Of a stretch of 42,515 nucleotides of DNA, positions 1-42,515 are shown one piece after another. Source of the DNA: a phage. Made by a program: the position numbers and the translations under genes. The stretch lies in sequence record PP754824.1. One strand, written 5' to 3'. Under the pieces are notes generated by a model that was not told the origin of the DNA, made no database searches, and saw only the letters and a program-made list of their open reading frames with translations. Positions within the stretch are counted from its first letter, which is position 1, and each line of letters opens with the position of its first letter.

Positions 1-381
1 AGAACGTCCCACTTTAGCGGCAACAACGCCACTTTCATTTACGAAAACCTTGTCACCAAATGCCGGAGCAGCTGCAAGAGTAGTGCGAACCCAAATACGA
101 CCAGAAGTCATTACGTTAACTGCCTCAAGGCCGCGAGCCTGACCATCTGGAGTCTCATAATGAGATTTAACAACAACGCCGTAAGGTTTAATTGCAGTTC
201 CTGATATAGCCGGAAGGGCAACAACCTTGTGACCATCTACTGGCTGAGCGGTGCTAACACCTACGAATGTTCCAACCGGGATTCTAGTGGCAGCAGTACC
301 ACCAACTACACAAGCACCATCGATATTATACAGGGAAGTATCAGCTACCATACCTGCCAGAGCTACAGAACGAATTGCCAT
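1..381 (-). CDS. 5' portion of a ~165-aa structural gene that wraps across the window ends (continues at 42275..42515); candidate head decoration protein by position
   Basis: ATG at 381 preceded by GGAG RBS; reading frame is open to position 1 and continues in the identical sequence at the window end; sits between protease/scaffold and major capsid genes as gpD does in lambda. Confidence 0.5.
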   Translation of the reverse strand, partial: MAIRSVALAGMVADTSLYNIDGACVVGGTAATRIPVGTFVGVSTAQPVDGHKVVALPAISGTAIKPYGVVVKSHYETPDGQARGLEAVNVMTSGRIWVRTTLAAAPAFGDKVFVNESGVVAAKVGRS

Positions 382-392
382 TATCTATCTCC

Positions 393-1505
393 TTACTTTT
401 TAATTTTAGCCAGACGAGCACGTGGGTCTAATTTCTTAGGTTCGTCAGCTTTGTCAGATTTGTCGGAAGCTACGGTAGCTTTACGAACTTCAGCCATTTT
501 ATCAGAATCCTTGGCAATGTCGAACGCTGCGTCGATGTATGCGTCGGATTTATCAGCAACATCAAGGCCGGAAACTTCTTTAACGTAAGCTACTTTTATG
601 CCTTTAGCATCCAGACCATCAGTCTTAATTCCAACCTCTGCGGCTACAGTAACCAGAGCGGCAAGTGCTTCAGCGTCGGCTTTAGCAGCTTTAACGGCTT
701 TCTCGATTTCAGCAGGCATCGCGTCTACTTTAGCCTTCAGCGCATCACGCTCAGCTTCAATGCAGTCGGCTTTGGTTTTAGCGTCAACTGCATCTTTTTT
801 AATAGCTTCAATGTGTGCGGCAACTTCTGGAGAGATTTCGAACTCCTGGGCGCCATCCAGTTTAATCTTAACCATTTCTTTAACATCCTCTTTAATAGAA
901 TCAACGCTGTCAGTATACGGGTTTTCCTGTTCTGCGTCCATATTCAATTTTGCAACACCTGCGCGACCTTTGTATACCATTGCAACGTGATTAACAATAA
1001 TGTTAGTTTGCAGTGCATCAAAACGAACCCAGTCAGGTGGAATTTCATCTTGGGACTCGTAATCACCATCCAACTTGTATTCACCAGTCTCATTACTCCC
1101 CCAACCTGGAGACTCAACATCAACAGTCGAGTAGCCTACAGATAACTCGGCGGCAATGCCAGATTTAGCTTTCTCGATTGATTCCTTGTCGTAAACGGTT
1201 AGTGGAACTACCACGTTCGAATCCTGACGCATTGCTGAGCCAGACACTGAGCCTACAACTACCTGCTTGGCATTATCAACGTTAACAAACACGTGGCCTA
1301 AGGTAATCGGCTTGCCCTGATAACTTGCAAGAGAATCAGCTTTAAAGACCTCTGAAGCTGGCCTAAATTCGCGTCGTTCCGAGCCATCTGGCAGGTAGTA
1401 TGATTGCACGCCTACGCGAGCAACCACAGGTGTATCTACCAGGAATCCGTTTTCGTCAAATCGCGCTTTAACTTTTGCACTGTCATAACGAATTTTAGCT
1501 TTCAA
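393..1505 (-). CDS. prohead protease / scaffolding-like head morphogenesis protein (370 aa)
   Basis: Position directly downstream of portal; Ala/Lys/Glu/Asp-rich coiled-coil-like C-terminal half typical of scaffold proteins; family assignment is tentative. Confidence 0.5.
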   Translation of the reverse strand: MKAKIRYDSAKVKARFDENGFLVDTPVVARVGVQSYYLPDGSERREFRPASEVFKADSLASYQGKPITLGHVFVNVDNAKQVVVGSVSGSAMRQDSNVVVPLTVYDKESIEKAKSGIAAELSVGYSTVDVESPGWGSNETGEYKLDGDYESQDEIPPDWVRFDALQTNIIVNHVAMVYKGRAGVAKLNMDAEQENPYTDSVDSIKEDVKEMVKIKLDGAQEFEISPEVAAHIEAIKKDAVDAKTKADCIEAERDALKAKVDAMPAEIEKAVKAAKADAEALAALVTVAAEVGIKTDGLDAKGIKVAYVKEVSGLDVADKSDAYIDAAFDIAKDSDKMAEVRKATVASDKSDKADEPKKLDPRARLAKIKK

Positions 1506-2796
1506 TTACAATCTCCTCTTTTGGTGATTCTTCTTGTGCGGGCTGCTCAGTTACAATCGAACCTTCACCAATCTTAACCTCAGGGGCTAATGCGCGCAAG
1601 GTATCTCGTGCTTCATCTGCGTCCATTACTCCGTTAGTGATGAGAGTGGCGATTGAATCAACGTTATTCTTCAGTATTTCAGCGCGGTCCTTCTTCGATT
1701 CCTGAGCTAGCGGATTAAACTCAACTGACCATTCCTGCTCGGTTGTGATGAACGGGATTAAAAAACCAAGAACAGGGAGTAATTCTTCATTTCTCTTGCG
1801 GTCGATTAGTTTATGGAATGTCTCCAATGCTGTGTTTTGGCTTGATGACAAACCACCAACGTTACGGCCTTTGAGGATGATTTCATGAATACCACTCAGA
1901 GCAACAATCCTGTCGAATTTCTTATCCAGGAATCCATCAATCCCACCAATATCCGAGTTCAGAACACTGTACTCTTCAGACTCTGCATCAATACCAATCG
2001 CGCGACCAACGCCGGAATTATCATCAACCTGAGCCAGCCTTAACCTTGCCGCACCAAAACCTTCTGCGTCGTCACACAATTCAGCAAGCCCCTTCGCCTT
2101 CCATACCGCCTGTTGCTTACGGCGCAATAACTGGGTTGCCAGTTTCTCGCACGTCTGATAATCCTTGATTGCCTCCAGTAGGTCAGGAACCAGAACGCTA
2201 GCACCCCACCCATCATTGCCGAGACGCAATGAGCTAGGAATCTTCTCTCCATCCATAATGTGAACTCGAGAGTAATGCACATCATAAAACGTGGAGCTAC
2301 CTTCAGGTGTTATGCGGTACGTTAGTGGTTTTCCAAATCGAACATTGCGAGGATTCTCCTCCTTCGCTTGCACCCTCACCTGACTGCGATCGTATACTCG
2401 AAGCGATTCAAGTTCAGCACCTTCACGTACCGGACTAGTTAGCGCACGATTATCCTTAACGATAGCCACAATAGCTGAGCCGCCGAACAACCTCGCCCAT
2501 GACCATGCGTCAGAGATTGACTCGTTGACCTTTAGGTAATCCCACCTTGACCAGAATTCACCCTCGTTATCAATGCCATCAATATGGAAACCTGCGGCGA
2601 TTGCTGTCTCTGGGATGGTATCGACGATGCGGCGAACCAGTGAGTTAGACACGTAAAGTGAATCGGCGAATGGTGGCGCAAGGTAAGTGTTGCCGAATTG
2701 CCCGTAAATCTCGCTACCATCACTAGTTCCACCCAGGAACTGCGTGGCGTATGAATCTGCTTTTACCATTTTCTTGCTCCAATAAAAAAGCCCCAT
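1495..2796 (-). CDS. portal protein (433 aa)
   Basis: Size and position immediately downstream of terminase large subunit; start overlaps upstream gene end. Confidence 0.7.
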   Translation of the reverse strand: MGLFYWSKKMVKADSYATQFLGGTSDGSEIYGQFGNTYLAPPFADSLYVSNSLVRRIVDTIPETAIAAGFHIDGIDNEGEFWSRWDYLKVNESISDAWSWARLFGGSAIVAIVKDNRALTSPVREGAELESLRVYDRSQVRVQAKEENPRNVRFGKPLTYRITPEGSSTFYDVHYSRVHIMDGEKIPSSLRLGNDGWGASVLVPDLLEAIKDYQTCEKLATQLLRRKQQAVWKAKGLAELCDDAEGFGAARLRLAQVDDNSGVGRAIGIDAESEEYSVLNSDIGGIDGFLDKKFDRIVALSGIHEIILKGRNVGGLSSSQNTALETFHKLIDRKRNEELLPVLGFLIPFITTEQEWSVEFNPLAQESKKDRAEILKNNVDSIATLITNGVMDADEARDTLRALAPEVKIGEGSIVTEQPAQEESPKEEIVIES

Positions 2797-2818
2797 TTAA
2801 GAGGCTAGTTTATCACGC

Positions 2819-4390
2819 TTATTTAATTCCTGCTAATCGCATCATTCTCGCTTTAGGGTCTTCTGCGATGTTCAGTACCAGGTTGACAGCCATCGTCAAA
2901 CAGTCTATCTGGTCATCGTGCGAGTGAGAATCATCTGCCGTAAATGCTGAAATCTCTGTTAGCAATCCGTTAAGCCAATTTGCTGACTCCGGCAGGATAA
3001 CGTTGCCAGCCTTAATCTGAGGAAGTGCACTCATTACGCGAGTCAGCTTGTCGTTATCTGGCACGTATGGCTCGATAGGCGTTCGCATAACCCTTCCTGC
3101 TGATTGAATCAGACCTATACCAGATGCTTTCTTCTCGATGATGATTTTACGAAGGATACCATCTGTCTGATTGGATGCCCTTGCCATCCTCTCGAAGTCT
3201 AATAGCTCTGCCTCTAGCTCTGGCGCCTCCCATTTACCACGTCGCTGGTCTAACAGGTAAATCTTGCCATCCTTATAGCCCCAGAGTTGCAGTACACTAA
3301 AGTCACTGTAGCTTTTAGTGGTCATCGCGGTATCAAGCGTCATGAACCTGTAATCGTACTTAGCTGGCGGTCGCAGGGTGTCACTAATGCGCTGGAGCCA
3401 GTCTACGTTAATCAGGTTGCCACCTAGAGCTACAGGCTCCTGAGCATATTGACTAAGGAATGTGTAAGGATCAGCATCACGCATGGCTATCAAGTCTTCT
3501 ATTGATTCCTTTGCTGGGAAGTAGCTGTAATACTTAACCCCATCGCGCTCTACAAATGGCGAAGAAAGAACGTCATCTATAAACTGCTGCCTAATCCATT
3601 CAGGAAGCGTGTCGGCGTATTCTTCCGTGACTATTGCTGGAATTTTAACCACGTCGAATTTTATCCCCATCTGCCCGGACTCCATGAAGTGACTAGTGTC
3701 AAGAACATGAAGCCTTTGCTGAACGGCTAATATTGGAGTCTCTTTTCCCTTAACTGAACTCGCCCTTCGTGAGCGAATTGTGTTCTTGAGAAGCATATTA
3801 ACAGCCTCCCTCCTTACATTACTAAGCGCATCATCTGGCTTCAGCGGGTCATCAAGCATTATGCATCCACTGTAATCATCGGTCATGTAACCACCACGCG
3901 AACCAGTCACCTGTCCAGCCATTGCCTTAGATATCGATTCAAACCTCACCTTTCCATCTTCATCTAGAACCTGAATCTCATCATCCCTGCAAGTCCCAAA
4001 TGAGCAAGGCCAAAGTTCCTGAAACTCCTTTGACTTAATCAGGTCGCGCACACGCTTTGAGTTACGCTTAACCAATGAGTCAGAGAACGACAAACTAAGA
4101 TTTCTAACCTTCTTAATCTTGATCATGCTATATACAGGGAAATGTATACTAAAGAGCTCGGTTTTGGCTGATCCAGGAGCTACGTTTATGATGGTATCCT
4201 TTCTCTTACCATCAAGAATCTCATCTATGACACGACAAAGGTATTTAGCATGCCAATTCATTTTGAATCTCTCGCCTTGCGTTATCTGAAAGAAGCACCG
4301 CAAGAACCCTTCGAAACTATGCTCAGAGATTGCCTTTATAGCCATCTTTTCAGCGTGAGTCAGTTCATCCCAGACTATTAATTCACTCAT
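2819..4390 (-). CDS. terL: terminase large subunit
   Basis: Walker A-like VAPGSAKT, Walker B-like CIMLDD, acidic C-terminal nuclease region; 523 aa. Confidence 0.9.
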   Translation of the reverse strand: MSELIVWDELTHAEKMAIKAISEHSFEGFLRCFFQITQGERFKMNWHAKYLCRVIDEILDGKRKDTIINVAPGSAKTELFSIHFPVYSMIKIKKVRNLSLSFSDSLVKRNSKRVRDLIKSKEFQELWPCSFGTCRDDEIQVLDEDGKVRFESISKAMAGQVTGSRGGYMTDDYSGCIMLDDPLKPDDALSNVRREAVNMLLKNTIRSRRASSVKGKETPILAVQQRLHVLDTSHFMESGQMGIKFDVVKIPAIVTEEYADTLPEWIRQQFIDDVLSSPFVERDGVKYYSYFPAKESIEDLIAMRDADPYTFLSQYAQEPVALGGNLINVDWLQRISDTLRPPAKYDYRFMTLDTAMTTKSYSDFSVLQLWGYKDGKIYLLDQRRGKWEAPELEAELLDFERMARASNQTDGILRKIIIEKKASGIGLIQSAGRVMRTPIEPYVPDNDKLTRVMSALPQIKAGNVILPESANWLNGLLTEISAFTADDSHSHDDQIDCLTMAVNLVLNIAEDPKARMMRLAGIK

Positions 4391-4392
4391 TG

Positions 4393-4899
4393 TTACGCTC
4401 TCGTATTTAGGTAGCCTTTATTTTCAGAGCCATGATTTTCATGATATCCGTTCAATTTGTCATACTGCGACCTTGCCAATGCAGCCTCCTCTATAGTGTC
4501 CTTGTAGCATATGAAGACTGTTTTACCAAACTCTCTAGCCTGAACAAGCCATCTATTCTCTCTTTTGCACCAGCTTACACCGTTTATTCCGCTTTTATTT
4601 CTTGATGATAGTGATCTGTTATTTGAGTTCTCTTTATTGCTTACTAACCTTAAGTTCTCTATTCTATTGTCACTTCTATTTTGGTTTATGTGATCTATGT
4701 ACATGCCTTTAGGGATTGCTCCATTGTGCATCTCCCACACCACCCTGTGACACCTGTATGCTTTTTGTCTATACTTTAGTATCACATAGCCAAATTTATC
4801 AACTCTTCCGGCCACCTCTCCAACCTTTGATACATTTGCTACTTTTACCTTTCTTATTAAAAGCCCGTCTCTATATTCAAAAATATCATGCCAATTCAT
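4393..4899 (-). CDS. HNH homing endonuclease (HNH_3 + AP2-like domain)
   Basis: IDHINQNRSDNRIENLRLVS HNH motif followed by SGINGVSWCKRENRW AP2-like segment; N-terminus MNWHDIFEYRDGLL is paralogous to 33191..33661; inserted between terS and terL. Confidence 0.85.
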   Translation of the reverse strand: MNWHDIFEYRDGLLIRKVKVANVSKVGEVAGRVDKFGYVILKYRQKAYRCHRVVWEMHNGAIPKGMYIDHINQNRSDNRIENLRLVSNKENSNNRSLSSRNKSGINGVSWCKRENRWLVQAREFGKTVFICYKDTIEEAALARSQYDKLNGYHENHGSENKGYLNTRA

Positions 4900-4927
4900 A
4901 TGATCACCTCGCTAGTTTGTTGGGCCC

Positions 4928-4970
4928 ATTATCTCATTGATTGGGCCTCTTCTTTTAACAAAAAGTGCTA
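4928..4970 (-). promoter_or_regulatory. conserved promoter box, variant TAGCACTTTTTGTTAA, 22-nt spacer, -10 GATAAT
   Basis: Member of the repeated box family; the -10 lies inside an inverted repeat GGGCCCA..TGGGCC; about 30 nt upstream of the HNH start. Confidence 0.5.
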
Positions 4971-5492
4971 CAGCTTACTAATCACAGACTCCAGCGCTTC
5001 CTTCATCGTGCCAACGTCGTTAGCTGAAGAGTTATTGCTTATAGTAATCTCCTGCGGCTTATCGATGCCAAGTTCTTTGGAAATCATGCCAGGGTTAACA
5101 ATGCCAGACGCTGCCAGCTGATACTTCTGCTCGCGAATCACGGAATCAATGAATGCAATTACCTCGTCATAACCCGCCGACTTCCTCCATTTCTCTATTG
5201 CGCTATGGGTAACACCGCAGTAAAGGCAGAATCCTGTTAGTGTGAAGACTCGTGGCTTGTGCACCAGATTCTCGGTTACGACACCCTGGAAGCTGGCTGT
5301 CTCAATTGCCTTGATTGCCTGGCTCTCAGCCCATGAGAAGTATTTCACGGCCAGGTCGAATAGCTGCTCTGGGGTCATTATTCGGTTTTTGGACAGAGTT
5401 GTAATGTCAGAATACTTTTTGTTGTACATGGCTTTGAAGTTGCCAGAGCGAATCTTTTCTTGCGCCTGGCTGGTGAAGTTTTCGTCTTTCAT
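4968..5492 (-). CDS. putative terminase small subunit (174 aa)
   Basis: First gene after the early/late terminator and immediately upstream (HNH insertion apart) of terL; assignment by position and size. Confidence 0.5.
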   Translation of the reverse strand: MKDENFTSQAQEKIRSGNFKAMYNKKYSDITTLSKNRIMTPEQLFDLAVKYFSWAESQAIKAIETASFQGVVTENLVHKPRVFTLTGFCLYCGVTHSAIEKWRKSAGYDEVIAFIDSVIREQKYQLAASGIVNPGMISKELGIDKPQEITISNNSSANDVGTMKEALESVISKL

Positions 5493-5537
5493 TTGTGACC
5501 TCCTTTGTTGATGTAAGATTATACCATATTACAGACG

Positions 5538-5561
5538 TAAAAAAGCCCTCAAGAAGAGGGC
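5538..5561 (-). terminator. rho-independent terminator (minus strand)
   Basis: Hairpin GCCCTCTTCTTGAGGGC followed by a T-run on the minus strand; separates the early gene/tRNA region from the packaging operon. Confidence 0.6.
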
Positions 5562-5614
5562 GAATTATCGAACAACAACGAGAGAGATGAAACAACCAGA
5601 GAGTAGAACTTCTT

Positions 5615-5797
5615 TTACTTTCGCTCACGAACGTAAGTTACTAGGAATTTGTGGTAATCCGGGTCGGCACCAGACATTACCTTTACTTTCGCTACCGCTT
5701 CCTCTGAGGACTCAGCGGTAACCGACGCGATAAATTCTTGCTGACAATTCTTACAGCTTCGACCCATTAAGCGGATTGAAAGCTTAACATCCCACAT
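5615..5797 (-). CDS. hypothetical protein (60 aa)
   Basis: ORF track only. Confidence 0.4.
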   Translation of the reverse strand: MWDVKLSIRLMGRSCKNCQQEFIASVTAESSEEAVAKVKVMSGADPDYHKFLVTYVRERK

Positions 5798-5813
5798 AAT
5801 GAATCTCCTTTAT

Positions 5814-5889
5814 TGGTGTTCCGCGCTGGACTCGAACCAGCAACTAAGACTTAGGAGGTCTTTGCGTTATCCTGTTACGCCAGCAGAAC
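5814..5889 (-). tRNA. tRNA-Arg (anticodon CCU), CCA encoded
   Basis: Hand-folded cloverleaf on the minus strand: 7-bp acceptor stem GTTCTGC/GCGGAAC (one G-U), D-arm GCGT/ACGC, anticodon stem AAGAC/GTCTT with loop CTCCTAA, T-arm GCTGG-TTCGAGT-CCAGC, discriminator A, CCA. Confidence 0.8.
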
Positions 5890-5900
5890 AAATATTTAAG

Positions 5901-5917
5901 TAGCGATTGCGCTATTT
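5901..5917 (-). promoter_or_regulatory. box-family variant (AATAGCGCAATCGCTA) 12 nt upstream of the tRNA
   Basis: Palindromic variant of the repeated box; no -10 at the usual 22-nt spacing, which would fall inside the tRNA. Confidence 0.35.
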
Positions 5918-6088
5918 AAAGATTGCTGGTTACGCCTCCAGCGTCGAGTTTCTCGACCGGTTATTGAGGTTTGCGCCTTATCCTCTTTGGCCAACTTGCC
6001 ATGCACGCTACTTAATTAGCAATGGACTTTGTGTTGCGCTCCGTGCGCCGTTCTAGCTTGGCTAGCTCGTATGCCTACGAGATAAATA

Positions 6089-6355
6089 CTAATACTTTCC
6101 TGTCAGTGATGCAATCTCTTTTTCATACCTAACGAAATCCAGCGTGCTTTTACAAACCATTAGGTCAACATTTGAGTTAACAATCTTCCCGCAAACTGTA
6201 CAGATTAGCTTTGTCCTACACCCATCCTGATACGAATCCTCAAACCAACTTATGCGTCGGAATAATCTATATTTATGCTTATGTAGAATTCCGACCTTAA
6301 ACATTAGTGACTTGATCTTATTCATAAAGGCTATTCCCATTCTCATCGTGGTCAA
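6089..6355 (-). CDS. hypothetical protein (88 aa)
   Basis: ORF track only. Confidence 0.4.
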   Translation of the reverse strand: MTTMRMGIAFMNKIKSLMFKVGILHKHKYRLFRRISWFEDSYQDGCRTKLICTVCGKIVNSNVDLMVCKSTLDFVRYEKEIASLTGKY

Positions 6356-6554
6356 CGCGACCTTTTCTATACCCAGCTATCCACACAAATTTATCCCTCG
6401 CAATTAGCGTAGACACAGGACCCCAAACCTGAGTAATCAGTGCTGCGACAACTTTATCGTCTTTCTTCTTTGCGCCCAACTTTCCGTACTCGTCGTTCAG
6501 CTTGTCAGCCTGGTGCTTAACTGCGTTGAAGTATGCATCTTCTAATCCGAACAT
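6318..6554 (-). CDS. hypothetical protein (78 aa)
   Basis: ORF track; promoter box and -10 upstream. Confidence 0.45.
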   Translation of the reverse strand: MFGLEDAYFNAVKHQADKLNDEYGKLGAKKKDDKVVAALITQVWGPVSTLIARDKFVWIAGYRKGRVDHDENGNSLYE

Positions 6555-6583
6555 TTTCTGCCCTCTCGTTGTTTGATTGGTTG

Positions 6584-6630
6584 ATTATATGGCATCAATG
6601 CCTGTCACGTTTAGCTATTCGTGCTGTCTA
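6584..6630 (-). promoter_or_regulatory. conserved promoter box (CAGCACGAATAGCTAA), 22-nt spacer, -10 TATAAT
   Basis: Box overlaps the 3' end of the upstream small ORF; spacer contains hairpin GGCATTGATGCC. Confidence 0.55.
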
Positions 6631-6769
6631 CATCTGGCCCTCTATCAAAAGTTGCTAATACTTCGTCTGTATCGCCATCGCACTCAAACGTGTCACCGTA
6701 TTTCTCATTGAAGTAGATTAAATCCTCAACAAATTCATCACATTTCGGGAATAAACATGTGTTAAGCAT
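6611..6769 (-). CDS. small hypothetical protein (52 aa)
   Basis: ATG at 6769 overlaps stop of upstream ORF (ATGCTTAA); below the 60-aa ORF-track cutoff; stop codon lies inside the promoter box. Confidence 0.35.
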   Translation of the reverse strand: MLNTCLFPKCDEFVEDLIYFNEKYGDTFECDGDTDEVLATFDRGPDVDSTNS

Positions 6770-6920
6770 TTTTCTTATCCTCGCCCTTATTTAGACCACG
6801 CTTTTCCTCACGCTCTTTCCAGATATTCATTAACTCAAAGTACATCATGGCAATCTCGCCAGTCTCAGCATCATCCATCATTCTCTTAGCCCACTGGCTT
6901 GGTTTTTCGTAGTTATCCAT
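6762..6920 (-). CDS. small hypothetical protein (52 aa)
   Basis: Hand-translated minus-strand ORF in a tightly packed early gene array. Confidence 0.3.
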   Translation of the reverse strand: MDNYEKPSQWAKRMMDDAETGEIAMMYFELMNIWKEREEKRGLNKGEDKKNA

Positions 6921-6938
6921 CTAATCGCATGCCTTAAA

Positions 6939-7073
6939 TTATAGTTCGTTAGAATGCGTTTTAGCATCGTCTACGGCTGCCGAAATAATGTAAATAATCG
7001 CGAAGCCCAGAGACCACAACAACCATGGTAAAGCCTCAACTAAAACCTCGTCAATCATAAGTTCCGTGTGCAT
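6939..7073 (-). CDS. small hydrophobic protein (44 aa)
   Basis: Hand-translated; contains hydrophobic stretch LPWLLWSLGFAIIYIISAAV. Confidence 0.3.
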   Translation of the reverse strand: MHTELMIDEVLVEALPWLLWSLGFAIIYIISAAVDDAKTHSNEL

Positions 7074-7083
7074 CTTGTTTTCC

Positions 7084-7263
7084 TTAAATCTTGTTCAATT
7101 GCTCAAGAATTTCGTAAGCCAGTTCTCTAGCTTGCTCTTCTGTTAAGTGGATGGTGTGAACTTGAGGTTCGTCACGCATTCCGCAAGCCTGAGCAATGAT
7201 GAATGTTGCGTAGCCGTCGGAGTGGTTAGCCTGAAGTTTTGGTTCTGATTGTCGGAATCTCAT
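7084..7263 (-). CDS. small hypothetical protein (59 aa)
   Basis: ATGA start/stop overlap with the upstream gene 7260..7469. Confidence 0.35.
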   Translation of the reverse strand: MRFRQSEPKLQANHSDGYATFIIAQACGMRDEPQVHTIHLTEEQARELAYEILEQLNKI

Positions 7264-7469
7264 TCTTCAATTACCTCGTATTCGCCTTCTTGCAAACTAA
7301 TCTCGTTGCCGATTGTTACTAAATCAGTATCACGAATCGCCTGAACTGATAAGCTACCATCTTTATACTTACCGGAAACATCAACAATATCACCAACCTG
7401 GAAACCGCAATCAGCAAGGCTAAGTTCGTCACCATCAGCAATGTCAACTTCAATAATCTTGATTCTCAT
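7260..7469 (-). CDS. small acidic protein (69 aa)
   Basis: ORF track; strongly D/E-rich; promoter box plus CATAAT upstream and TGGAG RBS. Confidence 0.5.
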   Translation of the reverse strand: MRIKIIEVDIADGDELSLADCGFQVGDIVDVSGKYKDGSLSVQAIRDTDLVTIGNEISLQEGEYEVIEE

Positions 7470-7500
7470 CTCTATACTCCATCGTGTTGTCGATGTGGTA

Positions 7501-7548
7501 ATTATGCCGGATTTCTCCGGCGATTGTTTAGCAATTCGTGCTATTGTC
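7501..7548 (-). promoter_or_regulatory. conserved promoter box (AATAGCACGAATTGCTAAACAATCGCC), 22-nt spacer, -10 CATAAT
   Basis: Canonical box copy; TAG stop of 7541..7879 lies inside the box; spacer hairpin CCGGAGAAATCCGG. Confidence 0.6.
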
Positions 7549-7879
7549 CATTCAGGAGTAATTTAGCTTCCCGATAAAACTCCATCGCCGCCTCAACCTC
7601 TTCCTCGCTGTACCGCAAGTGGTATGGTAGTCTACTAGGATGCTCACCTTCGTATACTTTGAAGTTAGGTTCCCAACACTCATCAAGGATTGCAGGGTGA
7701 ACATAAATCTTATCACCAATCATGCAGACGAGATTCATCTTCTCTAGGTCTGGGATAAGTCCCTCCTGAAGCCTCGCCGTTAGTCTGACATTACGTGAAT
7801 CAACTGGTTTTGATTTCCTGAGGCCTTCGTATAATGACCTAACACCAAGCACCCCTTTCCCGTTTCTTCCCATTTTCAT
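7541..7879 (-). CDS. stand-alone paralogue of the C-terminal domain of the 527-aa P-loop protein (112 aa)
   Basis: NGKGVLGVRSLYE...MIGDKIYVHP aligns with NGKGVVGVRSLYE...LIGDKIYINP at the C-terminus of 10672..12255. Confidence 0.6.
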   Translation of the reverse strand: MKMGRNGKGVLGVRSLYEGLRKSKPVDSRNVRLTARLQEGLIPDLEKMNLVCMIGDKIYVHPAILDECWEPNFKVYEGEHPSRLPYHLRYSEEEVEAAMEFYREAKLLLNGQ

Positions 7880-7966
7880 AATTAGATTAACAAGAACCGC
7901 ATGCTCGCTACCTTTGTAGATTGACGATGCATCAGGGCGACCCCAGAAGCGCTGAGTTTGCCGATA

Positions 7967-8074
7967 TCAGTTATTACTGATTGCCACGCGAAGAATTGAG
8001 TAACCATCACGCTGCGCAATTCTTACGATTTCCTCGCCACTTAGCTTCACATCATTGAAATCAAACATTCCCAT
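7967..8074 (-). pseudogene. short ORF (35 aa) paralogous to the N-terminus of the 527-aa P-loop protein; probable remnant of an internally deleted gene copy
   Basis: MGMFDFNDVKLSGEEIVRIAQRDGYSILRVAISNN versus MFDFNEDKLSVEQVMAIAATDNLPPLRVAINAN; followed about 85 nt later by the C-terminal-domain paralogue. Confidence 0.45.
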
Positions 8075-8592
8075 TATTTGGTCTCCTTGATAAGTTCCTG
8101 GTAAGCGGTTAGTGCGAACATTGCGCCATTAAGCTCCTCGCCTTTCAGGTGGATTACGCTCGGAGTAACTGCAAGAAGTCGCTTCTTGAACTTCTCAATG
8201 ATAGCCGCCTCCCTCTCTTCCCCTGCTTTGCTTCGTGAGCCATGATTGATTGCACCAGGAACAAGCGAGATTACCGCAGAACGAACCTCCTCACCATTAA
8301 ACTCCATATCCTTTATCGAGAACATGGACCTGACGTTTGCAGCCTTAATTTCAGGCATGCGACTTACTGTGTTTGAAACGTATGAGGACTTCAGCTTATT
8401 GAGATTGTACTTACCATCCGGCTTAAGGTCTTCATCATAAACCTTGCTAATTTCCTCCTTGCTAAGCCCGTACACCTGGCGAACAATCATACGCACTGGT
8501 ACTGCAAATGATTTCGTGTCGCTATTTAAAGCCTGAGTCGCCATGTAGCGAACTACTTCACCAAGACTTACTGCTTCTTTACGTTCTGACAT
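8074..8592 (-). CDS. hypothetical early protein (172 aa)
   Basis: ORF track; first gene of the leftward early unit. Confidence 0.55.
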   Translation of the reverse strand: MSERKEAVSLGEVVRYMATQALNSDTKSFAVPVRMIVRQVYGLSKEEISKVYDEDLKPDGKYNLNKLKSSYVSNTVSRMPEIKAANVRSMFSIKDMEFNGEEVRSAVISLVPGAINHGSRSKAGEEREAAIIEKFKKRLLAVTPSVIHLKGEELNGAMFALTAYQELIKETK

Positions 8593-8634
8593 TCTTATTA
8601 CTCCTGATTGGTTGCTCTTCGTTAAGATGCATCC

Positions 8635-8662
8635 ATAGTATCACACATCTACATGTTATCAA
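8635..8662 (-). promoter_or_regulatory. candidate sigma70-type early leftward promoter (-35 TTGATA, 16-nt spacer, -10 TACTAT)
   Basis: Read on the minus strand about 40 nt upstream of the 8592 start; overlaps three spaced TGTTATC repeats. Confidence 0.4.
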
Positions 8663-8845
8663 GTGTTATCTCATGTTATTTTCAGCCAGATACGCCAAAC
8701 CACTCTGAGAGCCGCGCCAGAAGCGGTGTAAATGTCGTGTGTATGAATTTCCGCGGAAATGTCGGGGGTATACCTATATATATTAATATAGATAAATATA
8801 GTCATTTTCATAAAAAACTATCGACCCTCCCCATATGACAGATAT

Positions 8846-8950
8846 ACAAGATATACATATATATAATAATAATAATAATAATAAAGTAAAAGGTTGATAT
8901 ATATAGATATTATTATGTAACCATTGCGTAATTGCGCGTTATAGGCGTAC
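8846..8950. repeat. AT-rich ~100-bp element, copy A, with (TAA)n microsatellite
   Basis: Near-identical to 24310..24420: shared GATATACA, (ATA/TAA)n, AGTAAAAGGTTGATATATATAGATATT, ATGTAACCA, TGCGTAA. Confidence 0.7.
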
Positions 8951-9111
8951 AGCATTCCTACGGAGGGTGGGTGCATCTACACAACATAACTTCGGTAACG
9001 TGTACATCCAAAATGGCTCAGCCAGAATCAAAATCAACTTGTATGGTAGTCCTTCCTCTATTCATTCACTCCAACACAAATAATTGCTAAATTCGCAACA
9101 ATCAAAAAAAT

Positions 9112-9180
9112 CATTGCATCAGATGCAATATTGCTATATGTGCAATAATGAGATGAATCATTGCAATAACTGCAATAATA
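9112..9180. repeat. iteron-like cluster of five TGCAAT(A) repeats including palindrome ATTGCATCAGATGCAAT
   Basis: Direct reading of the non-coding region just upstream of the rightward early promoter. Confidence 0.5.
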
Positions 9181-9193
9181 CATAAACCCAACG

Positions 9194-9239
9194 AATAGCA
9201 CTTTTTGCTAATGACAAACATTGGTAACGAGACCATAAT
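9194..9239 (+). promoter_or_regulatory. conserved promoter box (AATAGCACTTTTTGCTAA), about 22-nt spacer, -10 CATAAT
   Basis: Plus-strand copy ahead of the rightward early genes; leader CATCAACAACGAGGAGAGAGAT precedes the ATG at 9267. Confidence 0.55.
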
Positions 9240-9266
9240 GAATCCATCAACAACGAGGAGAGAGAT

Positions 9267-9464
9267 ATGAAACTTAAAGACGAAGCGTATGAGCAGCTAA
9301 AGCAGGAATGCGCTCTGATTGGGTTGAACGAGATGTACAGCGATATGGTTTTGCGCGGCAAGATTGATATTGACCTCGCTAAGCAATTCCAGTCAGATGA
9401 TGAGTATCTATGTTGTGATGGCTTGGGCTGTGACGAATGTTTACCCTGGCAAGGAATGAGATGA
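9267..9464 (+). CDS. hypothetical early protein (65 aa, Cys-rich C-terminus)
   Basis: ORF track; RBS GAGGAG. Confidence 0.5.
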   Translation: MKLKDEAYEQLKQECALIGLNEMYSDMVLRGKIDIDLAKQFQSDDEYLCCDGLGCDECLPWQGMR

Positions 9465-9655
9465 TGAAAGTTAAGTGCTTAAATAATCTTAATGATGGAA
9501 CCTGGGAATTTAGAAACGGAAAGCATTACATTTATGATGAAATTTATGGTTACGTAGTTGGTGACAACTTCAAACCAGTTTACTGCTACATTGATGATGG
9601 ACGTGTCATTGCAGCAATTAAAAATAGGCTTATTTTTGAAACAGTAGAAGGTTAG
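9461..9655 (+). CDS. hypothetical early protein (start trimmed to the ATGA overlap)
   Basis: ORF track 9437..9655; ATG at 9461 overlaps the upstream TGA stop. Confidence 0.45.
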   Translation: MMKVKCLNNLNDGTWEFRNGKHYIYDEIYGYVVGDNFKPVYCYIDDGRVIAAIKNRLIFETVEG

Positions 9656-9656
9656 C

Positions 9657-9860
9657 ATGAAACTACTTTGCACCAATATCATTAAAGACTTTAACGACGC
9701 GTTCAATAAGGGCTCTGAATACAACGCTACCGATTTCAAAGATGACATGTGCCTTGTTACCGGAGAGCGTCCACATAAGCATCACGACACGTTTCAGGCT
9801 CTTAAATGCCTTGATTACGTCGTCATCCCAGGCATCGCAACTTTTAAGGTGATTGAATAA
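9657..9860 (+). CDS. hypothetical early protein (67 aa)
   Basis: ORF track. Confidence 0.45.
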   Translation: MKLLCTNIIKDFNDAFNKGSEYNATDFKDDMCLVTGERPHKHHDTFQALKCLDYVVIPGIATFKVIE

Positions 9861-10021
9861 TGCTATTACCATCTGAGATTAACTATTTTGATCTGGAAGT
9901 TATTAGTTCTTACAGCGGCAAGGGCTGGCCTTGCGGGGAATGGTTCAACGAGGACTTGCTTGAATCTCACGAGATTATGCTTAAGGCGATTGAGAAGGCG
10001 AGAAATAGCACGAATTGCTAA
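9860..10021 (+). CDS. small hypothetical protein (53 aa)
   Basis: Hand-translated; ATG overlaps upstream TAA; coding 3' end (ARNSTNC) is encoded by the promoter box. Confidence 0.35.
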   Translation: MLLPSEINYFDLEVISSYSGKGWPCGEWFNEDLLESHEIMLKAIEKARNSTNC

Positions 10022-10048
10022 AGCCCTTCGGGGCTTTTGTTGTATAGT
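10004..10048 (+). promoter_or_regulatory. conserved promoter box (AATAGCACGAATTGCTAA), 22-nt spacer, -10 TATAGT
   Basis: Canonical box; spacer is hairpin AGCCCTTCGGGGCT plus T-run; leader CATCGAAACGAAAGAG. Confidence 0.6.
10021..10038 (+). terminator. rho-independent terminator-like hairpin inside the promoter spacer
   Basis: AGCCCTTCGGGGCT followed by TTTTGTTG. Confidence 0.5.
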
Positions 10049-10080
10049 TTCCTCATCGAAACGAAAGAGAACAAGTAATC

Positions 10081-10245
10081 ATGTTTGACAACTTTTACGA
10101 CGCGATGGAAGAGGCAGTTTTCAGGGCCTCGCTTGATGGAAAGATTTACGGTTTAGTTCAGAAAGTTGATAAGATTGTTGTGCGTATCGTGCGCAAATCA
10201 GTACCAAACAAATTCATGTGGACTACAAAAGAGAGGGCTGAATAA
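10081..10245 (+). CDS. small hypothetical protein (54 aa)
   Basis: Hand-translated; TAATG overlap with the next gene. Confidence 0.35.
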   Translation: MFDNFYDAMEEAVFRASLDGKIYGLVQKVDKIVVRIVRKSVPNKFMWTTKERAE

Positions 10246-10598
10246 TGACTACTACCATAACTAAAAATTTCATTAGCAAAGACAACCAACTGTTTAAAGC
10301 TCGCGTTAAAGATGGTGTCGAGCAAATCAAGAAAGATGGCAAATGGGTTAATCTGGAAGAACGTGGTAAATACATTAAGACCAGAACGCTTTACGTGACA
10401 CATGTTAACCACAAATCTGGCGTTAAGAAGGATTTCAAAGAAGGAAAGAGATACCAGGTGCTAATGCATAGCGGGATGGGTCAGTCTGCTGGTTACATTT
10501 ACGACGAAGATGGTAATGCATGGCAGCTATATCGAAGCGAAGATGTTGGTTTCTACACTCTTTGCCAGACTTACCTATTTGAATCATCTTACAAATAG
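10245..10598 (+). CDS. hypothetical protein (117 aa)
   Basis: ORF track. Confidence 0.5.
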   Translation: MTTTITKNFISKDNQLFKARVKDGVEQIKKDGKWVNLEERGKYIKTRTLYVTHVNHKSGVKKDFKEGKRYQVLMHSGMGQSAGYIYDEDGNAWQLYRSEDVGFYTLCQTYLFESSYK

Positions 10599-10641
10599 CA
10601 GCACGAATTGATAATGCATTATAAGCGGCTGTTGATATAAT
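10594..10641 (+). promoter_or_regulatory. conserved promoter box (AATAGCAGCACGAATTGATAA), 22-nt spacer, -10 TATAAT
   Basis: The -10 lies inside inverted repeat AGCGGC..GCCGCT; upstream of the 527-aa P-loop gene. Confidence 0.55.
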
Positions 10642-10671
10642 GGCCGCTCAGAAACAATACGGAGAGAAGTA

Positions 10672-12255
10672 ATGTTTGATTTCAACGAAGATAAACTATC
10701 TGTTGAACAAGTTATGGCGATTGCCGCGACCGACAACCTCCCACCGCTTCGCGTGGCCATTAATGCAAATGGCTATCGGCAGTCTCAATCATTCTGGAAA
10801 ACACCTGTGGAGATTGACGCAGGTAATGACAAGTACCCTGTAATATCTCTAGGCAATGACATTGATGTTGTTGGTAAGCTCTCGGCAAATATTGCTCGCT
10901 CAGTTCAGTTCCCAGAGTCATCAGCATACATGCACTTTTTGGGTTGTGTGTCCGCTGCGATGCTAGGGCGCTTTACTGTTGAGTATCACGGAACCCAGCA
11001 GCCAACATCGCTTTACGTGGTAACTAGCCAGCCGCCATCTACTGGTAAGTCAGCCATTAACTCTCTGTCAATTGCGCCAATGATTGCTGAGACTGAGCGT
11101 TTGAACGAGGTGCGTAAACGTGACCGCAAAAAGATTATGGCTAAGCTGTCTGCGCTAGCAAAAGAAATGAAACAGGAGAAGTCACCATCTGAGATGGCTT
11201 CACTGTTTGAGGAGAAGGAAGATTTAGAGGAAAAGCTCGAGAAGCTGTGCGATATCGTATTCCCGGTCTCAGATACTACGCCAGAAGGTCTTGCACGAAT
11301 CAACAACCGCCAGGGTAACTTTGCGGTCATCTCGGATGAGGCAACAAGCGTCAACTCATTATTGGGCATGACATACGGTGATGGTTCCAAGAAAACGAAC
11401 AGCGAGCTTGTACTTAAAGCGTGGGATGCTGGTAACGTATCTATTGCCCGCGCTAACGCAGAAAACAACATGAGTTTCGTGGCAATGGGGTGCATCTCTG
11501 TAATTGCTCAGGATGAAACAATCAATGCGATTATGAATGCTGGTGCGCGTGGTATTGGTGTTTCCGAGCGTTTCCTTCTGGTGCGTGAAAAGTCATTTCT
11601 TGGAGACCGCGTGTTTGTTGATGAGAATGGCGATTCAACATACGAGGCTATTGATGATGGTCTTAAAGCAGACTATTTCCGTCTCGTTCATGAAATTATG
11701 AATGAAGTTGAAGTGAAACTGACAGTAAGTGCGTCATCCATGCGCTACCTTAACCGAGCTCGCCAGGAAATGGAACCGCATCTTGGTGATGGCGGTAAAT
11801 ATTCCCACACGATGTTACGTGGTGCTCTTGGTAAATTTGATAAGCAAGCAATCCGTATTGCCTCAGTATTGCACGTTATTCGCAACTGGTTCGCACCGGC
11901 GGGGTCGAGTCCGCAGAAATCAAGAGAGATTGAGCTTGAAACAATGCAAGAAGCGGTTATGATTTTCCACGAGTTAAGCAAGACTTATTTGTCGTCCGCT
12001 AGTGCTGCTGGTCATGCTGGTGATAATGCTGAAATGAATAAGCTGGTTGATATCCTGATTAAGCAAGGTAAGAATGGGAAGGGTGTTGTTGGCGTTCGCT
12101 CACTGTATGAAGCAGCACGCAAAGTTAAACCTTTTGAAGGACAGGCTGGCGTAATGACTCGCATCAAGGACCACTTGGTTCCTATGCTTGATGAGAAAAA
12201 CTATACATGCCTGATTGGTGATAAGATTTACATTAATCCGCGATTGTTGGGGTGA
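10672..12255 (+). CDS. P-loop NTPase, putative replication initiation/helicase-type protein (527 aa)
   Basis: Walker A-like QPPSTGKSA and Walker B-like AVISDEAT; N- and C-terminal segments have paralogues at 7541..8074. Confidence 0.55.
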   Translation: MFDFNEDKLSVEQVMAIAATDNLPPLRVAINANGYRQSQSFWKTPVEIDAGNDKYPVISLGNDIDVVGKLSANIARSVQFPESSAYMHFLGCVSAAMLGRFTVEYHGTQQPTSLYVVTSQPPSTGKSAINSLSIAPMIAETERLNEVRKRDRKKIMAKLSALAKEMKQEKSPSEMASLFEEKEDLEEKLEKLCDIVFPVSDTTPEGLARINNRQGNFAVISDEATSVNSLLGMTYGDGSKKTNSELVLKAWDAGNVSIARANAENNMSFVAMGCISVIAQDETINAIMNAGARGIGVSERFLLVREKSFLGDRVFVDENGDSTYEAIDDGLKADYFRLVHEIMNEVEVKLTVSASSMRYLNRARQEMEPHLGDGGKYSHTMLRGALGKFDKQAIRIASVLHVIRNWFAPAGSSPQKSREIELETMQEAVMIFHELSKTYLSSASAAGHAGDNAEMNKLVDILIKQGKNGKGVVGVRSLYEAARKVKPFEGQAGVMTRIKDHLVPMLDEKNYTCLIGDKIYINPRLLG

Positions 12256-12258
12256 TAG

Positions 12259-12594
12259 ATGTTTCTACTCGACGTATACAAGTTCTGCGAAGGATACAGG
12301 AACTTCAACCGCCAGCACCTGGCAAGATTCATCTACAAGCACAAGGATTGTGCAAGGATGGCTAAGGCCGCTGGAGTTGATGAAAGGTATTTTGCATCTA
12401 GTTGCTCGAAGGAGTTTATGGCGAGAATGCTTACGGCTGGTTATCTTGATGGAGTTAATGGCGTGTACTGGTCAAAGGGTTCAGGCAAGAGGCCATTCCA
12501 GTTTGAGTTTATGAGCCTTGAAGGTAAGTCTAGTGCTTATGTTAATGAGATGATGAATATAGCAACCATGAGTGACGAAGAATTGTTTGCATAA
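12259..12594 (+). CDS. hypothetical protein (111 aa)
   Basis: ORF track. Confidence 0.45.
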   Translation: MFLLDVYKFCEGYRNFNRQHLARFIYKHKDCARMAKAAGVDERYFASSCSKEFMARMLTAGYLDGVNGVYWSKGSGKRPFQFEFMSLEGKSSAYVNEMMNIATMSDEELFA

Positions 12595-12621
12595 AAATAG
12601 CCCCATTACGGGGCTTTTTTG
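12594..12621. terminator. bidirectional rho-independent terminator at a convergent junction
   Basis: AAAAAT-AGCCCCATTACGGGGCT-TTTTTGTTTTT. Confidence 0.7.
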
Positions 12622-12992
12622 TTTTTCCTGAATATTACCAAAAGCAGAATGATGATGATGCACAACATAATTCCACTTCCAACCCACGGGATTGCAGAAG
12701 AATCATTGTTTGTGATTTCAATCTTCTCAGCTGTGATTGTTGACGCTTTGATTGAGTTATCAGAAGTCTTCTTACCGCTTGAGCTATCAAGAGTGTCAAC
12801 ATTAGAGTTCTTCAACTCAGCCTTTGCATTGGAACTTGAATAAACCTTGTTTGTCAGACCTACGCCAACCTTATTGTTCTCCGCTCCAGCCTGGGCGCTA
12901 ATCTCTGGCTTACTGCCAATCAATCCGGTCAGTGCTGATGTTGCCGAACAACCAGAAAGAAGAATTGCCGCAGCAATTAATACAGTCTTCAT
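12606..12992 (-). CDS. unimolecular spanin (outer-membrane lipoprotein signal plus C-terminal transmembrane segment)
   Basis: Lipobox LLSGC near the N-terminus and hydrophobic C-terminus IMLCIIIILLLVIF followed by RKNKK; architecture of phage T1 gp11-type u-spanins. Confidence 0.65.
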   Translation of the reverse strand: MKTVLIAAAILLSGCSATSALTGLIGSKPEISAQAGAENNKVGVGLTNKVYSSSNAKAELKNSNVDTLDSSSGKKTSDNSIKASTITAEKIEITNNDSSAIPWVGSGIMLCIIIILLLVIFRKNKKAP

Positions 12993-13474
12993 TTACCAAC
13001 CCCGCTTAAGCACAATTTAATCTCCTCGTTACGCCTGTTTACGAGACCCTTGACTACCTTCAGCTTGCCATTTATTCGAGCCTTGTTCCACATCCCGAGA
13101 GCCTTGCAACCCTGCTCAACTTTACCCTGGTTAATCAGCCGTACAGCCGTTGACTTCCTCATTGCAGAACCGCCAACGTTATAACTAAAGCTGATTAACG
13201 CCGCCCTTGTTTCTGGTGAAATTGGATAGGTAACTGCATCCTGCACATACTTACCATGAATCTTAATGTGCCTCTCCAGCAAGTTACGGCACTCCCTTGC
13301 GCTGTATACTTTACCAACAATAACATCTGGGCCAGTCACACCAGAACAAACCGTAGGTATGCCAGCAATATCCATATATGGCCTGTACCCTACACCCTCA
13401 ACAAGCTCAATAACCGGCGCTGCGATGTATATTGCCGCTGCCGTCGCTGCACTAATTATCAGCCTTTGCTTCAT
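12989..13474 (-). CDS. SAR endolysin (GH24 lysozyme with N-terminal signal-anchor-release domain)
   Basis: Catalytic-triad pattern E-x8-D-x5-T (LVEGVGYRPYMDIAGIPTVCSG) after a weakly hydrophobic N-terminal segment AATAAAIYIAAPVI. Confidence 0.8.
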   Translation of the reverse strand: MKQRLIISAATAAAIYIAAPVIELVEGVGYRPYMDIAGIPTVCSGVTGPDVIVGKVYSARECRNLLERHIKIHGKYVQDAVTYPISPETRAALISFSYNVGGSAMRKSTAVRLINQGKVEQGCKALGMWNKARINGKLKVVKGLVNRRNEEIKLCLSGVGK

Positions 13475-13689
13475 TACTTACTCCTTATCTTGATTGCTGT
13501 TTTTAAGTCTCCTGATTCAAGTGCTCGTCGAATCGCCTGGCTATCCTTAAACTTCCAGTAAGACCCCCATAACCCAAAAACGATAAGAGCTACAAGGCTG
13601 ATTATTGCGACTGTGATTTGACCAGTTGCGGCGCCAGTTACAGCAGCCCCGCCAGTTGATGCCGTGGCGGCGTTAAGTACTTCCCTCAT
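13474..13689 (-). CDS. putative holin/pinholin (71 aa from the internal ATG)
   Basis: Single hydrophobic segment ITVAIISLVALIVFGLWGSYW and charged C-terminus; immediately upstream of the endolysin; the ORF-track start at 13767 would run into the upstream terminator. Confidence 0.5.
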   Translation of the reverse strand: MREVLNAATASTGGAAVTGAATGQITVAIISLVALIVFGLWGSYWKFKDSQAIRRALESGDLKTAIKIRSK

Positions 13690-13763
13690 GTGATCACCTT
13701 TAAATCCTAATTTGTCAATAGATAGTGTAAATATAATACAGTAGGCCAGTTCGGATTGTAAGC

Positions 13764-13790
13764 ACAAAAAAGGGGAGCCAAAAGGCCCCC
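13764..13790 (-). terminator. rho-independent terminator (minus strand)
   Basis: GGGGGGCCTTTTGGCTCCCC followed by TTTTTT on the minus strand. Confidence 0.6.
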
Positions 13791-13817
13791 CACTTGTAAA
13801 ACTATGTTTTTGATGTG

Positions 13818-13991
13818 TTAATCTGCGATAATAAATTCCACCAAAGAGCCATCAATCGGCGCAAGGATGTGAGTCATATCGTCGCCATAAATCTTGTAGT
13901 AACCGCTACCAAGATGCTCGCCGCTGTATGGCTGATTCTCAGTAAACGGAAGCGTCTTTGAGTTGTTTTTCACGCAGTATAGTTTAGTCAT
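13818..13991 (-). CDS. small hypothetical protein (57 aa)
   Basis: Hand-translated; promoter box, TATAAT and RBS upstream. Confidence 0.4.
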   Translation of the reverse strand: MTKLYCVKNNSKTLPFTENQPYSGEHLGSGYYKIYGDDMTHILAPIDGSLVEFIIAD

Positions 13992-14022
13992 TTTTGAATC
14001 CTCTGTTGTTTTCGATTTGGTG

Positions 14023-14067
14023 ATTATACCTAATTGCTGTGGCGATTGTTTAGCGATTAGTGCTATT
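14023..14067 (-). promoter_or_regulatory. conserved promoter box (AATAGCACTAATCGCTAAACAATCGCC), 22-nt spacer, -10 TATAAT
   Basis: Canonical architecture; leader AATCGAAAACAACAGAGG. Confidence 0.6.
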
Positions 14068-14069
14068 TA

Positions 14070-15209
14070 TTACATTCCAGGTCGATAGATATGACGACCA
14101 ACCTCGCCAAACTCTTTGTGATAAACAATCGCGGCAGCCTGACGATATGAGCGCCACCCCCCTCGTGCTGCATACGCATCCTTGCTTGCTAGTGCTGGAT
14201 GTACTTCGTCAATACCAAGAGTGCACTCTGTTACTGTTGCGTGGTGAAAATGCCCGGAATGGCAATAAACGAACTCGCATTCACCAAAGTCTTTCCTGTA
14301 ATCAGTTGCCATAGCTGCAAGTCTACCTTCCGCTTTCTTCATTGTGTGACCATGAGTGTAGCCAAGTAGTGTTGAGCCAAATCTTGTCTTGTGCATAATC
14401 GCAGGGCTTACATCAACAAAGACACGACTCTCATTTTCATAAAATGCAGCCATCGCAGCCCGAAGCCAGATCATGCCGCTTTGGTCATGATTTCCCTCGA
14501 TAATTTGAATGTCAACACTTTTATGCTTTTTAAGCATCTTTTCTACAGCGCCACGAATTGATCTAATTGCGATGTAGACTAACTTAGCGTAACGGCTATC
14601 TTGGTCAAGGCAGTGGCCACTAGCTGGAGTTACCGCCTCAAGACCATCTGAGTGGAGATAATCACCGCCAACAAGGATGACTGCCTTTTCTGAAGCTGGC
14701 GAAACTGATATTGCATGGTCAAAGTATGAGCCCATTAGTTTTTCTGCCGTTGCCGTGTCATAATTTTCACCAGACTCGTGGCGATGGGCCATCATTCCAA
14801 TATGTATGTCGAAAATTGGATACAGTGTCATTAGGTCAGGGTTTGTATCTTTGCCTGAATGCTTAACTTCCTCACACTTTGGCAACTCAGAACAGAAAGC
14901 CTCTCGCGCTTGCTCGAGCATAATTTCAAGGCGTTCATTATCAACGCTCGTCTTAACCCAGCGCAGCTTCTCATTCCCATCCGCATCAATCATGGTTGAA
15001 GTACCCTTGACTAAATAGCCGTCCGGCACTAACTTCTTGATACCATCATTGCCATGCCCAAACAAACCACTCTTAGCTAACTTACTGCGACGAAGTTCAA
15101 CGTTGCGAATGTTCATGTCGTACTTCTCCGCAATCGCCTTGTTAGTCATGCCGTTTTTAAGTTCTTCGATTAGCTGATCGTTGGTAATCTTTGCTACTGT
15201 CATTTTCAA
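14070..15209 (-). CDS. calcineurin-like metallophosphoesterase with N-terminal helix-turn-helix domain (379 aa)
   Basis: Metallophosphatase signature blocks DIHIG, GGDYLHSDG, EGNHD, GYTHGH, CHSGHFHH; N-terminal 50 aa resemble an HTH (NKAIAEKYDMNIRNVELRRSKL). Confidence 0.65.
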   Translation of the reverse strand: MKMTVAKITNDQLIEELKNGMTNKAIAEKYDMNIRNVELRRSKLAKSGLFGHGNDGIKKLVPDGYLVKGTSTMIDADGNEKLRWVKTSVDNERLEIMLEQAREAFCSELPKCEEVKHSGKDTNPDLMTLYPIFDIHIGMMAHRHESGENYDTATAEKLMGSYFDHAISVSPASEKAVILVGGDYLHSDGLEAVTPASGHCLDQDSRYAKLVYIAIRSIRGAVEKMLKKHKSVDIQIIEGNHDQSGMIWLRAAMAAFYENESRVFVDVSPAIMHKTRFGSTLLGYTHGHTMKKAEGRLAAMATDYRKDFGECEFVYCHSGHFHHATVTECTLGIDEVHPALASKDAYAARGGWRSYRQAAAIVYHKEFGEVGRHIYRPGM

Positions 15210-15284
15210 ATCCTTAGTTCATCACGATAAAATATAAGATAGTAAAGCTAAACAGTGGTACTAATACTACTAGGGCGGCGTACT

Positions 15285-15536
15285 TCATACAACCTCCTTC
15301 AGCCAGTAATCAATTAAATTCGCACTAATTGCTAATTTCTCGTCCAGGTCAGTCATGCAGAGATTGCCGCACGCTGGCGAGTAATAAATCTGAACCCACT
15401 TTCCATCCTTCGTCTTCGCATTAACATCCGCATAGTCAGGAGGAAACCAATCAGCAATAGGTATCGCCCTAAACTTAGCACCACTACTCCCACTCACCAA
15501 ATCATAATGCTCAGGCTGAAAATCTAATCCAAACAT
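15285..15536 (-). CDS. hypothetical protein (83 aa)
   Basis: ORF track. Confidence 0.45.
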   Translation of the reverse strand: MFGLDFQPEHYDLVSGSSGAKFRAIPIADWFPPDYADVNAKTKDGKWVQIYYSPACGNLCMTDLDEKLAISANLIDYWLKEVV

Positions 15537-15538
15537 AA

Positions 15539-15781
15539 CTAACCCTTCGTTATCTTAAATTTGAATCCCTGCTCTTTCAGGAACTCATTTGTGTCTATCG
15601 TTACGCCAGGCTTAACCCTGACATACTTGCGCGGCCTTTCATCCATGTACGTAAATTTACCGTTGAAAATAACGCTGATATCTTTTATATCAAAATACTT
15701 AGATATCATCTTAATGTCATCCTGAAGCCCAGCCTCTGCGCAGTGGGTCCATACCGCGGCCCTTCCTGTTTCAACTATCAT
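15539..15781 (-). CDS. hypothetical protein (80 aa)
   Basis: ORF track. Confidence 0.45.
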   Translation of the reverse strand: MIVETGRAAVWTHCAEAGLQDDIKMISKYFDIKDISVIFNGKFTYMDERPRKYVRVKPGVTIDTNEFLKEQGFKFKITKG

Positions 15782-15903
15782 AAGCCGTATGCCATTTTCA
15801 GGTATTCACGAGCGCACACCCATGACCATTGTGAATTATTCTTAACAGCGTCAATCGCATAAACCTGTGCAATCTCGAACATCTCTTTATCTAAGATTTT
15901 CAT
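15778..15903 (-). CDS. small hypothetical protein (41 aa)
   Basis: Hand-translated; ATGA and TAATG overlaps with both neighbours. Confidence 0.3.
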   Translation of the reverse strand: MKILDKEMFEIAQVYAIDAVKNNSQWSWVCAREYLKMAYGL

Positions 15904-16124
15904 TATTTAAAATCCTCTGGGCAATCTTTCTTCATCTCTGCAATGTCTGCAACCATTCGGTCGCGCCACGTTTCGATATCAGTTCGCAAGTAATCTTCCT
16001 CAAAACTATAATCCAGGCAACGAGCCAAATCCCAAACATCACCTTTATATCCAGCCTTGTGCAACTCCTGCGATGCCATTGCCTGAAATAACTCCCACTG
16101 CTTGTCAAAGGTTAAAATCGCCAT
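15903..16124 (-). CDS. small acidic protein (73 aa)
   Basis: ORF track; D/E-rich. Confidence 0.45.
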   Translation of the reverse strand: MAILTFDKQWELFQAMASQELHKAGYKGDVWDLARCLDYSFEEDYLRTDIETWRDRMVADIAEMKKDCPEDFK

Positions 16125-16324
16125 TACTCAGATACCTCATCAAATTTCTCGCCAAACGCGTTTTTAACAGTTTCTAAATCGTCTTTGTAAGTTGGGCTGA
16201 CTTCAAATGCGTAGTTAACATCTTCAACATCAATAAGAATATAACCATCATCTGTGATAGCAAGTGAGTATTGGTAACCGGTCTTGCGTGATTCGTAGAA
16301 TTTTCCAGTATAGATAGTAGCCAT
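16124..16324 (-). CDS. small acidic protein (66 aa)
   Basis: ORF track; D/E-rich; promoter box upstream. Confidence 0.45.
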   Translation of the reverse strand: MATIYTGKFYESRKTGYQYSLAITDDGYILIDVEDVNYAFEVSPTYKDDLETVKNAFGEKFDEVSE

Positions 16325-16362
16325 TTTCTTTCTCTCTTCGTGTGTTTCGTTTCGATGAAGTG

Positions 16363-16407
16363 ATAATACACCACTTCATCAATTCGTCTTTAGCAATTCG
16401 TGCTATT
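16363..16407 (-). promoter_or_regulatory. conserved promoter box (AATAGCACGAATTGCTAA), 22-nt spacer, -10 TATTAT
   Basis: TAG stop of 16403..16822 lies in the box; -10 inside inverted repeat GATGAAGTG..CACTTCATC; leader CATCGAAACGAAACACACG. Confidence 0.6.
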
Positions 16408-16822
16408 TTCTAATCATCTCTGCGAATGCAGCAAGAAAACCATCTCTGCCGTAGGCAACTCCTGCGAAACCGCCTGATTCCCTTACGCTTTTTAGGAATG
16501 ACTTTTGCTCATCACTTACTGGGCTAGCCTGTGTTTTCCCAGCCCTCTTTAGCTCTATTGCGCCAAATGGATAACTTCCTCGTAATGACTCAGGTATTAG
16601 AAATAGGCAGTCTGATACGCCTTTAAGAAGTCCTTTAGCCTGGTCTTTCCTTGCCTGACCAATGCTCTTCATTGATTCATTAACTGTGTGCCAGTAAACA
16701 ACCTGCGGATAGTTATACTTAACCCAATCAGAGCAAAAGATTTGTTCGTCGTCTTCCTTCGGGCATGACTTCACCGGGCCGCCATAGAACTCGAGGTAGT
16801 CAGTTTTGTCTGTAACTTTCAT
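16403..16822 (-). CDS. VRR-NUC domain nuclease (139 aa)
   Basis: PD-(D/E)xK-type pattern GVSDCLFLIP ... GAIELK. Confidence 0.65.
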   Translation of the reverse strand: MKVTDKTDYLEFYGGPVKSCPKEDDEQIFCSDWVKYNYPQVVYWHTVNESMKSIGQARKDQAKGLLKGVSDCLFLIPESLRGSYPFGAIELKRAGKTQASPVSDEQKSFLKSVRESGGFAGVAYGRDGFLAAFAEMIRK

Positions 16823-18813
16823 AACAATTCTCCAAAATTCTTAAAAGCGATTATATCTTTACCTTTGCCGTTTTTTCTATGTGTAACCTGCACTGGTGCG
16901 CGGAACTTATCCACGTTCGCCATAATCATTCTCGCATTGCGAAGTCTGCCAATTCTTGTGGCTTCAGCGCGATTCTCTATATGAGCAAGGCAGAAGTTCT
17001 TCCATAGCACGCTGCAAACTCGATGGTCAGACTCGGGGTTGAAGAATTCCCATGCATTAAACCGATCTCCGTTATGAGCCATGATATTGTACTTAACAAC
17101 AATTCCGGTTTGATTCTTACTTAAGCCAACTTGAAAATCATAAACAAGAAGGTAATCACCACGACGATACATCTTACCTGTAAGGTTAGCATTGGGGTCT
17201 TTAAGCATCTCTCCGCACTCTCGACAGACCTTCGCTGCTATATCATTGCGAGTCCCGCACCCTTTTTTGATAATAGCCTTTGTCTGCAGGTCTGTAATAT
17301 CTTCACAAACTGTAAAAGTAAAGAAGTGCTCACATCTCTTTCCGTCAATCTTATTTCCGCATCTACGAGCAAAAGGCGAATTCTCGTATGAGCAAATTGG
17401 GCACACTCGAACCTCTGAATCACCATTGCGTGATGACTTAAACTTCTCGGCCTGAATCTCTTCAATTATTGGATCAAAGTAAAGTTCAGCCATATCATCA
17501 AGTGCGCCAGCAAAGTCCAGGACTAAGTGGTCATCCTTTTTCATACCAATTTCAATATGTTTCTTCTTGAGAATTCGCATTCCACGACCAAGAAGCTGAA
17601 TCATTAATGTCAGGCTTCCAATCCTGCGGAGTATGACACTTGTGTCCCACGGAGGCACCGAAACGCCTGTGGTTAAGCATCCAATCTGAAAAATAATCTT
17701 GTACTTTCCGGTCTGGCATTCATCTAGAATTTCCCTTCTCTTCTTCTCACCAGTGGAATCAGTGATTATCGCGTAAGGATAACCATCGGGTAGAGCAGCA
17801 GCCGCTTCATCGCAGTGCATTTTACCAGCGCAAGTTACCAGTGCGGCGTTACGTGTTTCAAGTATTTTGATAACGAACCCCATTATCTTTTGTGTCATCG
17901 TCTGGTTTTCGTGAATCTTTGCAGCCATTGCATCCATTTCTTTTTTGCTGAAATCCTTAACGCCATCACTTCCATCAGGTGCAAACTCGCTAAGGTCATA
18001 ACCCAAATCACCAACCTCACCGTAAACAGTTGGAACAACGAATCCCAAATCAACCAGGTAACTGGTCGGAACTTGCATTACCGTCTTGCGCCAGAAGCCA
18101 CGAATATTTGGGTTACTAACTACAATGTGGTCGTTGTTACGATACGGGCTACCAGTCAAGCCGAATATACGGAGCTCGCGACCATACTTCTCTTTGCAGC
18201 GGCGCTTCATTTCAGTGATGATTAGTGTGTACTGCGCACGACCAGTTCCAAGAAATCCGGTATTCACTCCATCCTTGAAAACCATTTCGCCTTTCTTGGT
18301 GCTCATTTGCTCAAATGTCTCTTCGTTCTCTTCAGCTTCTACGATATCCATGTGGTCCACCATGTGTGCCTCATCTATTGCGATAACCGCAGGAACATAG
18401 TCACCAAGACCCTTAAACAATCCATTGGCAGCCGTTCCTTCACTAGCCACTATGGTTGGGTAATAAACTGATTTAACGTTAAGGCCAGCGCAATATACGC
18501 TATTACGAATGCCAAAGCTGCGAAGTTCTTCAGCGTTCTGACTGATAATTTCAGACTGGCGAGAAAGTACCATATAAGGAAGGCCAAGTTGCTCCATGCG
18601 TTTACCAATCATGGCAATAATGATTGTCTTGCCAGCCGATACAGACAGGTCTGCGATGAACGGAGCTTCGTACTTAGCAATATTCTTGCCGATTTGGTCG
18701 AATGTCACGCACTGGAATGGATACGGCGTAATATCTCCAAACTGATAGTCTCTCTGAATCTGCTTAATCTTTTCTTGGTCAAAGTTTGCCACTAAGCGTT
18801 CTACTGGAAGCAT
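16819..18813 (-). CDS. SF2 DEAD/DEAH-box helicase with C-terminal zinc-ribbon region (664 aa)
   Basis: Motif I SVSAGKT, motif II IDEAH, helicase C-terminal region, then Cys clusters CPICS...RRCGN and CRECG. Confidence 0.85.
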   Translation of the reverse strand: MLPVERLVANFDQEKIKQIQRDYQFGDITPYPFQCVTFDQIGKNIAKYEAPFIADLSVSAGKTIIIAMIGKRMEQLGLPYMVLSRQSEIISQNAEELRSFGIRNSVYCAGLNVKSVYYPTIVASEGTAANGLFKGLGDYVPAVIAIDEAHMVDHMDIVEAEENEETFEQMSTKKGEMVFKDGVNTGFLGTGRAQYTLIITEMKRRCKEKYGRELRIFGLTGSPYRNNDHIVVSNPNIRGFWRKTVMQVPTSYLVDLGFVVPTVYGEVGDLGYDLSEFAPDGSDGVKDFSKKEMDAMAAKIHENQTMTQKIMGFVIKILETRNAALVTCAGKMHCDEAAAALPDGYPYAIITDSTGEKKRREILDECQTGKYKIIFQIGCLTTGVSVPPWDTSVILRRIGSLTLMIQLLGRGMRILKKKHIEIGMKKDDHLVLDFAGALDDMAELYFDPIIEEIQAEKFKSSRNGDSEVRVCPICSYENSPFARRCGNKIDGKRCEHFFTFTVCEDITDLQTKAIIKKGCGTRNDIAAKVCRECGEMLKDPNANLTGKMYRRGDYLLVYDFQVGLSKNQTGIVVKYNIMAHNGDRFNAWEFFNPESDHRVCSVLWKNFCLAHIENRAEATRIGRLRNARMIMANVDKFRAPVQVTHRKNGKGKDIIAFKNFGELL

Positions 18814-18853
18814 TTTAAATATCCTGATAGTTCTTTAGTTCGTTGCATTGATG

Positions 18854-18897
18854 TATAATAACAGCCATCGAACCCATTGTTTAACAAAAAGTGCTAT
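18854..18897 (-). promoter_or_regulatory. conserved promoter box, variant AATAGCACTTTTTGTTAA, about 22-nt spacer, -10 TATTAT
   Basis: Upstream of the helicase start at 18813; sits in the divergent region before the plus-strand gene at 18910. Confidence 0.5.
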
Positions 18898-18909
18898 TGA
18901 GGTAATGAG

Positions 18910-19392
18910 ATGTGTGAAATCGACAAGCGAACTATTAACGGCAATAACGGAACCGTGCGCACAAAAGACAAAAAGCAACGCAAACGACCATCAGGCTACT
19001 ACGTATTGAAAGATGAGGTAAAGGCTGGGCTACGTGCTCGCCTGGAGATGGTTCTTGATTTCTACGGTACAAAGGCGAACATCGCAAAGCAGTTAAATGT
19101 GTCCAACCAAGCTGTATCGGAATGGTTTAACCGCGGTATGATTTCGGCTCGAGGGGCTCAGCGAGCACATAATGCGTACAAGCGAAATAAGGAGGGATTT
19201 CGAGCTACATTCTGCCGACCAGACCTGCAATTCGACGGAAACGGAAAACCGCTAACACTTCGATGCAAGAAGCGCCATATGCTTCGCGTAGTTACCGATG
19301 CAGAACTAGCAACAAAGCCACCCTGTCGACCATGGCGAAAGAATAAGATTGCCAACGAAGCCGCACGAAAAGCTAAAGAAAGATCTGAATGA
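18910..19392 (+). CDS. HTH DNA-binding protein (YdaS/Cro-like), putative transcriptional regulator (160 aa)
   Basis: GTKANIAKQLNVSNQAVSEWFNRGMIS resembles Cro/YdaS-type helix-turn-helix; basic flanks. Confidence 0.55.
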   Translation: MCEIDKRTINGNNGTVRTKDKKQRKRPSGYYVLKDEVKAGLRARLEMVLDFYGTKANIAKQLNVSNQAVSEWFNRGMISARGAQRAHNAYKRNKEGFRATFCRPDLQFDGNGKPLTLRCKKRHMLRVVTDAELATKPPCRPWRKNKIANEAARKAKERSE

Positions 19393-19403
19393 GTATGTAT
19401 AAT

Positions 19404-19432
19404 GCCCTCAAGTTAAATGCGAGGGCTTTTTT
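19404..19432 (+). terminator. rho-independent terminator
   Basis: GCCCTCAAGTTAAATGCGAGGGC followed by TTTTTT; abuts the ATG at 19433. Confidence 0.6.
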
Positions 19433-20356
19433 ATGCATCACGATAAGAATGAAGTTTTGTCAAAAATGAAGGGCATGTGGTCAAAGTTTTACGAATCTCA
19501 CATGGGCTGGACAAAAGAAAACCTTAGCAAGAAACACGGGCCATGCCCTTACTGCTTTGGTAAGGATAGGTTTCGTTTTACTGATGAATTAAATAACGAG
19601 AAAGGTAATGGCGCTGCAATTTGCAGTCAGTGCGGTAATGATACAGGTATAGGATGGGTCATGAAGTGCACTGGATTGTCCTTCACCGATTCAGTAAATT
19701 TGCTTGGTGACTGGCTGAACTTAACACCAATTGAGGTTATAGTTAAAGCAAACAAGCAAGCGTCGAGAACTCAGCGATACAAAATGGGTGCCCATGTCGA
19801 CCACGAGAAAGTTCTGGAGGTAATGGAGAGAACCATGAGAGTCGAATCAAGTCCACTCACGACATACGAGGGTATTTACCTTAGTGATGGTTTTGATGTT
19901 GGTATCGCTAAGGATGGTTCAATGATTCACGCAACCCCATGCTCTATGGTTTATGAGGATGGGCTTGGTGATGAGTTTTGTAACGTAATGTTTATTGATG
20001 AGGATTCAAATGTTAAGTTCCTTGCTGGTGATTACACTCGTGATTCTGTTTCCGTTATTGGTTCTAGGCAGGATAATAGTTACACTTATGTTGTCGACAA
20101 TTACATTGATGGCGTACATGTTCACCTTGCTACTGGGGGTCGCGAGGTGTTTGTTGCTTTCTCCTGTTACAATATGGAGATGGTTATCCACCGCGACAGG
20201 TCAAGAAGGTTCAGGATTGCTTGCCGCGATTGTGATACTGATATACTCGCTGTCGCTGACGATCGTAATGTTGATGTGGTGATTCCTAACGACGGGAGGT
20301 CATTTAAAACAGGAATACGCAAGAAAATATACAAAGCCAACGACTTACTAAACTAA
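19433..20356 (+). CDS. putative DNA primase with N-terminal zinc ribbon (307 aa)
   Basis: CPYC-x21-CSQC zinc-ribbon as in phage primases; catalytic-domain assignment is tentative. Confidence 0.5.
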   Translation: MHHDKNEVLSKMKGMWSKFYESHMGWTKENLSKKHGPCPYCFGKDRFRFTDELNNEKGNGAAICSQCGNDTGIGWVMKCTGLSFTDSVNLLGDWLNLTPIEVIVKANKQASRTQRYKMGAHVDHEKVLEVMERTMRVESSPLTTYEGIYLSDGFDVGIAKDGSMIHATPCSMVYEDGLGDEFCNVMFIDEDSNVKFLAGDYTRDSVSVIGSRQDNSYTYVVDNYIDGVHVHLATGGREVFVAFSCYNMEMVIHRDRSRRFRIACRDCDTDILAVADDRNVDVVIPNDGRSFKTGIRKKIYKANDLLN

Positions 20357-20376
20357 CCTCCTTCGGGAGGTTTTTT
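20357..20376 (+). terminator. rho-independent terminator
   Basis: CCTCCTTCGGGAGG followed by TTTTTT. Confidence 0.7.
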
Positions 20377-20407
20377 ATTGCCTGAAAGATGGTAGAATGA
20401 ATTTTAT

Positions 20408-20423
20408 CAATTAGTGCTATTTT
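20408..20423 (-). promoter_or_regulatory. box-family copy in anomalous orientation upstream of the plus-strand tail fibre gene
   Basis: Plus strand reads CAATTAGTGCTATTTT, i.e. the box on the minus strand; no good -10 at the 22-nt spacing. Confidence 0.3.
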
Positions 20424-20441
20424 ACAAACGGAGACTTTACA

Positions 20442-21620
20442 ATGGCAATTTATGATTCTGGCACAGCAAGCCTGGCAGCCAACGGTACCGTAACTGGTAC
20501 TGGAACCAACTGGATGGCTCCGCTTACTCTCATTCGTGTAGGCGCCACTATTGTGTTCAAAACTGAACCAGTGAAGATTTACACTATCTCTGAAATTATC
20601 AGCGATACGCAGATTAATGTATACAACCCAAATTCTGAAACCGTTGCTGCTGGAACTGGTTACGCCATTCTTCTTCATGATGGTATTACAGTTCAGGGTT
20701 TGGCACAGGACGTAGCCGAGACGCTTAGATTTTATCAGTCAAATAATTATGTGAGCGGTGGTGATGATGGGAATGTAAAATTAGAGAACGGAGGAACAGG
20801 AGCTAGTACAGCACCTGAAGCGCGTAACAACCTCGGGCTTGGTCCATTGTCCACAGTTAATGTGGCTCCAATAGAGAACGGAGGAACAGGAGCTAGTACA
20901 GCACCTGAAGCGCGTAACAACCTCGGGCTTGGAACTTCTGCTGTCATTGATCATGGCTATGATCCTGGGCAGGTTCAACTAGTTTTTGGATCAAGGATAA
21001 TGCGAACCGACAAGCCCAAAACAACCTGGACGTATGGATATGAACCTATTAGTCCAACCAACTTATACTACCTAGATTATGTTGTATTTATGGATATGCC
21101 TGGACCAACTGCTAGAGAGTGGGCTCAGCTTGCCGTTTCTTATGCGGAAAGGAGATGCTATATAGCTAACTCAACTTATAATAACGGCCTTGGGTTCATG
21201 GAACTTTACCACTCACAAAACGTAACCGTAGACTCTAACGGTTTCCTTAAAAAGGCTTCTCCTATAATTAAAGTCTTCAGTGATGGTGGTTTTGAAACAA
21301 ACGAGCAATCAAAGGGAGCTACAGTGGAGAGAGTTTCCACTGGTGTTTATAGGGTATCAGGTGTGCTTGGTCTAAATTCGGATGCCTCCTGGGGTGGTGT
21401 TAATGGTGGCTTTGAGATACCTTTAGATGCAAACAAGCAGCCAAGAATATGGCTAGATTATGAGGTTGAGTCTAATGGCTCAATAGTAGTAAAAACTTAC
21501 CATCGAACTCACGATTCATCCCCGTCCTTTGCAAGAAATAAAGTTGAAGGTTTTAGTAACGGCGATCCTATAGATATTCCTTCTGACTCTTTCGTTTCAA
21601 TTCGAGTAAATATGCCATAA
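20442..21620 (+). CDS. tail fibre protein with tandem fibre-repeat motifs (392 aa)
   Basis: Two copies of ENGGTGASTAPEARNNLGLG (phage tail-fibre repeat type); separate plus-strand transcription unit with own RBS and terminator. Confidence 0.7.
   Translation: MAIYDSGTASLAANGTVTGTGTNWMAPLTLIRVGATIVFKTEPVKIYTISEIISDTQINVYNPNSETVAAGTGYAILLHDGITVQGLAQDVAETLRFYQSNNYVSGGDDGNVKLENGGTGASTAPEARNNLGLGPLSTVNVAPIENGGTGASTAPEARNNLGLGTSAVIDHGYDPGQVQLVFGSRIMRTDKPKTTWTYGYEPISPTNLYYLDYVVFMDMPGPTAREWAQLAVSYAERRCYIANSTYNNGLGFMELYHSQNVTVDSNGFLKKASPIIKVFSDGGFETNEQSKGATVERVSTGVYRVSGVLGLNSDASWGGVNGGFEIPLDANKQPRIWLDYEVESNGSIVVKTYHRTHDSSPSFARNKVEGFSNGDPIDIPSDSFVSIRVNMP
20784..20932 (+). repeat. two perfect 59-bp direct repeats (20784..20842 and 20874..20932) inside the tail fibre gene
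   Basis: Identical nucleotide strings GAGAACGGAGGAACAGGAGCTAGTACAGCACCTGAAGCGCGTAACAACCTCGGGCTTGG. Confidence 0.9.
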
Positions 21621-21623
21621 AAA

Positions 21624-21640
21624 AGCCCCCGAAAGGGGCT
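21624..21640. terminator. bidirectional rho-independent terminator
   Basis: AAAAA-AGCCCCCGAAAGGGGCT-TTGTCTTTT between convergent tail fibre and SSB genes. Confidence 0.7.
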
Positions 21641-21650
21641 TTGTCTTTTA

Positions 21651-22082
21651 TCAGAAGGGGATATCATCCTCGAAGTTCTTCTGCTGTTGAGGTTGACGCT
21701 GCTGCTGTTGTTGCTGTTGCTGCTGCTGTTGTTGCTGCTGCTGTTGTTGCTGAGGTTGTGAATCACCACGCTGACTAAACTCAAGTCGAGGGTTGTTCAT
21801 ATTGATCGTTACGTAGGTCTTACCATCTTTATCACGAACATCAACAGCCAGGCTTTCAGCGCTCACGCTAACAACTTTACCCTCCTGGAACGCCTCGTTG
21901 TACCAATCTAACATTGACTCTTTAGCGAAGAAGACGGCGCGATAGTTACTATACTGTGCATTCCCATCTTTATCCTTGTATCTCTCACTCAAGTCAACCG
22001 CAAACATTTTCCAGTTACCATTTGCGTTTTGACCTTCTTTGGTGAATGGGGCGCGGCGAATCTGACCAGTAATTACGTGCAT
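21651..22082 (-). CDS. ssb: single-stranded DNA-binding protein with poly-Gln linker and acidic DDIPF tail
   Basis: OB-fold-like N-terminal region, run of about 20 Gln, C-terminal FEDDIPF as in bacterial and phage SSBs. Confidence 0.85.
   Translation of the reverse strand: MHVITGQIRRAPFTKEGQNANGNWKMFAVDLSERYKDKDGNAQYSNYRAVFFAKESMLDWYNEAFQEGKVVSVSAESLAVDVRDKDGKTYVTINMNNPRLEFSQRGDSQPQQQQQQQQQQQQQQQQQQRQPQQQKNFEDDIPF
21680..21758 (-). repeat. CAG/CAA trinucleotide tract encoding the SSB poly-Q linker
   Basis: Plus strand shows (CTG/TTG)n over about 75 nt. Confidence 0.9.
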
Positions 22083-22125
22083 GCTTTATCTCTCTATGTT
22101 TGTTGGGGCCGCAGCCCCGTTAAAT

Positions 22126-22776
22126 TTAGAATGTGTCGATTTGTTGTGATTCTACTTTAATCTTTTCTTCAGGACTACTTTTTTCTGTAACTTTCTTTGG
22201 TGTTGCTGGGTTGAAGCCAGTCATCGCATTTGCCTCAATCTCTGCCTTGCGCTCGATAATGTGAGGTTCAAAAACCTTCCATCCAGCCGCATCAAGTGAC
22301 TGCTTAGCCTCTTTCCAGACGTTACGAAGTTCATCAAGAGTATTGCATTTCTCTAGCTCTCGCTTGAAATCCTTAACGCCTTTGGCTGCAAGATTTCCGT
22401 CATCATCAGCCTGGCTAAGACCCAAGGCAGCTGTGATACCGTAGCGACGAGCGTATGTTAAAGCTGATCCGTAACCTTGTGCATCATTCTTGCTGATTGG
22501 GACTATCATTAAGAAGCTTACCCACTCTCCAGATTCAACATGAAACAGCTTTGTCTCGACCTTCATGCGATTTGTTTGTTCGTCATCAATCACACTCTGG
22601 AACATCACCAAACCACACTCATATAAACCAGGCTCAACAGCCGCCAAAACGTCTTCTAAGGTAGCGTATTTATTCTTTAAGTGAGAGTTCTGCTTAGACT
22701 TTTCAGCCTTCGCAAATAGCGATTTAGCAGTGTGAAGCGCTTTTAAAATTGATTTGCATAATTCTGAAATTTGCAT
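22126..22776 (-). CDS. Erf-like single-strand annealing protein (216 aa)
   Basis: GYGSALTYARRYGITAALGL resembles the ERF-family core; sits between SSB and exonuclease. Confidence 0.6.
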   Translation of the reverse strand: MQISELCKSILKALHTAKSLFAKAEKSKQNSHLKNKYATLEDVLAAVEPGLYECGLVMFQSVIDDEQTNRMKVETKLFHVESGEWVSFLMIVPISKNDAQGYGSALTYARRYGITAALGLSQADDDGNLAAKGVKDFKRELEKCNTLDELRNVWKEAKQSLDAAGWKVFEPHIIERKAEIEANAMTGFNPATPKKVTEKSSPEEKIKVESQQIDTF

Positions 22777-22805
22777 CTTTAACCTCGTTCGTTGTTGATT
22801 GGATA

Positions 22806-22850
22806 ACTATACCTAAGTCATCCCGTTTTGTTTTAGCAATTCGTGCTGTT
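22806..22850 (-). promoter_or_regulatory. conserved promoter box (CAGCACGAATTGCTAA), 22-nt spacer, -10 TATAGT
   Basis: Box overlaps the stop of the exonuclease gene; leader AATCAACAACGAACGAGG. Confidence 0.6.
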
Positions 22851-23815
22851 TAGATTTCTTTGTATTGCTTTAGAGCCCACTCAGGGACTAGTAGTTCTTG
22901 CTCTGTTATGCCGTTCGAGTACCCAGGCCAGATATCTAGCTCCTTGCACTTCTTGTAAGTGGCAAGTGCCTCAAGATACTGGAGACGACCAATGCGAAGC
23001 TGTTCGTCAGTTAGGGTGTACAGCATTGGTAAGTATGGCTCCACCTTCTCCTGTGCCAGCAACCCCACAACAACCTTGCGCTTCTCGTTGAATGCTTTCA
23101 CAAACAGATCACGCTGAAGTGCCATTTTTGCAAGGTATCCGTGGTTGAATGCTGACTTACCGAATCCTTCCGGGCTTGCGTCTGCTGTCGTTTTGTAATC
23201 TGTGATCCGAACTGCTCCATCAACAACATCAACGTGGTCAATTCGAATCTTAACGCCGACTCCTAGAATCTCACCGAAGATCGATAACTCTTTCTGCGCC
23301 GTCTTACTGTTCACGATCGCATTATACGCCGGAATGTTGCAGAGGACCTCACACATCGCTACAACCTTGTCATAGTCTACTGCGCTAACTAGCTCCTTAC
23401 CATCCGCAAGCGCCTGGGCGCTCTCCTGCTGCTCAATTAACCATCCAACGGGCCAATCCTCACCAGATCGATACATCATCTCTATAAGCTCGCTATACCC
23501 CTTACCTGACGTGCCAGCTACACCAACTTCTTTAAGTGCTGATGATAATCCAGACTGACTTGTAATTAAGCCTTCAATCGAGTCAAGGTCTGTTGCGCGA
23601 AGGTATTCTTTTTCGAATACATCTTGCTCTAAAATCATCGTGTGGCTTAGCGTGCCGAACTTAAGCGCCTTGCTATCATTGTTGCGCTGCTTAAACTTCC
23701 ACTTGGCTGGTGATCCCTGGATAATCTCGACAAGCGAGCTACCTGAGATGTGTTCAGTTTCAGCGTGGTAAGCCTCGTTGCTTAGCTCCTCTCGCGTAAA
23801 AACTTTAAAGCTCAT
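22850..23815 (-). CDS. PD-(D/E)xK exonuclease (Cas4/RecB-nuclease-like) (321 aa)
   Basis: RIDHVDVVDGAVRITDYKTT motif block typical of phage recombination exonucleases. Confidence 0.65.
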   Translation of the reverse strand: MSFKVFTREELSNEAYHAETEHISGSSLVEIIQGSPAKWKFKQRNNDSKALKFGTLSHTMILEQDVFEKEYLRATDLDSIEGLITSQSGLSSALKEVGVAGTSGKGYSELIEMMYRSGEDWPVGWLIEQQESAQALADGKELVSAVDYDKVVAMCEVLCNIPAYNAIVNSKTAQKELSIFGEILGVGVKIRIDHVDVVDGAVRITDYKTTADASPEGFGKSAFNHGYLAKMALQRDLFVKAFNEKRKVVVGLLAQEKVEPYLPMLYTLTDEQLRIGRLQYLEALATYKKCKELDIWPGYSNGITEQELLVPEWALKQYKEI

Positions 23816-23818
23816 AAC

Positions 23819-24013
23819 TCACCCCTTGACCTTAACTACTTTAACAGACTTCAAATCTTCTTCAGTGAAGTAACCGGTCAGTACATCGCGGGCTTCTCCT
23901 TTGGTCTCGAATCTGTCTGCTTCGTTCTTATCCGTGGTGTAACCGGCCTCTCCTCCAAAGTAGCAGTCGCCGAACAGTGCGTTGTTTTTCTCTTTGATAA
24001 TGTAGTAGGTCAT
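23819..24013 (-). CDS. hypothetical protein (64 aa)
   Basis: ORF track. Confidence 0.45.
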   Translation of the reverse strand: MTYYIIKEKNNALFGDCYFGGEAGYTTDKNEADRFETKGEARDVLTGYFTEEDLKSVKVVKVKG

Positions 24014-24235
24014 TTATATATCTCTCTGGTTGATTGCTTTCGATGAGGTAACTATATATTCAGCACCGTAACCAGTCCAATTGGTTTTGCCAATCGTTGA
24101 TTTAAGTTTACGCGTGAATCTTTGTAATTTCGTGTAGGCATTGGCACTAGTTACGCTTTTTGGCATCTCAAGCCAGCCATAGCTCAATGTAAACATCGTG
24201 TATATCGTGTATGCCGTTTCTCGCTGAGGGTGCAT
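24014..24235 (-). CDS. hypothetical protein (73 aa)
   Basis: ORF track. Confidence 0.45.
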   Translation of the reverse strand: MHPQRETAYTIYTMFTLSYGWLEMPKSVTSANAYTKLQRFTRKLKSTIGKTNWTGYGAEYIVTSSKAINQRDI

Positions 24236-24309
24236 TGGTATAGCTGCCGCGCAATACTGTATAAATACACATGATATTAAAATTATAACCGGAACACTCT
24301 ATAGAAGTA

Positions 24310-24420
24310 GTTACATGATATACACAGTAATATATATAATAATAATAATAAGAGTAAAAGGTTGATATATATAGATATTTTAATGTAACCAATGCGTAAA
24401 TTGGCGTAACAGCGCGTATA
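24310..24420. repeat. AT-rich ~100-bp element, copy B, with (TAA)n microsatellite
   Basis: Near-identical to 8846..8950; lies in the second divergent intergenic region. Confidence 0.7.
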
Positions 24421-24499
24421 TCATTTCCCGCGGATGAGATTGTATACATCGAGTTACATCGGTTACGTGTAACTGTGATTTATGGTGAAATTGTCGATA

Positions 24500-24544
24500 A
24501 ATAGCACGATTTGCTAAAGACAACTGGCTATCTTTAGGTATATT
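24500..24544 (+). promoter_or_regulatory. conserved promoter box (AATAGCACGATTTGCTAA), 22-nt spacer, -10 TATATT
   Basis: Plus-strand copy ahead of the 24625..26101 gene set. Confidence 0.55.
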
Positions 24545-24624
24545 TAGGCGCGTGGCGGCAATGGTGCTGTCAACTCCTCCTCAAATTGAGGAAAAGAACT
24601 TAGTTAACTCCTCAAATCTTAGGA

Positions 24625-25314
24625 ATGAAAAACAAAAGAGAGACGAAAATGAACTTAGCATTACTTAATGAAGACGTAAAAATGAATAGTTATCAGTTTT
24701 TAAATGAAGTTATCAACCCAGCGAGGTTGATCGCTGGGGAGTCCAATGTTCGACACAATGACTTTGTTGAGAGAATAGAGGATGAGCTTGAAGGGTTTGA
24801 GTTTGACTACGAAAGTTTCGTAATCAAGAGTGAGGGTAGAGGAGGTTATAGAAAGTCAATCAACTCACCAGTGCTCAATATGGAACAGATGCTTTTGATT
24901 GGGATGAGAGAATCAAAGTTCGTTCGTCGCGCAGTGCTTGCTAAGCTTAAAGAAATGCAAAGCACCATCAACAAGCAAGCGGAAGTAATCAGTCAGATGG
25001 TAAGCATTGATGAACTTAAAGAGGAAAGAATGAAGAATGGATACCTGCAAGCGCAGAATGCTCACTTGATCCAGAGAATCGTAGCTGAGCAGCGAATTAC
25101 TGAAATCACCCTGTCAGATAAGGAACTTGACAAGAAGATTGATGAGCTAGCGTGCGAGGCTCGGCAGTGCTGGTCAAGTCGCTCTGATGAGATGGAGTTG
25201 AGATTCAAGTATGAAACACAGTGCTTCGCACTTAAGGAAAAGGTAGGTGCACTGACTGGATTGATTGAGAATAATCTAGGAATTGATATCAAGTTGCTAC
25301 TTAAAGATAAGTAG
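24625..25314 (+). CDS. hypothetical protein with coiled-coil C-terminal half (229 aa)
   Basis: ORF track; alternative ATG at 24649; TAG stop is followed by a degenerate box TAGCACTAATGACC. Confidence 0.5.
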   Translation: MKNKRETKMNLALLNEDVKMNSYQFLNEVINPARLIAGESNVRHNDFVERIEDELEGFEFDYESFVIKSEGRGGYRKSINSPVLNMEQMLLIGMRESKFVRRAVLAKLKEMQSTINKQAEVISQMVSIDELKEERMKNGYLQAQNAHLIQRIVAEQRITEITLSDKELDKKIDELACEARQCWSSRSDEMELRFKYETQCFALKEKVGALTGLIENNLGIDIKLLLKDK

Positions 25315-25456
25315 CACTAATGACCACAATAAGATGTGGTCATTTAAAGTGACTGCAATAAAATGCAGCATGTAGTAACCACTACTCAGCAGCAGAATCG
25401 GAATGTTATGATGTCAGTTAATAGCGTAATGCAAATCGAAAACAAGGCGGTATAAG

Positions 25457-25726
25457 ATGAACTACGAGAAAGAGATTGCAAAAGCGAAGAAAGAGCTCAA
25501 TGAAAAGGTTGTGACAATCCTGGTAAACAACGCTCTTTTTGTTAAGCGCGCAGAGTTACTAGCAGATGACGACCCTGTCAGAAATGAGTTAATAAATCAC
25601 ATCACTGAGTCTTCATTTATTATCTCTGGCGCCCTTAAATGCACGGTCGAGCAGGCTCTTAACTTGATATTCGCTTATCGGCATTACAATGTTAAGTCCA
25701 TTCCTGGCTGTGAGGATATTCACTAA
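25457..25726 (+). CDS. hypothetical protein (89 aa)
   Basis: ORF track. Confidence 0.45.
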   Translation: MNYEKEIAKAKKELNEKVVTILVNNALFVKRAELLADDDPVRNELINHITESSFIISGALKCTVEQALNLIFAYRHYNVKSIPGCEDIH

Positions 25727-25769
25727 TAGCACTAATTGCTAAACACTTATCGCAAGGATGCGGTATTAT
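25725..25769 (+). promoter_or_regulatory. conserved promoter box (AATAGCACTAATTGCTAA), 22-nt spacer, -10 TATTAT
   Basis: Leader CATCGAAACGAAACACAC then RBS AAGGAA and ATG at 25810. Confidence 0.6.
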
Positions 25770-25809
25770 CTTTCCATCGAAACGAAACACACTTACTAAG
25801 GAATACAAA

Positions 25810-25914
25810 ATGACTAACTTAACTACTAACGTAATCTCTGCAATCTTCGGTGTAGCAGCTACTGGTTTCTTCGTATGGCTTCTGATGCTGGCTAGCAACT
25901 TTAAAGGGTTCTAA
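25810..25914 (+). CDS. small membrane protein (34 aa)
   Basis: Hand-translated MTNLTTNVISAIFGVAATGFFVWLLMLASNFKGF; single hydrophobic helix. Confidence 0.35.
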   Translation: MTNLTTNVISAIFGVAATGFFVWLLMLASNFKGF

Positions 25915-25915
25915 G

Positions 25916-26101
25916 ATGAAAAAATTAATCGTTATCACTGCAATGATTTTAGCTGGTTGTTCAGGCGGTGAAAGAACTATAGTTCTTATCAGTGACTACT
26001 CAGTTACAATTAGAGGTTGTGAATACAGCAATGGAGAGGTAAATCAAAATCTTTATTCGGTTTTACCAGCTGGATATTGTTTTAACAAGAAGGCCCATTA
26101 A
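25916..26101 (+). CDS. small lipoprotein (61 aa), candidate Llp/Cor-like superinfection-exclusion factor
   Basis: Signal peptide with lipobox ILAGC; convergent with and adjacent to the putative receptor-binding gene. Confidence 0.5.
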   Translation: MKKLIVITAMILAGCSGGERTIVLISDYSVTIRGCEYSNGEVNQNLYSVLPAGYCFNKKAH

Positions 26102-26112
26102 GGGCCTTATTT
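26091..26112. terminator. bidirectional terminator-like hairpin
   Basis: AGGCCCATTAAGGGCCT followed by TATTTTTATTT between convergent genes. Confidence 0.55.
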
Positions 26113-26910
26113 TTATTTGTTTTCCTTTCTTATCTCAACTGGATTGTAATTAAGAGGCAGCCTCGAGGTGTCGCAAACCATAACTTGCGTCCTCATATTG
26201 CCAACCCAGCCGCCAGTTGGTGAAACATCAAGGTATACACCTGTAGGTATTATGGATATAAATAGATTACCGGATGAGTCAAGGTGACAGCATTCATTAT
26301 AGTAGTACCCACCCTGCAATGATGTTTCAACCCACCCCCTACCAACAGGCATTGATAATGCTGAGTTTGATACGTTCGCGGAGTTGACAATATTCCCGAC
26401 GTTAGTCCAGTTACTACCACCTTCCTGATCTGAATGGTTTGGATAACTTGGATCAAGCCATAGCACATCCCTAAGTTTGAGGAAGTACCAGCCAGAATCA
26501 AAGATTATAGAACCAGATTCATTAAATATCTGCATTCCATAATCACTTCTTTCTGGCGGGATCCACTTGTCAAATATGTAATACTCTACAGTTCCTAGCG
26601 GTATGTTCCACCACTTGAATAGGTCTATGCTTGTCTTTGTTATTGTGGTATTTGGGTTAACAAAATCAGGTGATATTTTGTTAACTCCAGGCTTCTGGCT
26701 TATCCTTGACCTACTTTCGTTCATCTTTAGAAATAGAAGAGGCGAATTCATTCCTGTGGTCATGAGGCTAATTGCAGATGTGGAGTTTGCATATGAGTAG
26801 AAATTTGAATCATTAAATGTACCAGAACTTCTTAGTACGTAATTTACATCCTCTGCGTCAGCAACCTTTAAACCATAGTCATTTATTAGTTCAACACCAT
26901 AATCACTCAT
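26113..26910 (-). CDS. tail-associated protein, candidate receptor-binding / distal fibre protein (265 aa)
   Basis: Last gene of the tail operon downstream of J; Asn/Ser/Gly/Tyr/Trp-rich like beta-structured fibre tips. Confidence 0.4.
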   Translation of the reverse strand: MSDYGVELINDYGLKVADAEDVNYVLRSSGTFNDSNFYSYANSTSAISLMTTGMNSPLLFLKMNESRSRISQKPGVNKISPDFVNPNTTITKTSIDLFKWWNIPLGTVEYYIFDKWIPPERSDYGMQIFNESGSIIFDSGWYFLKLRDVLWLDPSYPNHSDQEGGSNWTNVGNIVNSANVSNSALSMPVGRGWVETSLQGGYYYNECCHLDSSGNLFISIIPTGVYLDVSPTGGWVGNMRTQVMVCDTSRLPLNYNPVEIRKENK

Positions 26911-27278
26911 TTATTATAAACTCCTAAGTGAACATCAACACCACCAACTGCAAGTATGTACCCAAGATCGTCCGGATAGGAAACATGCCTGTTTGTATAC
27001 CTGAGTGTAACTGCATTTCCAGATATTATTATATCAGGTGATACTGGATACCAGTTAGTAGATGCAGGGACCACCACCCCTGTTCTGGTATTGCAATGCG
27101 CATAAGGCGTTCCATTTGAGAAGTTAACATTAAATGAGACTTCCCATGGTATGTTTGCAGATAAAGCCCTTATCAGTGGCACGCTATAAGTGAATAGCCT
27201 CCTGCTCATTATGCTGCTATTGTCAGCTACAAGCCGCCCCGCAGAATCGTACATCTCCCAACCATACAAACCAGCCAT
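26907..27278 (-). CDS. tail-associated hypothetical protein (123 aa)
   Basis: ORF track; immediately downstream of J. Confidence 0.4.
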   Translation of the reverse strand: MAGLYGWEMYDSAGRLVADNSSIMSRRLFTYSVPLIRALSANIPWEVSFNVNFSNGTPYAHCNTRTGVVVPASTNWYPVSPDIIISGNAVTLRYTNRHVSYPDDLGYILAVGGVDVHLGVYNK

Positions 27279-27319
27279 ACAAATAAAACCTTAGGCGGGA
27301 TTTACCCGCCAATAATTTA

Positions 27320-30300
27320 TTAACCCAAGTATCCTAATTTTACCCTAACCACTCCATTCCGGTCCAGGACTCTCATCTTGCCACGATCGGAACCCCTAAG
27401 CGTCAATCCATCATCCTTATCTAGCCTCCAGCCTGAATTTGTACCCCAGTCATTAGACTGAATAAAGTTACCAATCTTCGCGTTACTGATTGAGCCATCG
27501 CCGATAACTGCACTCTTGATGATTACGTTTCCATTCTCGACAACGAAGGGGAGTTGCCACTGACCGGAGCCGGAACCAATGCCGTTACTGATAGCGAATC
27601 TGTTTGCGTCAAAAATGAATTGACTACGAACATTGTCACCAGTGCCGACAAGCTCCATGCTCATACCGGATGAATAAGTCTGTCCATTGTATTTCAGGCC
27701 AAGACTAATTCCGTACTGCACACCAGTCGATGTGGCATTAGAGAATGCGTCCAGCTTCTGGTTTAAAGCCGCCTCATTTTCACCAAGTCTTGCTGATAGA
27801 GTCGTGTCTGCAGTAGTCCTTGCTTCTGTCTCTGTGGCTAATGCAGTCTGAACTTCTGTAATCGATGCTACAACTTCATCATCTATCTGCGCCTTAAGGG
27901 CCGTTAGAGCCTCTACGCGCGCCTGAGTTTCATCGGCTATGAGATTCACAGCCTGAACATATTCAGCCTTACGCTTGCCGTTCTCCTTTGTCATTCTGCG
28001 AACATCGCCATCATTAGCCAGTGCGTTCTCGATAATTGCCTCAGCTTGATTCTGAATGTCCTGATTCTTTTGAATCGCATTCTGCTCGAGGTATTTGAAT
28101 CCTTCTGAACCTTCAATATCAACCTTGATGAAATCATTGATAATGTTTGCGTCGTCAGTACTCATGCCTCTTGCGAAATTAGACCAATCAGAGGTATTTC
28201 CGATTCTGTCAATCAATCTTGCGCGATACCAAATCACCTTACCTGGCTGAATTGGCGTATGCCAGTATTCGTAGGCAGGATAAGGAAGTAACGTAAGCAA
28301 ACTTGCATTATCAGGATTGTAAGTACCATCACCATTATCTGGAACCTGCTGAAGCTCAGTGTAAGCAGTATCGCCAGAGCCTTCAGGGAATCCCCATTTA
28401 ACACGGATACCAAATACTTCATCAGTTGACGCCGTGATAACCGTAGGTGCCGATGGGCGACCAATCTTGCCAGTTAGCGATACCGTTACAATACCAGACC
28501 AGGCAGACACGTTTTCAGTATCTGATACGCTGCGAACCCTAACGTCATAAATTCCTGCGTAAATACCTTCGATATCAACCTCTGTGCTAGCTGTTCTTGG
28601 TACGTTAATCCAGTTGCCATTCTCTTTTCTCCACTGAACATTGTAGGTTTTAGCGTATGGCGCTTTATCCCACCCGATAACCATCGTCTCAACTGATAAT
28701 CCTTGAACAACCTTGCTGTAGCTTGACACTGTTAAATTCTCAGGTGGCGACAATCTATCAGGCTCTACGACTGAAGTTGGACGGTCAACAATATTAACGC
28801 CGTAGTCAATCTCGTCATACTTGTTAGGGTCATACTCCACCGCAGTAATCGTGTACTGAAATGAATCAGAGCCGTCAGTATCTGCCTTTTGAATCCCGGT
28901 CACAACATACTGCTGAAGCGCAAGGTTATCCTTATCAATTGCGAACACAGTGTCTGGCTGAGCTACAAAACTGAAAGCAGTGTTAAGGTTGATTGTTCTG
29001 CCGTCTTCCGAAACACTGGCAATAGTTCTTGCCTCCGGGCTTCCGTCTGGCTTGTTAAGAATAATTCTGTCACCCGGCGCTGCGTCAACTTTAAACGGTG
29101 TAAAAACCTGTAGCCCCTGCACTGATTCAATGCGGCCGGAAAGGTTCAACTGATAGTTGCTCGACCATGCCGCATCATTAACTGCAATAACCTCGCCAAT
29201 CATCGGAATCATGCCTTCCAACCCGGTAGTGAAGCTGATAGTTTCGCTTCTCAGGTTGGTTTTTAGGAGCCATCTGCCGCGTCTGTTTGCTTCACTTCTG
29301 CGAGTGCAGCCAATTGCCGTAAGGTCGACTGGATTAAACCCGAACCTGCGAGTAGCCTCAAGCTCAAATACTGGCTCAACATCCTGCTGATAGTTGTTCT
29401 CTACATCATCAAACTGAACGTTTGCCGTGGTGTAAAGACTTTTATCGCTGGCAAATGTGCGACTGAACAATCCGTTTACAACGTTATCATTGGTGAAGAT
29501 GTAAGATGGGTTGCGAGGCTTATCAACCACGATGCCAATCTTTTCGCCGTCATAGAAAGTCAGGCCGCGAAAGATTGAACAGATATCACGAATTAGCGTG
29601 TAAGCCTCAACCTTGTTCTGTACAACCATATCGCAAAGGTAACGCGGCTCTAAGCCACCCTTGCCATCTGGAACCATCTGGTCACAGAATTGTGCAGCTT
29701 CGTACAGGCCCCACTTATCAATCTCTACACCCAGCTCTCGCTGGTCAAGTCCGTAACGGCGGTTTGTTACTAGGTCATAAAGAACCCATGCTGGGTTGTT
29801 TGACCATGCCATCTTGAATAGACCATTCCATGTGCCGCTATAAGTTCTGGTTTCAGGGTTATAGTTTGTAGGAACCTGAATCAACTTCCATCTCTTCTTG
29901 ATTGAGATTGTTGGGATGCCGTTAGGGAACAAGTCAGAACCAAACTCAACGTAAACCAGAGCCGTAAGCGGATAGCGGAATTTAGCGTCAATTACTTCCT
30001 GATAGGTTGTAATCTGCATACCGTTAACCAGGGTGCTACTTGTTGAATCCGGCGTAATCTTACGGATGCGAACAAGCGCGCTATCAAATTCTGCCGGAAG
30101 GTTTACGCGAATGCTTCGGTCGTAACCTGTAGTGGTCTTTCCGTTAGCAACTCCGCGAGTGTATTCCTGGTAAGCGCCACCATTAACAGAAAGGTCAATT
30201 GCATACTCGCAGGTTGTTCCGTTCAGGTCTCCATTGCTTTCTTGCTTAACCAGTCGAGGCCAGAATAGCTTAACTCGAATTGCCGAAAGCTGGCTGTTAT

Positions 30301-30676
30301 TAACCGCAATGATGTACGGGGTATCGTTCGTAATTTCCCTGGAAGCCTGAATCTCTGAGTTCGCACCGTCAAGCCCAGCGATATAGTCCTGATATTGCGT
30401 ACCAGCGCGAAACTCGGCGCGAACACCTTCATAGTTGTAGGTGCCATTCTGATTTTGCACTGGAACATCAGCAAGGTATAAATCCTTCAATGAGAAGTTA
30501 GGGTCCACCTCTCCGTCAGCAACCGCAAGTAATACCTTAACCTTGTTAAGTGAAATTAGGTTATCTTCCTGCTCCACTGGTTGATGCTGCTTCTGGTTAC
30601 CGCCTTTGGCACCATAAATCTTAATTTCTTCAGCCATATCACAAAGCCTCATGTTTGTTTTGATCATTTGTGCCAT
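27320..30676 (-). CDS. tail tip central fibre / host specificity protein J (1118 aa)
   Basis: Colinear similarity to lambda gpJ, e.g. QVPTNYNPETRTYSGTWNGLFK and RRGRWLLKTNL versus lambda LQVPSNYNPQTRQYSGIWDGTFK and HRAGLWLIKTEL. Confidence 0.85.
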   Translation of the reverse strand: MAQMIKTNMRLCDMAEEIKIYGAKGGNQKQHQPVEQEDNLISLNKVKVLLAVADGEVDPNFSLKDLYLADVPVQNQNGTYNYEGVRAEFRAGTQYQDYIAGLDGANSEIQASREITNDTPYIIAVNNSQLSAIRVKLFWPRLVKQESNGDLNGTTCEYAIDLSVNGGAYQEYTRGVANGKTTTGYDRSIRVNLPAEFDSALVRIRKITPDSTSSTLVNGMQITTYQEVIDAKFRYPLTALVYVEFGSDLFPNGIPTISIKKRWKLIQVPTNYNPETRTYSGTWNGLFKMAWSNNPAWVLYDLVTNRRYGLDQRELGVEIDKWGLYEAAQFCDQMVPDGKGGLEPRYLCDMVVQNKVEAYTLIRDICSIFRGLTFYDGEKIGIVVDKPRNPSYIFTNDNVVNGLFSRTFASDKSLYTTANVQFDDVENNYQQDVEPVFELEATRRFGFNPVDLTAIGCTRRSEANRRGRWLLKTNLRSETISFTTGLEGMIPMIGEVIAVNDAAWSSNYQLNLSGRIESVQGLQVFTPFKVDAAPGDRIILNKPDGSPEARTIASVSEDGRTINLNTAFSFVAQPDTVFAIDKDNLALQQYVVTGIQKADTDGSDSFQYTITAVEYDPNKYDEIDYGVNIVDRPTSVVEPDRLSPPENLTVSSYSKVVQGLSVETMVIGWDKAPYAKTYNVQWRKENGNWINVPRTASTEVDIEGIYAGIYDVRVRSVSDTENVSAWSGIVTVSLTGKIGRPSAPTVITASTDEVFGIRVKWGFPEGSGDTAYTELQQVPDNGDGTYNPDNASLLTLLPYPAYEYWHTPIQPGKVIWYRARLIDRIGNTSDWSNFARGMSTDDANIINDFIKVDIEGSEGFKYLEQNAIQKNQDIQNQAEAIIENALANDGDVRRMTKENGKRKAEYVQAVNLIADETQARVEALTALKAQIDDEVVASITEVQTALATETEARTTADTTLSARLGENEAALNQKLDAFSNATSTGVQYGISLGLKYNGQTYSSGMSMELVGTGDNVRSQFIFDANRFAISNGIGSGSGQWQLPFVVENGNVIIKSAVIGDGSISNAKIGNFIQSNDWGTNSGWRLDKDDGLTLRGSDRGKMRVLDRNGVVRVKLGYLG

Positions 30677-30685
30677 TCTACACTA

Positions 30686-30710
30686 AATAAAAAACCCGCA
30701 CTAGGCGGGT
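30686..30710 (-). terminator. terminator-like hairpin upstream of J
   Basis: ACCCGCCTAGTGCGGGT followed by TTTTTTATTT on the minus strand between I and J. Confidence 0.5.
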
Positions 30711-30717
30711 ATGATAT

Positions 30718-31290
30718 TTAAGCATTGTCTTCAGAATAGCTTCCCGCACTAAACACGGAGCCGCCAACCGTTCTATAACCATATGGAAGGCAAACTGGAT
30801 AACCAGCCGCTACCGTGTTTACAGCAGAGCCGAATGCGTAAGAAGCTCTATTGCTTGTCTGGTTACTTTGGTCTTTTAATCCGGTAGCTTGAGGTGAAAG
30901 AAGCTGGGCAATGCCGCCAGCAGCCAGAGAAACACCAGCGCCAATCAAGTAAACCTGCCCAGTGAAGATGCCAACTGTAATAAGCGCGGCACCTAGTATT
31001 GTCTGAAATAACCCACCAGACTTACGACCCTGCGGAACTGGAAGAATGCGTATCTCCTGAACGGCGCTAAAATCAGCAACTCTATGCTCATTAACATTTC
31101 TACCATCCACAAAAATTGCATACCTGGTGTTTTGCCCCACATGGCTATTCATGAACTCCTTGAAGGCTGGAATCTGAGAACAAAGCGCCCTCATTGCCTC
31201 AGGCACACTGTTTACTGCCATTTGGTGAACCTTGCCAAACTTGCGACCTAGAGATAGGCCTAACTTAATATCAATCAGTTTCTGGGTCAT
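30718..31290 (-). CDS. tail assembly protein I-like (190 aa)
   Basis: Position between K and J; Gly/Ala-rich hydrophobic C-terminal half. Confidence 0.6.
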   Translation of the reverse strand: MTQKLIDIKLGLSLGRKFGKVHQMAVNSVPEAMRALCSQIPAFKEFMNSHVGQNTRYAIFVDGRNVNEHRVADFSAVQEIRILPVPQGRKSGGLFQTILGAALITVGIFTGQVYLIGAGVSLAAGGIAQLLSPQATGLKDQSNQTSNRASYAFGSAVNTVAAGYPVCLPYGYRTVGGSVFSAGSYSEDNA

Positions 31291-32029
31291 AAATTACATC
31301 CTCTGGTAAATCCTTATGGCGAACAATGCGAACAGTTCGCTCGCGCCAGTAATAGGAATAAATATCTACAGAACTCATTTTACCATAAAGGTGATGTATG
31401 AATCTGTTGTTGCCAATGTAGATTCCTGCGTGGTTAGTAACCTCGCTTTGTACTTGCATCATGATCATTGAGCCAATTGGAATATCTGAAGTTTTTACTA
31501 GCTCAAAACCTTCCTTAACCCAGTTGTCGTCATAGATATTTTCCCCGTACCTCTTCTCCCACCACGGGTAATTAACTCGGTAGTCGTTTAGTTTGACGCT
31601 GTATTTTTTGTGAAATCCCATGACTAACTCCCAGCAATCAAAGCTACCCAAACCCCACGGTCGACCAATCAGTGGCATTGTTGATGGTTCAAGTATCCTC
31701 ATGTCTCCTTCTGGAATACTGACGATAACATAAGGGATCTCGCACTCGTTGCAGCTACAGATATCCGCTGGGCTAGGTCTTGTTGTCGCACCATCACCAG
31801 TGTGGGAGTGAACTACGTAAACAATTGACTCGTTATCAACCAGATTAAATGCAATGTCGGCATACTCATTTGAATCAAGTACAAACTCATTTTCAGGGTC
31901 TTTGCTGACATTGGTTATTCTATGATACTTCTGCGCACGACCCTTCTGCGTAACAACTCCACAGCACTCATGCGGGTAAACTTCCTTTGCGTGCTGGAAA
32001 ATTTCCAGTTTAACCTTTGAACTTAACAT
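31271..32029 (-). CDS. tail assembly protein K-like (MPN/JAB + NlpC/P60 domains)
   Basis: ECCGVV ... HSHTGDGATTRPSPADI (JAMM-like) followed by a Cys/His block CWELVMGFH ... HHLYG; start trimmed to the ATG at 32029 to avoid overlap with L. Confidence 0.75.
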   Translation of the reverse strand: MLSSKVKLEIFQHAKEVYPHECCGVVTQKGRAQKYHRITNVSKDPENEFVLDSNEYADIAFNLVDNESIVYVVHSHTGDGATTRPSPADICSCNECEIPYVIVSIPEGDMRILEPSTMPLIGRPWGLGSFDCWELVMGFHKKYSVKLNDYRVNYPWWEKRYGENIYDDNWVKEGFELVKTSDIPIGSMIMMQVQSEVTNHAGIYIGNNRFIHHLYGKMSSVDIYSYYWRERTVRIVRHKDLPEDVIYDPETD

Positions 32030-32042
32030 TAATAAATACCTC

Positions 32043-32810
32043 TTAGTTCTGATTGGCCTTTGCCTGAAGGCTTGCTGCCGCACAACCGCCGAAATCCAAT
32101 TGATTGTTAGCGCCAAATCTAATTTTGCAACTGTTTACCGTTCCGGAGCAGAAGTCTAATGAGGGATCACTAACTGGGTTATCATCTTTATCAAAGTATC
32201 GGTTTCCAGCATAGGCGCAACCATTGCCGCTACGATACCAGCCACGAGAAGCCCAATAGCAAACTGACTGAACAAGTCGCGCTGGAATGTAAATTCCATC
32301 CATATCCATTGGGCTACTTAGCTCAAACGAGGCAGTCTTGTAGTCAACCTGCTTTGGTCGCTCAATGAAGTAAACGAATCGTCGATAGTCCCCATCAGCG
32401 ATGCTTCCGTCTTCATTGATGTTATCGCGCGTAGTAATCCAGATAGTAACCTTAGCCTTAACTAGACCATTGTATTCACGAATCAATGCGCTAATGCGCT
32501 GGTCTACGTTTGATACTGTCAGAGTAACCTTGTTTGCCTTGCCGTCAGAAGTCATATTGATACCCGAGATACCAAATGGTCGGGGCCCATACTCTTCACC
32601 GCGGAAGGTAATTGTCTTCTCTGGCAGTGGCTCTCCGTTCATTTGGGCCAGCATGATTTCCTCTGGCGTGTATGAGATGTTTTCATTGTGGAAATTATAA
32701 ACGAGACTACCAAATGCCGTCCCATCAACCTGGATTAGTGTCACAATCTCGCCAGGGAAAAGGCTTTGCAACTGATTTTCAAACTTTGGACTTAACATGA
32801 TTTTCTCCAA
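32043..32810 (-). CDS. minor tail protein L-like (255 aa)
   Basis: Position and C-terminal Cys cluster (CYWAS...GNGCAY...CSGTVNSCK...GGC) as in lambda gpL. Confidence 0.7.
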   Translation of the reverse strand: MEKIMLSPKFENQLQSLFPGEIVTLIQVDGTAFGSLVYNFHNENISYTPEEIMLAQMNGEPLPEKTITFRGEEYGPRPFGISGINMTSDGKANKVTLTVSNVDQRISALIREYNGLVKAKVTIWITTRDNINEDGSIADGDYRRFVYFIERPKQVDYKTASFELSSPMDMDGIYIPARLVQSVCYWASRGWYRSGNGCAYAGNRYFDKDDNPVSDPSLDFCSGTVNSCKIRFGANNQLDFGGCAAASLQAKANQN

Positions 32811-32836
32811 TAAAAAAAAGCCCCTAATGGGGCTTA
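32811..32836 (-). terminator. terminator-like hairpin between M and L
   Basis: AGCCCCATTAGGGGCT followed by TTTTTTTT on the minus strand. Confidence 0.5.
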
Positions 32837-32838
32837 GT

Positions 32839-33189
32839 TTAACGCATTGAGCTAAAGACTTCCACGAATTGCATGCTTACAGTCTGAACTTCGCTACTTA
32901 ATGGCGTTACACTGATGCTATCTTGCTGAATAACAAACATAGAAGTATCGCCTTGCGGTGTTCTCCAGAAGAATGGTGTGATGATGTGATTGAAACAGAA
33001 ATCCATAACCTCACGCCAGTTCTTGTTTGTGTAAGTCATCTGGTAGCTGCGCTTATTGCTGCGGTATCCTCCCGTCCCTCTTTGTTCATAACCATTGCCA
33101 AAGCTAACAATACGCACGTTATTGGTGTTAGAGAATGTCGCGCCTCCATTTTGAATCTGAGTGCAAAAATTAAACGTATCTAGAGCCAT
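32839..33189 (-). CDS. minor tail protein M-like (116 aa)
   Basis: Size and position directly after the tape measure gene (HNH insertion apart). Confidence 0.6.
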   Translation of the reverse strand: MALDTFNFCTQIQNGGATFSNTNNVRIVSFGNGYEQRGTGGYRSNKRSYQMTYTNKNWREVMDFCFNHIITPFFWRTPQGDTSMFVIQQDSISVTPLSSEVQTVSMQFVEVFSSMR

Positions 33190-33190
33190 A

Positions 33191-33661
33191 TTATTTACCC
33201 CCGTGATTTTTGTGATAATTAAGGGCTATCTCTGCGCTTTTTCTCGCTTTTACAGCCTCTTCAAAATTGCTTGTTGTTAATAGAATTCTCTTACCTATCT
33301 TTGATATAAATTTTTTCTTTGTTTTGCAGTAACTAACCACGACAACGCCAGTTTTATTTGATGAGTACATGCTTTTGTTTTTCATGTTATCACTCTTCGT
33401 TACCAGTCTTATGTTTGATATGTTGTTGTTTTTTCTAGAGTGGTCAATGTGATCAATTTCCATGTCATCAGCTATTCTTCCATTAAACATTTCCCATACA
33501 ACCCTATGGGCCATTACCTTTACACGCTTGTATTGAACGATTATGTAACCTCTCTTTTCACAAAAGAAACCAGCAACATCGCCAATATTGTATTGTATTG
33601 CTGGCTTTATCTTCCAATAAAGAACGCCATTTCTATAATCAAAAATATCATTCCAGTTCAT
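33191..33661 (-). CDS. HNH homing endonuclease (156 aa)
   Basis: EIDHIDHSRKNNNISNIRLVT HNH motif; N-terminus MNWNDIFDYRNGVLYWKIK paralogous to 4393..4899; inserted between tape measure and M. Confidence 0.85.
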   Translation of the reverse strand: MNWNDIFDYRNGVLYWKIKPAIQYNIGDVAGFFCEKRGYIIVQYKRVKVMAHRVVWEMFNGRIADDMEIDHIDHSRKNNNISNIRLVTKSDNMKNKSMYSSNKTGVVVVSYCKTKKKFISKIGKRILLTTSNFEEAVKARKSAEIALNYHKNHGGK

Positions 33662-33689
33662 TTTATCTCCTTATGATTTTAATGAGTTG

Positions 33690-33734
33690 ATTATAGCAAG
33701 CCAAATCCTTTTGGCTTTACCATTTTGTGCTATT
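33690..33734 (-). promoter_or_regulatory. conserved promoter box variant (AATAGCACAAAATGGTAA), 22-nt spacer, -10 TATAAT
   Basis: Spacer hairpin AGCCAAAAGGATTTGGCT; RBS AAGGAG; drives the HNH gene. Confidence 0.55.
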
Positions 33735-36717
33735 AGTTGAAACCTCTCAAATAAGCAAATGCTCTGCCGCCCTGCTGGAAAGACTGAGCAATCTCTTCTG
33801 CTACAATTGCCTTAACGCCATTTTGCAGCGCCTTGGCCTGTTCCGGGTCGCTTCCAATCCCACTATTAACGTTAACGGTTATTCCGCTAACATTAACATC
33901 TGCACCACCAGAAACCAAGCCGCCATTTGCATAGCCCGAAGGCCCGCCTACAACACCGCCATTTGCGTAACCTCTCATCAATGCGTAAAGGTTTTTAACA
34001 CCAATCCTGCTTGTTGCTTCTTTTGTGAATACAAACTCCCCCTTATGTACAGTGCCTGCTGGTTGATATTTTCCACCGTCTCCAGTGTAACCGCCGCTAG
34101 CAAAGCCACCGCCAATCGCAGATGCGATAGACCCAATCGCGCCACCAGTACCACCAAAGCTACTTAAGCTAGACTCGATAGCCTTAACAATAAGAAGCTG
34201 AGTTGCAATTCTTGCAATCTGCTTGAGTATGTTTACAGTAAACTCCCTGAAGTTTGTTTCTCCAGTGGTTACAAGGTCAGTAATCTGGTCAGTAATGCCT
34301 TCAAATACCTTAGTGGTTAAACTTCCGGCAATTGAGAAAGCATCTGTAGCGCTTTCAGCCCAGTTAGCAAAGGATTGATTCACGCCAGCAAGCCAGTTTT
34401 CACGTAGCGCATCCTCTTGAGCATAGAAATTACGCCTTGCTTCGAGTAAAGCCTGAAAATCAGTGTCATCTACAGAGCCACCTTTGTTTAACTGATTGGA
34501 CTGAAGCGACTGAATCTCTCTGGCTCTCTGCTTCTCCCTGTCAGATAAATTAGCAGCAAGCGAAACATTATTTGCTTCATTCTTAATCTGCACAGTCTTC
34601 TTAAGGTTGTCATCAAGTAACTTGTTTGACCTCTCCTGAAGCACAATCTGGTCACCAAGCTCAGCCTTCTGTTTAGCCTGTTCAAGAATGATATTCTTCT
34701 GCGCAAGTAACTTGGCTTGTGATTTTGTAAGCGTACCATCCGCTTGCCTTTGCTCAAGTATTGCAAACTTCGCTTCTTCCTGGAATAACTGCTTGCGTTC
34801 GTTGCTTATTACATCACTTATTTTCTTGTGCTCTTGTAAAACCTTCAGCTGAGCCTGAAGAGCAAGAACACCAGATTCATAAGATAAAGTTAAATCCATT
34901 TCTTCTTTTACTGCCTTATTCCTCTCGCTCCTCGATTTCTTTATTGCATCAAGCTCGTCTGCTAGCGCTTTCTTCCTTGCTCCGAACTCCTTATCTGTTG
35001 ATGCATTATTCCCGCTCAGGTTAGTGTTATTGTTGCTCTCGACATAACCAAGTTCACCCTTCCTGATTCTCGCGTCTCGCTCAGCTATGCTTTTAGCTAA
35101 CTCAATGTTTTGCTTCTTGGCAGCATCGACAATCTTTTGCTGCTCAGCGATTGCTTCATTGCCTAAATCGCCAAGTCCCGGGATTGACTGAAGCGTCTTG
35201 GTTGCAGCGATAGCAAATTCACCAAGAAGAATGTCGCCTGAGTTTATGAACGACCTTATCTGCTCAATCGTCCCAGCAACAACGTCAGTTATTAAGTTAA
35301 GAGCACCAAGTGTCCTTTTGCCGATATCATCCCAAATATTACTTACAAACTTCCTGAAGCTATTCCATGCACTTTCTAGCGGATTGAGGCTTAGTGCAAC
35401 ATCTTCTAGCCTGTTTTCCATAACGTTAGCAAATAACTCAGTAGCTGCTGTTACAGCCTCAGTCTCTCCCGCTGTCTTCCTTAAGTTCTCTATGTGTTTT
35501 AACTGCCCACTTTGAAGGAAGTTAAATTGCTTATCAAGCTCAGCAAGGCCTTTAACAGGGTCTTTTGTAATTTGGTCAAAGTACCCGAGAATGGTCTTTG
35601 AATCGGTTGATGTTACTGCCGCCCACTGCGCTGTTGCCTTAGTTATCTTGTCTATCTGCGTAAGAGTTAGGTTTCCGTTTGCCACAAGGCTATTGGCTAT
35701 TTCCTGAATAAGTCCGCGAGTAGCTAGTGTTGATCTCTCAATTCCATCAACAACCTGATTTATCTGCGCTGTAGACGTGATAGTTGAGTTGCCAACCAAC
35801 GTTATCGTAGATGCTAGTCCTCGAGCATTCTTATCGGCCTGATAAGCCGCAACACCCAAAGCGCCAAGAGCCAGGCCTAGAGTCCCAACAACTGCTGTTA
35901 ATGGGTTAATGGCTGCCAGTGCAAACCTTGCTGTATTTCCAATACCGCCAAAACTATCCTTAATCTGCCCACCCTGTTGGATTGCAACAAGCCAGACTGG
36001 CATGCCGCTAGCAAGGGAAGTTCCGATATCTGTAATCTGAGCGGGTAGCTGGCGAATCGCTTGCTTGTACTGACCGGCGCTTAAACCTGACTTAAGAAAA
36101 GCGGAACTCTGCTTCTGCAACTGAACAGCAGATGCCTCGGCAGCCTTACCAATCCTGTCGATAATAGGCGCAGCTTGGTCACTAACCCCTAGCTGAGCAG
36201 CCTTAAGCTGAAGCAGTTCAGTCCTTGTAAGGCTTGCTGCATTCGCCTCGTTCTCAAGAGATTGAATGAACTTTTGCGCCGCTGCTGTTGCCTTTTCTTT
36301 GTCTATTGATGCCTGGAGTGCAGCCCGACCTTCCTCGCTAAGAGCAGCTTTAGACCTGTTGAGCTTATTGATTTGAGTTTCAATAACAGAGCCAAGCCTG
36401 AAGAATTCTTCATCAGGAACTATCCCAGATTCAAATGCTTTGTCTAATTCAGTTGCTGCCTTCTGCAACTTCTGGAATTTAGCGGCAGTTGGGTCTATGG
36501 CTTTCTGAAGTGATGCGAAAGATTTGCGCTGTTCCTCAAGCTGCCTTGCAGTGTCCCTTGCTTGAGTCTTGGCTACAAGCTCGGCGTTGATGAAGCTATT
36601 GATTCCCGTTGCAGCTTGCTCGTTTGCTTGCCTGAATTTCTGTAATGATTGCGTACCCTTATCGACCTGAGCGACGTCGACGGCTAGCGTGATACCAGCA
36701 ATTTCGTTAGTTGCCAT
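33733..36717 (-). CDS. tail tape measure protein (994 aa)
   Basis: Long Ala/Gln/Lys-rich alpha-helical protein with Gly-rich C-terminal segment, downstream of the G/G-T chaperone pair. Confidence 0.9.
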   Translation of the reverse strand: MATNEIAGITLAVDVAQVDKGTQSLQKFRQANEQAATGINSFINAELVAKTQARDTARQLEEQRKSFASLQKAIDPTAAKFQKLQKAATELDKAFESGIVPDEEFFRLGSVIETQINKLNRSKAALSEEGRAALQASIDKEKATAAAQKFIQSLENEANAASLTRTELLQLKAAQLGVSDQAAPIIDRIGKAAEASAVQLQKQSSAFLKSGLSAGQYKQAIRQLPAQITDIGTSLASGMPVWLVAIQQGGQIKDSFGGIGNTARFALAAINPLTAVVGTLGLALGALGVAAYQADKNARGLASTITLVGNSTITSTAQINQVVDGIERSTLATRGLIQEIANSLVANGNLTLTQIDKITKATAQWAAVTSTDSKTILGYFDQITKDPVKGLAELDKQFNFLQSGQLKHIENLRKTAGETEAVTAATELFANVMENRLEDVALSLNPLESAWNSFRKFVSNIWDDIGKRTLGALNLITDVVAGTIEQIRSFINSGDILLGEFAIAATKTLQSIPGLGDLGNEAIAEQQKIVDAAKKQNIELAKSIAERDARIRKGELGYVESNNNTNLSGNNASTDKEFGARKKALADELDAIKKSRSERNKAVKEEMDLTLSYESGVLALQAQLKVLQEHKKISDVISNERKQLFQEEAKFAILEQRQADGTLTKSQAKLLAQKNIILEQAKQKAELGDQIVLQERSNKLLDDNLKKTVQIKNEANNVSLAANLSDREKQRAREIQSLQSNQLNKGGSVDDTDFQALLEARRNFYAQEDALRENWLAGVNQSFANWAESATDAFSIAGSLTTKVFEGITDQITDLVTTGETNFREFTVNILKQIARIATQLLIVKAIESSLSSFGGTGGAIGSIASAIGGGFASGGYTGDGGKYQPAGTVHKGEFVFTKEATSRIGVKNLYALMRGYANGGVVGGPSGYANGGLVSGGADVNVSGITVNVNSGIGSDPEQAKALQNGVKAIVAEEIAQSFQQGGRAFAYLRGFN

Positions 36718-36721
36718 ATTG

Positions 36722-36750
36722 TCTCCATAATAAAAAAGCCACCCCGAAGG
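36722..36750 (-). terminator. terminator-like hairpin upstream of the tape measure gene
   Basis: Imperfect hairpin AGCCATCCTTCGGGGTGGCT followed by TTTTTT on the minus strand. Confidence 0.4.
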
Positions 36751-36754
36751 ATGG

Positions 36755-37081
36755 CTATTTCTTGGCGTTCATCATATCTAAGGCTTTAGCCTCAAGTATT
36801 CTGATATCGTTAAGTACCATTTCTTCATCATCTATTTTATAGACTTTGAACAAGAATGGAAGGCAATTATAATCAAGGCCTGTGGCACCGCAAGCACCTA
36901 CTCGCCATTGTGTCGACATAGCACAGTACACATCCCAGCTTTGCATCATTGTTTCATCGAAGTGTAACTCTTCAGGCTCCTCACCTTCATAATCGGAACG
37001 TTTCATTCCGATAGCTTCGAGTTCGGCATCCGTTGGCGGTGACTGGTATTGTAAGTATACTGCGCGTTTTAGTTTTTTACT
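36755..37081 (-). CDS. tail assembly chaperone G-T, -1 frame extension (fusion made by programmed frameshift from 37069..37383)
   Basis: Reading the -1 frame from the A_AAA_AAC slippery heptamer runs without a stop into ORF 36755..37006. Confidence 0.65.
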   Translation of the reverse strand, partial: SKKLKRAVYLQYQSPPTDAELEAIGMKRSDYEGEEPEELHFDETMMQSWDVYCAMSTQWRVGACGATGLDYNCLPFLFKVYKIDDEEMVLNDIRILEAKALDMMNAKK

Positions 37082-37383
37082 CGCTGCCCTGCAAGTGCTT
37101 TCATGTAGCTATCCATTAGCGATGGAACTGCACCAGGGAAAAGGTTTGCAAACTCATCGACGTTCTCATCGTTAAATGGTTCTTCTAAATCCCAGTCAGA
37201 GCAGATTTCGCTAATCAATTCCTTAGTGCTGAAGTTTTCACGATTAAGAATCTCCTGTAACTCAGATGATTTCTTGTGCTTAACTGTTAAGACTACTTCT
37301 GCGTCCTCTCCATTCGCAAGCTGAAACTTAACTGGAAGTTTAAAGTCAGGAAGCGCCTTAAGTGAAAGTTTGAATTTTGCCAT
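37069..37383 (-). CDS. tail assembly chaperone G-like (104 aa)
   Basis: Position upstream of tape measure; acidic; ends just after the slippery heptamer. Confidence 0.7.
   Translation of the reverse strand: MAKFKLSLKALPDFKLPVKFQLANGEDAEVVLTVKHKKSSELQEILNRENFSTKELISEICSDWDLEEPFNDENVDEFANLFPGAVPSLMDSYMKALAGQRVKN
37072..37078 (-). other. programmed -1 ribosomal frameshift slippery site A_AAA_AAC
   Basis: Minus-strand codons GTA AAA AAC TAA; plus strand shows GTTTTTT. Confidence 0.65.
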
Positions 37384-37418
37384 CTCGTTATCTCCTTTGT
37401 TTATGTTGAATGATTATA

Positions 37419-37667
37419 TTACTTTGATTCGTTTTTTACAATGTTGTGAGCAACTTCGGTGCACACTTCGCGACCATAGTGCAGAATCTGGTTTGTCTTA
37501 TCGCCAGCTACTTTTTCACAATGCGAATATGCACTATTAAATTCATGTTCATACTTTATTGCATCAGAGTTTGCGGTTGCGCCACCAGTTGGGTTGACAA
37601 TCTGAATTGCCAGGTAGAAAGCACCAAGAGCAGCAGTAAGTTTGATGATATTTTTAACGTTGTTCAT
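37419..37667 (-). CDS. small secreted protein with signal peptide (82 aa)
   Basis: N-terminal signal-like segment IIKLTAALGAFYLAIQIV; mature part has three Cys; inserted between major tail and G. Confidence 0.5.
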   Translation of the reverse strand: MNNVKNIIKLTAALGAFYLAIQIVNPTGGATANSDAIKYEHEFNSAYSHCEKVAGDKTNQILHYGREVCTEVAHNIVKNESK

Positions 37668-37685
37668 TTTGTTTTCTCTCTCGTT

Positions 37686-37826
37686 TTAGCGATTACGCAG
37701 CGCTATCACAATTAAAGCAAGCAAAGCAGATACGAAGTAAGTGCCTATGGCTGCACCTAATGATACCCAAAAGGTTAGACCTGTAGCATAATAGAAAAAA
37801 GCGGTCAGCATACCAATTAAAATCAT
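37686..37826 (-). CDS. small membrane protein (46 aa from the internal ATG)
   Basis: MILIGMLTAFFYYATGLTFWVSLGAAIGTYFVSALLALIVIAL; RBS GAGGT; the ORF-track GTG start at 37886 would overlap the -10. Confidence 0.45.
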   Translation of the reverse strand: MILIGMLTAFFYYATGLTFWVSLGAAIGTYFVSALLALIVIALRNR

Positions 37827-37865
37827 TTTGCTTACCTCTATAATCCATCTCGTTTCGATAAAGTA

Positions 37866-37909
37866 ATAATAGCAAATCCCTGCCACACGTCTTTAACAAA
37901 AAGTGCTAT
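37866..37909 (-). promoter_or_regulatory. conserved promoter box variant (ATAGCACTTTTTGTTAA), 22-nt spacer, -10 TATTAT
   Basis: Immediately after the major-tail terminator; leader TTATCGAAACGAGATGG. Confidence 0.55.
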
Positions 37910-37912
37910 CAA

Positions 37913-37940
37913 TAAAAAACCCTCCGAAGAGGGTTAATTT
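37913..37940 (-). terminator. rho-independent terminator after the major tail gene
   Basis: AACCCTCTTCGGAGGGTT followed by TTTTTT on the minus strand. Confidence 0.7.
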
Positions 37941-38599
37941 TATACTAGCTCAGAAGCCACAGAACTCAGCCTACCACGGATGGATACCGCGATGGATACC
38001 GTTTCGATTTCGTTAACACCAATGCTCGGGGTGTCGTTGAAAGAGATAGTGCCAGACTGAAGTCGCATCTCACTAGCGCGAGGCACGAACAGACGGATAG
38101 CAACAACCTGACCAGACTCATCATAGTTACGCAGAATCGGATATACCGGGTTGGTGTATTCGTGCGCGAACGTGTAGGTGTTAGTTACCGCAGACTTATA
38201 GGTTGGAATCTTTTGCTCGCGGTCATCAGATAAACACTGGAAGTTAACGAACTGCTGTTCGCCGCCGTCAGTGGATACATCCTGAACACAAGGAACTTCA
38301 AACCAGCTAAGAATCTTAACTACTTCACCAGTTAAACCGGCTGGAAACTTAGTGTTGTTGGAGGTATCAATACCTTCAACAGTTACGTCCGAACCAGATA
38401 CCGCGGTGACACGAACTTGCTTATCAGCCAGAAGTGTTGAAGCTGAGCTGGTGAACAGCAGGTAATCCCCGCGCGCAATACCTGTGGCGTCGGACAAAGT
38501 TAAAACAGGAGCAACAGCATTGGTAATTGCTGTTACGTCGATAGTATTACCCCTAGTGCCCTCTACGAAGACCTGGGTGCCATTGCTGAGATGGGCCAT
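37940..38599 (-). CDS. major tail (tube) protein (219 aa)
   Basis: Position upstream of G/G-T and downstream of the head-tail joining genes; followed by a strong terminator. Confidence 0.6.
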   Translation of the reverse strand: MAHLSNGTQVFVEGTRGNTIDVTAITNAVAPVLTLSDATGIARGDYLLFTSSASTLLADKQVRVTAVSGSDVTVEGIDTSNNTKFPAGLTGEVVKILSWFEVPCVQDVSTDGGEQQFVNFQCLSDDREQKIPTYKSAVTNTYTFAHEYTNPVYPILRNYDESGQVVAIRLFVPRASEMRLQSGTISFNDTPSIGVNEIETVSIAVSIRGRLSSVASELV

Positions 38600-38610
38600 A
38601 TATTTTCCTT

Positions 38611-39009
38611 TTAGTCAAGACGAACATAGAAACGAACTGGAATAAACCAGCCAGATTTTGACTTCACTACCGGGTGAACTACTCCGCCCTCATAAATGTA
38701 GCCTGTGTCAAGCATTGTACCATCAAGCATTGATTCTGCCAATTGATTCGCCAACCTCCTTGCGCTATCAACACCATCACCTGGTGAGAAAAATACAGAG
38801 ACCTGAACCATGCCGACATAGTATTTGCACTTGCGACTCAAGCTATAGGTTACGGTATCGGCCTCAGTGTAGTCGTACTTCAGCCACATACCGCCATTAC
38901 TTGGAGGAGAGAATGCTACGTTTTCGTAGGAGATTGGATACCTGACTGGAAACGTTTTAACCAAATCAGTCACAAACCTCCTTGATGCTAAAGATAGCTC
39001 ATACTGCAT
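38611..39009 (-). CDS. tail terminator-like protein (gpU position) (132 aa)
   Basis: Gene order only. Confidence 0.45.
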   Translation of the reverse strand: MQYELSLASRRFVTDLVKTFPVRYPISYENVAFSPPSNGGMWLKYDYTEADTVTYSLSRKCKYYVGMVQVSVFFSPGDGVDSARRLANQLAESMLDGTMLDTGYIYEGGVVHPVVKSKSGWFIPVRFYVRLD

Positions 39010-39455
39010 TATCGTTTACTCCTCGCTTCAGCAACGGCTTCCTCAAAGTATCGACCAAGTCTGATATTAACTACACCAAGTACACCTGCTGGCGCTTGCT
39101 GCGATGCACCGTATTCAAGATCTGACGCATAATCTAGCCTGTTGGTTATGTAGATAACCTTTGTTGCTGGTGAGTTAGCTACTGCTCTGGCTTGTCTTGC
39201 AAGGTACCTTTTTGTATCACCGCCAGTCTTGTCGTAATCATTTAACGACTGTACTGCTGGTGAGTTTGCTGTAATCTGCCAGTTAGCCTTAAACCTACCA
39301 GTATCAACAGGAGATAAATCAACAATGGCGTTAGCTGCTTTAATTACAGTGCCTGAAACAATTTCAGAAAAACCATCATCAGCTCTTGAAATCCAGTCAT
39401 TGATAGAGTTCGTGAATGTAGCTAAGCCACCAACATTATTAGCCATAAGCAGCAA
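39009..39455 (-). CDS. tail completion-like protein (gpZ position) (148 aa)
   Basis: Gene order only. Confidence 0.45.
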   Translation of the reverse strand: MLLMANNVGGLATFTNSINDWISRADDGFSEIVSGTVIKAANAIVDLSPVDTGRFKANWQITANSPAVQSLNDYDKTGGDTKRYLARQARAVANSPATKVIYITNRLDYASDLEYGASQQAPAGVLGVVNIRLGRYFEEAVAEARSKR

Positions 39456-39822
39456 TCCTCCTCAGAATTGGCCTGTATGCGACTACAGTACCTGTTGGTT
39501 TCACTGGTCTCGGGTCGACTACAGTGTAAGTTTCATCGTCCACAATAATCCTGTAGCCCTGTAAGATTGGGACTTCGGAAGTGAAGATTCCACGCTTATC
39601 GCCAAACTGAATATACTCACCATCAATATCTCTGGTTTTAATCTCCCTCACCAGCCCCTTGATTAATGCAGTGCCGCCAGATACAGGAACCTCGACACCA
39701 TCGACAATCTCCACCCCACCTTTACCAGTTTCCATGGTAAACGTACCATCGCCATCACTAAAGATATTGATTCCCGTTCGCATTAATGATTCGATTTGAG
39801 AGTAATTCATCGGCAACCGCAC
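39439..39822 (-). CDS. head-tail joining protein (gpFII position) (127 aa)
   Basis: Gene order only. Confidence 0.45.
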   Translation of the reverse strand: MRLPMNYSQIESLMRTGINIFSDGDGTFTMETGKGGVEIVDGVEVPVSGGTALIKGLVREIKTRDIDGEYIQFGDKRGIFTSEVPILQGYRIIVDDETYTVVDPRPVKPTGTVVAYRPILRRIAAYG

Positions 39823-40217
39823 CCACGCCCACCGGACGTAACCAATCCAAAGCCACCACCTTTCTTACGCAGAAGGTTCCAGTACAGACGACCCCACGGG
39901 GTGGAAGTCAGTGCTGATTGTGATTGAGACGTTGATTCATAGCTGATAGAGAACTCACCACTCAGTGAGTAACTTGCCACCTTCTTACCGTAATCATCCA
40001 AAGACTCATTCTGCTTAAGTGCACCATCAAGAAAGGCAATGTGCATAGTGTACAGTGCCAGTGCCTTGTAAGCATCATCACCAAACTTACTGGTACAGAT
40101 GTAAAGCTTGGCTAGCTCAAGCCATACGTCAAGTGTTTCATCAGAAACATTCTTAAGGGCAGGAACTAATGACCTCATGAATGCTAATGCTTGTTCGTTC
40201 ATATTACCTCCATACAA
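39807..40217 (-). CDS. head-tail connector / head completion protein (136 aa)
   Basis: Gene order only. Confidence 0.45.
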   Translation of the reverse strand: MYGGNMNEQALAFMRSLVPALKNVSDETLDVWLELAKLYICTSKFGDDAYKALALYTMHIAFLDGALKQNESLDDYGKKVASYSLSGEFSISYESTSQSQSALTSTPWGRLYWNLLRKKGGGFGLVTSGGRGCGCR

Positions 40218-40243
40218 AAACGGACGCCGAAGCGCCCATTTTG

Positions 40244-40489
40244 TTATTTGTACTCGTTGCCAGTCTCGGCTTCAGAGATGGTCTTTGGTTCTTTGCGTTT
40301 TTTCTGACTGTTGATTTCTTGCGCCACTTCTTTAGTTGCCTTGTAGTCACCTTCAATGGTGAGTTTACCTTCAGCAATCAGGCGTTTCAGTCCATCACAA
40401 AGCTCACTTGCTTCAATTGTGTCGCCAGGTAAGTATTTAGCACCTTTATAAACAATCATGCACGCGCCAGTGTGTTCTAACTTAATCAT
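40244..40489 (-). CDS. hypothetical protein (81 aa)
   Basis: ORF track. Confidence 0.45.
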   Translation of the reverse strand: MIKLEHTGACMIVYKGAKYLPGDTIEASELCDGLKRLIAEGKLTIEGDYKATKEVAQEINSQKKRKEPKTISEAETGNEYK

Positions 40490-40519
40490 TACTTGCTCCT
40501 TTTATTAATTGATGATTGA

Positions 40520-41128
40520 TTATAGCACTAAACAATCGCCTTCGTGAACCCCATTGGCGTTTCCGTACTCGCCGAATATTTCTTTACACCAACTGTCGTA
40601 ACACTCCTTAGCCTCTTCAATTGTGTCAAACCTTTTAGCCATCCTTACATCTCCGCAATCCTTTTGTATCTGGGCTTTCCACTTCCCCCTTGATTTATCG
40701 TAGCTAACACCTTTAAATCCACTCTTGTTCCTTTTGTATAGGCTCGTATTCATCATGTTCTCACTTCGAGTAACAACCCTTAGGTTTTCCACCCTATTGT
40801 TTAATGAGTTACCATCAATGTGATCTATCTCACCTGTCGGCCAACTCCTGTGATGATAAAACCACTTTAACTTATGCATTGAAACGTGAAACTTCTTCCC
40901 GGAAACTTTAATACATAGCTTCCACATCTTACTTTCTGGGCATGTTGGGTTTGGAGTGAATTCACCTCCAGCAACCTTTCCGGCGCACCTTGAATTCCAT
41001 ACATTTGTAAACCTATCATTTCCCGGCTTTACTTTCCATGTCATAACGGGACTTTCAGAATCTGATTCAAGTCTTGATGTTAGCTCTTCGTGAGTTAGTA
41101 GTTCTTCAATTTTCATTTTCGCCTCCAT
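40520..41128 (-). CDS. HNH homing endonuclease (HNH_3 + AP2-like) (202 aa)
   Basis: EIDHIDGNSLNNRVENLRVVT HNH motif and SGFKGVSYDKSRGKWKAQI AP2-like segment; inserted after the major capsid gene. Confidence 0.85.
   Translation of the reverse strand: MEAKMKIEELLTHEELTSRLESDSESPVMTWKVKPGNDRFTNVWNSRCAGKVAGGEFTPNPTCPESKMWKLCIKVSGKKFHVSMHKLKWFYHHRSWPTGEIDHIDGNSLNNRVENLRVVTRSENMMNTSLYKRNKSGFKGVSYDKSRGKWKAQIQKDCGDVRMAKRFDTIEEAKECYDSWCKEIFGEYGNANGVHEGDCLVL
40521..40540 (+). promoter_or_regulatory. truncated box copy (ATAGCAC joined directly to TAAACAATCGCC) at the 3' edge of the HNH insertion
   Basis: Plus strand reads TATAGCACTAAACAATCGCC: the two halves of the long box lacking GAATTGC. Confidence 0.3.
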
Positions 41129-41144
41129 TGTTTTGATGGAAACA

Positions 41145-41190
41145 AAAATACCACCTTTCGGTGGTATTGTTTTGTCATTTAGTGCTATTA
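41145..41190 (-). promoter_or_regulatory. box-family copy (AATAGCACTAAATGACAAAAC) upstream of the HNH gene, overlapping the major-capsid terminator
   Basis: Box followed by hairpin ATACCACCGAAAGGTGGTAT and TATTTT; RBS GGAGG before the ATG at 41128. Confidence 0.45.
41147..41172 (-). terminator. rho-independent terminator after the major capsid gene
   Basis: ATACCACCGAAAGGTGGTAT followed by TTTTGTTT on the minus strand. Confidence 0.65.
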
Positions 41191-42132
41191 GGCAAAGGTA
41201 ATTCCTTTGATAGCTGCCACTGTAAGAGGGCGATATAAAATCAAACCTGTCGCCTTAGAGGTTACAGGGAAGCGGAAGTGAAGATCACGAGGCTGACCAG
41301 GTAAAACGTTTGTAACTTCCGGAATCTCGATGCTCATGTTGAGCGGATCCTTTTCAAACGCCAGCGCAGCTTTACCGCCAGCACCATCGTAGTTATCCAG
41401 GAACTGCATAAAGCGCAGGGTTACACCTGGGTTGTTACGAGTAAACAACTCGCCATAGCTCAGGGTTGTATTATCAACAAGGCGCTGCATTACACGGCGA
41501 GCGGAAGCTGGCAGCAGAATGTCAGTTACATGGTGGAGGCCCTGTGTGCTGGTTTCTACAGCATCAATCATTGCGGTAACGTCGTTAACCGCGTTAATTG
41601 GATTGCTCCAGTTTGGAGTTGCAACAACGTTGTTGATGTTCGGCTGGTTAAATACGCTTACGATGCCGTGAGGTGCAGAGCCAGACCATACCAGTTTATC
41701 AAGCAGGTTGTCGTGAGCTTCAAAAGCCAAAGCCTGTTTGCGAGCGGACAGTGACTGACCAGTAGCAGCGCCAACTTTAATCTCATCAACTGAGATCATA
41801 AACGCATTACCGAAGCGGAATACTTTACCCTGCTTCTCGGTCATGAAAGCATCAACCAGCGGCAGGTCGTCAGAGTAATCAGCGATGATCTGAGCAATAC
41901 CAACACCATCGAACTCATGGTATTCGAAGTATTTCGCGTGACCAGGGATTTCGTTGGTTACTGGGAAGATGTTGACAACTGAGTTGTCTGCGTATTCTTT
42001 TTCGTAAGCGCGATTCAGTGATGCGGTTAACTGCTTAACGGTCCAGATACCAGCAGCATCAGCCTTATCTACGCCCATTTGCTCTAGGTGAGCGGTGATT
42101 TTTGCTTGTTCTGCATCAAATTTAATGGCCAT
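41188..42132 (-). CDS. major capsid protein (lambda gpE-like) (314 aa)
   Basis: Size, position after the wrap-around gene and before the head-tail joining genes; flanked by strong hairpin terminators as expected for the most abundant late transcript. Confidence 0.7.
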   Translation of the reverse strand: MAIKFDAEQAKITAHLEQMGVDKADAAGIWTVKQLTASLNRAYEKEYADNSVVNIFPVTNEIPGHAKYFEYHEFDGVGIAQIIADYSDDLPLVDAFMTEKQGKVFRFGNAFMISVDEIKVGAATGQSLSARKQALAFEAHDNLLDKLVWSGSAPHGIVSVFNQPNINNVVATPNWSNPINAVNDVTAMIDAVETSTQGLHHVTDILLPASARRVMQRLVDNTTLSYGELFTRNNPGVTLRFMQFLDNYDGAGGKAALAFEKDPLNMSIEIPEVTNVLPGQPRDLHFRFPVTSKATGLILYRPLTVAAIKGITFA

Positions 42133-42232
42133 TCTTGTTTATTCCTTTTCAGTTAGGTATGTACGAGTCAATTATACACTAGTTTGAGGACCGCGCAATG
42201 ATTCTATCATGACCAAGCGGAAGGTATAAAAA

Positions 42233-42250
42233 AACCTCCCGAAGGAGGTT
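42233..42250. terminator. bidirectional terminator-like hairpin upstream of the major capsid gene
   Basis: AAAAAAA-CCTCCCGAAGGAGG-TTGTTTATTT. Confidence 0.55.
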
Positions 42251-42274
42251 GTTTATTTGTGCATTCAGATTTTG

Positions 42275-42515
42275 TTAAGCCACAGTTGAGTCTGCGGATT
42301 GAATCAGCTGAACTTCAACCAGTGCGCCATCAACGCTTTCACTAGCTGATACATAGCCACCAGCAAATGTGAAACCAGTTCCCCAGGTAGAACGTCCCAC
42401 TTTAGCGGCAACAACGCCACTTTCATTTACGAAAACCTTGTCACCAAATGCCGGAGCAGCTGCAAGAGTAGTGCGAACCCAAATACGACCAGAAGTCATT
42501 ACGTTAACTGCCTCA
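42275..42515 (-). CDS. 3' portion of the wrap-around structural gene (joins 1..381)
   Basis: Frame is open from the window end down to the TAA at 42275; the last 127 nt duplicate positions 1..127. Confidence 0.5.
   Translation of the reverse strand, partial: EAVNVMTSGRIWVRTTLAAAPAFGDKVFVNESGVVAAKVGRSTWGTGFTFAGGYVSASESVDGALVEVQLIQSADSTVA
42389..42515. repeat. 127-bp exact duplicate of positions 1..127 (terminal overlap of a circular or terminally redundant genome)
   Basis: Direct comparison of the first and last 127 nt. Confidence 0.95.

What the first reader, a model, noticed from the sequence alone, without database searches (positions are those of the whole stretch)
4393..41190. Three HNH homing endonuclease genes inside the morphogenesis operon
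HNH genes lie between terS and terL (4393..4899), between tape measure and M (33191..33661), and between major capsid and head completion genes (40520..41128). The first two share an N-terminus (MNWHDIFEYRDGLL versus MNWNDIFDYRNGVL), suggesting duplication and retargeting. Each has its own copy of the conserved box upstream, and the third is bounded downstream by a truncated box copy at 40521..40540, which may mark the insertion boundary.
Basis: partly seen in the sequence, partly recalled or inferred. Interest (0 to 1): 0.55.

Follow-up and report, generated by a model that had tools for sequence, protein, structure and literature searches.

The report
Three free-standing HNH homing endonuclease genes
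A T1-like E. coli phage carries three selfish HNH "homing endonuclease" gene cassettes wedged between essential head, packaging and tail genes; this is a common, already annotated feature of this phage family, although related phages that lack each cassette would make the homing directly testable.

Summary
The window is a whole Christensenvirus-like (Drexlerviridae) coliphage genome. ORFs 4393..4899, 33191..33661 and 40520..41128 (minus strand) are intact HNH_3 proteins of the I-HmuI type, and the third also has an AP2 domain. They lie between terS and terL, between tape measure and minor tail protein M, and between major capsid and a small T1 gp46-like gene.

Each is preceded by a full copy of the genome-wide promoter-like box (TAGCAC, 31 nt, then a -10 hexamer), and the empty sites lack it.

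Two sub-claims are weaker:
- The shared MNW.DIF.Y N-terminus is family-wide. It occurs in HEGs at four sites and in I-HmuI, so it does not mark an HNH-1/HNH-2 duplication (42% identity).
- The "truncated box" is an 11-nt inverted copy of the box core. It overlaps the downstream promoter's -10 and is not conserved in another phage with a different HEG at that site.

At all three sites the ~70-nt leader is more conserved between phages (91-93%, or 47/48 nt) than the HEG ORF behind it (33-52% aa). Nearly identical genes are already annotated as HNH (homing) endonucleases in GenBank. Interest is low.

The parts
4393..4899 (-). HNH-1: free-standing HNH_3 homing endonuclease gene (168 aa) between terS and terL
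   Evidence: Pfam HNH_3 E=4e-22. Full-length match to I-HmuI 1U3E, E=9.8e-5. GC 37.9% against 43.9% for the genome. Absent from SU57, DTL and IME542.
4900..4970 (-). HNH-1 leader. The TAGCAC box core (4965-4970) overlaps the terS TAG stop codon. A GGCCCA/TGGGCC hairpin carries GATAAT (4928-4933) in its loop. A GAGGTG Shine-Dalgarno sequence follows.
   Evidence: Sequence. 93% identical to the Rtp leader and 91% to the 2725-N35 leader, although those HEGs are only 42-43% identical in amino acids. Absent from the empty site of SU57.
33191..33661 (-). HNH-2: free-standing HNH_3 homing endonuclease gene (156 aa) between tape measure and minor tail protein M
   Evidence: Pfam HNH_3 E=2.8e-19. GC 34.0%. 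About 100% identical DNA in TR1 and IME542; absent from Rao1, TR2, TR3 and CY1.
33662..33732 (-). HNH-2 leader. TAGCAC (33727-33732) directly follows the TMP TAA stop. An AGCCAAA/TTTGGCT hairpin is followed by an extended -10, TGcTATAAT (33690-33698), and an AAGGAG Shine-Dalgarno sequence.
   Evidence: 92% identical to the JeanPiccard leader, although the HEGs are 52% identical in amino acids.
40520..41128 (-). HNH-3: HNH_3 + AP2 homing endonuclease gene between the major capsid gene and a gp46-like gene. The longest ORF is 202 aa; the probable start is 41116 (198 aa).
   Evidence: Pfam HNH_3 E=3e-13 and AP2 E=1.1e-8. At 99% identity or more it occurs only in Rao1, CY1, TR2 and TR3; the next best hit is 39%. 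Absent from TR1, IME542, Rtp and DTL.
41129..41187 (-). HNH-3 leader. TAGCAC (41182-41187) directly follows the MCP TAA stop. An intrinsic-terminator hairpin (41147-41168) has a T-run that supplies a weak -10, TATTTT (41145-41150).
   Evidence: 47 of 48 nt identical to IMM-001, which carries a different HEG there.
40516..40548 (-). Downstream promoter for the head-completion genes: TTCACG, 18 nt, TGcTATAAT. The HNH-3 stop codon TAA (40520-40522) lies inside the TATAAT hexamer (40519-40524). This is the right-hand insertion boundary.
   Evidence: Promoter scan, 10 of 12 matches with TG. Alignment with the empty sites of IME542, TR1, Rtp and DTL. The HEG of IMM-001 ends in the same way.
40522..40532 (.). 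Left arm of an 11-nt perfect inverted repeat (ATAGCACTAAA) that brackets HNH-3. The right arm is 41178-41188.
   Evidence: the repeat finder pair I2. Not conserved in IMM-001.
41191..41290 (-). Last ~100 nt of the capsid gene. This is the divergent, HEG-linked allele and the candidate location of the HNH-3 target.
   Evidence: Window against the HEG-less TR1: 99.6% identity over the first 840 nt, 73% over the last 105 nt (28 differences, 6 amino-acid changes). Three positions are invariant in four HEG-less alleles and changed in both HEG+ alleles.
30300..34500 (.). 4.2-kb mosaic tract that carries HNH-2 (J N-terminus, I, K, L, M, HNH-2, TMP C-terminus), of TR1/IME542 type in an otherwise Rao1-type genome
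   Evidence: About 100% identity to TR1 and IME542 against 64-95% (mostly 76-92%) to Rao1 in 100-nt bins, with sharp edges near 30,290 and 34,500.

Best explanation
The three ORFs are free-standing (intergenic, not intron-borne) homing endonuclease genes. They belong to the I-HmuI-like HNH_3 family and carry an AP2-type C-terminal DNA-binding region.

Each is a self-contained cassette inserted exactly between the stop codon of one essential structural gene and the translation start region of the next. A cassette consists of a copy of the phage's own terminator/promoter box (TAGCAC, 31 nt with a hairpin, then a -10), a Shine-Dalgarno sequence and the ORF.

Inferred mechanism: in a mixed infection with a relative that lacks the cassette, the enzyme nicks or cuts the HEG-less allele in the adjacent conserved gene. 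For HNH-3 this is probably in the last ~50 nt of the capsid gene. Recombinational repair from the HEG+ genome then copies the cassette and the flanking markers into the cut genome. This is intronless homing, or marker exclusion, as in the T4 seg/mob genes.

What is shown: family membership, intact catalytic motif, precise presence/absence polymorphism, cassette boundaries, foreign base composition, and linkage of HEG presence to divergent flanking alleles and mosaic tracts.

What is inferred: nuclease activity, target sites and present-day mobility.
For: 1. Family. HNH_3 hits at E=4e-22 to 3e-13, AP2 in HNH-3, and phrog_99 for all three. HNH-1 aligns end to end with I-HmuI (1U3E, E=9.8e-5). 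The DHI..N...N..NLR..V....N..N motif is conserved in all three and in ten other genus HEGs.

2. Empty sites (junctions).
- Site 1: SU57 reads terS-TAA-16 nt-ATG terL. The window has the cassette between the stop codon and the native RBS region.
- Site 2: Rao1 has a 30-nt hairpin spacer.
- Site 3: IME542, TR1, Rtp and DTL have a 92-nt terminator+promoter spacer.
- Only 8 of 367, 15 of 742 and 3 of 744 matching records cover 80% or more of each locus query.

3. Occupancy matrix. Seven genomes and eight sites are all different. The window has three sites filled and five empty.

4. Free-standing. Rfam finds no intron in the window.

5. Base composition. GC is 34-41% in the HEGs against 42-48% in their neighbours.

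6. Flank linkage. There is a sharp 99.6% to 73% identity switch 100 nt from the HNH-3 site against the HEG-less TR1. HNH-2 rides on a 4.2-kb TR1/IME542-type tract in a Rao1-type genome.

7. Own promoter box upstream of each gene, absent from the empty sites.

8. Literature. The properties match free-standing HEGs of T-even phages: intergenic position between conserved genes, distant cleavage, co-conversion, own promoters, and replacement of one HEG by another at a site (PMC2988022). They also match the HNH+AP2 HEGs found at exchange boundaries in ICP1 (PMC10448857).
Against: - No biochemical or genetic evidence exists for cleavage or super-Mendelian inheritance of any of the three genes.
- HNH-1 and HNH-3 are present in all five closest relatives. 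Those relatives are about 100% identical in these regions, so they are not independent and give no evidence of recent movement.
- Mosaic boundaries are not statistically enriched near HEG sites in this small set: 4 of 16 lie within 450 bp against about 3.5 expected. The flank patterns are therefore compatible with ordinary recombination.
- HNH-2 (window and IME542 allele) has Val where 11 or more of the 13 aligned family members, including TR1's HNH-2, have the conserved Gly of the G-V motif in the AP2-like strand. This could impair the protein.
- AP2 is detected by Pfam only in HNH-3.
Confidence: 0.82

Rival explanations
1. HNH-1 is not selfish. It is a terminase accessory nuclease, like HK97 gp74-type HNH proteins that sit next to terminase genes and are required for genome end cleavage.
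For: Its position directly between terS and terL. Only 2 nt separate its stop codon from the terL start. It is present in all five nearest relatives.
Against: It belongs to HNH_3 and is I-HmuI-like with a C-terminal DNA-binding region; it is not the short PF01844 type. Relatives with homologous terminases lack any gene there: SU57, DTL, IME542 and the vB_EcoS-12210I group. Three mutually ~42%-identical HEGs occupy this site in different phages. The TR1 record annotates headful packaging, which needs no cos-cutting helper.
Confidence: 0.04
2. The genes are decaying or domesticated relics with no current mobility. They are kept because each cassette now supplies the promoter and the translational coupling for the essential downstream gene (terL, M, head-completion genes), or because the AP2/HNH protein acts as a DNA-binding regulator.
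For: The gaps from HEG stop to the next start codon are 2 nt (terL) and 1 nt (M). The HNH-3 stop codon lies inside the downstream -10. Leaders are more conserved than ORFs. HNH-2 has a Gly-to-Val change in a conserved motif.
Against: The ORFs are intact and all catalytic-motif residues are conserved. HEG-less relatives express the same downstream genes without any cassette. Presence/absence varies even among about 100% identical backbones.
Confidence: 0.1
3. They act mainly as interference weapons against co-infecting relatives or satellites, cutting competitor DNA to lower its yield. Copying of the gene itself is secondary.
For: The enzyme family and genome positions in essential late genes are the same as in homing. 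An intron HNH endonuclease in PhiPA3 was reported to mediate such competition (PMC11620839, abstract seen).
Against: Sequence alone cannot distinguish this from homing. It is an added benefit rather than an alternative mechanism.
Confidence: 0.04

Closest known systems
I-HmuI (Bacillus phage SPO1; PDB 1U3E), an HNH homing (nicking) endonuclease
   Same: HNH-1 aligns over its full length (E=9.8e-5), including the M(N/E)W.DI..Y N-terminus and the DH...N...NLR...N catalytic core. HNH-3 aligns over the core.
   Different: I-HmuI is encoded in a group I intron; these three genes are intergenic and Rfam finds no intron. The C-terminal DNA-binding part here is AP2-like (Pfam AP2 in HNH-3). The helix-turn-helix tail of I-HmuI is recalled from memory.
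Free-standing HNH/GIY-YIG endonucleases of T-even phages (mobA-E, segA-G; intronless homing / marker exclusion; review PMC2988022)
   Same: Intergenic position between conserved essential genes; own promoters; presence/absence polymorphism among relatives; divergent flanking alleles; different HEGs replacing each other at one site.
   Different: A different phage family (a 42-kb T1-like siphovirus) and different enzymes. Here three lie inside the late morphogenesis operon, packed within 1-2 nt of the next gene. No cleavage sites have been mapped.
HNH + AP2 'IPA-HNH' HEGs of Vibrio phage ICP1 and other phages (Barth et al. 2023, PMC10448857)
   Same: N-terminal HNH plus C-terminal AP2 architecture. 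HEGs lie next to boundaries of genetic exchange: HNH-3 is 100 nt from a boundary and HNH-2 sits inside a 4.2-kb swapped tract.
   Different: The ICP1 proteins lacked canonical HNH_3 Pfam hits, whereas these have strong ones. Boundary enrichment is not statistically demonstrable here.
PeSL composite terminator/promoter cassettes of T4-like phages (PMC2839356, PMC4122927)
   Same: The leader in front of each HEG is a short conserved stem-loop plus promoter unit repeated about 13 times in the genome. It sits at the junction where unrelated ORFs are exchanged.
   Different: Different sequence (TAGCAC-N5-TGCTAAA core) and a different phage family. Here the hairpin part is site-specific, and no recombination between copies has been shown.
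HK97 gp74-type terminase-associated HNH proteins
   Same: An HNH nuclease gene adjacent to terminase genes (HNH-1 only).
   Different: A different HNH subfamily, dispensable in relatives, in a phage lineage annotated as headful-packaging.

Membership tests
HNH_3 / I-HmuI-like homing endonucleases | beta-beta-alpha-metal HNH core with the conserved D-H ... N ... N residues | tested here: met
   PF13392 at 78, 68.9 and 49.6 bits against a cut-off of 24.8. The DHI..N...N..NLR......N..N motif is conserved in all three and aligned to I-HmuI.
HNH_3 / I-HmuI-like homing endonucleases | Separate sequence-specific DNA-binding module fused to the nuclease (here AP2-type) | tested here: met
   AP2 PF00847 at 35.7 bits (cut-off 33.3) in HNH-3. 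HNH-1 and HNH-2 align with that region (G-GV...W/F..A...A..R motif) but have no Pfam AP2 hit of their own.
Free-standing homing endonuclease gene (mobile element) | Presence/absence polymorphism with a precise empty site in related genomes | tested here: met
   All three sites have empty alleles with defined junctions.
Free-standing homing endonuclease gene (mobile element) | Not inside an intron or intein; lies between conserved genes | tested here: met
   Intergenic position. Rfam finds only a tRNA in the window.
Free-standing homing endonuclease gene (mobile element) | Flanking-marker co-conversion or recombination boundary linked to the HEG | tested here: inconclusive
   There is a sharp boundary 100 nt from HNH-3 and a 4.2-kb tract around HNH-2. 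Overall, boundaries are not enriched near HEG sites: 4 of 16 against about 3.5 expected.
Free-standing homing endonuclease gene (mobile element) | Site-specific cleavage of the HEG-less allele and super-Mendelian inheritance in crosses | not testable with these tools
   Requires enzyme assays and mixed infections. Only a candidate target region could be inferred.
Terminase-associated HNH (HK97 gp74 type) | Short PF01844-type HNH conserved next to terminase in all relatives | tested here: not met
   Only HNH_3 is detected. The site is empty in SU57, DTL and IME542.
Intron-encoded homing endonuclease | ORF embedded in a group I/II intron that interrupts a gene | tested here: not met
   No intron family hit. 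The neighbouring ORFs are complete.

The most novel reading that the evidence does not exclude
Each HEG site may hold a site-resident 'landing pad'. This is a ~70-nt terminator/promoter leader (TAGCAC box plus a site-specific hairpin) that is kept almost unchanged across phage genera while non-orthologous HNH ORFs are repeatedly swapped or rapidly re-specified behind it. That would be a PeSL-like mechanism of HEG turnover.

The cassette may also be locked in place. It supplies the promoter and the 1-2-nt translational coupling for the essential downstream gene, and its stop codon lies inside the next promoter's -10.
Probability: 0.2. Interest if true: 0.5.

Novelty: already known. Interest (0 to 1): 0.22.

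Why it matters
This matters little on its own. HNH endonuclease genes scattered through T1-like (Drexlerviridae) genomes are routinely annotated. Genes 99-100% identical to these three are already labelled HNH (homing) endonuclease in Rao1, TR1, TR2 and TR3, and the mechanism is textbook from T4.

The practical value is a ready natural test system. All the phages involved grow on E. coli laboratory strains.
- This phage and Rao1 are nearly identical and differ at the HNH-2 site.
- This phage and TR1 differ at the HNH-3 site.

Homing, target sites and co-conversion in a small siphovirus could therefore be measured directly.

Two further observations may interest people who study HEG life cycles and phage mosaicism. 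Leaders are far better conserved than the ORFs behind them. HEG stop codons are embedded in downstream control signals.

Tried and rejected
1. Recent HNH-1/HNH-2 duplication: rejected. The two are 42% identical. HNH-1 is closer to HEGs at other sites or in other phages (48-50%). The N-terminal motif is family-wide.

2. The 11-nt inverted repeat as terminal repeats of a transposon-like unit: not supported. One arm overlaps the extended -10 of the downstream promoter. IMM-001, with another HEG in the same site and the same flanks, lacks the repeat. HNH-1 and HNH-2 have no such repeat.

3. HEG sites as statistically enriched mosaic boundaries: tested on six pairwise comparisons and not significant.

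4. A shared 'immune' capsid 3' allele between the two HEG+ phages at site 3: overall identity is only 70%. Only three shared changes against invariant HEG-less positions were found.

5. Additional or degenerate HNH copies in the window: none found.

6. Intron association: none.

7. Packaging-HNH role for HNH-1: rejected (see rival explanations).

8. Box-mediated hopping of one HEG between sites: no pair of HEGs at different sites exceeds 56% identity, so there is no sign of recent hopping.

9. Structure prediction and large protein-database searches were not run. Pfam, PHROG and PDB sequence matches already settle family membership.

Full report
**What the window is.** The 42,515-nt window is essentially a complete genome of a T1/Rtp-like E. 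coli siphovirus. Its closest relatives in the phage collection are classified in Drexlerviridae, Braunvirinae, and CY1, TR1, TR2 and IME542 are placed in the genus Christensenvirus. It is about 100% identical to phage Rao1 over most of its length (75% of 100-nt bins) and to CY1, TR2, TR3 and TR1 over large parts. It is a mosaic of these and of IME542.

**Checking the observation.**
- All three are strong Pfam HNH_3 matches (E=4e-22, 2.8e-19, 3e-13). The third also passes the AP2 gathering threshold. All belong to phrog_99.
- HNH-1 aligns end to end with the solved HNH homing endonuclease I-HmuI (1U3E, E=9.8e-5), and HNH-3 aligns over the catalytic core.
- The D-H...N...N-L-R...N...N motif is intact in all three.
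- The neighbours are terS/terL, tape measure/minor tail protein, and major head protein/an 81-aa gp46-like protein followed by connector proteins.
- The likely true start of HNH-3 is the second ATG at 41116, which has a GGAGG 5 nt upstream and matches the 597-nt annotation in Rao1, TR2 and TR3.
- No further HNH_3 copy or relic is present in the window. No intron RNA family is detected, only a tRNA at 5817-5889.

**Empty sites.** Each locus plus 1 kb of flanks was compared with the phage collection. For every site many relatives align across both flanks but skip the HNH gene.
- *Site 1.* SU57 reads ...AAGCTA TAA AAACGAGGGTATAACA ATG(terL). The window reads ...AAGCTG TAG CAC[leader + HNH-1]...AATACGAGAGCG TAA CA ATG. 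The cassette therefore sits exactly between the terS stop codon and the native terL ribosome-binding region. The last codons and stop of HNH-1 reuse that region.
- *Site 2.* Rao1 has only a 30-nt hairpin spacer between TMP and M. In the window, HNH-2 ends 1 nt before the ATG of M.
- *Site 3.* IME542, TR1, Rtp and DTL have a 92-nt spacer with a terminator and a TATAAT promoter. In the window, HNH-3 lies between a different terminator and that -10. Its stop codon TAA (40520-40522) lies inside the TATAAT hexamer.

From the annotation of six relatives plus the window I count eight HEG sites in this group: terS|terL, terL|portal, MCP|gp46-like, TMP|M, I|J, regulator|primase, SSB|recombinase and recombinase|exonuclease. 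Nearly every genome has its own occupancy pattern; only TR3 and CY1 share one. The window fills three sites and has five empty.

**Other signs of foreign, mobile origin.**
- The HEGs have 34.0-41.0% G+C against 42-48% for their neighbours and 43.9% for the genome.
- HNH-3 occurs at 99% or more only in four near-identical phages; the next relative is 39% identical. HNH-1 occurs in five phages, and the next is 50%.
- HNH-2 sits in a 4.2-kb tract (about 30,300-34,500) that is about 100% identical to TR1 and IME542 but only 64-95% (mostly 76-92%) to Rao1 in 100-nt bins. Rao1 is otherwise the window's near-twin, lacks HNH-2, and carries a different HEG at I|J.
- TR1, which lacks HNH-3, is 99.6% identical to the window over the first 840 nt of the capsid gene. 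Identity drops to 73% (28 differences, 6 amino-acid changes) in the last 105 nt next to the insertion site. There TR1 resembles the HEG-less IME542 allele at 93%.
- Four HEG-less alleles share GTn TAY CGn CCn CTG ACn ATG 30-48 nt before the stop codon. Both HEG-bearing alleles (window and IMM-001) differ at three of the invariant positions. This is a candidate target region and is inference only.

A rough test over 16 distinct mosaic boundaries found no significant enrichment near HEG sites: 4 lie within 450 bp against about 3.5 expected. The flank patterns are consistent with homing-associated co-conversion but do not prove it.

**The 'conserved box'.** The box is real. AATAGCAC occurs 11 times against 1.5 expected. 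Read off the contexts, the fuller motif is aaTAGCAC-N5-TGCTAAA, usually a short hairpin, then a TATAAT-like hexamer about 31 nt (30-32) after TAGCAC. This geometry holds in 12 of 13 copies spread over all genome modules. It looks like a composite terminator/promoter unit; TAGCA-N5-TGCTA is a palindrome.

All three HEGs have a full copy immediately upstream. The stop codon of the preceding structural gene abuts or overlaps TAGCAC. The empty sites lack the box, so it is part of the HEG-bearing allele. Three of the four boxes inside the morphogenesis operon belong to HEGs.

**The 'truncated box' at 40521-40540.** The repeat finder reports an 11-nt perfect inverted repeat, ATAGCACTAAA (40522-40532) with TTTAGTGCTAT (41178-41188), bracketing HNH-3. 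Its left arm overlaps the extended -10 (TGCTATAAT) of the downstream promoter. IMM-001 has a different HEG (gp40, 157 aa; 43% identity to HNH-3 over 95 aa) in the same site with nearly the same flanks and lacks the repeat. That HEG also ends with its TAA inside the TATAAT.

**'Duplication and retargeting'.** HNH-1 and HNH-2 are 42% identical over their full length. Thirteen HEGs from eight sites are all 27-56% identical to one another. HNH-1 is closer to the TMP|M HEG of JeanPiccard (48%) and to HEGs of phiEB49 and DTL (about 50%) than to HNH-2. The MNW.D.F.Y start occurs in HEGs at four sites and, as MEWKDIKGY, in I-HmuI. These genes are an old paralogous family, not a recent intragenomic duplication.

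**An extra pattern.** At each site, phages that carry different HEGs share almost the same leader.

| Comparison with the window | Leader identity | HEG ORF identity (aa) | HEG ORF identity (nt) | Flanking structural genes (nt) |
|---|---|---|---|---|
| Rtp, site 1 | 93% | 42% | 62% | 71%, 90% |
| 2725-N35, site 1 | 91% | 43% | 59% | 74%, 88% |
| JeanPiccard, site 2 | 92% | 52% | 64% | 83%, 81% |
| IMM-001, site 3 | 80% overall; 47 of first 48 nt | 33% | 52% | 71%, 69% |

Same-site HEGs are mostly not each other's best matches. This suggests ORF replacement or rapid re-specification behind a fixed, site-specific leader. It is reminiscent of PeSL cassettes in T4-like phages (PMC4122927) and of SegH/Hef replacing mobC/mobE (cited in PMC2988022). 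I rate this as a modest, unproven extension.

**Mechanism.** The best explanation is classical intronless homing or marker exclusion by free-standing HNH endonucleases (review PMC2988022; HNH+AP2 HEGs at exchange boundaries, PMC10448857). The enzyme is expressed from its own box promoter or by read-through. It nicks or cuts the HEG-less allele of a co-infecting relative in the adjacent conserved gene, and repair copies the cassette and flanking markers.

The tight packing may stabilise the insertions: gaps of 2 nt and 1 nt to terL and M, and a stop codon inside the next -10. This is inference.

Three rivals are less likely:
- A packaging-accessory role for HNH-1 is contradicted by its subfamily and by HEG-less relatives.
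- Domesticated relics kept for their promoter and coupling functions.
- A primarily competitive weapon against co-infecting relatives.

**Comparison with what is known, and novelty.** Genes 99-100% identical are already annotated as HNH (homing) endonuclease in Rao1, TR1, TR2 and TR3 and are listed in the TR1 paper (PMC10450929). [quoted passage not shown] None of these enzymes has been characterised. The finding is correct but ordinary. Its main use is as a convenient natural system for testing homing in a small siphovirus.

Noticed in passing
window, box cores (strand): 4965-, 7538-, 9196+, 10006+, 14060-, 16400-, 18891-, 20414-, 24502+, 25727+, 33727-, 37903-, 41182-: A genome-wide conserved unit: aaTAGCAC-N5-TGCTAAA, usually a short hairpin, then a TATAAT-like hexamer about 31 nt (30-32) after TAGCAC. 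TAGCA-N5-TGCTA is a palindrome, which suggests a dimeric regulator site upstream of a weak -35 (TAAAGA/TAAACA). A variant, CAGCACgaattgctaaaac, precedes the exonuclease-side gene at about 22,800.
   Followed up: partly
window 1-42515 against Rao1, TR1, TR2, TR3, CY1, IME542: The genome is a clear mosaic. It is about 100% Rao1-like over most of its length. The segment 7,600-9,150 is about 100% IME542-like and absent or divergent in the others. The segment 30,300-34,500 is TR1/IME542-like. The segment 20,500-21,500 (inside the 392-aa ORF 20442..21620) matches none of the six.
   Followed up: partly
window 33191-33661 (HNH-2), motif NKTGVVVVSY: The window and IME542 allele has Val where TR1's HNH-2 and nearly all family members have the conserved Gly of the G-V motif in the AP2-like first strand. 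This substitution may weaken the protein.
   Followed up: no
window 40522-40532 and 41178-41188: An 11-nt perfect inverted repeat made of the box core brackets HNH-3 exactly, running from its stop codon to the capsid gene's stop codon. It is not conserved in IMM-001, and its significance is unexplained.
   Followed up: yes
L010 (IMM-001) 1003-1476; L013 (2725-N35) 991-1503; L014 (Rtp) 991-1467; L015 (JeanPiccard) 1001-1477: Other phages carry non-orthologous HNH_3 genes (33-52% amino-acid identity) in the same three sites, behind nearly identical leaders. In 2725-N35 and Rtp the HEG ORF overlaps the terL start by 8 nt.
   Followed up: yes
window 5817-5889 (-): A tRNA gene (Rfam 59 bits) lies upstream of terS. 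The corresponding gene in TR1, TR2 and TR3 is annotated tRNA-Arg (CCT).
   Followed up: no
window 30677-30717, 2797-2818, 19393-19432, 22083-22125, 22777-22849: Five intergenic sites that hold HNH genes in Rao1, IME542, TR1 or TR2 are empty here. Most contain only a terminator-like hairpin. They are potential recipient sites for crosses.
   Followed up: partly
window 2819-4390 (terL): Rao1, TR1, TR2 and TR3 annotate terL as 1,443 nt, starting 129 nt downstream. CY1 and SU57, and the ORF here, give 1,572 nt starting 2 nt after the HNH-1 stop. The shorter annotations probably truncate the N-terminus.
   Followed up: no

What the first reader, a model, noticed from the sequence alone, without database searches (positions are those of the whole stretch)
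4928..41190. Genome-wide family of a conserved 18-bp box at fixed distance from a -10 hexamer, in place of a -35
About 17 copies (14 full, 3 atypical) of AATAGCACGAATTGCTAA or close variants (core inverted repeat AGCA-N5-TGCT) sit upstream of transcription units on both strands. In the 14 full copies a -10-like hexamer (TATAAT, CATAAT, TATAGT, TATTAT, GATAAT) lies exactly 22 nt downstream, leaving no canonical -35 at 17 nt. Then comes a conserved leader (CATCGAAACGAAA-like), an RBS and the ATG. The spacer often holds a hairpin, and the box often contains the stop codon of the upstream gene. Copies precede early genes, replication genes, all three HNH genes and the two-gene insertion in the tail operon. 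This looks like a phage-specific promoter class needing a phage factor bound at the box, in the manner of the T4 MotA box. Candidate binders are the HTH protein at 18910..19392 and the duplicated C-terminal domain at 7541..7879 and 11990..12255.
Basis: seen in the sequence. Interest (0 to 1): 0.85.

Follow-up and report, generated by a model that had tools for sequence, protein, structure and literature searches.

The report
Phage promoters built on host marbox
The repeated 18-bp box in this T1-like coliphage is a perfect copy of the E. coli "marbox", placed exactly where the host stress activators MarA, SoxS and Rob sit at promoters lacking a -35, so the phage probably borrows a host activator for most of its promoters; this has not been tested by experiment.

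Summary
The window, an Rtp-like Drexlerviridae coliphage, has 19 box-like copies. Sixteen have a -10 hexamer 34-36 nt from the G of GCAC (14 at exactly 35), no usable -35, G at -14, and a C-1/A+1 start followed by a conserved leader. The repeat is already published for TLS, T1 and Rtp as a 21-nt direct repeat of unknown function.

What appears new is its identity. The box matches the published marbox (gcannwwntgnnaaa) at every specified position, in forward orientation. Its G lies at -47, and the marbox-to--10 offset equals that of E. coli micF, the class II promoter solved with Rob and RNA polymerase. Conservation is asymmetric, which argues against a dimeric palindrome binder.

No AraC-type protein is encoded. 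I therefore favour host MarA/SoxS/Rob as the activator (about 0.6).

Against this, a Keio screen with a T1-like phage recovered no rob, marA or soxS mutant.

Two further findings:
- A sense-strand RNA hairpin brackets the -10.
- The boxes act as recombination joints for gene cassettes, much like T4 PeSLs.

The parts
4921..4972 (-). Box promoter upstream of the HNH gene 4899..4393. Box 4955-4972 (TGTAGCACTTTTTGTTAA), -10 GATAAT 4928-4933, predicted +1 at 4921. An inverted repeat GGCCCA/TGGGCC brackets the -10. The TAG stop of terS lies in the box.
6577..6628 (-). Box promoter for the small early ORF 6554..6318. Box 6611-6628, -10 TATAAT 6584-6589, predicted +1 at 6577.
7494..7545 (-). Box promoter (perfect 18-mer) for ORF 7469..7260. 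Box 7528-7545, -10 CATAAT 7501-7506, predicted +1 at 7494. A hairpin CCGGAgaaaTCCGG lies in the spacer. The TAG stop of ORF 7541-7879 lies in the box.
9194..9246 (+). First promoter of the rightward early arm (gene 9267..). Box 9194-9211 has AAT in place of AAA. A good -35 (ATGACA, 17-nt spacer) precedes the -10 CATAAT 9234-9239, so this promoter probably works without an activator.
10004..10055 (+). Box promoter (perfect 18-mer) for ORF 10081... Box 10004-10021, -10 TATAGT 10043-10048, predicted +1 at 10055, leader CATCGAAACGAAA. A terminator-like hairpin lies in the spacer. The upstream ORF's TAA is the end of the box.
10597..10648 (+). Box promoter for the DUF3987 helicase-like gene 10672-12255. 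-10 TATAAT 10636-10641. An inverted repeat GCGGC/GCCGC brackets the -10.
14016..14067 (-). Box promoter ahead of the lysis cluster (ORF 13991.., then holin, endolysin, spanin). -10 TATAAT 14023-14028. The box is a recombinant of the two CY1 boxes that flank a two-gene module.
16356..16407 (-). Box promoter (perfect 18-mer) for ORF 16324... -10 TATTAT 16363-16368. A 9-bp inverted repeat GATGAAGTG/CACTTCATC brackets the -10. Leader CATCGAAACGAAA. The TAG of the VRR-NUC gene lies in the box.
18848..18898 (-). Box promoter of the helicase gene 18813..16819. -10 TATTAT 18855-18860, offset 34. It overlaps a divergent TATAAT on the + strand, so the box lies in the leader of the HTH gene 18910-19392.
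19359..19410 (+). Box promoter of the primase gene 19433.., inside the 3' end of the HTH gene. -10 TATAAT 19398-19403. It is followed by a full hairpin plus U-run whose 5' arm lies upstream of the predicted +1.
22799..22850 (-). Box promoter of the Erf recombinase gene 22776..22126. -10 TATAGT 22806-22811. The TAA of the exonuclease gene abuts the box. The site is conserved at the same place in Rtp and TLS.
24500..24551 (+). Box promoter with a long (about 98-nt) leader before ORF 24625/24649-25314. -10 TATATT 24539-24544.
25725..25776 (+). Box promoter for a small ORF starting at 25810. -10 TATTAT 25764-25769. Leader CATCGAAACGAAA.
33683..33734 (-). Box promoter that arrived with the HNH gene 33661..33191, inserted between the tape-measure and minor-tail genes. 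-10 TATAAT 33690-33695 with TGc (extended -10). The box starts at the tape-measure stop codon.
37859..37910 (-). Box promoter for the small-ORF insertion in the tail operon (ORF from 37826). -10 TATTAT 37866-37871 with TGc.
41138..41189 (-). Box promoter of the HNH-AP2 gene 41128/41116..40520. -10 TATTTT 41145-41150. The spacer hairpin CCACCgaaaGGTGG plus a T-run also looks like the terminator of the major capsid gene, whose TAA abuts the box.
20404..20421 (-). Orphan perfect marbox without a -10. It points into the bidirectional terminator between the primase and tail-fibre genes. It is conserved in Rtp (33761) and T1 (34901).
15318..15335 (+). Atypical copy (ATTCGCACTAATTGCTAA), antisense inside a minus-strand ORF, with no -10.
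9073..9090 (+). Degenerate copy (AACACAAATAATTGCTAA) at the head of a 47-nt tandem duplication upstream of the 9194 promoter.

Best explanation
Each full copy is a sigma-70 promoter of the class II marbox type.

Layout:
- The 18-mer plus the next base is a consensus marbox: GCAC at -47..-44, a pure A/T pair at -42/-41, and TTG-Y-TAAA at -40..-33.
- It lies in forward orientation over the place of the -35 hexamer.
- It is followed by G-14 (with T-15 in about half the sites), a TAnnnT -10 at -12..-7, and a C-1/A+1 start.

Proposed mechanism. A monomer of a host MarA/SoxS/Rob-family activator binds the box with its two helix-turn-helix motifs. In E. coli this would be Rob by default, and MarA or SoxS under stress; RamA would serve in other enterics. 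The activator takes the place of sigma region 4 on the DNA and recruits RNA polymerase through sigma R4 and alpha-CTD, as solved for Rob at micF. Most transcription units of these virulent phages would then run on unmodified host polymerase plus a host activator, which would explain why so few canonical promoters can be found in T1-like genomes.

Two further properties of the cassette:
- In transcripts that read through from the upstream gene (whose stop codon lies in or next to the box in at least 10 of the 16 copies), the core promoter region folds into a sense-strand hairpin bracketing the -10. Transcripts started at the promoter lack its 5' arm. I infer that it insulates, terminates or stabilises upstream messages.
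- The conserved boxes serve as homology patches where gene modules (HNH genes, small ORFs) are gained and lost.

Shown versus inferred. Shown: the sequence identity to the marbox, the geometry, the asymmetry, the family-wide conservation, the absence of a phage AraC-type protein, the hairpin statistics, and the recombination junction. Inferred: actual binding by Rob/MarA/SoxS, the TSS positions, and the hairpin's function.
For: 1. Box sequence. The published marbox is 5'-gcannwwntgnnaaa-3', and class II means forward orientation overlapping the -35. Exact matches number 12 in the window against 1.04 expected (maximum 5 in 100 random sequences). Rtp has 14, T1 20, TLS 19 and Klebsiella phage Sin4 13, whereas lambda has 1 and T7 has 0.

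2. Geometry.
- The Rob-RNAP-micF cryo-EM paper places G at -47, A at -45, G at -38, T at -37 and the A:T pairs at -35/-34.
- In MG1655 micF the G-to-TAGAAT offset is 35 nt.
- The phage offset is 35 in 61 of 99 loosely defined sites.
- Among exact-marbox sites, 10 of 12 in the window and 12-14 per genome in Rtp, T1 and TLS have a -10 at exactly that offset.
- Forward marboxes in Salmonella cluster near -41, and class II promoters there lack a -35. The phage boxes show the same two features.

3. Information profile. Marbox-specified positions average 1.84 bits. The two W positions are A or T in 62 and 63 of 63 sites. The variable positions fall on marbox N positions.

4. Asymmetry. A-50/A-34 and C-44/T-40 are nearly invariant but dyad-complementary in only 2% and 0% of sites. 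This fits a monomeric two-HTH reader, not a dimer.

5. No phage AraC-type protein.
- MarA tblastn finds nothing better than E 0.59.
- Pfam on about 40 ORFs finds none.
- The first early protein, DUF7174, has no MarA-like fold.

6. Serratia phage ZDD2 shares only 30-43%-identical replication and tail modules and has no homolog of the Cro-like HTH. It still carries 19/19-identical boxes, and one copy carries the CATCGAAACGAA leader.

7. Gene classes. The box serves early, replication, lysis and moron genes alike. This fits a factor that is always available rather than a temporal-class factor.

8. Distribution. The box is multi-copy in 1,129 phage records, almost all from Enterobacterales hosts, which have MarA/SoxS/Rob/RamA.

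9. Canonical promoters are not enriched: 45 found against 40.7 +/- 6.5 expected. The TLS authors found only three.
Against: - There is no experimental datum on binding or on the TSS.
- A Keio-collection screen with the T1-like phage LL5 recovered only receptor and LPS genes, not rob, marA or soxS. No single one of them is therefore essential. This is compatible with three redundant paralogs, or with basal activity from the extended -10, but also with a phage-encoded reader.
- Without inducers Rob is largely sequestered, and MarA and SoxS are scarce.
- The box is more strongly conserved than host marboxes. A-48 and T-40 are extra constraints that the 15-mer consensus does not require.
- A partial dyad, TAGCA-N5-TGCTA centred at -42, is present in 57-97% of sites per position. 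A lambda-cI-like dimer bound at -42 would also be a class II activator.
- A Cro-like HTH gene is conserved in T1, TLS, Rtp and Sin4.
- A few Drexlerviridae records name Vibrio, Pseudomonas or Campylobacter hosts.
- Some boxes sit where no promoter fits: 20421(-) in the window, and the T1 and TLS copies abutting the terS and tail-J start codons.
Confidence: 0.6

Rival explanations
1. A phage-encoded activator reads the box. Candidates are the conserved Cro/cI-like HTH (18910-19392, the T1 gp23 family) and an unrecognised early protein made from the few canonical promoters. It would bind the box, centred at about -42, and activate sigma-70 polymerase as lambda cI does at PRM or T4 MotA does at middle promoters. 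The likeness to the marbox would be coincidence or mimicry.
For: - The HTH gene is conserved in T1, TLS, Rtp and Sin4.
- A partial dyad TAGCA-N5-TGCTA exists.
- The first genes of both early arms have activator-independent promoters: 8662..8635(-) and 9211-9239(+). A MotA-like cascade is therefore possible.
- The LL5 Keio screen found no rob, marA or soxS mutant.
- The box is more constrained than host marboxes.
Against: - The invariant positions are asymmetric.
- The box fits the marbox at all 10 specified positions, with the same offset as micF.
- ZDD2 has identical boxes but no detectable HTH homolog; the syntenic ORF gives no alignment at E 100 or below and no Pfam hit.
- The box serves all gene classes, including many early genes.
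- DUF7174 shows no DNA-binding fold match.
- No MotA, AsiA or AraC domains are present.
Confidence: 0.2
2. No protein factor is needed. The box is contacted directly by RNA polymerase, as an UP-element-like target for alpha-CTD or an unusual upstream sigma contact, or it acts through intrinsic DNA bending. Together with the extended -10 this would be enough for promoter activity.
For: - G-14 is present in 79% of sites and T-15 in 49%, and extended -10 promoters need no -35.
- The TLS authors suggested an UP-like element.
- The AAA at -35..-33 and the W pair at -42/-41 are A/T-rich.
Against: - UP elements are A/T tracts. Here the best-conserved bases are G-47, C-46 and G-38 (2.0, 2.0 and 1.8 bits).
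- Such a precise 18-bp word, conserved across subfamilies, is not expected for alpha-CTD contacts.
- It equals a known transcription-factor site.
Confidence: 0.1
3. The box is primarily a negative or structural site. It could be a stoperator or roadblock for a phage or host repressor, or mainly a recombination or homing joint for mobile cassettes. Its position next to a -10 would then be secondary.
For: - The TLS authors raised the stoperator idea.
- Orphan boxes lack a -10: 20421(-), and the T1 and TLS copies at start codons.
- Indel junctions fall inside the box, and an HNH gene carries its own box.
Against: - The fixed 35-nt offset to a -10, together with G-14 and C-1/A+1 at most sites, is what a promoter element looks like.
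- These phages are virulent, with no known repressor system.
- Recombination at repeats follows from any conserved repeat and does not explain the geometry.
Confidence: 0.06
4. The box is a sigma-54 -24/-12 element, because TAGCACG..TTGCT resembles TGGCACG-N4-TTGCW.
For: Only the superficial likeness of GCACG and TTGC.
Against: - The G-to-G spacing is 9 nt. From memory of the sigma-54 consensus, the equivalent spacing there is 11 nt.
- The position equivalent to the first G of GG is A in 62 of 63 sites.
- A sigma-70 -10 sits at a fixed distance 21 nt downstream.
Confidence: 0.01

Closest known systems
Class II MarA/SoxS/Rob (marbox) promoters of E. coli and Salmonella, with micF as the solved paradigm
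   Same: - The 15-20-bp asymmetric site is the same (GCAC ... W ... TG-YY-AAA).
- The orientation is forward.
- The G lies at -47 and the offset to the -10 is 35 nt.
- There is no recognisable -35, and the -10 is a normal sigma-70 one.

   Different: - The sites lie on a virulent phage genome, at 16 or more promoters per 42-50 kb.
- They sit much closer to consensus than host sites, with extra constraints at A-48 and T-40.
- They are fused to a sense-strand hairpin and a conserved leader.
- Binding by the host factors is untested.
The 21-nt direct repeats of T1-like phages (aaATAGCACnnnTTGnTAAAA) described for TLS and noted in T1, Rtp and Rogue1
   Same: It is the same element. The consensus is identical, it lies in the direction of transcription, it sits about 76 nt upstream of start codons, and it shows the same GAA/TTT/AAA subgroups.
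   Different: That paper left the function open (stoperator, enhancer site or UP element). It linked the repeat neither to a fixed -10 nor to the marbox.
T4 MotA/AsiA-dependent middle promoters (sigma appropriation)
   Same: The logic is shared: a box replaces the -35 and an activator stands in for sigma region 4 contacts.
   Different: - From memory, the MotA box is centred near -30 with a different sequence. This box is centred near -41.
- No MotA or AsiA homolog is present.
- The box serves all gene classes, not a middle class.
PeSLs (promoter-early stem-loops), the composite terminator/promoter cassettes that mediate modular shuffling in T4-like phages
   Same: - The repeated unit combines a stem-loop with a promoter and flanks small variable genes.
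- An indel between close relatives has its junction inside the motif.
- An HNH gene arrived with its own copy.
   Different: - The sequence and the phage family are unrelated.
- Here the stem brackets the -10 rather than preceding the promoter.
- PeSL promoters are ordinary early sigma-70 promoters.
Lambda cI at PRM, a class II activator bound at -42
   Same: The activator site is centred at about -41/-42 and touches sigma region 4. It gives a possible model for the rival in which the Cro/cI-like phage HTH reads the box.
   Different: The cI operators are dyad-symmetric. The phage box's invariant positions are not.

Membership tests
Class II MarA/SoxS/Rob-dependent (marbox) sigma-70 promoters | A marbox sequence: 5'-gcannwwntgnnaaa-3', with the GCAC element and the YAAA element one helical turn apart | tested here: met
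   There are 12 exact matches in the window against 1.04 expected (maximum 5 in 100). Rtp has 14, T1 20, TLS 19 and Sin4 13, while lambda has 1 and T7 has 0. Specified positions average 1.84 bits, and the W positions are A or T in 62 and 63 of 63 sites.
Class II MarA/SoxS/Rob-dependent (marbox) sigma-70 promoters | Forward orientation: the consensus lies on the non-template strand, with GCAC distal and AAA proximal to the -10 | tested here: met
   All 16 promoter-type copies have the box on the same strand as the -10 and the downstream ORF. The micF control has the same arrangement.
Class II MarA/SoxS/Rob-dependent (marbox) sigma-70 promoters | The site overlaps the -35 region, centred at about -41 with the G of GCAC at -47 as in the Rob-micF complex | tested here: met
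   The G-to-hexamer offset is 35 nt in 14 of the 16 window copies. It is 35 nt in the MG1655 micF promoter as well. Numbering assumes the TSS lies 7 nt after the hexamer.
Class II MarA/SoxS/Rob-dependent (marbox) sigma-70 promoters | No recognisable -35 hexamer, together with a normal -10 | tested here: met
   The best -35 match is 3/6 or less in 56 of 63 sites. A-11 and T-7 are conserved, and G-14 is present in 79%. Salmonella class II promoters behave the same way.
Class II MarA/SoxS/Rob-dependent (marbox) sigma-70 promoters | Binding of MarA, SoxS or Rob to the site, and activator-dependent transcription | not testable with these tools
   No binding or expression data exist for these phages. 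The only indirect datum is negative for single mutants: the LL5 Keio screen.
Class II MarA/SoxS/Rob-dependent (marbox) sigma-70 promoters | A transcription start about 7 nt downstream of the -10 | not testable with these tools
   A conserved C-1/A+1 sits at the expected place. No 5'-end data were found.
21-nt direct repeats of T1-like phages (TLS DR family) | Consensus aaATAGCACnnnTTGnTAAAA, intergenic, in the direction of transcription, about 76 nt upstream of start codons | tested here: met
   The consensus is identical. The same scan recovers 20 copies in TLS, 22 in T1 and 19 in Rtp. In the window, the distance from box to ATG is about 70-85 nt.
T4 MotA-dependent middle promoters | A MotA box, (a/t)(a/t)(a/t)TGCTTtA, centred at about -30 (consensus recalled from memory) | tested here: not met
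   The box spans -51..-33. Nothing is conserved between -32 and -15.
T4 MotA-dependent middle promoters | Phage-encoded MotA activator and AsiA co-activator | tested here: not met
   Pfam scans of about 40 window ORFs gave no MotA, AsiA or AraC domains.
Sigma-54 promoters | GG at -24 and GC at -12 with fixed spacing (TGGCAC-N5-TTGC; consensus recalled from memory) | tested here: not met
   The spacing is 2 nt too short. The first G is A in 62 of 63 sites. A sigma-70 -10 follows at a fixed distance.
PeSL-like composite stem-loop/promoter shuffling cassettes | A repeated unit combining a stem-loop and a promoter between small variable genes | tested here: met
   The region -33..+7 folds to a mean of -10.9 kcal/mol against -4.4 for shuffles (p about 5e-11), and 52 of 63 sites reach -5 or lower.
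PeSL-like composite stem-loop/promoter shuffling cassettes | Indel or replacement junctions between related phages fall inside the motif | tested here: met
   The window box 14050-14067 combines the left flank and first half of CY1 box 16562 with the second half and right flank of CY1 box 17772. It replaces a 1.2-kb two-gene module. The HNH gene 33191-33661 is absent from phage 2725-N35, which also has no box there.
Mycobacteriophage L5-type stoperators | Asymmetric sites oriented with transcription that a phage repressor binds to block elongation | tested here: inconclusive
   The orientation rule is met. No repressor system is evident in these virulent phages, and the fixed distance to a -10 is not a stoperator property.
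UP elements | An A/T-rich tract at -40 to -60 contacted by alpha-CTD | tested here: not met
   The most conserved bases include G-47, C-46, C-44 and G-38.

The most novel reading that the evidence does not exclude
A whole family of virulent phages (Drexlerviridae: T1, TLS, Rtp, Klebsiella weberviruses and relatives) has wired nearly all of its promoters to the host mar/sox/rob stress regulon. It does this with consensus class II marboxes.

If so, phage gene expression is driven by Rob, MarA, SoxS or RamA, and is possibly tuned by the host's bile-salt, antibiotic and oxidative-stress state.

The same cassette carries a read-through-specific RNA hairpin and doubles as the recombination joint that moves HNH genes and morons around.
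Probability: 0.5. Interest if true: 0.85.

Novelty: new variant of a known kind. Interest (0 to 1): 0.72.

Why it matters
How T1-like phages transcribe their genes has been unclear since the T1 genome was published. They encode no RNA polymerase or sigma factor. Careful scans find only a handful of canonical promoters. The 21-nt repeat was left unexplained as late as 2024.

Reading the repeat as a class II marbox turns that puzzle into simple experiments with existing strains and purified proteins.

If it holds:
- It would be an example of a lytic phage family that depends on, or listens to, a host antibiotic- and stress-response activator. That bears on phage therapy against Klebsiella and E. 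coli, where marA, ramA, soxS and rob are often up-regulated in resistant isolates.
- It is relevant to controlling T1-type contamination in fermentation.
- It could supply compact, strong, activator-dependent promoter parts.

The hairpin and the recombination behaviour add a second example, outside the T4-like phages, of promoter cassettes that shuffle genes.

Tried and rejected
1. Phage-encoded MarA mimic.
- MarA tblastn against the window gave only noise. The second-best hit (E 0.89) fell in the first early gene, DUF7174.
- I followed this up with a homolog search, a PDB sequence search (weak uS4 likeness, E 0.003), an AF2 model (pLDDT 77) and Foldseek against the PDB (nothing below E 0.1, no AraC fold). 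Rejected.

- It is a Cro-like single HTH below the Pfam cut-off, and it is absent from ZDD2. This makes it unlikely but does not exclude it.

3. TTGCA-N5-TGCAA palindromes at 9113-9176 as a family-wide operator for that HTH. They occur only in the window and CY1, so I dropped this as a general element.

4. Sigma-54 and MotA-box readings. Both are rejected on spacing and position.

5. Other host class II promoters as extra geometry controls.
- fumC gives an offset of 34-35.
- The sodA match lies 43 nt from its hexamer.
- nfo and inaA were not recognised at 2 mismatches or fewer. The result is inconclusive because host marboxes are degenerate and I had no curated site list.

6. Rfam has no family for the leader or the hairpins.

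7. Literature.
- No paper linking the marbox, Rob or MarA to T1-like phages was found, and none with TSS data for Drexlerviridae.
- The 2006 Rtp paper was not held.
- A search for 'ATAGCAC' alone was useless.

8. Non-enteric host labels (Vibrio Vc1, Pseudomonas PsgS01F). These phages are 82-95% identical to Salmonella and Citrobacter phages, or group with coliphages. I could not judge whether the host labels are right.

Full report
**What the window is.** An 8-kb stretch matches Escherichia phages CY1_Cui-2023 (97.8%), Rao1 and TR1. A 1.5-kb stretch of the tail operon matches IME542 at 99.9%. More distant matches are Rtp (about 83%) and other Braunvirinae. The window is therefore an Rtp-like member of the Drexlerviridae, the T1 family. 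Its gene order is that of Rtp in reverse orientation.

**Checking the observation.**
- The 18-mer with up to 3 mismatches occurs 13 times against 0.10 expected.
- A weight-matrix scan brings the total to 19 box-like copies.
- Sixteen are followed by a -10-like hexamer 34-36 nt from the G of GCAC, 14 of them at exactly 35. A short leader of 21-35 nt, a Shine-Dalgarno sequence and an ORF on the same strand then follow.
- Three copies are atypical: 9073(+), 15318(+) and 20421(-).
- In at least ten copies the stop codon of the upstream ORF lies in or abuts the box.
- All three HNH genes carry a copy.
The one flaw concerns the AGCA-N5-TGCT inverted repeat, which is exact in only 7 copies and is not what is conserved.

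**The repeat is already in the literature.** The 2024 re-annotation of phage TLS reports a 21-nt direct repeat, aaATAGCACnnnTTGnTAAAA. It occurs at 21 places, in the direction of transcription, about 76 nt upstream of start codons, with GAA, TTT and AAA subgroups. The authors state that similar repeats exist in T1, Rtp and Rogue1. They found only three canonical intergenic promoters. They left the function open: stoperator, enhancer-binding site or UP element. My scan recovers the family in CY1 (18 copies), Rtp (19), T1 (22) and TLS (20).

**Anatomy across genomes.** I aligned 99 loosely defined sites from the window, Rtp, T1 and TLS on the box.
- Two conserved blocks appear, at -51..-44 (AATAGCAC) and -40..-33 (TTG-Y-TAAA). 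Three variable but A/T-rich positions separate them.
- Nothing is conserved from -32 to -15.
- G is conserved at -14, TAnnnT at -12..-7, and C-1/A+1 at the start.
- The best hexamer lies at offset 35 in 61 of the 99 sites.
- In the 63 sites with a clear -10, the best -35 match at 16-18 nt spacing is 3/6 or less in 56. G-14 is present in 79% and T-15 in 49%.
- Canonical -35/-10 pairs are not enriched in the window: 45 found against 40.7 +/- 6.5 expected.

**What the box is.**
- The Grainger laboratory defines the marbox, the site for MarA, SoxS and Rob, as 5'-gcannwwntgnnaaa-3'. It defines class II promoters as those with a forward marbox overlapping the -35.
- The phage box reads GCA-CG-AA-T-TG-CT-AAA, which fits every specified position.
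- Exact matches number 12 in the window against 1.04 expected (maximum 5 in 100 random sequences). Rtp has 14, T1 20, TLS 19 and Klebsiella phage Sin4 13. Lambda has one and T7 none.
- In Salmonella, forward sites cluster near -41, and class II promoters have no recognisable -35.
- The cryo-EM study of Rob with RNA polymerase on micF numbers the contacted bases as G-47, A-45, G-38, T-37 and the A:T pairs at -35/-34. It shows Rob occluding sigma region 4 from the -35.
- In the real MG1655 micF promoter, the distance from that G to the TAGAAT hexamer is 35 nt, the same as in the phage copies. With the hexamer at -12..-7, the phage G lies at -47.
- The mar operon's own marbox, ATGCCACGTTTTGCTAAATC, is nearly the phage 'TTT-group' box ATAGCACTTTTTGCTAAAAC.

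**Palindrome or marbox?** A partial dyad, TAGCA-N5-TGCTA, does exist; by position, 57-97% of sites are complementary. However, the nearly invariant pairs A-50/A-34 and C-44/T-40 are complementary in only 2% and 0% of sites. The two W positions are A or T in 62 and 63 of 63 sites. Conserved asymmetry fits a monomer with two different helix-turn-helix motifs, as in MarA and Rob. It does not fit a symmetric dimer.

**Who reads it?**
- I looked for a phage AraC-type protein. MarA tblastn gives only noise, and Pfam on about 40 ORFs finds none.
- The first leftward early gene (8592..8074, DUF7174) has a canonical TTGATA-16-TACTAT promoter with an extended -10 TG and no box. That makes it a natural candidate for a MotA-like activator. 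Its model (pLDDT 77) is an alpha/beta fold with no significant PDB match. Its only sequence likeness is a weak one to ribosomal protein uS4.
- Serratia phage ZDD2 shares only the replication-recombination and tail-tip modules, at 30-43% identity, and has no detectable homolog of that HTH. The syntenic ORF does not align with it at all.
- ZDD2 nevertheless has 19/19-identical boxes, and one copy carries the CATCGAAACGAA leader.
- A DNA word that stays identical while every phage protein diverges points to a reader outside the phage.
- The box serves early, replication, lysis and moron genes alike. It is multi-copy in 1,129 phage records, almost all from Klebsiella, Escherichia, Salmonella, Shigella, Enterobacter, Citrobacter, Cronobacter, Pantoea or Serratia. 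These hosts have MarA, SoxS, Rob or RamA.

**Evidence against the host model.**
- A Keio screen with the T1-like phage LL5 found only receptor and LPS genes. No single one of rob, marA or soxS is therefore essential.
- Rob is constitutive but largely sequestered without inducers.
- The box is more constrained than host sites, with A-48 and T-40 as extras.
- A few records list Vibrio, Pseudomonas or Campylobacter hosts, although those phages are 82-95% identical to enteric phages.
- Some boxes sit where no promoter fits.
- I therefore put the host-activator reading at about 0.6 and a phage-encoded reader at about 0.2.

**The hairpin.**
- Inverted repeats bracketing the -10 occur in 23 of 63 sites (5 bp or longer), against 6.4 expected when arms are permuted between sites (maximum 14 in 500). 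Hairpins wholly inside the spacer occur in 10 sites against 2.2 expected.
- Folded as RNA, -33..+7 averages -10.9 kcal/mol, against -4.4 for shuffles (p about 5e-11).
- The sense strand folds better than the antisense strand (-10.9 against -8.8; p about 3e-5), and 60 of 509 pairs are G-U.
- The 5' arm lies mostly at -31..-16 and the 3' arm at -9..+5. The structure therefore exists only in transcripts reading through from the upstream gene. Transcripts started at the promoter lack the 5' arm.
- Most stems are not followed by a U-tract.
- At the primase promoter (19359+), a complete terminator follows the -10 with its 5' arm upstream of the predicted start. Read-through RNA should terminate there while promoter-started RNA escapes.
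- I infer an insulating, terminating or 3'-end-stabilising role. This part is unproven. Rfam has no matching family.

**Recombination joints.**
- CY1 has two boxes flanking a 1.2-kb two-gene module, where the window has one box.
- The window's left flank and 'AATAGCACT' match the left CY1 copy. 'AATCGCTAA' and the right flank match the right copy. The junction is therefore inside the box.
- The HNH gene between the tape-measure and minor-tail genes is missing from phage 2725-N35, which has no box at that junction. In the window the box begins at the tape-measure stop codon.
- This parallels the PeSL cassettes of T4-like phages.

**Verdict.** The feature is real and was already described as a repeat. 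Reading it as a class II marbox promoter cassette appears to be new, since no link was found in the searchable literature.

Noticed in passing
window 5814-5889 (-): A tRNA-Arg (anticodon CCT) lies between the early small ORFs and terS. T1-like phages are reported to carry one arginyl-tRNA.
   Followed up: partly
window 9083-9176 (+): A 47-nt tandem duplication (74% identity) lies just upstream of the rightward early promoter. It contains two TTGCA-N5-TGCAA palindromes (9114, 9161), which look like operators. The cluster is present in CY1 (three palindromes) but not in Rtp, T1, TLS or Sin4. It could be the target of the Cro-like HTH in this lineage.
   Followed up: partly
window 8769-8920: This is an extremely A/T-rich stretch with interlocking direct and inverted ATA/TAT repeats and an (ATA)n run. 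It lies in the roughly 600-bp divergent region between the two early arms. It could be an origin, a pac-proximal region or an H-NS-type region.
   Followed up: no
window 8074-8592 (-), promoter 8635-8662: The first gene of the leftward early arm (DUF7174, 172 aa) is the only nearby gene with a canonical extended -10 promoter (TTGATA-16-TACTAT, with TG). Its confident N-terminal domain has no PDB fold match and only a weak sequence likeness to ribosomal protein uS4. A 26%-identical counterpart sits first in TLS.
   Followed up: partly
window 7541-7879 (-) and 10672-12255 (+): The first 65 aa of the 112-aa early protein are 51% identical (E 1e-20) to the last 65 aa of the DUF3987 helicase-like protein. 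This stand-alone copy of the helicase's C-terminal domain could be a competitor or regulator of that protein.
   Followed up: partly
window 20355-20421: A perfect marbox with no -10 points into the bidirectional terminator between the primase and tail-fibre genes. The arrangement is conserved in Rtp (33761) and T1 (34901), so it is probably functional. It might drive an antisense RNA, act as a decoy, or form a boundary site.
   Followed up: no
window 18848-18910: The helicase promoter and a divergent TATAAT for the HTH gene share the same 6-bp AT-rich hexamer (18854-18860). The helicase marbox then lies inside the HTH gene's leader, which suggests mutually exclusive or coupled regulation of the two genes.
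   Followed up: no
window 19398-19445: Right after the -10 of the primase promoter comes a hairpin plus U-run (gccctc...gagggcttttttATG). Its 5' arm lies upstream of the predicted start, and its U-run overlaps the primase start codon. This design would stop read-through RNA but not promoter-started RNA. T1 annotates a terminator at the same place.
   Followed up: partly
leader at +1..+13 of most copies, e.g. window 16344-16356 (-), 10055-10067 (+), 25776-25788 (+): The initial transcribed sequence AUCGAAACGA(A/G), or AUCAACAACGA, is conserved across T1, TLS, Rtp and Sin4, and even in one Serratia ZDD2 copy. Its function is unknown: it might be a translation enhancer, an RNase E site, or a determinant of promoter escape. 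No Rfam family matches it.
   Followed up: partly
L003 (T1) 8361 and 25020; L004 (TLS) 24907: Some box copies in T1 and TLS sit 5-17 nt upstream of the terS and tail-J start codons, which leaves no room for a promoter. Their role is unexplained.
   Followed up: no
window 4968-5560: The terS gene, at the head of the long structural operon, has no box promoter of its own and lies just after a strong terminator (5545-5561). In the window, boxes inside the late operon occur only with inserted HNH genes or small ORFs. How late genes are switched on remains open.
   Followed up: no

What the first reader, a model, noticed from the sequence alone, without database searches (positions are those of the whole stretch)
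5814..6088. tRNA-Arg(CCU) followed by a ~200-bp structured non-coding region
The phage carries its own tRNA reading AGG, a rare codon in enterobacteria. The adjacent 5890..6088 region has no convincing ORF but several perfect hairpins (GTCGAGTTTCTCGAC, GCGCTCCGTGCGC, CTAGCTTGGCTAG) and a palindromic box variant at 5901..5917. It may encode a small RNA or processing signals; I could not fold a second tRNA there.
Basis: seen in the sequence. Interest (0 to 1): 0.45.

Follow-up and report, generated by a model that had tools for sequence, protein, structure and literature searches.

The report
Conserved leader RNA carrying phage tRNA
The phage's arginine tRNA is real but ordinary; the 200 bases next to it are the promoter and folded leader of the tRNA's own transcript, an undescribed RNA element shared by T1-like phages into which different tRNAs have been slotted.

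Summary
The tRNA-Arg(CCU) is confirmed at 5814-5889, but on the minus strand, so 5890-6088 lies upstream of it, not after it. That stretch is non-coding. Comparison with about 140 related phage records shows one self-contained unit: a sigma-70 promoter (-35 at 6114-6109, -10 at 6091-6086), a leader of about 190 nt with five supported hairpins, the tRNA, a 60-aa ORF, and an intrinsic terminator. terS then has its own promoter. In the leader stems 98.7% of cells pair, 10 pairs change on both sides (0-2 when slid), and wobble pairs are 38 G.U against 0 A.C, so the structure is an RNA read from the minus strand. The core (hairpin, invariant AACG, hairpin just after the promoter) recurs across Drexlerviridae. 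There it is followed by different tRNAs, by other small ORFs, or by a terminator, so the tRNA is swappable cargo. Rfam and the searchable literature do not describe it. Function is inferred: most likely a cis-acting leader, possibly a released small RNA. Second tRNA, boxA, put, guanidine-II, pac/ori and small-ORF readings were tested and not supported.

The parts
6116..6124 (-). A-rich stretch GAAAAAGAG just upstream of the -35 box (UP-element-like)
   Evidence: Conserved as (T/G)AAAAAGAG in nearly all Braunvirinae members; coordinates. The UP-element resemblance is from memory, not tested.
6109..6114 (-). -35 hexamer TTGCAT of the leader promoter
   Evidence: Conserved TTGCAT/TTGACA/TTGACT with a 17-nt spacer in all subfamilies. 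It lies inside the last codons of ORF 6089-6355 in the window but is non-coding in MM01, FP, 12210I and others. The simple promoter scan missed it because TTGCAT matches only 3 of 6.
6099..6106 (-). Conserved spacer motif CTGACAGG (family CTGAYYGG) between -35 and -10
   Evidence: Near-invariant in Braunvirinae; also present as CTGATTGG or CTGACTGG in T1/TLS-type, ES and ESCO41 promoters. Function unknown.
6086..6091 (-). -10 hexamer TAGTAT; its first three bases are the stop codon of ORF 6089-6355. Predicted transcription start about 6078
   Evidence: TA(A/G)(T/C)AT sits 17 nt after the -35 in all members; coordinates. The start site is inferred from spacing only.
6066..6081 (-). H1, CTCGTAGGCATACGAG: a perfect hairpin only in this phage clade. 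Contains the family-conserved CGUAG near the RNA 5' end
   Evidence: Sequence CGTAG.CA.ACGAG is conserved, but the 6-bp stem is not. Its 5' arm probably lies at or before the transcription start, so it may not form in the RNA.
6053..6065 (-). H2 hairpin CUAGC-CAA-GCUAG
   Evidence: 4 of 5 pairs show changes on both sides (GC/CG/AU and others), 99% of cells paired. At least 10 different stems across Drexlerviridae.
6049..6052 (-). Invariant single-stranded AACG between H2 and H3
   Evidence: Invariant in all 25 unique Braunvirinae sequences, and present in the ESCO41, Sf12/Rogue1 and T1/TLS-type leaders.
6036..6048 (-). H3 hairpin GCGC-ACGGA-GCGC (part of the invariant 16-mer AACGGCGCACGGAGCG, 6037-6052)
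   Evidence: Invariant within Braunvirinae apart from loop changes in DTL. The stem is replaced by GCAUC/GAUGC, GUAGC/GCUAC, GUGGC/GCCAC, GCGG/CCGC in other subfamilies.
5999..6025 (-). H4: stem CCAU/AUGG closing a conserved loop UGCUAAUUAAGUAGCG
   Evidence: Outer stem covaries (GC to AU in 4 sequences; UG/UA/CG), 100% paired. The loop sequence is conserved, and it is the part that resembles boxA but fails that test.
5966..5985 (-). Optional module GAGG-AUAAGGCGCAAA-CCUC
   Evidence: Present in the window, FP, JulesPiccard, OzMSK and JeanPiccard; absent from the closest relatives IMM-001 and ES and from the minimal 208-nt form. This is the stretch that is 75% similar to part of the tRNA, judged coincidental.
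5943..5957 (-). H6 hairpin GUCGAG-AAA-CUCGAC
   Evidence: 3 of 5 pairs change on both sides (CG/UA, UA/CG, UG/AU), 99% paired.
5925..5942 (-). H7 hairpin GCUGG-AGGCGUAA-CCAGC, loop ending in CGUAA
   Evidence: 2 of 5 pairs change on both sides. A hairpin with a ...C(C/G)GUAA loop recurs in Rogunavirinae, ESCO41, Pantoea phage AAS23 and L076; Rogue1 has CCGC/GCGG.
5891..5924 (-).
   Evidence: Present only in the window/TR/IMM-001/ES clade, with a related form in MM01/IME542/ECH1. ES keeps the pairing through AAUCCUU/AAGGAUU against AAUCUUU/AAAGAUU in IMM-001. Unique in the window. 6 of 15 mismatches to the box consensus.
5814..5889 (-). tRNA-Arg(CCU) with encoded CCA end
   Evidence: ARAGORN; Rfam 59.3 bits. 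97% identical to the Sf12 tRNA but 70-79% to the tRNA-Arg(UCU) of other Braunvirinae.
5615..5810 (-). RBS AAGGAG (5806-5810) and 60-aa ORF (5615-5797), phrog_2919, function unknown
   Evidence: ORF list; PHROG hit E = 1e-27; no Pfam hit above cut-off. Conserved downstream of the leader in all subfamilies.
5539..5561 (-). Intrinsic terminator GCCCUC-UUCUU-GAGGGC followed by U6, which ends the unit
   Evidence: Terminator scan; conserved in all 9 phages examined.
5518..5526 (-). Separate extended -10 promoter TGGTATAAT for terS (boundary of the next unit)
   Evidence: TG(G/C)TA(T/C)AAT is conserved after the terminator in 9 of 9 phages; coordinates.

Best explanation
On the minus strand, 6124-5539 is one self-contained transcription unit. 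A host-type sigma-70 promoter (-35 at 6114-6109, -10 at 6091-6086) starts an RNA at about 6078. Its first ~190 nt (to 5890) are an untranslated, folded leader with hairpins H2, H3, H4, H6, H7 and the clade-specific H8. The tRNA-Arg(CCU), a 60-aa ORF and an intrinsic terminator follow. The leader belongs to an undescribed RNA family found across T1-like phages (Drexlerviridae). Its constant core is a promoter-proximal pair of small hairpins joined by an invariant AACG, plus a 3' hairpin with a CGUAA loop. What follows the leader varies between phages: different tRNAs, other small ORFs, or a terminator. So the tRNA is cargo placed in a conserved expression slot. Shown: the tRNA, the conserved promoter-like elements, the RNA-level strand-specific base pairing, the family distribution, and the cargo swapping. 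Inferred: RNase P cutting at the tRNA 5' end (5889/5890) would release the leader as a discrete ~190-nt RNA. Also inferred: the leader acts mainly in cis, as a binding platform for RNA polymerase or another factor that secures transcription and processing of the untranslated or foreign cargo. The tRNA itself most simply supplies AGG decoding for an AGG-rich phage genome.
For: tRNA. Gene order and strand. Promoter: the -35/17-nt/-10 arrangement is conserved in 25 unique Braunvirinae sequences. It stays promoter-like where the sequence differs: ES has TTGACA-N17-TACATT, ESCO41 has TTGACA-N17-TATCTT, and Sf12 and the T1/TLS types also qualify. RNA structure: RNAalifold finds the leader hairpins alongside the tRNA cloverleaf. 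For the named leader structure, 98.7% of cells pair, 10 pairs change on both sides against 0-2 when partners are slid, and 0 of 500 shuffles reach the covariation score. Strand: 38 G.U against 0 A.C in the stems. Not coding. Not a known RNA: Rfam finds nothing at permissive thresholds in any subfamily. Distribution: 89 + 48 phage records, IMG/VR and metagenome contigs, none in 5,426 E. coli genomes, and only a phage-sized contig among 185,579 species genomes. Homology beyond Braunvirinae: a covariance model built from Braunvirinae alone finds ESCO41 (E = 9e-8), L076 (1e-6) and L073 (2e-4) at the syntenic site, and finds one copy in the window. Cargo swapping: the window tRNA is 97% identical to Sf12's while the leaders are about 51% identical; 12210I and T145P1 have 95% identical leaders but 72% identical tRNAs. 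AAS23 and L076 have no tRNA; Sd1, phiEB49 and L073 carry other tRNAs. Self-contained unit: conserved terminator followed by a conserved terS promoter. Codon supply.
Against: There is no transcript data, so the promoter, start site and RNase P release are all inferred. The simple promoter scan did not call this promoter. The link to the Sf12/Rogue1-type and L082-type leaders rests on synteny and short shared motifs, and the covariance model did not detect them; one unrelated contig scored E = 0.003. Hairpin-AACG-hairpin alone is not rare: about 3% of background AACG sites pass. Loops and linkers are more conserved than stems, which fits a trans-acting RNA or ribonucleoprotein as well as a cis element. 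In this phage no terminator directly follows the leader, and terS has its own promoter, so a need for antitermination is not evident here.
Confidence: 0.55

Rival explanations
1. The leader is a gene for a trans-acting small RNA. Its 3' end is made by RNase P cutting at the tRNA in this phage, and by an intrinsic terminator in T1/TLS-type relatives. Its conserved loops bind a host or phage RNA or protein.
For: Unpaired segments and loops (AACG, ACGGA, CAUUAAGUAGCG, CGUAA) are more conserved than the stems. T1/TLS-type versions end in a hairpin plus U-run, giving a discrete ~110-130-nt RNA. Within Braunvirinae the leader is more conserved than the tRNA it precedes. Short promoter-proximal phage transcripts can act as regulatory small RNAs, as in the Stx-phage example (PMC7547250, abstract seen).
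Against: No target complementarity was identified. The middle of the RNA gains and loses whole modules. In AAS23 and L076 the same 3' hairpins run straight into an RBS, which is how a 5' UTR behaves. Nothing here tests stability or abundance.
Confidence: 0.25
2. The hairpins are only passive processing or stability signals, or spacer, for the tRNA precursor, with no sequence-specific function.
For: Structured 5' ends commonly stabilise bacterial RNAs (general knowledge).
Against: A 16-nt block is invariant in 24 of 25 unique sequences and AACG is invariant across subfamilies, while the tRNA is swapped. The same leader occurs where there is no tRNA at all.
Confidence: 0.08
3. The conserved sequence is a DNA-level site (packaging pac site, replication origin, or operator) and the inverted repeats are protein-binding palindromes.
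For: It lies about 400 bp upstream of terS, and pac sites are often near terS (general knowledge). The promoter spacer carries a conserved motif, CTGAYYGG, that could bind a protein.
Against: Stems change freely while pairing is kept. All 38 wobble pairs are G.U on the minus strand and none is A.C, which double-stranded DNA recognition would not produce. GC skew shows no switch here. The TLS paper places and describes its pac site differently, as AGATTT, P22-like (PMC11447400).
Confidence: 0.05
4. The spacer is the remains of one or more decayed tRNA genes.
For: 5966-5993 is 75% identical to tRNA positions 5855-5882, and 5929-5941 resembles 5874-5886. Related phages carry extra tRNAs at this locus, and ESCO41 has a sub-threshold tRNA-like stretch there.
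Against: ARAGORN and the Rfam tRNA model find nothing in the spacer even at E up to 10. The similar module is conserved in phages whose resident tRNA is different, so it was not copied from this tRNA. The ESCO41 remnant lies downstream of its tRNA, not in the leader.
Confidence: 0.03
5. The region encodes a small protein (for example the 36-aa GTG ORF at 5896-6006 on the minus strand).
For: ORFs of 36-49 aa exist in the window.
Against: The GTG start is lost in TR3, which is 99.5% identical. 14 of 25 relatives have no ORF of 20 aa or more, and the others are unrelated in sequence or frame.
Confidence: 0.02

Closest known systems
HK022 put RNA (cis-acting antiterminator RNA)
   Same: A phage RNA element made of two stem-loops placed just downstream of a host-type promoter, needing no dedicated gene product in cis (features from PMC9378689). 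Like put, the conserved core here (H2-AACG-H3) is promoter-proximal, and in T1/TLS-type relatives a terminator follows it.
   Different: put is about 70 nt with long, bulged stems and a triple helix, and it binds the beta' zinc-binding domain. H2 and H3 are 4-5-bp hairpins spanning about 30 nt with no sequence similarity to put. No antitermination has been shown, and in this phage terS has its own promoter.
Lambda-type late-promoter leader (PR' short transcript; StxS small RNA of Stx phages)
   Same: A strong promoter gives a short structured leader upstream of late genes, and that leader can itself act as a small RNA (PMC7547250, abstract). From memory, Stx phages also carry rare-codon tRNA genes (ileZ-argN-argO) in this leader region.
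   Different: No Q-like antiterminator or qut site has been identified. There is no sequence or structure similarity. The unit here ends at its own terminator before terS.
T4 tRNA-cluster stable RNAs (species 1 and 2, rnaD/rnaC)
   Same: Small structured phage RNAs of unknown function, co-transcribed with tRNAs and released by tRNA-processing enzymes (from memory, not checked here).
   Different: Unrelated phage family. No homology was tested or expected. The T4 RNAs lie within a multi-tRNA cluster, whereas this leader also occurs without any tRNA.
boxA/Nus-factor antitermination leaders (rRNA operons, CRISPR arrays, suhB)
   Same: A short conserved single-stranded motif in the leader of a long untranslated transcript that protects it from Rho (PMC7665894, PMC5725501). 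The H4 loop UGCUCAUUAAGU resembles boxA.
   Different: It fails the published consensus GYTCTTTAANA at 2 positions in the family. In this window it also fails at C4, one of the two positions changed in the inactivating C4T/T6C mutant. The window-wide match rate equals chance.
Tn916 canT and other RNA antiterminators of mobile elements
   Same: A structured cis-acting RNA downstream of a promoter that lets transcription pass an insulating terminator into cargo genes (PMC11658703).
   Different: canT is 452 nt, Gram-positive and unrelated in sequence. The analogy is of function only and is untested here.

Membership tests
tRNA (Rfam RF00005), Arg isoacceptor CCU | Cloverleaf scoring above the family's gathering score; anticodon CCU at the anticodon position | tested here: met
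   59.3 bits against a gathering score of 29. ARAGORN calls tRNA-Arg, anticodon cct at position 35, 5814-5889 on the minus strand. An encoded CCA end is visible in the sequence.
Second tRNA or tRNA-like element in 5890-6088 | Any match to the tRNA covariance model, or an ARAGORN call | tested here: not met
   No ARAGORN call. No tRNA-clan match in 5890-6140 even at E up to 10. None in 10 relatives' spacers.
Drexlerviridae leader RNA (family defined here) | Sigma-70-type promoter with 17-nt spacer, then within about 25 nt a hairpin, invariant AACG, and a second hairpin | tested here: met
   Window: TTGCAT-N17-TAGTAT, H2 6065-6053, AACG 6052-6049, H3 6048-6036. The covariance model scores the window at 97.4 bits, E = 8e-28, as a single copy; the window is one of the model's seed sequences, so the score is by construction and only the single-copy result is informative.
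Drexlerviridae leader RNA (family defined here) | Base pairing kept through compensatory changes, specific to the sense strand | tested here: met
   98.7% of cells paired; 10 pairs with changes on both sides against 0-2 when slid. 38 G.U against 0 A.C.
Drexlerviridae leader RNA (family defined here) | 3' hairpin with a loop ending CGUAA, about 10-35 nt before the cargo (tRNA or RBS); located upstream of the small phrog_2919 ORF and terS | tested here: met
   H7 5942-5925, GCUGG-AGGCGUAA-CCAGC. The same feature occurs in Braunvirinae, Rogunavirinae, ESCO41, AAS23 and L076. Synteny.
Drexlerviridae leader RNA (family defined here) | Actually transcribed from the predicted promoter and released as a discrete RNA | not testable with these tools
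   No transcriptome of a T1-like phage was found in the searchable literature.
boxA (NusB/NusE binding site) | Match to GYTCTTTAANA, with C4 and T6 intact (C4T/T6C abolishes function; PMC5725501) | tested here: not met
   Family GCTCATTAAGT has 2 mismatches; the window's GCTAATTAAGT also has C4A; IMM-001 and ES have T6C. The 12-mer consensus at up to 3 mismatches gives 50 matches against 52.7 expected, and the leader site is not among them.
HK022 put RNA | About 70 nt, two long bulged stem-loops, sequence similarity to putL/putR | tested here: not met
   H2 and H3 are 13-nt hairpins with 4-5-bp stems. Features of put are taken from PMC9378689.
HK022 put RNA | Binds the RNA polymerase beta' zinc-binding domain and suppresses termination in cis | not testable with these tools
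   Needs in vitro transcription or reporter assays.
Guanidine-II riboswitch (mini-ykkC) | Two hairpins, each with an ACGR tetraloop (from memory); match to the Rfam model | tested here: not met
   No Rfam match at E up to 10. The H2 loop is CAA or UAA and the H3 loop has 5-8 nt.
TLS-type 21-nt intergenic box (aaATAGCACnnnTTGnTAAAA) | Match to the consensus, with a -10-like hexamer about 19 nt downstream | tested here: not met
   The best alignment of 5891-5924 has 6 of 15 mismatches, and the palindrome spacing is 4 rather than 5. The 17 genuine copies lie elsewhere in the window, and 13 of those have a -10-like hexamer at offset 18-20.
Terminator-ended small RNA or attenuator (as in T1/TLS-type relatives) | The leader ends in a GC-rich hairpin followed by a U-run directly before the next RBS | tested here: not met
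   In the window, H7 and H8 are followed by the tRNA, not a U-run. The first terminator is at 5561-5539, after the ORF. The feature is met in L075, L077, L080 and L082-L086.

The most novel reading that the evidence does not exclude
The promoter-proximal module (hairpin, AACG, hairpin) is a new class of nascent-RNA element that acts directly on host RNA polymerase or on a small ligand or protein. It would make transcription from this one promoter resistant to termination, working like put but structurally unrelated. That would create a protected 'cargo slot' in which T1-like phages exchange tRNAs and small accessory genes.
Probability: 0.15. Interest if true: 0.8.

Novelty: new variant of a known kind. 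Interest (0 to 1): 0.55.

Why it matters
T1-like phages are classic and very common coliphages, yet how they control transcription with only the host polymerase is largely unknown; the TLS re-annotation lists open questions of this kind (PMC11447400). This analysis identifies a conserved promoter plus structured leader RNA, supported by covariation and present across the family, sitting at the boundary between the early small genes and the packaging genes. It also shows that the phages' tRNA genes are interchangeable inserts in this leader. That gives a concrete element to test for regulation of phage gene expression. It offers a natural insertion site for engineering these phages. It also explains why tRNA content varies among otherwise similar genomes. 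If the element turns out to modify RNA polymerase or bind a factor, it would add a new RNA class to a very short list (put, EAR, canT).

Tried and rejected
(1) A second tRNA or tRNA-like fold in the spacer: ARAGORN and permissive Rfam scans found nothing. The 75% similarity of 5966-5993 to the tRNA is not shared by relatives that have other tRNAs. (2) Any known RNA family: no Rfam hit for any subfamily's leader. (3) The long-range inverted repeat 5893-5905 / 6006-6018, which the single-sequence fold uses: IMM-001 and ES do not keep it, and the local hairpin H8 is what is kept. (4) Host origin: no match in 5,426 E. coli genomes. The only hit among 185,579 species genomes is a phage-sized contig. 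(5) boxA: fails the consensus and critical positions, and the match rate is at chance. (6) Read-through into terS as the purpose of the leader: weakened because terS has its own conserved extended -10 promoter. (7) Origin of replication from GC skew: the skew only follows gene orientation. (8) Small ORFs: not conserved. (9) My first search for a 'palindromic box' family (TAGCGNNNNCGCTA) found nothing because the pattern was too narrow. The real box family appeared only with the TLS consensus, and the 5901 palindrome is not a proper member. (10) Pfam support for the GenBank labels 'DUF3667', 'transcriptional repressor' and '30S ribosomal protein S4' on neighbouring ORFs: none above cut-off. (11) Literature: eight searches found no description of this leader and no transcriptome of a T1-like phage. 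(12) The hairpin-AACG-hairpin criterion as a stand-alone detector: too unspecific, since about 3% of background sites pass.
Full report
WHAT THE WINDOW IS. The window is nearly a whole genome of a T1-like E. coli siphophage (Drexlerviridae, Braunvirinae). The 5000-7000 stretch is 99.7-99.9% identical to Escherichia phages Rao1, TR3 and CY1. All genes around the finding are on the minus strand. In order they are: small early-type ORFs, ORF 6355-6089, the region in question, the tRNA, a 60-aa ORF (5797-5615), then terS (5492-4968), an HNH endonuclease and terL.

CHECKING THE OBSERVATION. ARAGORN finds one tRNA in the window: tRNA-Arg with anticodon CCT at 5814-5889 on the minus strand. Rfam's tRNA model scores it 59.3 bits against a gathering score of 29. 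Because it is on the minus strand, 5890-6088 is the 5' flank of the tRNA, not what follows it. The 199-nt stretch folds better than all 200 dinucleotide shuffles on either strand, with z about -2.8 and -2.95. No second tRNA and no known RNA family is detectable there, even at E up to 10.

THE SPACER IS CONSERVED AND CARRIES A PROMOTER. A sensitive search with the spacer alone finds 89 phage records, plus IMG/VR and metagenome contigs. In every genuine one examined the element sits directly upstream of a tRNA-Arg. It is absent from 5,426 complete E. coli genomes. Among 185,579 species genomes it occurs only in one 46.7-kb, phage-sized contig. An alignment of 25 unique sequences shows an invariant 16-mer, AACGGCGCACGGAGCG; only DTL differs, and only in loop positions. 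Upstream of it lies a conserved A-rich stretch and then TTGCAT, 17 nt, TA(A/G)(T/C)AT. In the window these are -35 at 6114-6109 and -10 at 6091-6086. They overlap the last codons and the stop codon of ORF 6089-6355. In most relatives the same sequence is non-coding, because the upstream ORF ends earlier. Where the sequence differs it still reads as a promoter: TTGACA-N17-TACATT in ES and TTGACA-N17-TATCTT in ESCO41. The simple promoter scan missed the site because TTGCAT matches the consensus at only 3 of 6 positions. From the spacing I infer a transcription start near 6078, which makes the leader about 190 nt.

THE STRUCTURE IS AN RNA ON THE MINUS STRAND. RNAalifold on the 25 sequences recovers the tRNA cloverleaf and also five leader hairpins. 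I tested the leader hairpins alone. 98.7% of cells form standard pairs, against 23-42% when the 3' partners are slid by 1-3 columns. Ten pairs show changes on both sides, against 0-2 when slid. None of 500 column shuffles reaches the observed covariation score. H2 (6065-6053) has four of five pairs with double changes. H6 (5957-5943) has three and H7 (5942-5925) has two. The outer stem of H4 (6025-5999) has one double change plus a UG/UA/CG series. H3 (6048-6036) is invariant within this subfamily. Among the 675 cells counted in the H2, H3, H4, H6 and H7 stems, non-Watson-Crick pairs are 38 G.U on the minus strand, 0 A.C, and 5 other mismatches. Recognition of palindromic double-stranded DNA would not produce that asymmetry, so the structure is read from the minus strand. 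No ORF is conserved: 14 of 25 leaders have none of 20 aa or more, and the window's 36-aa GTG ORF loses its start codon in TR3, which is 99.5% identical. H1 (6081-6066) is a perfect hairpin only in this clade and probably straddles the transcription start. The long-range pairing used by the single-sequence fold is not kept in IMM-001 or ES, so I discard it.

THE tRNA IS CARGO IN A WIDER LEADER FAMILY. Most Braunvirinae carry tRNA-Arg(UCU) at this site, in at least three distinct sequence types. Only the window clade carries CCU. The window's tRNA is 97% identical to that of Shigella phage Sf12 (Rogunavirinae), while the two leaders are about 51% identical. Conversely, 12210I and T145P1 have 95% identical leaders but 72% identical tRNAs. 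Rogunavirinae (Sf12, phiEB49, Sd1, Rogue1) show the same layout in a diverged form. They have a promoter, TTGAC(T/G)-N17-TAGTAT, and the same transcript start, UAACCACGUAG. They have a hairpin, AACG, then GCAUC-GCGGA-GAUGC. Further on comes a hairpin with an invariant AUUGUGAAA loop whose stem covaries, and finally CCGG-AUUCCGUAA-CCGG about 10 nt before the tRNA. Sd1 has a tRNA-Trp between the leader and tRNA-Arg, phiEB49 has a tRNA-Val after it, and L073 has a tRNA-Ser. Pantoea phage AAS23 and locus L076 have the promoter and the 3' hairpins but no tRNA, and the leader runs into the RBS of a small ORF. T1/TLS-type loci (L075-L086) have a promoter, hairpin, AACG and hairpin, followed by a long hairpin plus U-run directly before the next RBS. 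Across all of these I count at least 10 different H2 stems and 5 different H3 stems, all pairing, each about 20-25 nt after a promoter-like sequence at the same syntenic position. As a check independent of my eye, I built a covariance model from the Braunvirinae 5' module alone. It finds one copy in the window (97 bits). It also finds ESCO41 (E = 9e-8), L076 (1e-6), L073 (2e-4) and L080 (1.5e-3) at the expected place. It does not detect the Sf12/Rogue1 or L082 types, and one unrelated GC-rich contig reaches E = 0.003. Homology is therefore well supported for part of the wider family and rests on synteny and motifs for the rest.

THE UNIT IS SELF-CONTAINED. After the 60-aa ORF there is a conserved intrinsic terminator (5561-5539). 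Immediately after that comes a conserved extended -10 promoter, TG(G/C)TA(T/C)AAT (5526-5518), in front of terS in all nine phages checked. Transcription from the leader promoter therefore does not need to continue into the packaging genes. The 60-aa protein belongs to phrog_2919, of unknown function. It has one invariant CxxC plus a His and no Pfam match above cut-off.

HOW IT MOST LIKELY WORKS. These points are shown: the tRNA, the conserved promoter-like signals, a strand-specific conserved RNA fold, the family-wide distribution, and independent exchange of the cargo. These are inferred from established knowledge. Host sigma-70 polymerase starts at about 6078; T1-like phages encode no polymerase or sigma factor (PMC11447400). 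RNase P cuts at the tRNA 5' end, which would free the ~190-nt leader. The tRNA supplies AGG decoding. AGG makes up 23.5% of Arg codons here (12.0 per 1000) and AGA 20.7%, and from memory both are an order of magnitude rarer in E. coli. For the leader itself I favour a cis-acting role: a platform bound by polymerase or another factor that secures expression of an untranslated or foreign cargo. Three things point that way. The same leader is kept whatever follows it. In some relatives it behaves as a 5' UTR or sits directly before a terminator and RBS. Its constant core is promoter-proximal. The main rival is a trans-acting small RNA. That reading is favoured by loops and linkers being more conserved than stems, and by the terminator-ended form in T1/TLS-type phages. 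Computation alone cannot separate these two.

COMPARISON WITH KNOWN SYSTEMS. The conserved H4 loop resembles boxA. However, it fails the published gamma-proteobacterial consensus GYTCTTTAANA at two positions. In this window it also fails at C4, one of the two positions changed in the inactivating C4T/T6C mutant, and IMM-001 and ES carry T6C. A window-wide scan with the consensus gives the chance number of hits. HK022 put is the closest functional analogue, being two stem-loops just after a promoter that act on polymerase. But put is about 70 nt with long bulged stems and a triple helix, so this element is not a member. Guanidine-II (two ACGR tetraloop hairpins, from memory) is excluded by the loops and by Rfam. 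The lambda PR' leader and StxS, the T4 tRNA-cluster stable RNAs (from memory) and Tn916 canT are analogies of layout only. Rfam 15 has no matching family. Eight literature searches found no description and no transcriptome of a T1-like phage.

VERDICT. The tRNA is ordinary and already annotated in relatives. It is the promoter and leader of the tRNA's transcript, and a member of an undescribed, covariation-supported RNA family of T1-like phages that serves as a slot for exchangeable tRNAs and small genes. The function remains unproven. I rate interest at 0.55.

Noticed in passing
window 4953, 6609, 7526, 9195, 10005, 14048, 16388, 18879, 20402, 21646, 22831, 24501, 25726, 26080, 33715, 37891, 41170 (19-nt matches): The 21-nt intergenic repeat described in phage TLS (aaATAGCACnnnTTGnTAAAA; its function is listed as an open question in PMC11447400) occurs 17 times here against 2.3 expected. 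It is a near-palindrome, TAGCA-N5-TGCTA. 13 of 17 copies have a -10-like hexamer starting 18-20 nt after the box (11 at exactly 19), against 2.4% at random positions. That places the palindrome centre near -41/-42, the geometry of an activator-dependent promoter.
   Followed up: partly
window 5518-5561 (minus strand): A conserved intrinsic terminator is followed immediately by a conserved extended -10 promoter, TG(G/C)TA(T/C)AAT, in front of terS in all nine T1-like phages checked.
   Followed up: partly
window 6099-6106; promoters in L003, L057, L073-L086: The spacer between -35 and -10 of the leader promoter carries a conserved motif, CTGAYYGG, across subfamilies, although its distance from the two hexamers shifts by about 7 nt between Braunvirinae and T1/TLS types. 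Promoter spacers are not normally conserved, so it may be a regulator binding site.
   Followed up: no
window 5814-5889; loci L053, L054, L056, L059, L073, L026, L036: The tRNA slot turns over. The anticodon is UCU in most Braunvirinae and CCU in the window clade and Rogunavirinae. Extra tRNAs sit beside it: Trp in Sd1, Val in phiEB49, Ser(GCU) in L073, and in PsgS01F a second tRNA annotated as Ile (also visible by eye in the EC3a sequence, though ARAGORN did not call it). The window's tRNA is closer to Rogunavirinae tRNAs (96-97%) than to those of its own subfamily (70-79%).
   Followed up: partly
L057 804-863 (phage ESCO41): A sub-threshold tRNA-like match (26 bits against a gathering score of 29) lies between tRNA-Arg and the small ORF. 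It may be a decayed tRNA in the same slot.
   Followed up: no
window 4393-4899 (minus strand): An HNH endonuclease ORF sits between terS and terL here and in TR3. IMM-001 has terS directly next to terL and an HNH gene elsewhere, which suggests a mobile homing endonuclease.
   Followed up: no
GenBank records of relatives (L002 IMM-001, L001 TR3, L037 Rtp, L034 DTL): Annotation problems. The labels '30S ribosomal protein S4', 'transcriptional repressor' and 'DUF3667' on small ORFs here have no Pfam support. IMM-001, Rtp, DTL, FP, ES, G8 and BEK2 leave the tRNA unannotated although it is present. One paper states that Rtp and DTL lack it (PMC8421802).
   Followed up: partly
L039 (Nitratidesulfovibrio liaohensis assembly, contig NZ_VSMK01000220.1); records MG065688 and PP134917: A 46.7-kb contig in a sulfate-reducer genome assembly carries a leader and tRNA nearly identical to coliphage IME542, so it is probably phage contamination. 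Records named 'Campylobacter phage A110b' and 'Pseudomonas phage PsgS01F' also carry the coliphage-type element, so their host labels deserve a check.
   Followed up: no
window 33733-36717, 40520-41128, 12989-13474, 38611-39009, 26907-27278: AGG codons are concentrated in some ORFs: 23 in the 994-codon ORF, then 9 of 11, 7 of 11, 5 of 8 and 5 of 7 Arg codons in the others. Several long ORFs have none.
   Followed up: no
window 6086-6124 / ORF 6089-6355: In this phage the last 12 codons and the stop codon of the upstream ORF overlap the UP-like stretch, the -35, the spacer and the -10 of the leader promoter (the stop TAG is the first half of the -10). In most relatives the homologous sequence is intergenic.
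   Followed up: no

What the first reader, a model, noticed from the sequence alone, without database searches (positions are those of the whole stretch)
8635..9180. Iteron-like repeats in the early control region
Three TGTTATC repeats spaced 11 bp apart overlap a sigma70-like leftward promoter at 8649..8675. Five TGCAAT(A) repeats including the palindrome ATTGCATCAGATGCAAT lie at 9112..9180 just upstream of the rightward promoter box. Such arrays are typical of operator sites or origin iterons.
Basis: seen in the sequence. Interest (0 to 1): 0.5.

Follow-up and report, generated by a model that had tools for sequence, protein, structure and literature searches.

The report
T1-like phage packaging-start repeat array
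The repeats are real and strongly conserved, but the TGCAAT array lies beside the spot where relatives of this T1-like phage start cutting and packaging their DNA, so it is more likely part of the packaging start (pac) site than an operator or replication-origin iteron array.

Summary
The window is a T1-like coliphage (Drexlerviridae, close to IME542/TR1/CY1). The finding lies in the 674-bp divergent intergenic region 8593-9266.

Both repeat sets exist and exceed chance, with corrections. The left set is TGTTATC, TGTTATC, TGTTATT at 10-bp (not 11-bp) spacing. It overlaps the -35 and upstream region of a conserved leftward sigma70 promoter.

The "TGCAAT repeats" are four 17-bp inverted repeats, ATTGCW-N5-WGCAAT, centred at 9091, 9121, 9138 and 9168. 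They form two tandem 47-bp units. Half-sites are more conserved than spacers across 12 phages of three subfamilies.

The array belongs to a cassette (about 9011-9216) that is the best-conserved non-coding DNA here. About 182 bp of it are absent from an otherwise homologous second intergenic region at 24.3 kb.

Published PhageTerm termini of TR1, UDF157lw, MSK and SU57 map to window 9054, 9052, 9046 and 9028. The T1, Rtp and TLS records start in the same region.

Best reading (about 0.45): the array is the recognition or assembly platform of the pac site, with packaging running leftward. An operator array for the adjacent rightward promoter and origin iterons remain rivals. The binding protein was not identified.

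The parts
8635..8662 (-). Leftward sigma70-type promoter PL: -35 TTGATA (8662-8657), 16-nt spacer, TG-extended -10 TACTAT (8640-8635). It drives the DUF7174 gene 8074..8592 and the leftward genes towards terS.
   Evidence: Consensus scan. The -35 TTGAYA and the -10 are retained in 12 related phages (alignment A1).
8654..8680 (+). Three phased direct repeats, TGTTATC / TGTTATC / TGTTATT, with a 10-bp period. On the promoter strand they read GATAACA x3. They cover the -35 and about -40 to -56 of PL.
   Evidence: 1/5000 shuffles. A GT at 10-bp phasing is kept in all 12 phages. Both copies change together in TR2/DTL (GTAATC..GTAAT). Analogous repeats occur in T1 (GTGTTAATC x3) and TLS (TGTTCAC x2-3).
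8840..9011 (.). AT-rich module: GATATACA repeats, (ATA)7 at 8863-8884, an IHF-consensus site at 8887-8899, three phased GCGT(A) repeats (8926, 8936, 8945), ending at CGGTAACGTGTAC. A second copy lies at about 24300-24480. It is origin-like or architectural and is not part of the TGCAAT array.
   Evidence: Conservation is 0.91 over 8853-8912. The duplicate is also found in P818 and TLS.
9028..9055 (-). Inferred pac cleavage zone, in the block CAAAATCAACTTGTATGGTAGTCC|TTCC. Packaging proceeds towards lower coordinates.
   Evidence: Termini transferred by alignment: TR1 3,615 -> 9054; UDF157lw record junction -> 9052|9053; MSK 36,862 -> 9046; SU57 record end -> 9028. Direction comes from the T1 repeat_region 1..2800, the TLS pac-HindIII/EcoRV fragments and the MSK 'forward' statement. 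It was not measured in this phage.
9083..9129 (.). 47-bp unit 1. Palindrome A is ATTGCTAAATTCGCAAC (9083-9099), followed by CAATCAAAAAAATC, then palindrome B ATTGCATCAGATGCAAT (9113-9129). A and B centres are 30 bp apart.
   Evidence: The same two-palindrome unit with 30-bp spacing and GCAACAATCA is present in T1 (positions 1-47) and in other Drexlerviridae contigs.
9130..9176 (.). 47-bp unit 2, a tandem copy 74% identical to unit 1. Palindrome C is ATTGCTATATGTGCAAT (9130-9146) and palindrome D is ATTGCAATAACTGCAAT (9160-9176).
   Evidence: Half-site conservation is 0.94 against 0.81 for spacers over the four sites in 12 phages.
9195..9239 (+). Rightward promoter PR of the family 'DR' type. 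It has the inverted repeat ATAGCAC-TTT-TTGCTAA (9195-9211), -35-like ATGACA (9211-9216) and -10 CATAAT (9234-9239). It drives 9267..9464 and the operon leading to the DUF3987 helicase (10672..12255).
   Evidence: About 16 such elements occur in the window. The -10 lies 21 nt after the repeat in most of the 16 (20 or 22 in two; two lack a -10), which puts the repeat centre near -42. The TLS paper describes the repeat.

Best explanation
The TGCAAT array is the conserved recognition or assembly part of the phage's packaging-initiation (pac) region.

Shown:
- The array is four 17-bp inverted repeats inside a discrete cassette (about 9011-9216) of very conserved non-coding DNA.
- The cassette starts where relatives' virion DNA ends map (window 9028-9054). 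That is 29-55 bp to the left of the first palindrome.

Inferred:
- On concatemeric DNA, a dimer-type DNA-binding protein occupies the four sites. It could be the P22-gp3-like small terminase (4968..5492, - strand) or an accessory HTH protein that recruits it.
- The large terminase then cuts in the adjacent CAACTTGTATGGTAGTCC|TTCC block.
- DNA is packaged leftward by the headful: through the AT-rich module and PL, then the small early genes, terS/terL and the structural genes.
- On this reading the array stays on the non-encapsidated side of the first cut, as pacL does in SPP1.

The TGTTATC x3 set is a separate element. It consists of phased sites on the -35/upstream region of the early leftward promoter PL. 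It is most simply an operator or modulator of that promoter.
For: (1) Identity. The region matches Drexlerviridae such as IME542 and TR1/TR2/CY1. All relatives have the same roughly 650-700-bp divergent intergenic region.

(2) Termini.
- The TR1 paper reports a PhageTerm headful packaging site at 3,615 bp. TR1 is colinear with the window without indels (3572 <-> 9011), so this maps to window 9054. The TerS of CY1, from the same TR1/TR2/CY1 group, is 100% identical to the window's.
- The UDF157lw record was re-cut at its PhageTerm terminus. Its junction aligns to 9052|9053.
- MSK's PhageTerm start at 36,862 (p 1.6e-9) aligns to 9046.
- SU57's PhageTerm and coverage-step end aligns to 9028.
- The T1 record carries its 2.8-kb terminal repeat from position 1, which aligns to 9129. 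Rtp position 1 is near 9135.
- TLS position 1 is the restriction-mapped pac end. HindIII at 5876 and EcoRV at 2733 fit the published 5,882-bp and 2.7-kb fragments.

(3) Cassette.
- Homology between this intergenic region and the second one (24.3 kb) ends at 9011. There the DR promoter follows after 25 nt. Here about 182 nt (cut block plus array) are intercalated.
- Many phages share only 9010-9216 with the window.

(4) Binding-site signature.
- Half-sites are conserved at 0.94 against 0.81 for spacers.
- The enrichment is never reached in 5000 local shuffles.
- The A-30bp-B unit recurs in T1 and other lineages.

(5) AATCA occurs 5 times, all on one strand, in 9026-9160. This is the densest cluster in the window and it flanks the cut and the array.

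(6) General knowledge, not tested here: characterised pac and cos sites (SPP1 pacL/pacC/pacR, P1 pac, lambda cosB) are arrays of repeated protein-binding sites within about 100-200 bp of the cut.
Against: - No binding protein was identified.
- The putative HTH helix of TerS differs strongly among phages with an identical array: window THSAIEKW, IME542 NINRFASW, P818 TSGAIQSW.
- Dyad-symmetric 17-bp sites look more like sites for a Cro/repressor-type dimer than for a ring-shaped small terminase.
- The sites share geometry and most bases with the promoter repeat (TAGCA-N5-TGCTA against TTGCA-N5-TGCAA). This hints at a transcription-factor-type binder.
- The mapped cuts lie beside the array, not in it.
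- TLS maps its pac end to the same place yet has no TTGCA palindromes. T1 has only two, plus other motifs.
- All termini come from other phages' papers and were transferred by alignment. None was measured for this sequence.
- Some record starts may simply copy the T1/Rtp convention.
Confidence: 0.45

Rival explanations
1. Operator array. The four palindromes bind a dimeric HTH regulator. This could be the Cro-like protein 18910..19392 or another early protein. The regulator would control the adjacent DR-type promoter PR (and, in T1, transcription across the region), for example by cooperative upstream binding or looping. Proximity to pac would be coincidental, or would serve to coordinate transcription with packaging.
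For: - The 17-bp dyad symmetry has the same 5-N5-5 geometry as the promoter repeat.
- Some contigs carry hybrid sites such as GTTGCAAAAAGTGCAAT or ATTGCAATTTTTGCAAC.
- Half-sites are more conserved than spacers.
- A Cro-like regulator is encoded.
- In other Drexlerviridae the DR-proximal position carries lineage-specific repeats: TATTCC x2 plus GGAATAAT, TAGACCAATCGGTC x2, and TGTCA-N3-TGACA. This is typical of specificity-swapped operators.
Against: - Site centres lie at about -78, -108, -125 and -155 from the PR start and about 450-550 bp from PL. They overlap no core promoter.
- Position 3 of the half-site is invariably T here and invariably A in all roughly 16 promoter repeats. This argues for discrimination rather than one shared binder.
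- The regulator's recognition helix varies (SNQ / TRQ / TPQ) among phages with identical arrays.
- The first gene behind PR differs among phages with the same array, so simple autoregulation is unlikely.
- The array is absent from the second, otherwise homologous promoter region.
Confidence: 0.25
2. Origin iterons. The TGCAAT palindromes, the TGTTATC repeats or both are initiator-binding sites of a replication origin. The binder would be the C-terminal domain of the DUF3987 helicase (10672..12255) or its 'mini-helicase' paralogue, with the neighbouring AT-rich block as the unwinding element.
For: - An AT-rich block with an IHF-consensus site lies 160-300 bp away.
- The helicase is the most conserved protein between the window and P818 (91%), as the array is the most conserved non-coding DNA.
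- The helicase gene lies 1.4 kb downstream in the operon served by PR.
- A paralogue made of the helicase's N-terminal 42 and C-terminal ~70 residues, plus a tail of its own, is encoded on the other side.
- TLS has TGTTCAC(G) repeats resembling, from memory, the P4 type I iteron TGTTCACC, and the family encodes a P4-alpha-like primase (T1 annotation).
Against: - The origin-like AT-rich/GCGTA module is duplicated at 24.3 kb without either repeat set.
- TLS has a helicase closer to the window's (72%) than T1's (57%) yet lacks TTGCA palindromes, while T1 has them.
- The helicase C-terminal domain is at least 90% identical among phages whose TGTTATC-position repeats differ.
- No DnaA boxes were found.
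- The helicase C-terminal domain could not be shown to be a DNA-binding fold (model pLDDT 51.6; no PDB match).
Confidence: 0.15
3. No specific function. The block would be conserved only because it acts as a homology anchor for recombination between mosaic genomes, or through recent spread, with the repeats being products of tandem duplication.
For: Sharp mosaic boundaries lie at about 9010 and about 9217. The 47-bp unit is a tandem duplication.
Against: - Conservation is position-specific, with half-sites more conserved than spacers.
- The A-30bp-B unit persists in T1 and other lineages where the flanks are unalignable.
- Conservation exceeds that of the neighbouring coding DNA.
Confidence: 0.05

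Closest known systems
pac region of Bacillus phage SPP1 (pacL - pacC - pacR) and pac of coliphage P1 (from general knowledge, not tested here)
   Same: Both belong to headful phages. A defined first cut is flanked within about 30-130 bp by arrays of short repeated protein-binding sites. One array lies on the non-encapsidated side. An IHF-type site or bendable AT-rich DNA is nearby. Packaging is unidirectional.
   Different: The repeats here are 17-bp dyad-symmetric sites rather than direct boxes or hexamers. No GATC/Dam control is possible, because there is no GATC in the region. TerS is of the P22 gp3 type. Binding has not been demonstrated.
pac of Salmonella phage P22 / Sf6 (gp3-type small terminase)
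   Same: TerS is homologous to P22 gp3 (E 4e-14 to PDB 3P9A). Packaging is headful from a preferred site.
   Different: From memory, the P22 pac is a single asymmetric 22-bp site inside the terS gene. Here the cut is about 3.5 kb from terS in an intergenic region. No P22-like pac sequence is found above chance.
pac ends of phages T1 and TLS
   Same: The genome position is the same: a divergent intergenic region with packaging running towards the terS side. T1 carries the same TTGCA-N5-TGCAA pair at positions 1-47.
   Different: The recognised sequence was never defined for T1 or TLS. The TLS authors proposed AGATTT by analogy with P22. The SU57 authors state that the pac site was not identified. 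TLS lacks the TTGCA palindromes.
21-nt intergenic repeat of T1-like phages (aaATAGCACnnnTTGnTAAAA; TLS paper, PMC11447400)
   Same: It has the same 5-N5-5 inverted-repeat geometry and 4 of 5 half-site bases. One copy (9195) abuts the array.
   Different: The TGCAAT sites have T instead of A at half-site position 3 in all eight half-sites. They have no -10 element 21 nt downstream. They occur only here, against about 16 promoter repeats spread over the genome.
Lambda OR/OL operators and lambda ori iterons (general knowledge)
   Same: These are clustered 17-19-bp dyad-symmetric sites for a dimeric protein in a divergent control region.
   Different: The sites here do not overlap core promoters. 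No cognate repressor or initiator was identified. They are adjacent to a packaging cut.

Membership tests
pac site of a headful-packaging phage | Virion DNA ends of the first headful map to the site | tested here: inconclusive
   Not measurable for this sequence. Four relatives' published PhageTerm termini transfer to 9028-9054, 29-55 bp from the array. The T1, TLS and Rtp record starts fall in the same region.
pac site of a headful-packaging phage | Unique in the genome | tested here: met
   ATTGCA-N5-TGCAAT at 1 mismatch or fewer occurs three times at 9113-9176 and once elsewhere (34202). The 9012-9194 segment has no second copy, whereas the flanking AT-rich module does.
pac site of a headful-packaging phage | Sequence-specific binding by the small terminase | not testable with these tools
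   Indirect test only. The TerS putative HTH helix varies among phages with identical arrays, which does not favour direct reading by that helix.
pac site of a headful-packaging phage | Sufficient in cis for packaging or transduction of foreign DNA | not testable with these tools
   This needs a plasmid transduction assay.
operator array of a phage HTH regulator | Dyad-symmetric sites with conserved half-sites and free spacers | tested here: met
   Four 17-bp sites. Half-site conservation is 0.94 against 0.81 for spacers in 12 phages.
operator array of a phage HTH regulator | Sites overlap or abut the core promoter they control | tested here: not met
   For the TGCAAT sites, centres are at about -78 to -155 of PR and about 450-550 bp from PL. 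The feature is met only by the TGTTATC repeats, which overlap the -35 of PL.
operator array of a phage HTH regulator | A cognate regulator whose specificity residues co-vary with the sites | tested here: inconclusive
   The Cro-like regulator 18910..19392 exists. Its recognition helix varies among phages with identical arrays, and no protein tracks the motif classes.
replication-origin iterons | Repeats directly adjoin an AT-rich unwinding element and host-factor sites | tested here: inconclusive
   The AT-rich block with its IHF-consensus site lies between the two repeat sets, 90-160 bp from each. That block is duplicated at 24.3 kb without either repeat set. No DnaA box was found.
replication-origin iterons | An initiator with a DNA-binding domain matching the repeats | tested here: inconclusive
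   The fold of the DUF3987 helicase C-terminal domain was not resolved (pLDDT 51.6; no PDB hit). Helicase relatedness does not follow presence of the palindromes.
Drexlerviridae 21-nt promoter repeat (DR) | ATAGCAC-N3-TTGnTAA followed by a -10 hexamer about 21 nt downstream, in the direction of transcription | tested here: not met
   The TGCAAT sites have T at half-site position 3 and no -10 at that distance. Only 9195-9211 is a DR.

The most novel reading that the evidence does not exclude
Packaging initiation in T1-like phages would be licensed by a transcription-factor-type dimer rather than by the small terminase alone. That dimer would be a relative, or an altered-specificity mode, of the Cro-like regulator that serves the roughly 16 DR promoters. 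It would bind four DR-like palindromes that differ from the promoter operator by one symmetric base. On this reading the same control region combines pac, a divergent early promoter pair, and one of two copies of an origin-like AT-rich module, which recalls P4 ori/crr.
Probability: 0.12. Interest if true: 0.65.

Novelty: new member of a known kind. Interest (0 to 1): 0.42.

Why it matters
T1-like phages are classic generalized transducers and notorious laboratory and fermentation contaminants. Even so, the sequence their terminase recognises has never been defined. The TLS authors guessed a hexamer by analogy with P22, and the SU57 authors state that the pac site was not found.

This analysis gives a discrete, unique cassette of about 200 bp next to the mapped cuts. 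It contains four defined palindromes and is conserved across several subfamilies. That makes a concrete, mutable candidate for the pac recognition site.

It would help in several ways:
- orienting and annotating Drexlerviridae genomes consistently;
- designing pac-plasmid transduction tools or packaging-defective phages;
- separating pac from promoter and origin functions in this crowded control region.

Tried and rejected
- Rfam scan of 8300-9500: only sub-threshold noise. There is no ncRNA explanation.
- Promoters inside the array: none beyond chance (manual inspection).
- P22-like pac sequence in or near terS: no better than shuffles.
- DnaA boxes: none in the region.
- Co-variation of motif class with TerS, the Cro-like regulator or the helicase C-terminal domain, using T1, TLS and P818 genomes plus 126 IMG/VR loci: no protein tracks the motifs, and phylogeny confounds the comparison.
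- Phyletic-pattern search for a T1 ORF specific to the TATTCC-motif class: nothing usable.
- PDB sequence searches for the helicase, regulator and primase: only a weak Cro hit for the regulator, plus P22 gp3 for TerS.
- Single-sequence AlphaFold of the helicase C-terminal domain: pLDDT 51.6, so no fold search was run.
- The Rtp genome paper, and so its rationale for the record start, is not in the held library. The T1 genome paper was not looked up. What I recall of the Rtp abstract (Rtp52 regulator and 10 conserved inverted repeats) is from memory only.
- Host-factor ideas (CytR-like TTGCA half-sites, sigma54 -24/-12, Fur box) were considered by eye and dropped. The spacing or key bases do not fit.

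Full report
**What the region is**

The window matches T1-like siphophages (Drexlerviridae, Braunvirinae/Christensenvirus). vB_EcoS_IME542 is 99% identical to the left of about 9219. TR1/TR2/TR3/CY1/Rao1 are 98-99% identical to the right of about 9010.

The finding lies in a 674-bp intergenic region, 8593-9266.
- On the left is the leftward DUF7174 gene 8074..8592.
- On the right is a rightward 65-codon gene at 9267.
- The leftward unit runs through small genes to a P22-gp3-like small terminase (4968..5492).
- The rightward unit leads to a DUF3987 helicase (10672..12255).

Every relative inspected has the same 650-700-bp divergent gap.

**Observation check**

The left repeats are TGTTATC (8654), TGTTATC (8664) and TGTTATT (8674). 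The period is 10 bp, not 11.

The scan places the leftward promoter at TTGATA (8662-8657), a 16-nt spacer, and TG-extended TACTAT (8640-8635). The repeats therefore cover the -35 and the region up to about -56.

The right repeats are six TGCAAT/ATTGCA hexamers in 9113-9176. The whole window has 43 on both strands.

In 5000 dinucleotide-preserving shuffles of the intergenic region:
- the hexamer cluster of 6 was never reached (maximum 4);
- three ATTGCA-N5-TGCAAT sites were never reached (mean 0.009);
- a 6-mer repeated three times at 10-bp phasing arose once.

**Anatomy of the right array**

The hexamers pair into four 17-bp inverted repeats with a 5-nt spacer:
- A, 9083-9099, ATTGCTAAATTCGCAAC
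- B, 9113-9129, ATTGCATCAGATGCAAT
- C, 9130-9146, ATTGCTATATGTGCAAT
- D, 9160-9176, ATTGCAATAACTGCAAT

They sit in two tandem 47-bp units (family D2).

In an alignment of 12 phages from Braunvirinae, Rogunavirinae and Nouzillyvirus, the stretch 9093-9212 is 90-97% conserved while the flanks fall to 50-75%. Half-site columns average 0.94 and spacer columns 0.81. That is the signature of sites read by a symmetric dimer.

**The neighbouring 'promoter box'**

ATAGCACTTTTTGCTAA at 9195 is one of about 16 copies of the 21-nt repeat described for TLS, T1 and Rtp. Its function is listed as an open question in the TLS paper.

In this window the -10 hexamer lies 21 nt downstream of the repeat in most of the 16 copies (20 or 22 nt in two; two lack a recognisable -10), followed by a conserved leader. 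The repeat centre therefore sits near -42. From general knowledge, this is the geometry of a class-II activator site.

A Cro-like HTH protein is encoded at 18910..19392. From memory of the Rtp abstract, which I could not verify because the paper is not held, its homologue Rtp52 was proposed to bind these repeats.

The TGCAAT sites share the 5-N5-5 geometry. They differ at half-site position 3, which is T in all eight half-sites here and A in all promoter repeats.

**The turn: this is where packaging starts**

Record starts:
- The T1 record begins inside the homologous intergenic region and annotates its 2.8-kb terminal repeat from position 1.
- T1 positions 1-17 (GTTGCATGGTGTGCAAC) and 31-47 (GTTGCTTAGAATGCAAT) are the same palindrome pair with 30-bp spacing.
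- Rtp position 1 corresponds to window ~9135.
- TLS position 1 is the restriction-mapped pac end. The first HindIII (5876) and EcoRV (2733) sites fit the published 5,882-bp and 2.7-kb pac fragments.

Sequencing-based termini from four papers transfer onto the window as follows:
- TR1, 'packaging site at 3,615 bp' -> 9054
- UDF157lw, record re-cut by PhageTerm -> 9052|9053
- MSK, 36,862 with p 1.6e-9 -> 9046
- SU57, record end -> 9028

The direction is leftward in window coordinates. The evidence is the T1 terminal repeat, the TLS fragments and the MSK 'forward' statement, given that MSK matches the window on the minus strand. The cut zone therefore lies 29-55 bp left of palindrome A.

**A natural dissection**

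A second large divergent intergenic region lies next to the recE-like exonuclease gene, at about 24014-24624. It carries a copy of the AT-rich module: 8845-8956 matches 24312-24425 at 82% (E 3e-26).

Homology runs from the GATATACA/(ATA)n block through an identical IHF-consensus 13-mer and three phased GCGT(A) repeats. It ends at CGGTAACGTGTAC (9011). In the second region the DR promoter follows 25 nt later. Here about 182 nt are intercalated, comprising the cut block, one-stranded AATCA repeats and the four palindromes.

The same coordinate (9009-9011) is a sharp homology boundary in many megablast hits, and about 9216-9219 is the other. P818 and TLS also have the duplicated module.

The origin-like features therefore belong to a duplicated module. 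The TGCAAT array belongs to the unique cassette that contains the cut.

**Who binds? Unresolved**

I compared TerS, the Cro-like regulator and the helicase C-terminal domain across T1, TLS, P818 and 126 IMG/VR loci.

Phages with identical arrays have different residues in the putative HTH helices:
- TerS: THSAIEKW, NINRFASW, TSGAIQSW
- regulator: SNQAVSEW, TRQAVEEW, TPQAVEEW

The helicase C-terminal domain is at least 90% identical within this group. However, TLS has a helicase closer to the window's than T1's, yet TLS lacks the palindromes and T1 has them.

Other lineages carry different repeats at the DR-proximal position: TATTCC x2 plus GGAATAAT, TAGACCAATCGGTC x2, and TGTCA-N3-TGACA. The A-30bp-B unit is shared by this group, T1 and a third lineage. 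No T1 ORF follows the motif classes. The helicase C-terminal domain could not be modelled (pLDDT 51.6).

**The left repeats**

Across the 12 phages a GT at 10-bp phasing is retained. In TR2/DTL both copies change together (GTAATC...GTAAT).

T1 has GTGTTAATC x3 at 9-bp spacing, and TLS has TGTTCAC(G) x2-3, on the same side of the region. Their distance to the leftward promoter differs between lineages.

Because they overlap the -35 here, regulation of PL is the simplest reading. An iteron reading is not excluded. From memory, TLS's version resembles the P4 type I iteron.

**Verdict**

- The operator/iteron interpretation is only partly supported.
- The best-supported explanation for the TGCAAT array is that it forms the recognition or assembly part of the pac region (confidence 0.45).
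- The rivals are an upstream operator array for PR (0.25), origin iterons (0.15) and no specific function (0.05).
- It is a new, well-delimited example of a known kind of element, in a family whose pac sequence has not been defined.

Noticed in passing
window 8840-9011 and 24300-24480: An AT-rich module occurs twice, 15.5 kb apart, in the two large divergent intergenic regions. It contains GATATACA repeats, (ATA)n, an identical IHF-consensus 13-mer TATCAACCTTTTA, and three phased GCGT(A) repeats. P818 and TLS also have the second copy next to the recE-like exonuclease gene. It may represent paired origins or architectural elements.
   Followed up: partly
window 7541..7879 and 7967..8074 (- strand), against 10672..12255 (+): A 'mini-helicase' paralogue (phrog_7327) consists of the N-terminal 42 and C-terminal ~70 residues of the DUF3987 helicase, plus a tail of its own and without the ATPase core. 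It is intact in JulesPiccard (179 aa) and P818 (188 aa). Here it is split into a 35-codon and a 112-codon ORF. It sits in inverted orientation on the other side of the control region.
   Followed up: partly
window 9195, 10005, 24501, 25726 (+); 4955, 6611, 7528, 14050, 16390, 18881, 20404, 22833, 33717, 37893, 41172 (-): About 16 copies of the family 21-nt repeat ATAGCAC-N3-TTGnTAA. Most are followed after 21 nt by a -10 hexamer and a conserved leader (CATCGAAACGA). The repeat centre lies near -42, which looks like activator-dependent promoters. One copy (18881) abuts the start of the Cro-like regulator gene, suggesting autoregulation.
   Followed up: partly
window ~9010 and ~9217: There are sharp mosaic boundaries. 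The window is IME542-like left of about 9219 and TR/CY1-like right of about 9010. Many other phages share only 9010-9216. The conserved cassette next to the pac cut may act as a recombination anchor.
   Followed up: partly
whole window: GATC is rare, with 48 sites in 42.5 kb and none in 8593-9266. No full-length Dam methylase homologue was seen. T1 and TLS carry over 200 methylated GATC sites, and GATC clusters lie next to their pac ends.
   Followed up: no
window 4393..4899 (- strand): An HNH endonuclease gene (Pfam HNH_3) is inserted between the large and small terminase genes.
   Followed up: no
window 9026-9160: AATCA occurs five times, all on the + strand and none on the - strand. This is the densest such cluster in the window, and it spans the cut zone and the array. 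T1 and TLS have CAATCA/AATCA runs at the same place.
   Followed up: partly
window 9028-9071: A 44-nt, 93% match occurs in the record of a 143-kb Enterococcus phage (PQ433353). That record is from the same submission series as coliphage vB_Ec-G8. It is probably cross-contamination of an assembly by T1-like phage DNA.
   Followed up: no
window 8730-8744 and 8757-8771: There are two copies of AAATGTCGnGnGTAT, 27 bp apart, just left of the AT-rich block. Other lineages have different short direct repeats at this position (GTTACCGAT, TTGCGGAA, GTTGAC).
   Followed up: no

What the first reader, a model, noticed from the sequence alone, without database searches (positions are those of the whole stretch)
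8846..8950. Copy A of a duplicated ~100-bp AT-rich element in the leftward/rightward early control region
This segment and 24310..24420 share long identical stretches (GATATACA, a TAA microsatellite, AGTAAAAGGTTGATATATATAGATATT, ATGTAACCA, TGCGTAA) though 15.4 kb apart. Both lie at the centre of a divergent intergenic region between a leftward and a rightward unit. Candidate roles are a replication origin, a bent or IHF-bound promoter element, or a packaging signal.
Basis: seen in the sequence. Interest (0 to 1): 0.6.

Follow-up and report, generated by a model that had tools for sequence, protein, structure and literature searches.

The report
Paired AT-rich islands, candidate replication origins
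This T1-like coliphage carries two related ~110-bp AT-rich islands that are the two easiest places in its genome to pull the DNA strands apart, the same pair sits at the same two loci in every T1-family genome examined, and they are the best candidate yet for the family's unmapped replication origins, though that is not proven.

Summary
Window 8841-8931 and 24312-24399 align at 94% over 64 nt (E 1e-21) and share an exact 27-mer that is not expected by chance. The window is a complete T1-like phage (Drexlerviridae, Braunvirinae).

The two copies are the least stable duplex sites in the genome (z 5.4 and 5.0; the next is 3.2). The same holds at the same two syntenic loci in T1, Rtp, MSK, KP36 and TLS, so 6 of 6 genomes. 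One locus lies upstream of the first early gene, next to pac. The other lies upstream of recE.

Across subfamilies, each copy resembles its partner in the same genome more than its ortholog elsewhere. Lineage-specific short repeats cluster around both copies (KP36 GTAAGAT 13 of 19 copies, p 1e-17; T1 TGTAACA 6 of 6). Copy B is better conserved than the genes beside it.

The packaging terminus maps about 100 bp outside copy A, in an A-only insert, so the shared module is not pac. There is no RNA family, fold or coding signal, and no convincing sigma-70 promoter. The IHF consensus is confined to Braunvirinae.

Best reading, at about 0.45: DNA-unwinding elements of two origin modules. The main rival is an architectural or regulatory element for two early operons. 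Nothing here is tested experimentally.

The parts
8836..8950 (.). AT-rich island, copy A. Contents: GATATACA x2 (8841-8857), TA/(TAA)7 tract (8857-8884), invariant 27-mer core (8885-8911, holding the IHF-consensus TATCAACCTTTTA on the minus strand at 8887-8899), ATGTAACC (8915-8922), and three GCGT boxes spaced 10 and 9 bp apart (8926-8949).
   Evidence: Least stable 100-bp window of the genome (8833-8932, z 5.40).
24312..24420 (.). AT-rich island, copy B. Contents: GATATACA (24317-24324), TA/(TAA)5 tract (24330-24351), the same 27-mer core (24353-24379; IHF consensus at 24355-24367 on the minus strand), ATGTAACC (24383-24390), and three GCGT boxes at an exact 10-bp period (24394-24417).
   Evidence: Second least stable window (24293-24392, z 4.98). 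91-99% identical to seven relatives, while the adjacent recE DNA is 67-91%.
8992..9004 (+). Collinear shared box TCGGTAACGTGTA. Its partner in B is at 24459-24471.
24459..24471 (+). Collinear shared box TCGGTTACGTGTA. Its partner in A is at 8992-9004.
8749..8758 (.). Palindrome TTCCGCGGAA beside copy A. A related CCCGCGGA lies beside copy B at 24427-24434. In Rtp, all three TCCGCGGA sites of the genome lie in these two regions.
9005..9193 (-). Insert specific to locus A, holding the probable pac region. The homolog of the MSK PhageTerm headful start maps to about 9046, with packaging running toward lower coordinates. TGCAAT repeats lie at 9100-9180. Position 1 of the Rtp record corresponds to about 9135.
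9194..9239 (+). Rightward promoter of the family's known 21-nt repeat type: ATAGCACTTTTTGCTAA followed by ATGACA-17-CATAAT.
24500..24544 (+). Rightward promoter of the same type: ATAGCACGATTTGCTAA followed by AAGACA-16-TATATT.
8635..8662 (-). Best sigma-70-like promoter for the leftward early unit: TTGATA-16-TACTAT with an extended TG. It lies about 175 bp from copy A.
   Evidence: Analogous sigma-70 promoters lie 170-250 bp from the islands in TLS (P01, P51) and KP36.
10672..12255 (+). DUF3987 helicase. Its last ~70 residues are predicted to form a winged helix. It is a candidate, untested, origin-recognition protein.
7541..7879 (-). Stand-alone paralog of the helicase C-terminal domain: 51% identical to helicase residues 463-526.

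Best explanation
The two copies are the DNA-unwinding cores of two paralogous origin-of-replication modules, which I call oriA and oriB.

Proposed anatomy of each module: a very AT-rich tract that is easily melted and forms no hairpin (TA steps plus a TAA microsatellite), set beside short protein-binding boxes. In this phage those are three GCGT boxes about one helical turn apart, ATGTAAC/GATATAC boxes, a CCGCGG palindrome and an IHF-consensus site.

Proposed mechanism, all of it inferred and none shown:
- A phage-encoded, lineage-specific DNA-binding protein occupies the boxes. The most concrete candidate is the predicted winged-helix C-terminal domain of the DUF3987 helicase.
- In Braunvirinae, IHF bends the DNA.
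- Negative supercoiling generated behind the flanking, outward-firing promoters melts the AT tract.
- The phage helicase and primase then load there and recruit the host polymerase.

What is shown: the repeat is real, it is the extreme of duplex instability, the pair is conserved at the same loci across the family, the two copies co-evolve, and the repeat is not RNA, not coding and not the pac terminus.
For: (1) Both copies are the two least stable 30-, 50- and 100-bp windows of the genome (z about 5; the third site is about 3.2).

(2) The same ranking holds at the same two syntenic loci in T1, MSK, Rtp, KP36 and TLS. That is 6 of 6 genomes, from Braunvirinae, Tunavirinae, Tempevirinae and the genus Webervirus. 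It holds in KP36 even though the recE module is inverted and moved there, and in TLS even though locus B is not divergent.

(3) The copies evolve in concert. Local-alignment scores for A vs B within a genome are 47 (T1), 50 (TLS), 93 (KP36) and 81 (window). Pairs across subfamilies score 20-44. The shuffled null is 15 +/- 3.

(4) Lineage-specific short repeats cluster at both islands:
- KP36 GTAAGAT, 13 of 19 genome copies, p 1.4e-17.
- T1 TGTAACA, 6 of 6, p 2.5e-10.
- Rtp TCCGCGGA, 3 of 3 sites, p 6e-10.
- TLS GTGAACA, 4 of 8.
- Window ATGTAAC 4 of 8 and GATATAC 4 of 7.

(5) Three GCGT boxes at a 10-bp period are present in every Braunvirinae B copy and in Rtp A.

(6) Island B is 91-99% identical among seven relatives, while recE DNA is 67-91%.

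(7) The microsatellite length varies from (TAA)4 to (TAA)7 between copies. This fits a bulk unwinding role better than one that depends on exact spacing.

(8) No origin is known for the family (PMC11447400 and PMC7718038). The phage encodes its own helicase and primase. The helicase ends in a predicted winged helix that diverges more between lineages than the helicase core does, by inspection of the alignment rather than a computed figure.

(9) Two separated origins have a precedent in phage SPP1 (PMC3561973).
Against: There is no experimental or read-depth evidence.

GC skew only follows gene orientation.

The repeats are short (5-8 bp), and in this window their enrichment is modest and partly a by-product of the duplication itself.

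Each island keeps a fixed position and orientation upstream of one particular operon (the DUF7174-first early unit, and recE-erf-ssb) in all six genomes, including after the KP36 rearrangement. A cis-regulatory element would predict exactly that.

In KP36 the repeat boxes run right up to the recE promoter, as operators would.

There are no DnaA boxes and no GATC clustering.

The fold matches for the helicase C-terminus are weak (Foldseek E >= 0.04). DUF7174 gave no informative fold match.

The IHF consensus is not conserved outside Braunvirinae.
Confidence: 0.45

Rival explanations
1. An architectural or regulatory element for early transcription. In this reading the island is an upstream nucleoprotein platform (IHF, or H-NS/Fis-type proteins, and/or a phage regulator bound to the flanking boxes). 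It activates, represses or times the two early operons it always precedes (the DUF7174-first unit and recE-erf-ssb), and perhaps the divergent rightward promoters. It may also contain weak promoters of its own that use the microsatellite as a -10.
For: Position and orientation are fixed upstream of the same two operons in six genomes, including the rearranged KP36 and the non-divergent TLS locus B.

The best sigma-70-like promoter of each unit lies 170-250 bp downstream.

The IHF consensus is present in both copies.

Promoter-like matches occur in both copies: TTTACT-16/18-TATTAT/TATATT on the minus strand and TATACA-16-AATAAT on the plus strand.

The CEB_EC3a record annotates two predicted divergent promoters over its copy B.

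The repeat boxes extend to the promoters in KP36.
Against: The promoter-like matches reach only 9 of 12 and are no more frequent than in shuffled sequence (6 vs 4.3 +/- 2.3 and 6 vs 3.4 +/- 1.8).

The candidate -35 hexamers are not conserved. AGTAAA becomes ACTAAA in the MSK and Rtp A copies.

The islands sit too far upstream (about 170-250 bp in A, T1, TLS and KP36) to act as UP elements.

The IHF consensus is missing in four of the six lineage copies examined.

Ten or more repeat boxes in about 450 bp (KP36 locus B) is unusual for an operator.

A third sigma-70-driven divergent region (18814-18909) has no island.
Confidence: 0.3
2. A packaging accessory site. In this reading copy A is part of the pac recognition region bound by the small terminase subunit (as pacL/pacR flank the cut in SPP1), and copy B is a relic or a secondary packaging start.
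For: Copy A lies about 100 bp from the position homologous to the PhageTerm headful start of phage MSK.

The T1, Rtp, TLS and KP36 records all begin roughly 200-275 bp from island A.

According to PMC8421802, the Rtp paper discussed ATATA repeats in connection with the T1 pac site.

Short repeats plus an IHF site also characterise lambda cosB and P1 pac (my own knowledge).
Against: The terminus and the TGCAAT repeats lie in a ~190-bp insert that only locus A has. The shared module excludes it.

Only one terminus was reported for MSK.

Copy B is the better conserved of the two, and it is retained at recE in all six genomes, which a relic would not be.
Confidence: 0.08
3. No specific function. 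The similarity would be kept up only by gene conversion between two AT-rich intergenic regions, or the element is or was a small mobile insertion.
For: The phage encodes RecE/Erf recombination functions, which could homogenise short repeats. The two copies of a genome resemble each other more than their orthologs do.
Against: The pair persists at the same loci through divergence that has erased alignable similarity between subfamilies.

Island B is more conserved than the neighbouring genes.

No terminal inverted repeats were found, and there are no copies in E. coli genomes.

A 15-kb direct repeat is a deletion hazard that selection should remove if it were useless.
Confidence: 0.05

Closest known systems
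Iteron-type origins with an AT-rich unwinding element and an IHF site (lambda ori; plasmid pSC101 and R6K gamma) - compared from my own knowledge
   Same: An extreme AT-rich, unstructured tract lies directly beside three or more short direct repeats about one helical turn apart. An IHF-consensus site sits at the junction. The whole lies among early or replication genes and next to active promoters.
   Different: The repeat boxes here are much shorter (GCGT(A), 5-8 bp) than classical 18-22-bp iterons. There is no DnaA box. No initiator has been identified. There are two copies 15.4 kb apart. Nothing has been shown experimentally.
Bacillus phage SPP1 oriL/oriR (two origins, 32.1 kb apart on the linear map; PMC3561973)
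   Same: A virulent pac-type siphovirus with two separated, sequence-related origin regions.
   Different: In SPP1 the origin-binding protein G38P is known and oriL lies inside its gene (my own knowledge). Here the binder is unknown, both copies are intergenic, and there is no sequence relationship to SPP1.
Satellite phage P4 ori plus crr, bound by the C-terminal winged-helix domain of the alpha primase-helicase (my own knowledge)
   Same: The replication proteins are of the same broad kind. The T1 primase is annotated as similar to alpha-type proteins. The helicase carries a C-terminal winged helix. There are two distant cis elements carrying the same short repeats. TLS boxes (TGTTCAC) resemble the P4 type I iteron as I recall it.
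   Different: Primase and helicase are separate genes here. The P4 origin-binding domain was not among the top 50 fold matches. The spacing is 15 kb rather than 4.5 kb. Whether both copies are required is unknown.
The 21-nt Drexlerviridae direct repeat aaATAGCACnnnTTGnTAAAA (PMC11447400)
   Same: It is the other conserved non-coding repeat of the family, and one copy lies downstream of each island (9194, 24500).
   Different: It is a different sequence with 15 copies. It always lies just upstream of a -35/-10 pair and points with the gene. The island does not contain it.
T1-family pac region
   Same: It shares the intergenic region with copy A.
   Different: The mapped terminus and its TGCAAT repeats lie outside the repeated element and are absent from locus B.

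Membership tests
Replication origin (unwinding element plus repeats) | A discrete region of exceptionally low duplex stability | tested here: met
   Ranks 1 and 2 genome-wide by nearest-neighbour free energy in the window and in five relatives.
Replication origin (unwinding element plus repeats) | Multiple short repeats (iterons), helically phased, next to the AT tract | tested here: inconclusive
   Three GCGT boxes at a 10-bp period in B and at 10 + 9 bp in A. Lineage-specific boxes are strongly enriched in KP36, T1 and Rtp. However, the boxes are short, and their enrichment in this window is only p about 1e-5.
Replication origin (unwinding element plus repeats) | Specific binding by an initiator, and initiation of DNA synthesis at the site | not testable with these tools
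   This needs footprinting, marker-frequency analysis, 2D gels or plasmid-amplification assays.
Replication origin (unwinding element plus repeats) | Replication-linked strand asymmetry switching at the site | tested here: inconclusive
   GC skew switches at both sites, but it switches at every change of gene orientation. The signal is confounded.
DnaA-dependent origin | DnaA boxes (TTWTNCACA) and GATC clustering | tested here: not met
   No DnaA boxes within 150 bp of any island in five genomes, and no GATC excess.
IHF binding site | Core consensus WATCAANNNNTTR with an AT-rich 5' flank | tested here: met
   TATCAACCTTTTA at 8887-8899 and 24355-24367 on the minus strand. Actual binding was not tested.
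IHF binding site | Consensus conserved in orthologous elements | tested here: not met
   Present in Braunvirinae copies except Rtp A (TAACAACC). Absent from the T1, TLS and KP36 islands.
pac site | Coincides with the first headful cut | tested here: not met
   The homolog of the MSK terminus maps to about 9046, about 100 bp outside copy A, in an insert that locus B lacks. This rests on homology, not on reads from this phage.
Sigma-70 promoter | -35 and -10 hexamers 16-18 bp apart, conserved in relatives, and more frequent than chance | tested here: not met
   Only 9-of-12 matches, no excess over shuffles. The -35 candidates vary and the microsatellite length changes the spacing.
Drexlerviridae 21-nt repeat | ATAGCACnnnTTGnTAA | tested here: not met
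   There are 15 copies in the window and none lies inside the element. The nearest are at 9195 and 24501.
Structured RNA or DNA hairpin or cruciform | An Rfam match, or folding better than shuffled sequence | tested here: not met
   There is no Rfam hit apart from a tRNA elsewhere in the window. Folding z-scores are +1.1 to +1.5 on both strands.
Protein-coding sequence | A reading frame conserved between the two copies | tested here: not met
   Minus-strand ORFs cross both copies, but a 1-nt indel (8884 / 24352) puts them in different frames, and the products are poly-Tyr.
Miniature mobile element | Terminal inverted repeats, and copies elsewhere | tested here: not met
   No flanking inverted repeats. 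No match in 5,426 E. coli genomes. Matches in the phage collection are confined to T1-like phages.

The most novel reading that the evidence does not exclude
T1-like phages (Drexlerviridae) initiate replication from a pair of co-evolving origin modules. One sits beside pac and the other beside the recE-erf-ssb recombination operon. Their lineage-specific boxes are read by the winged-helix tail of the phage's DUF3987 helicase. The widespread truncated helicase paralog (helicase N-terminus fused to the winged helix, phrog_7327) modulates that binding. This would make a P4-like ori/crr or SPP1-like oriL/oriR arrangement in one of the classical T phages, whose origin has never been mapped.
Probability: 0.3. 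Interest if true: 0.7.

Novelty: new member of a known kind. Interest (0 to 1): 0.55.

Why it matters
T1 is one of Delbruck's seven T phages, and its relatives are common laboratory and fermenter contaminants as well as phage-therapy candidates. Recent genome papers on the family still state that no origin of replication could be found (PMC11447400, PMC7718038).

This analysis gives two precise coordinates per genome, each 100-150 bp, that can be tested directly by marker-frequency sequencing, deletion or plasmid-amplification assays. It also separates them from the neighbouring pac region.

If the islands turn out to be regulatory instead, they would still define a conserved control module for the two earliest operons. 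Either way, annotation pipelines could flag them with a simple rule: the two least stable duplex sites of the genome.

Tried and rejected
- GC and AT skew only track gene orientation, so they say nothing about an origin.
- Rfam scan and single-strand folding: no RNA family and no hairpin or cruciform.
- Coding potential: rejected, because the two copies are in different frames.
- Sigma-70 scans: no excess over shuffled sequence. My manual search for a conserved recE promoter in locus B found none conserved between the window and Rtp.
- DnaA boxes and GATC clustering: absent.
- IHF as a family-wide feature: rejected.
- Mobile-element idea: rejected.
- Sequence search of the helicase against PDB chains: nothing useful.
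- Helicase C-terminal domain: the fold class is winged helix, but the E-values are weak and the P4 origin-binding domain was not retrieved.
- IMG/VR protein-anchored locus searches: they returned only a few near relatives, so I fetched whole GenBank genomes instead.
- The Rtp genome paper (PMC1367250) is not held. The T1 genome paper carries no PMC id in the reference lists and I did not try to fetch it. Their statements about pac are therefore known only second-hand.
- Literature searches for T1 origin mapping or transcription-start maps found nothing.
- DNA curvature was not computed, because I did not trust wedge-angle tables recalled from memory.

Full report
**What the window is.** The window is a complete T1-like siphovirus genome. 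Its first and last 127 bases are identical, so the unique length is 42,388 bp. This is what a circularly closed assembly of a permuted, headful-packaged genome looks like. The nearest GenBank relatives are Escherichia phages IME542, IME253, TR3 and phiA2-1, all Drexlerviridae of the subfamily Braunvirinae. Gene order is that of T1 or Rtp read in reverse.

**The observation.**
- The 27-mer AGTAAAAGGTTGATATATATAGATATT occurs exactly twice, at 8885 and 24353, even when 3 mismatches are allowed. It never occurs in 100 dinucleotide-preserving shuffles.
- Without a low-complexity filter, 8869-8931 aligns to 24336-24399 at 93.75% over 64 nt, E 1e-21.
- The two intergenic regions are collinear paralogs over a longer stretch: island, then TCGGTwACGTGTA (8992 / 24459), then a promoter-type repeat (9194 / 24500).
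- Locus A carries an extra ~190 bp (9005-9193) that locus B lacks.
- Both loci are divergent intergenic regions.

**Anatomy.** Read on the + strand, each copy runs as follows:
- GATATACA, twice in A and once in B.
- A TA run followed by (TAA)7 in A or (TAA)5 in B.
- The invariant core.
- ATGTAACC.
- Three GCGT boxes, spaced 10 + 10 bp in B and 10 + 9 bp in A.

The core contains a perfect IHF core consensus, TATCAACCTTTTA, on the minus strand. A CCGCGG palindrome lies nearby at each locus.

**What it is not.**
- It is not a known RNA, and it folds worse than shuffled sequence on both strands (z +1.1 to +1.5), so a hairpin or cruciform is unlikely.
- Minus-strand ORFs run through both copies, but a 1-nt indel puts them in different frames and the products are poly-tyrosine. 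It is not coding.
- Sigma-70-like matches inside the element reach only 9 of 12 and are no more frequent than in shuffles.
- The convincing promoters lie outside it. One is TTGATA-16-TACTAT (extended TG) at 8662-8635, serving the leftward unit. The others are two copies of the family's known 21-nt repeat followed by -35/-10 hexamers at 9194-9239 and 24500-24544. That repeat was described in PMC11447400.

**The key physical property.** I computed a nearest-neighbour duplex free-energy scan. The two copies are the least stable sites of the whole genome at window sizes of 30, 50 and 100 bp. At 100 bp they score z 5.40 and 4.98, and the next site scores 3.16.

**Family-wide conservation.** I fetched five complete relatives and ran the same scan. 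In every one, the two least stable 100-bp windows fall at the same two syntenic loci.

| Genome | Locus A window (z) | Locus B window (z) |
|---|---|---|
| T1 | 203-302 (5.9) | 29,997-30,096 (5.3) |
| MSK | 36,984-37,083 (4.85) | 17,628-17,727 (4.39) |
| Rtp | 202-301 (4.33) | 28,084-28,183 (4.78) |
| KP36 | 276-375 (5.76) | 34,771-34,870 (5.35) |
| TLS | 194-293 (4.58) | 28,810-28,909 (5.0) |

Locus A is always just upstream of the first gene of the long early-plus-late block, a DUF7174 protein. Locus B is always just upstream of the recE-erf-ssb operon. This holds in TLS, where the locus is not divergent, and in KP36, where the recombination module is inverted and relocated.

**Concerted evolution and lineage-specific boxes.** Between subfamilies the islands are no longer alignable, yet within each genome A still resembles B.
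- Local-alignment scores for A vs B are 47 (T1), 50 (TLS), 93 (KP36) and 81 (window). Pairs across subfamilies score 20-44. The shuffled null is 15 +/- 3.
- KP36's two islands share about 50 identical bases.
- Around both islands of a genome, short lineage-specific words pile up in both orientations:
  - KP36 GTAAGAT/ATCTTAC, 13 of 19 genome copies (p 1.4e-17).
  - T1 TGTAACA/TGTTACA, 6 of 6 (p 2.5e-10).
  - Rtp TCCGCGGA, 3 of 3 sites (p 6e-10).
  - TLS GTGAACA, 4 of 8, arranged as inverted clusters on either side of the island.
  - This window ATGTAAC 4 of 8 and GATATAC 4 of 7. These are weaker and partly a consequence of the duplication itself.
- None of the KP36 copies outside the two regions falls in the intergenic region upstream of the Cro-like regulator gene.
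- Island B is the best-conserved piece of its neighbourhood: 91-99% identity to seven relatives, against 67-91% for recE DNA and 72-89% for the small ORFs.
- The microsatellite length is free to vary, from (TAA)4 to (TAA)7.

**Relation to pac.** Published work places the T1-family pac site in the untranslated region at the conventional genome start (PMC7718038). For phage MSK, PhageTerm gave a single forward headful start at position 36,862 (PMC8421802).
- Aligning MSK, Rtp and the window puts that position at window 9046, and Rtp's position 1 at window 9135.
- Both lie in the A-only insert, among TGCAAT repeats, about 100-190 bp from the island.
- The T1, TLS and KP36 records also begin roughly 200-275 bp from their island A.
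- So copy A is a neighbour of pac, but the module it shares with B is not the pac site.
- This mapping is by homology. It was not measured on this phage.

**IHF and other host factors.** The IHF consensus is present in almost all Braunvirinae copies. It is broken in Rtp copy A and absent from the T1, TLS and KP36 islands. There are no DnaA boxes and there is no GATC clustering near any island.

**Candidate binding proteins.**
- The phage encodes a DUF3987 helicase, a zinc-ribbon primase and a Cro-like regulator.
- The last ~70 residues of the helicase are predicted (pLDDT 80-91 over that part) to form a helix-strand-helix-helix-hairpin unit.
- Its Foldseek matches are essentially all winged-helix domains, including those of MCM4 and MCM8, but the E-values are weak, 0.04 or worse.
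- By inspection of the alignment, not a computed figure, this tail is more divergent between lineages than the helicase core.
- It has a stand-alone paralog at 7541-7879, 51% identical over 65 residues. In relatives the paralog is a 174-182-residue fusion of the helicase N-terminus to this tail.
- DUF7174 gave no informative fold match.
- The Cro-like protein is 50-66% identical across subfamilies. It seems better matched to the conserved 21-nt repeat than to the lineage-specific boxes. That is only an idea.

**Interpretation.** My reading of the evidence points to a sequence-specific nucleoprotein assembly site whose core is built to melt. That evidence is: extreme meltability without secondary structure, adjacent phased and lineage-specific boxes, co-evolution of the two copies, conservation above that of the flanking genes, a phage-encoded helicase and primase, and the absence of any other origin candidate.
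- I therefore favour two origin modules, at confidence about 0.45. SPP1's oriL/oriR and, from my own knowledge, P4's ori/crr and the pSC101 or lambda origin layouts are the nearest analogues.
- The main rival, at about 0.30, is an upstream architectural or regulatory element for the two early operons. The invariant position and orientation relative to those operons predicts exactly that. The two roles are not mutually exclusive.
- A packaging role for the shared element is unlikely, at about 0.08.
- Absence of function is very unlikely.
- None of this has been tested experimentally. The decisive experiments are listed separately.

**Verdict.** It is a family-wide pair of paralogous AT islands. 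I found no description of the pair in the papers I could search or read. It gives the field a concrete, testable candidate for the missing T1-family origin. In kind, it would be a new member of a known class rather than a new mechanism.

Noticed in passing
window 4955-37909 (15 sites, e.g. 7528-7544, 9195-9211, 10005-10021, 16390-16406, 24501-24517, 25726-25742): The motif ATAGCACnnnTTGCTAA occurs 15 times (0.45 expected). Where I checked, it points with the downstream gene and is followed directly by -35/-10-like hexamers. It is the 21-nt repeat already described for TLS, T1 and Rtp, whose function is still unknown. Longer versions (61 nt) form repeat family D1. The well-conserved Cro-like protein (18910-19392) is a possible binder; this is an idea only.
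   Followed up: partly
window 9005-9193: Insert present only at locus A, with four or five TGCAAT(A) repeats (9100-9180). The sequence homologous to the PhageTerm headful start of phage MSK maps to about 9046, and several GenBank relatives start their records at positions equivalent to 9010-9204. This is the probable pac region, with packaging running toward lower coordinates.
   Followed up: partly
window 7541-7879 (-) and 10672-12255 (+): The 112-aa ORF is 51% identical to the last 65 residues of the DUF3987 helicase (predicted winged helix). [quoted passage not shown] It looks like an internally deleted mini-helicase and could be a regulator of the helicase.
   Followed up: partly
window 1-127 and 42389-42515: The 127-bp ends are exactly identical. 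This is most likely the overlap of a circularly closed assembly of a permuted genome rather than a biological terminal repeat. The unique length is 42,388 bp.
   Followed up: no
window 23819-24013 and 24014-24235 (-): Two adjacent, same-frame ORFs of 64 and 73 aa together match one 143-aa protein family (phrog_35664; rtp46 in Rtp). The first gene of the recE operon therefore seems to be split by an in-frame stop in this genome, either a nonsense mutation or a sequencing error.
   Followed up: no
window 20782-20842 and 20872-20932: A perfect 61-nt direct repeat with starts 90 bp apart, inside the 392-aa ORF 20442-21620. This is a recent in-frame 30-codon tandem duplication.
   Followed up: no
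window 4393-4899 (-): The ORF directly upstream of the large terminase gene is an HNH endonuclease (Pfam HNH_3, E 4e-22), as in Rtp (rtp20). It is not the small terminase subunit that its position suggests.
   Followed up: no
window 5817-5889 (-): One tRNA gene (Rfam 59 bits) lies among the small early ORFs.
   Followed up: no
whole window: GATC is scarce. The both-strand count is 96, which is 48 sites, where I estimate about 165 would be expected. T1 and KP36, which encode Dam-type methylases, give both-strand counts of 470 and 604.
   Followed up: no
window 21682-21752: An imperfect CTG/GTT triplet-rich repeat lies inside ORF 21651-22082 (-), the position of the ssb gene in relatives. On the coding strand it would give a Gln/Asn-rich stretch.
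   Followed up: no
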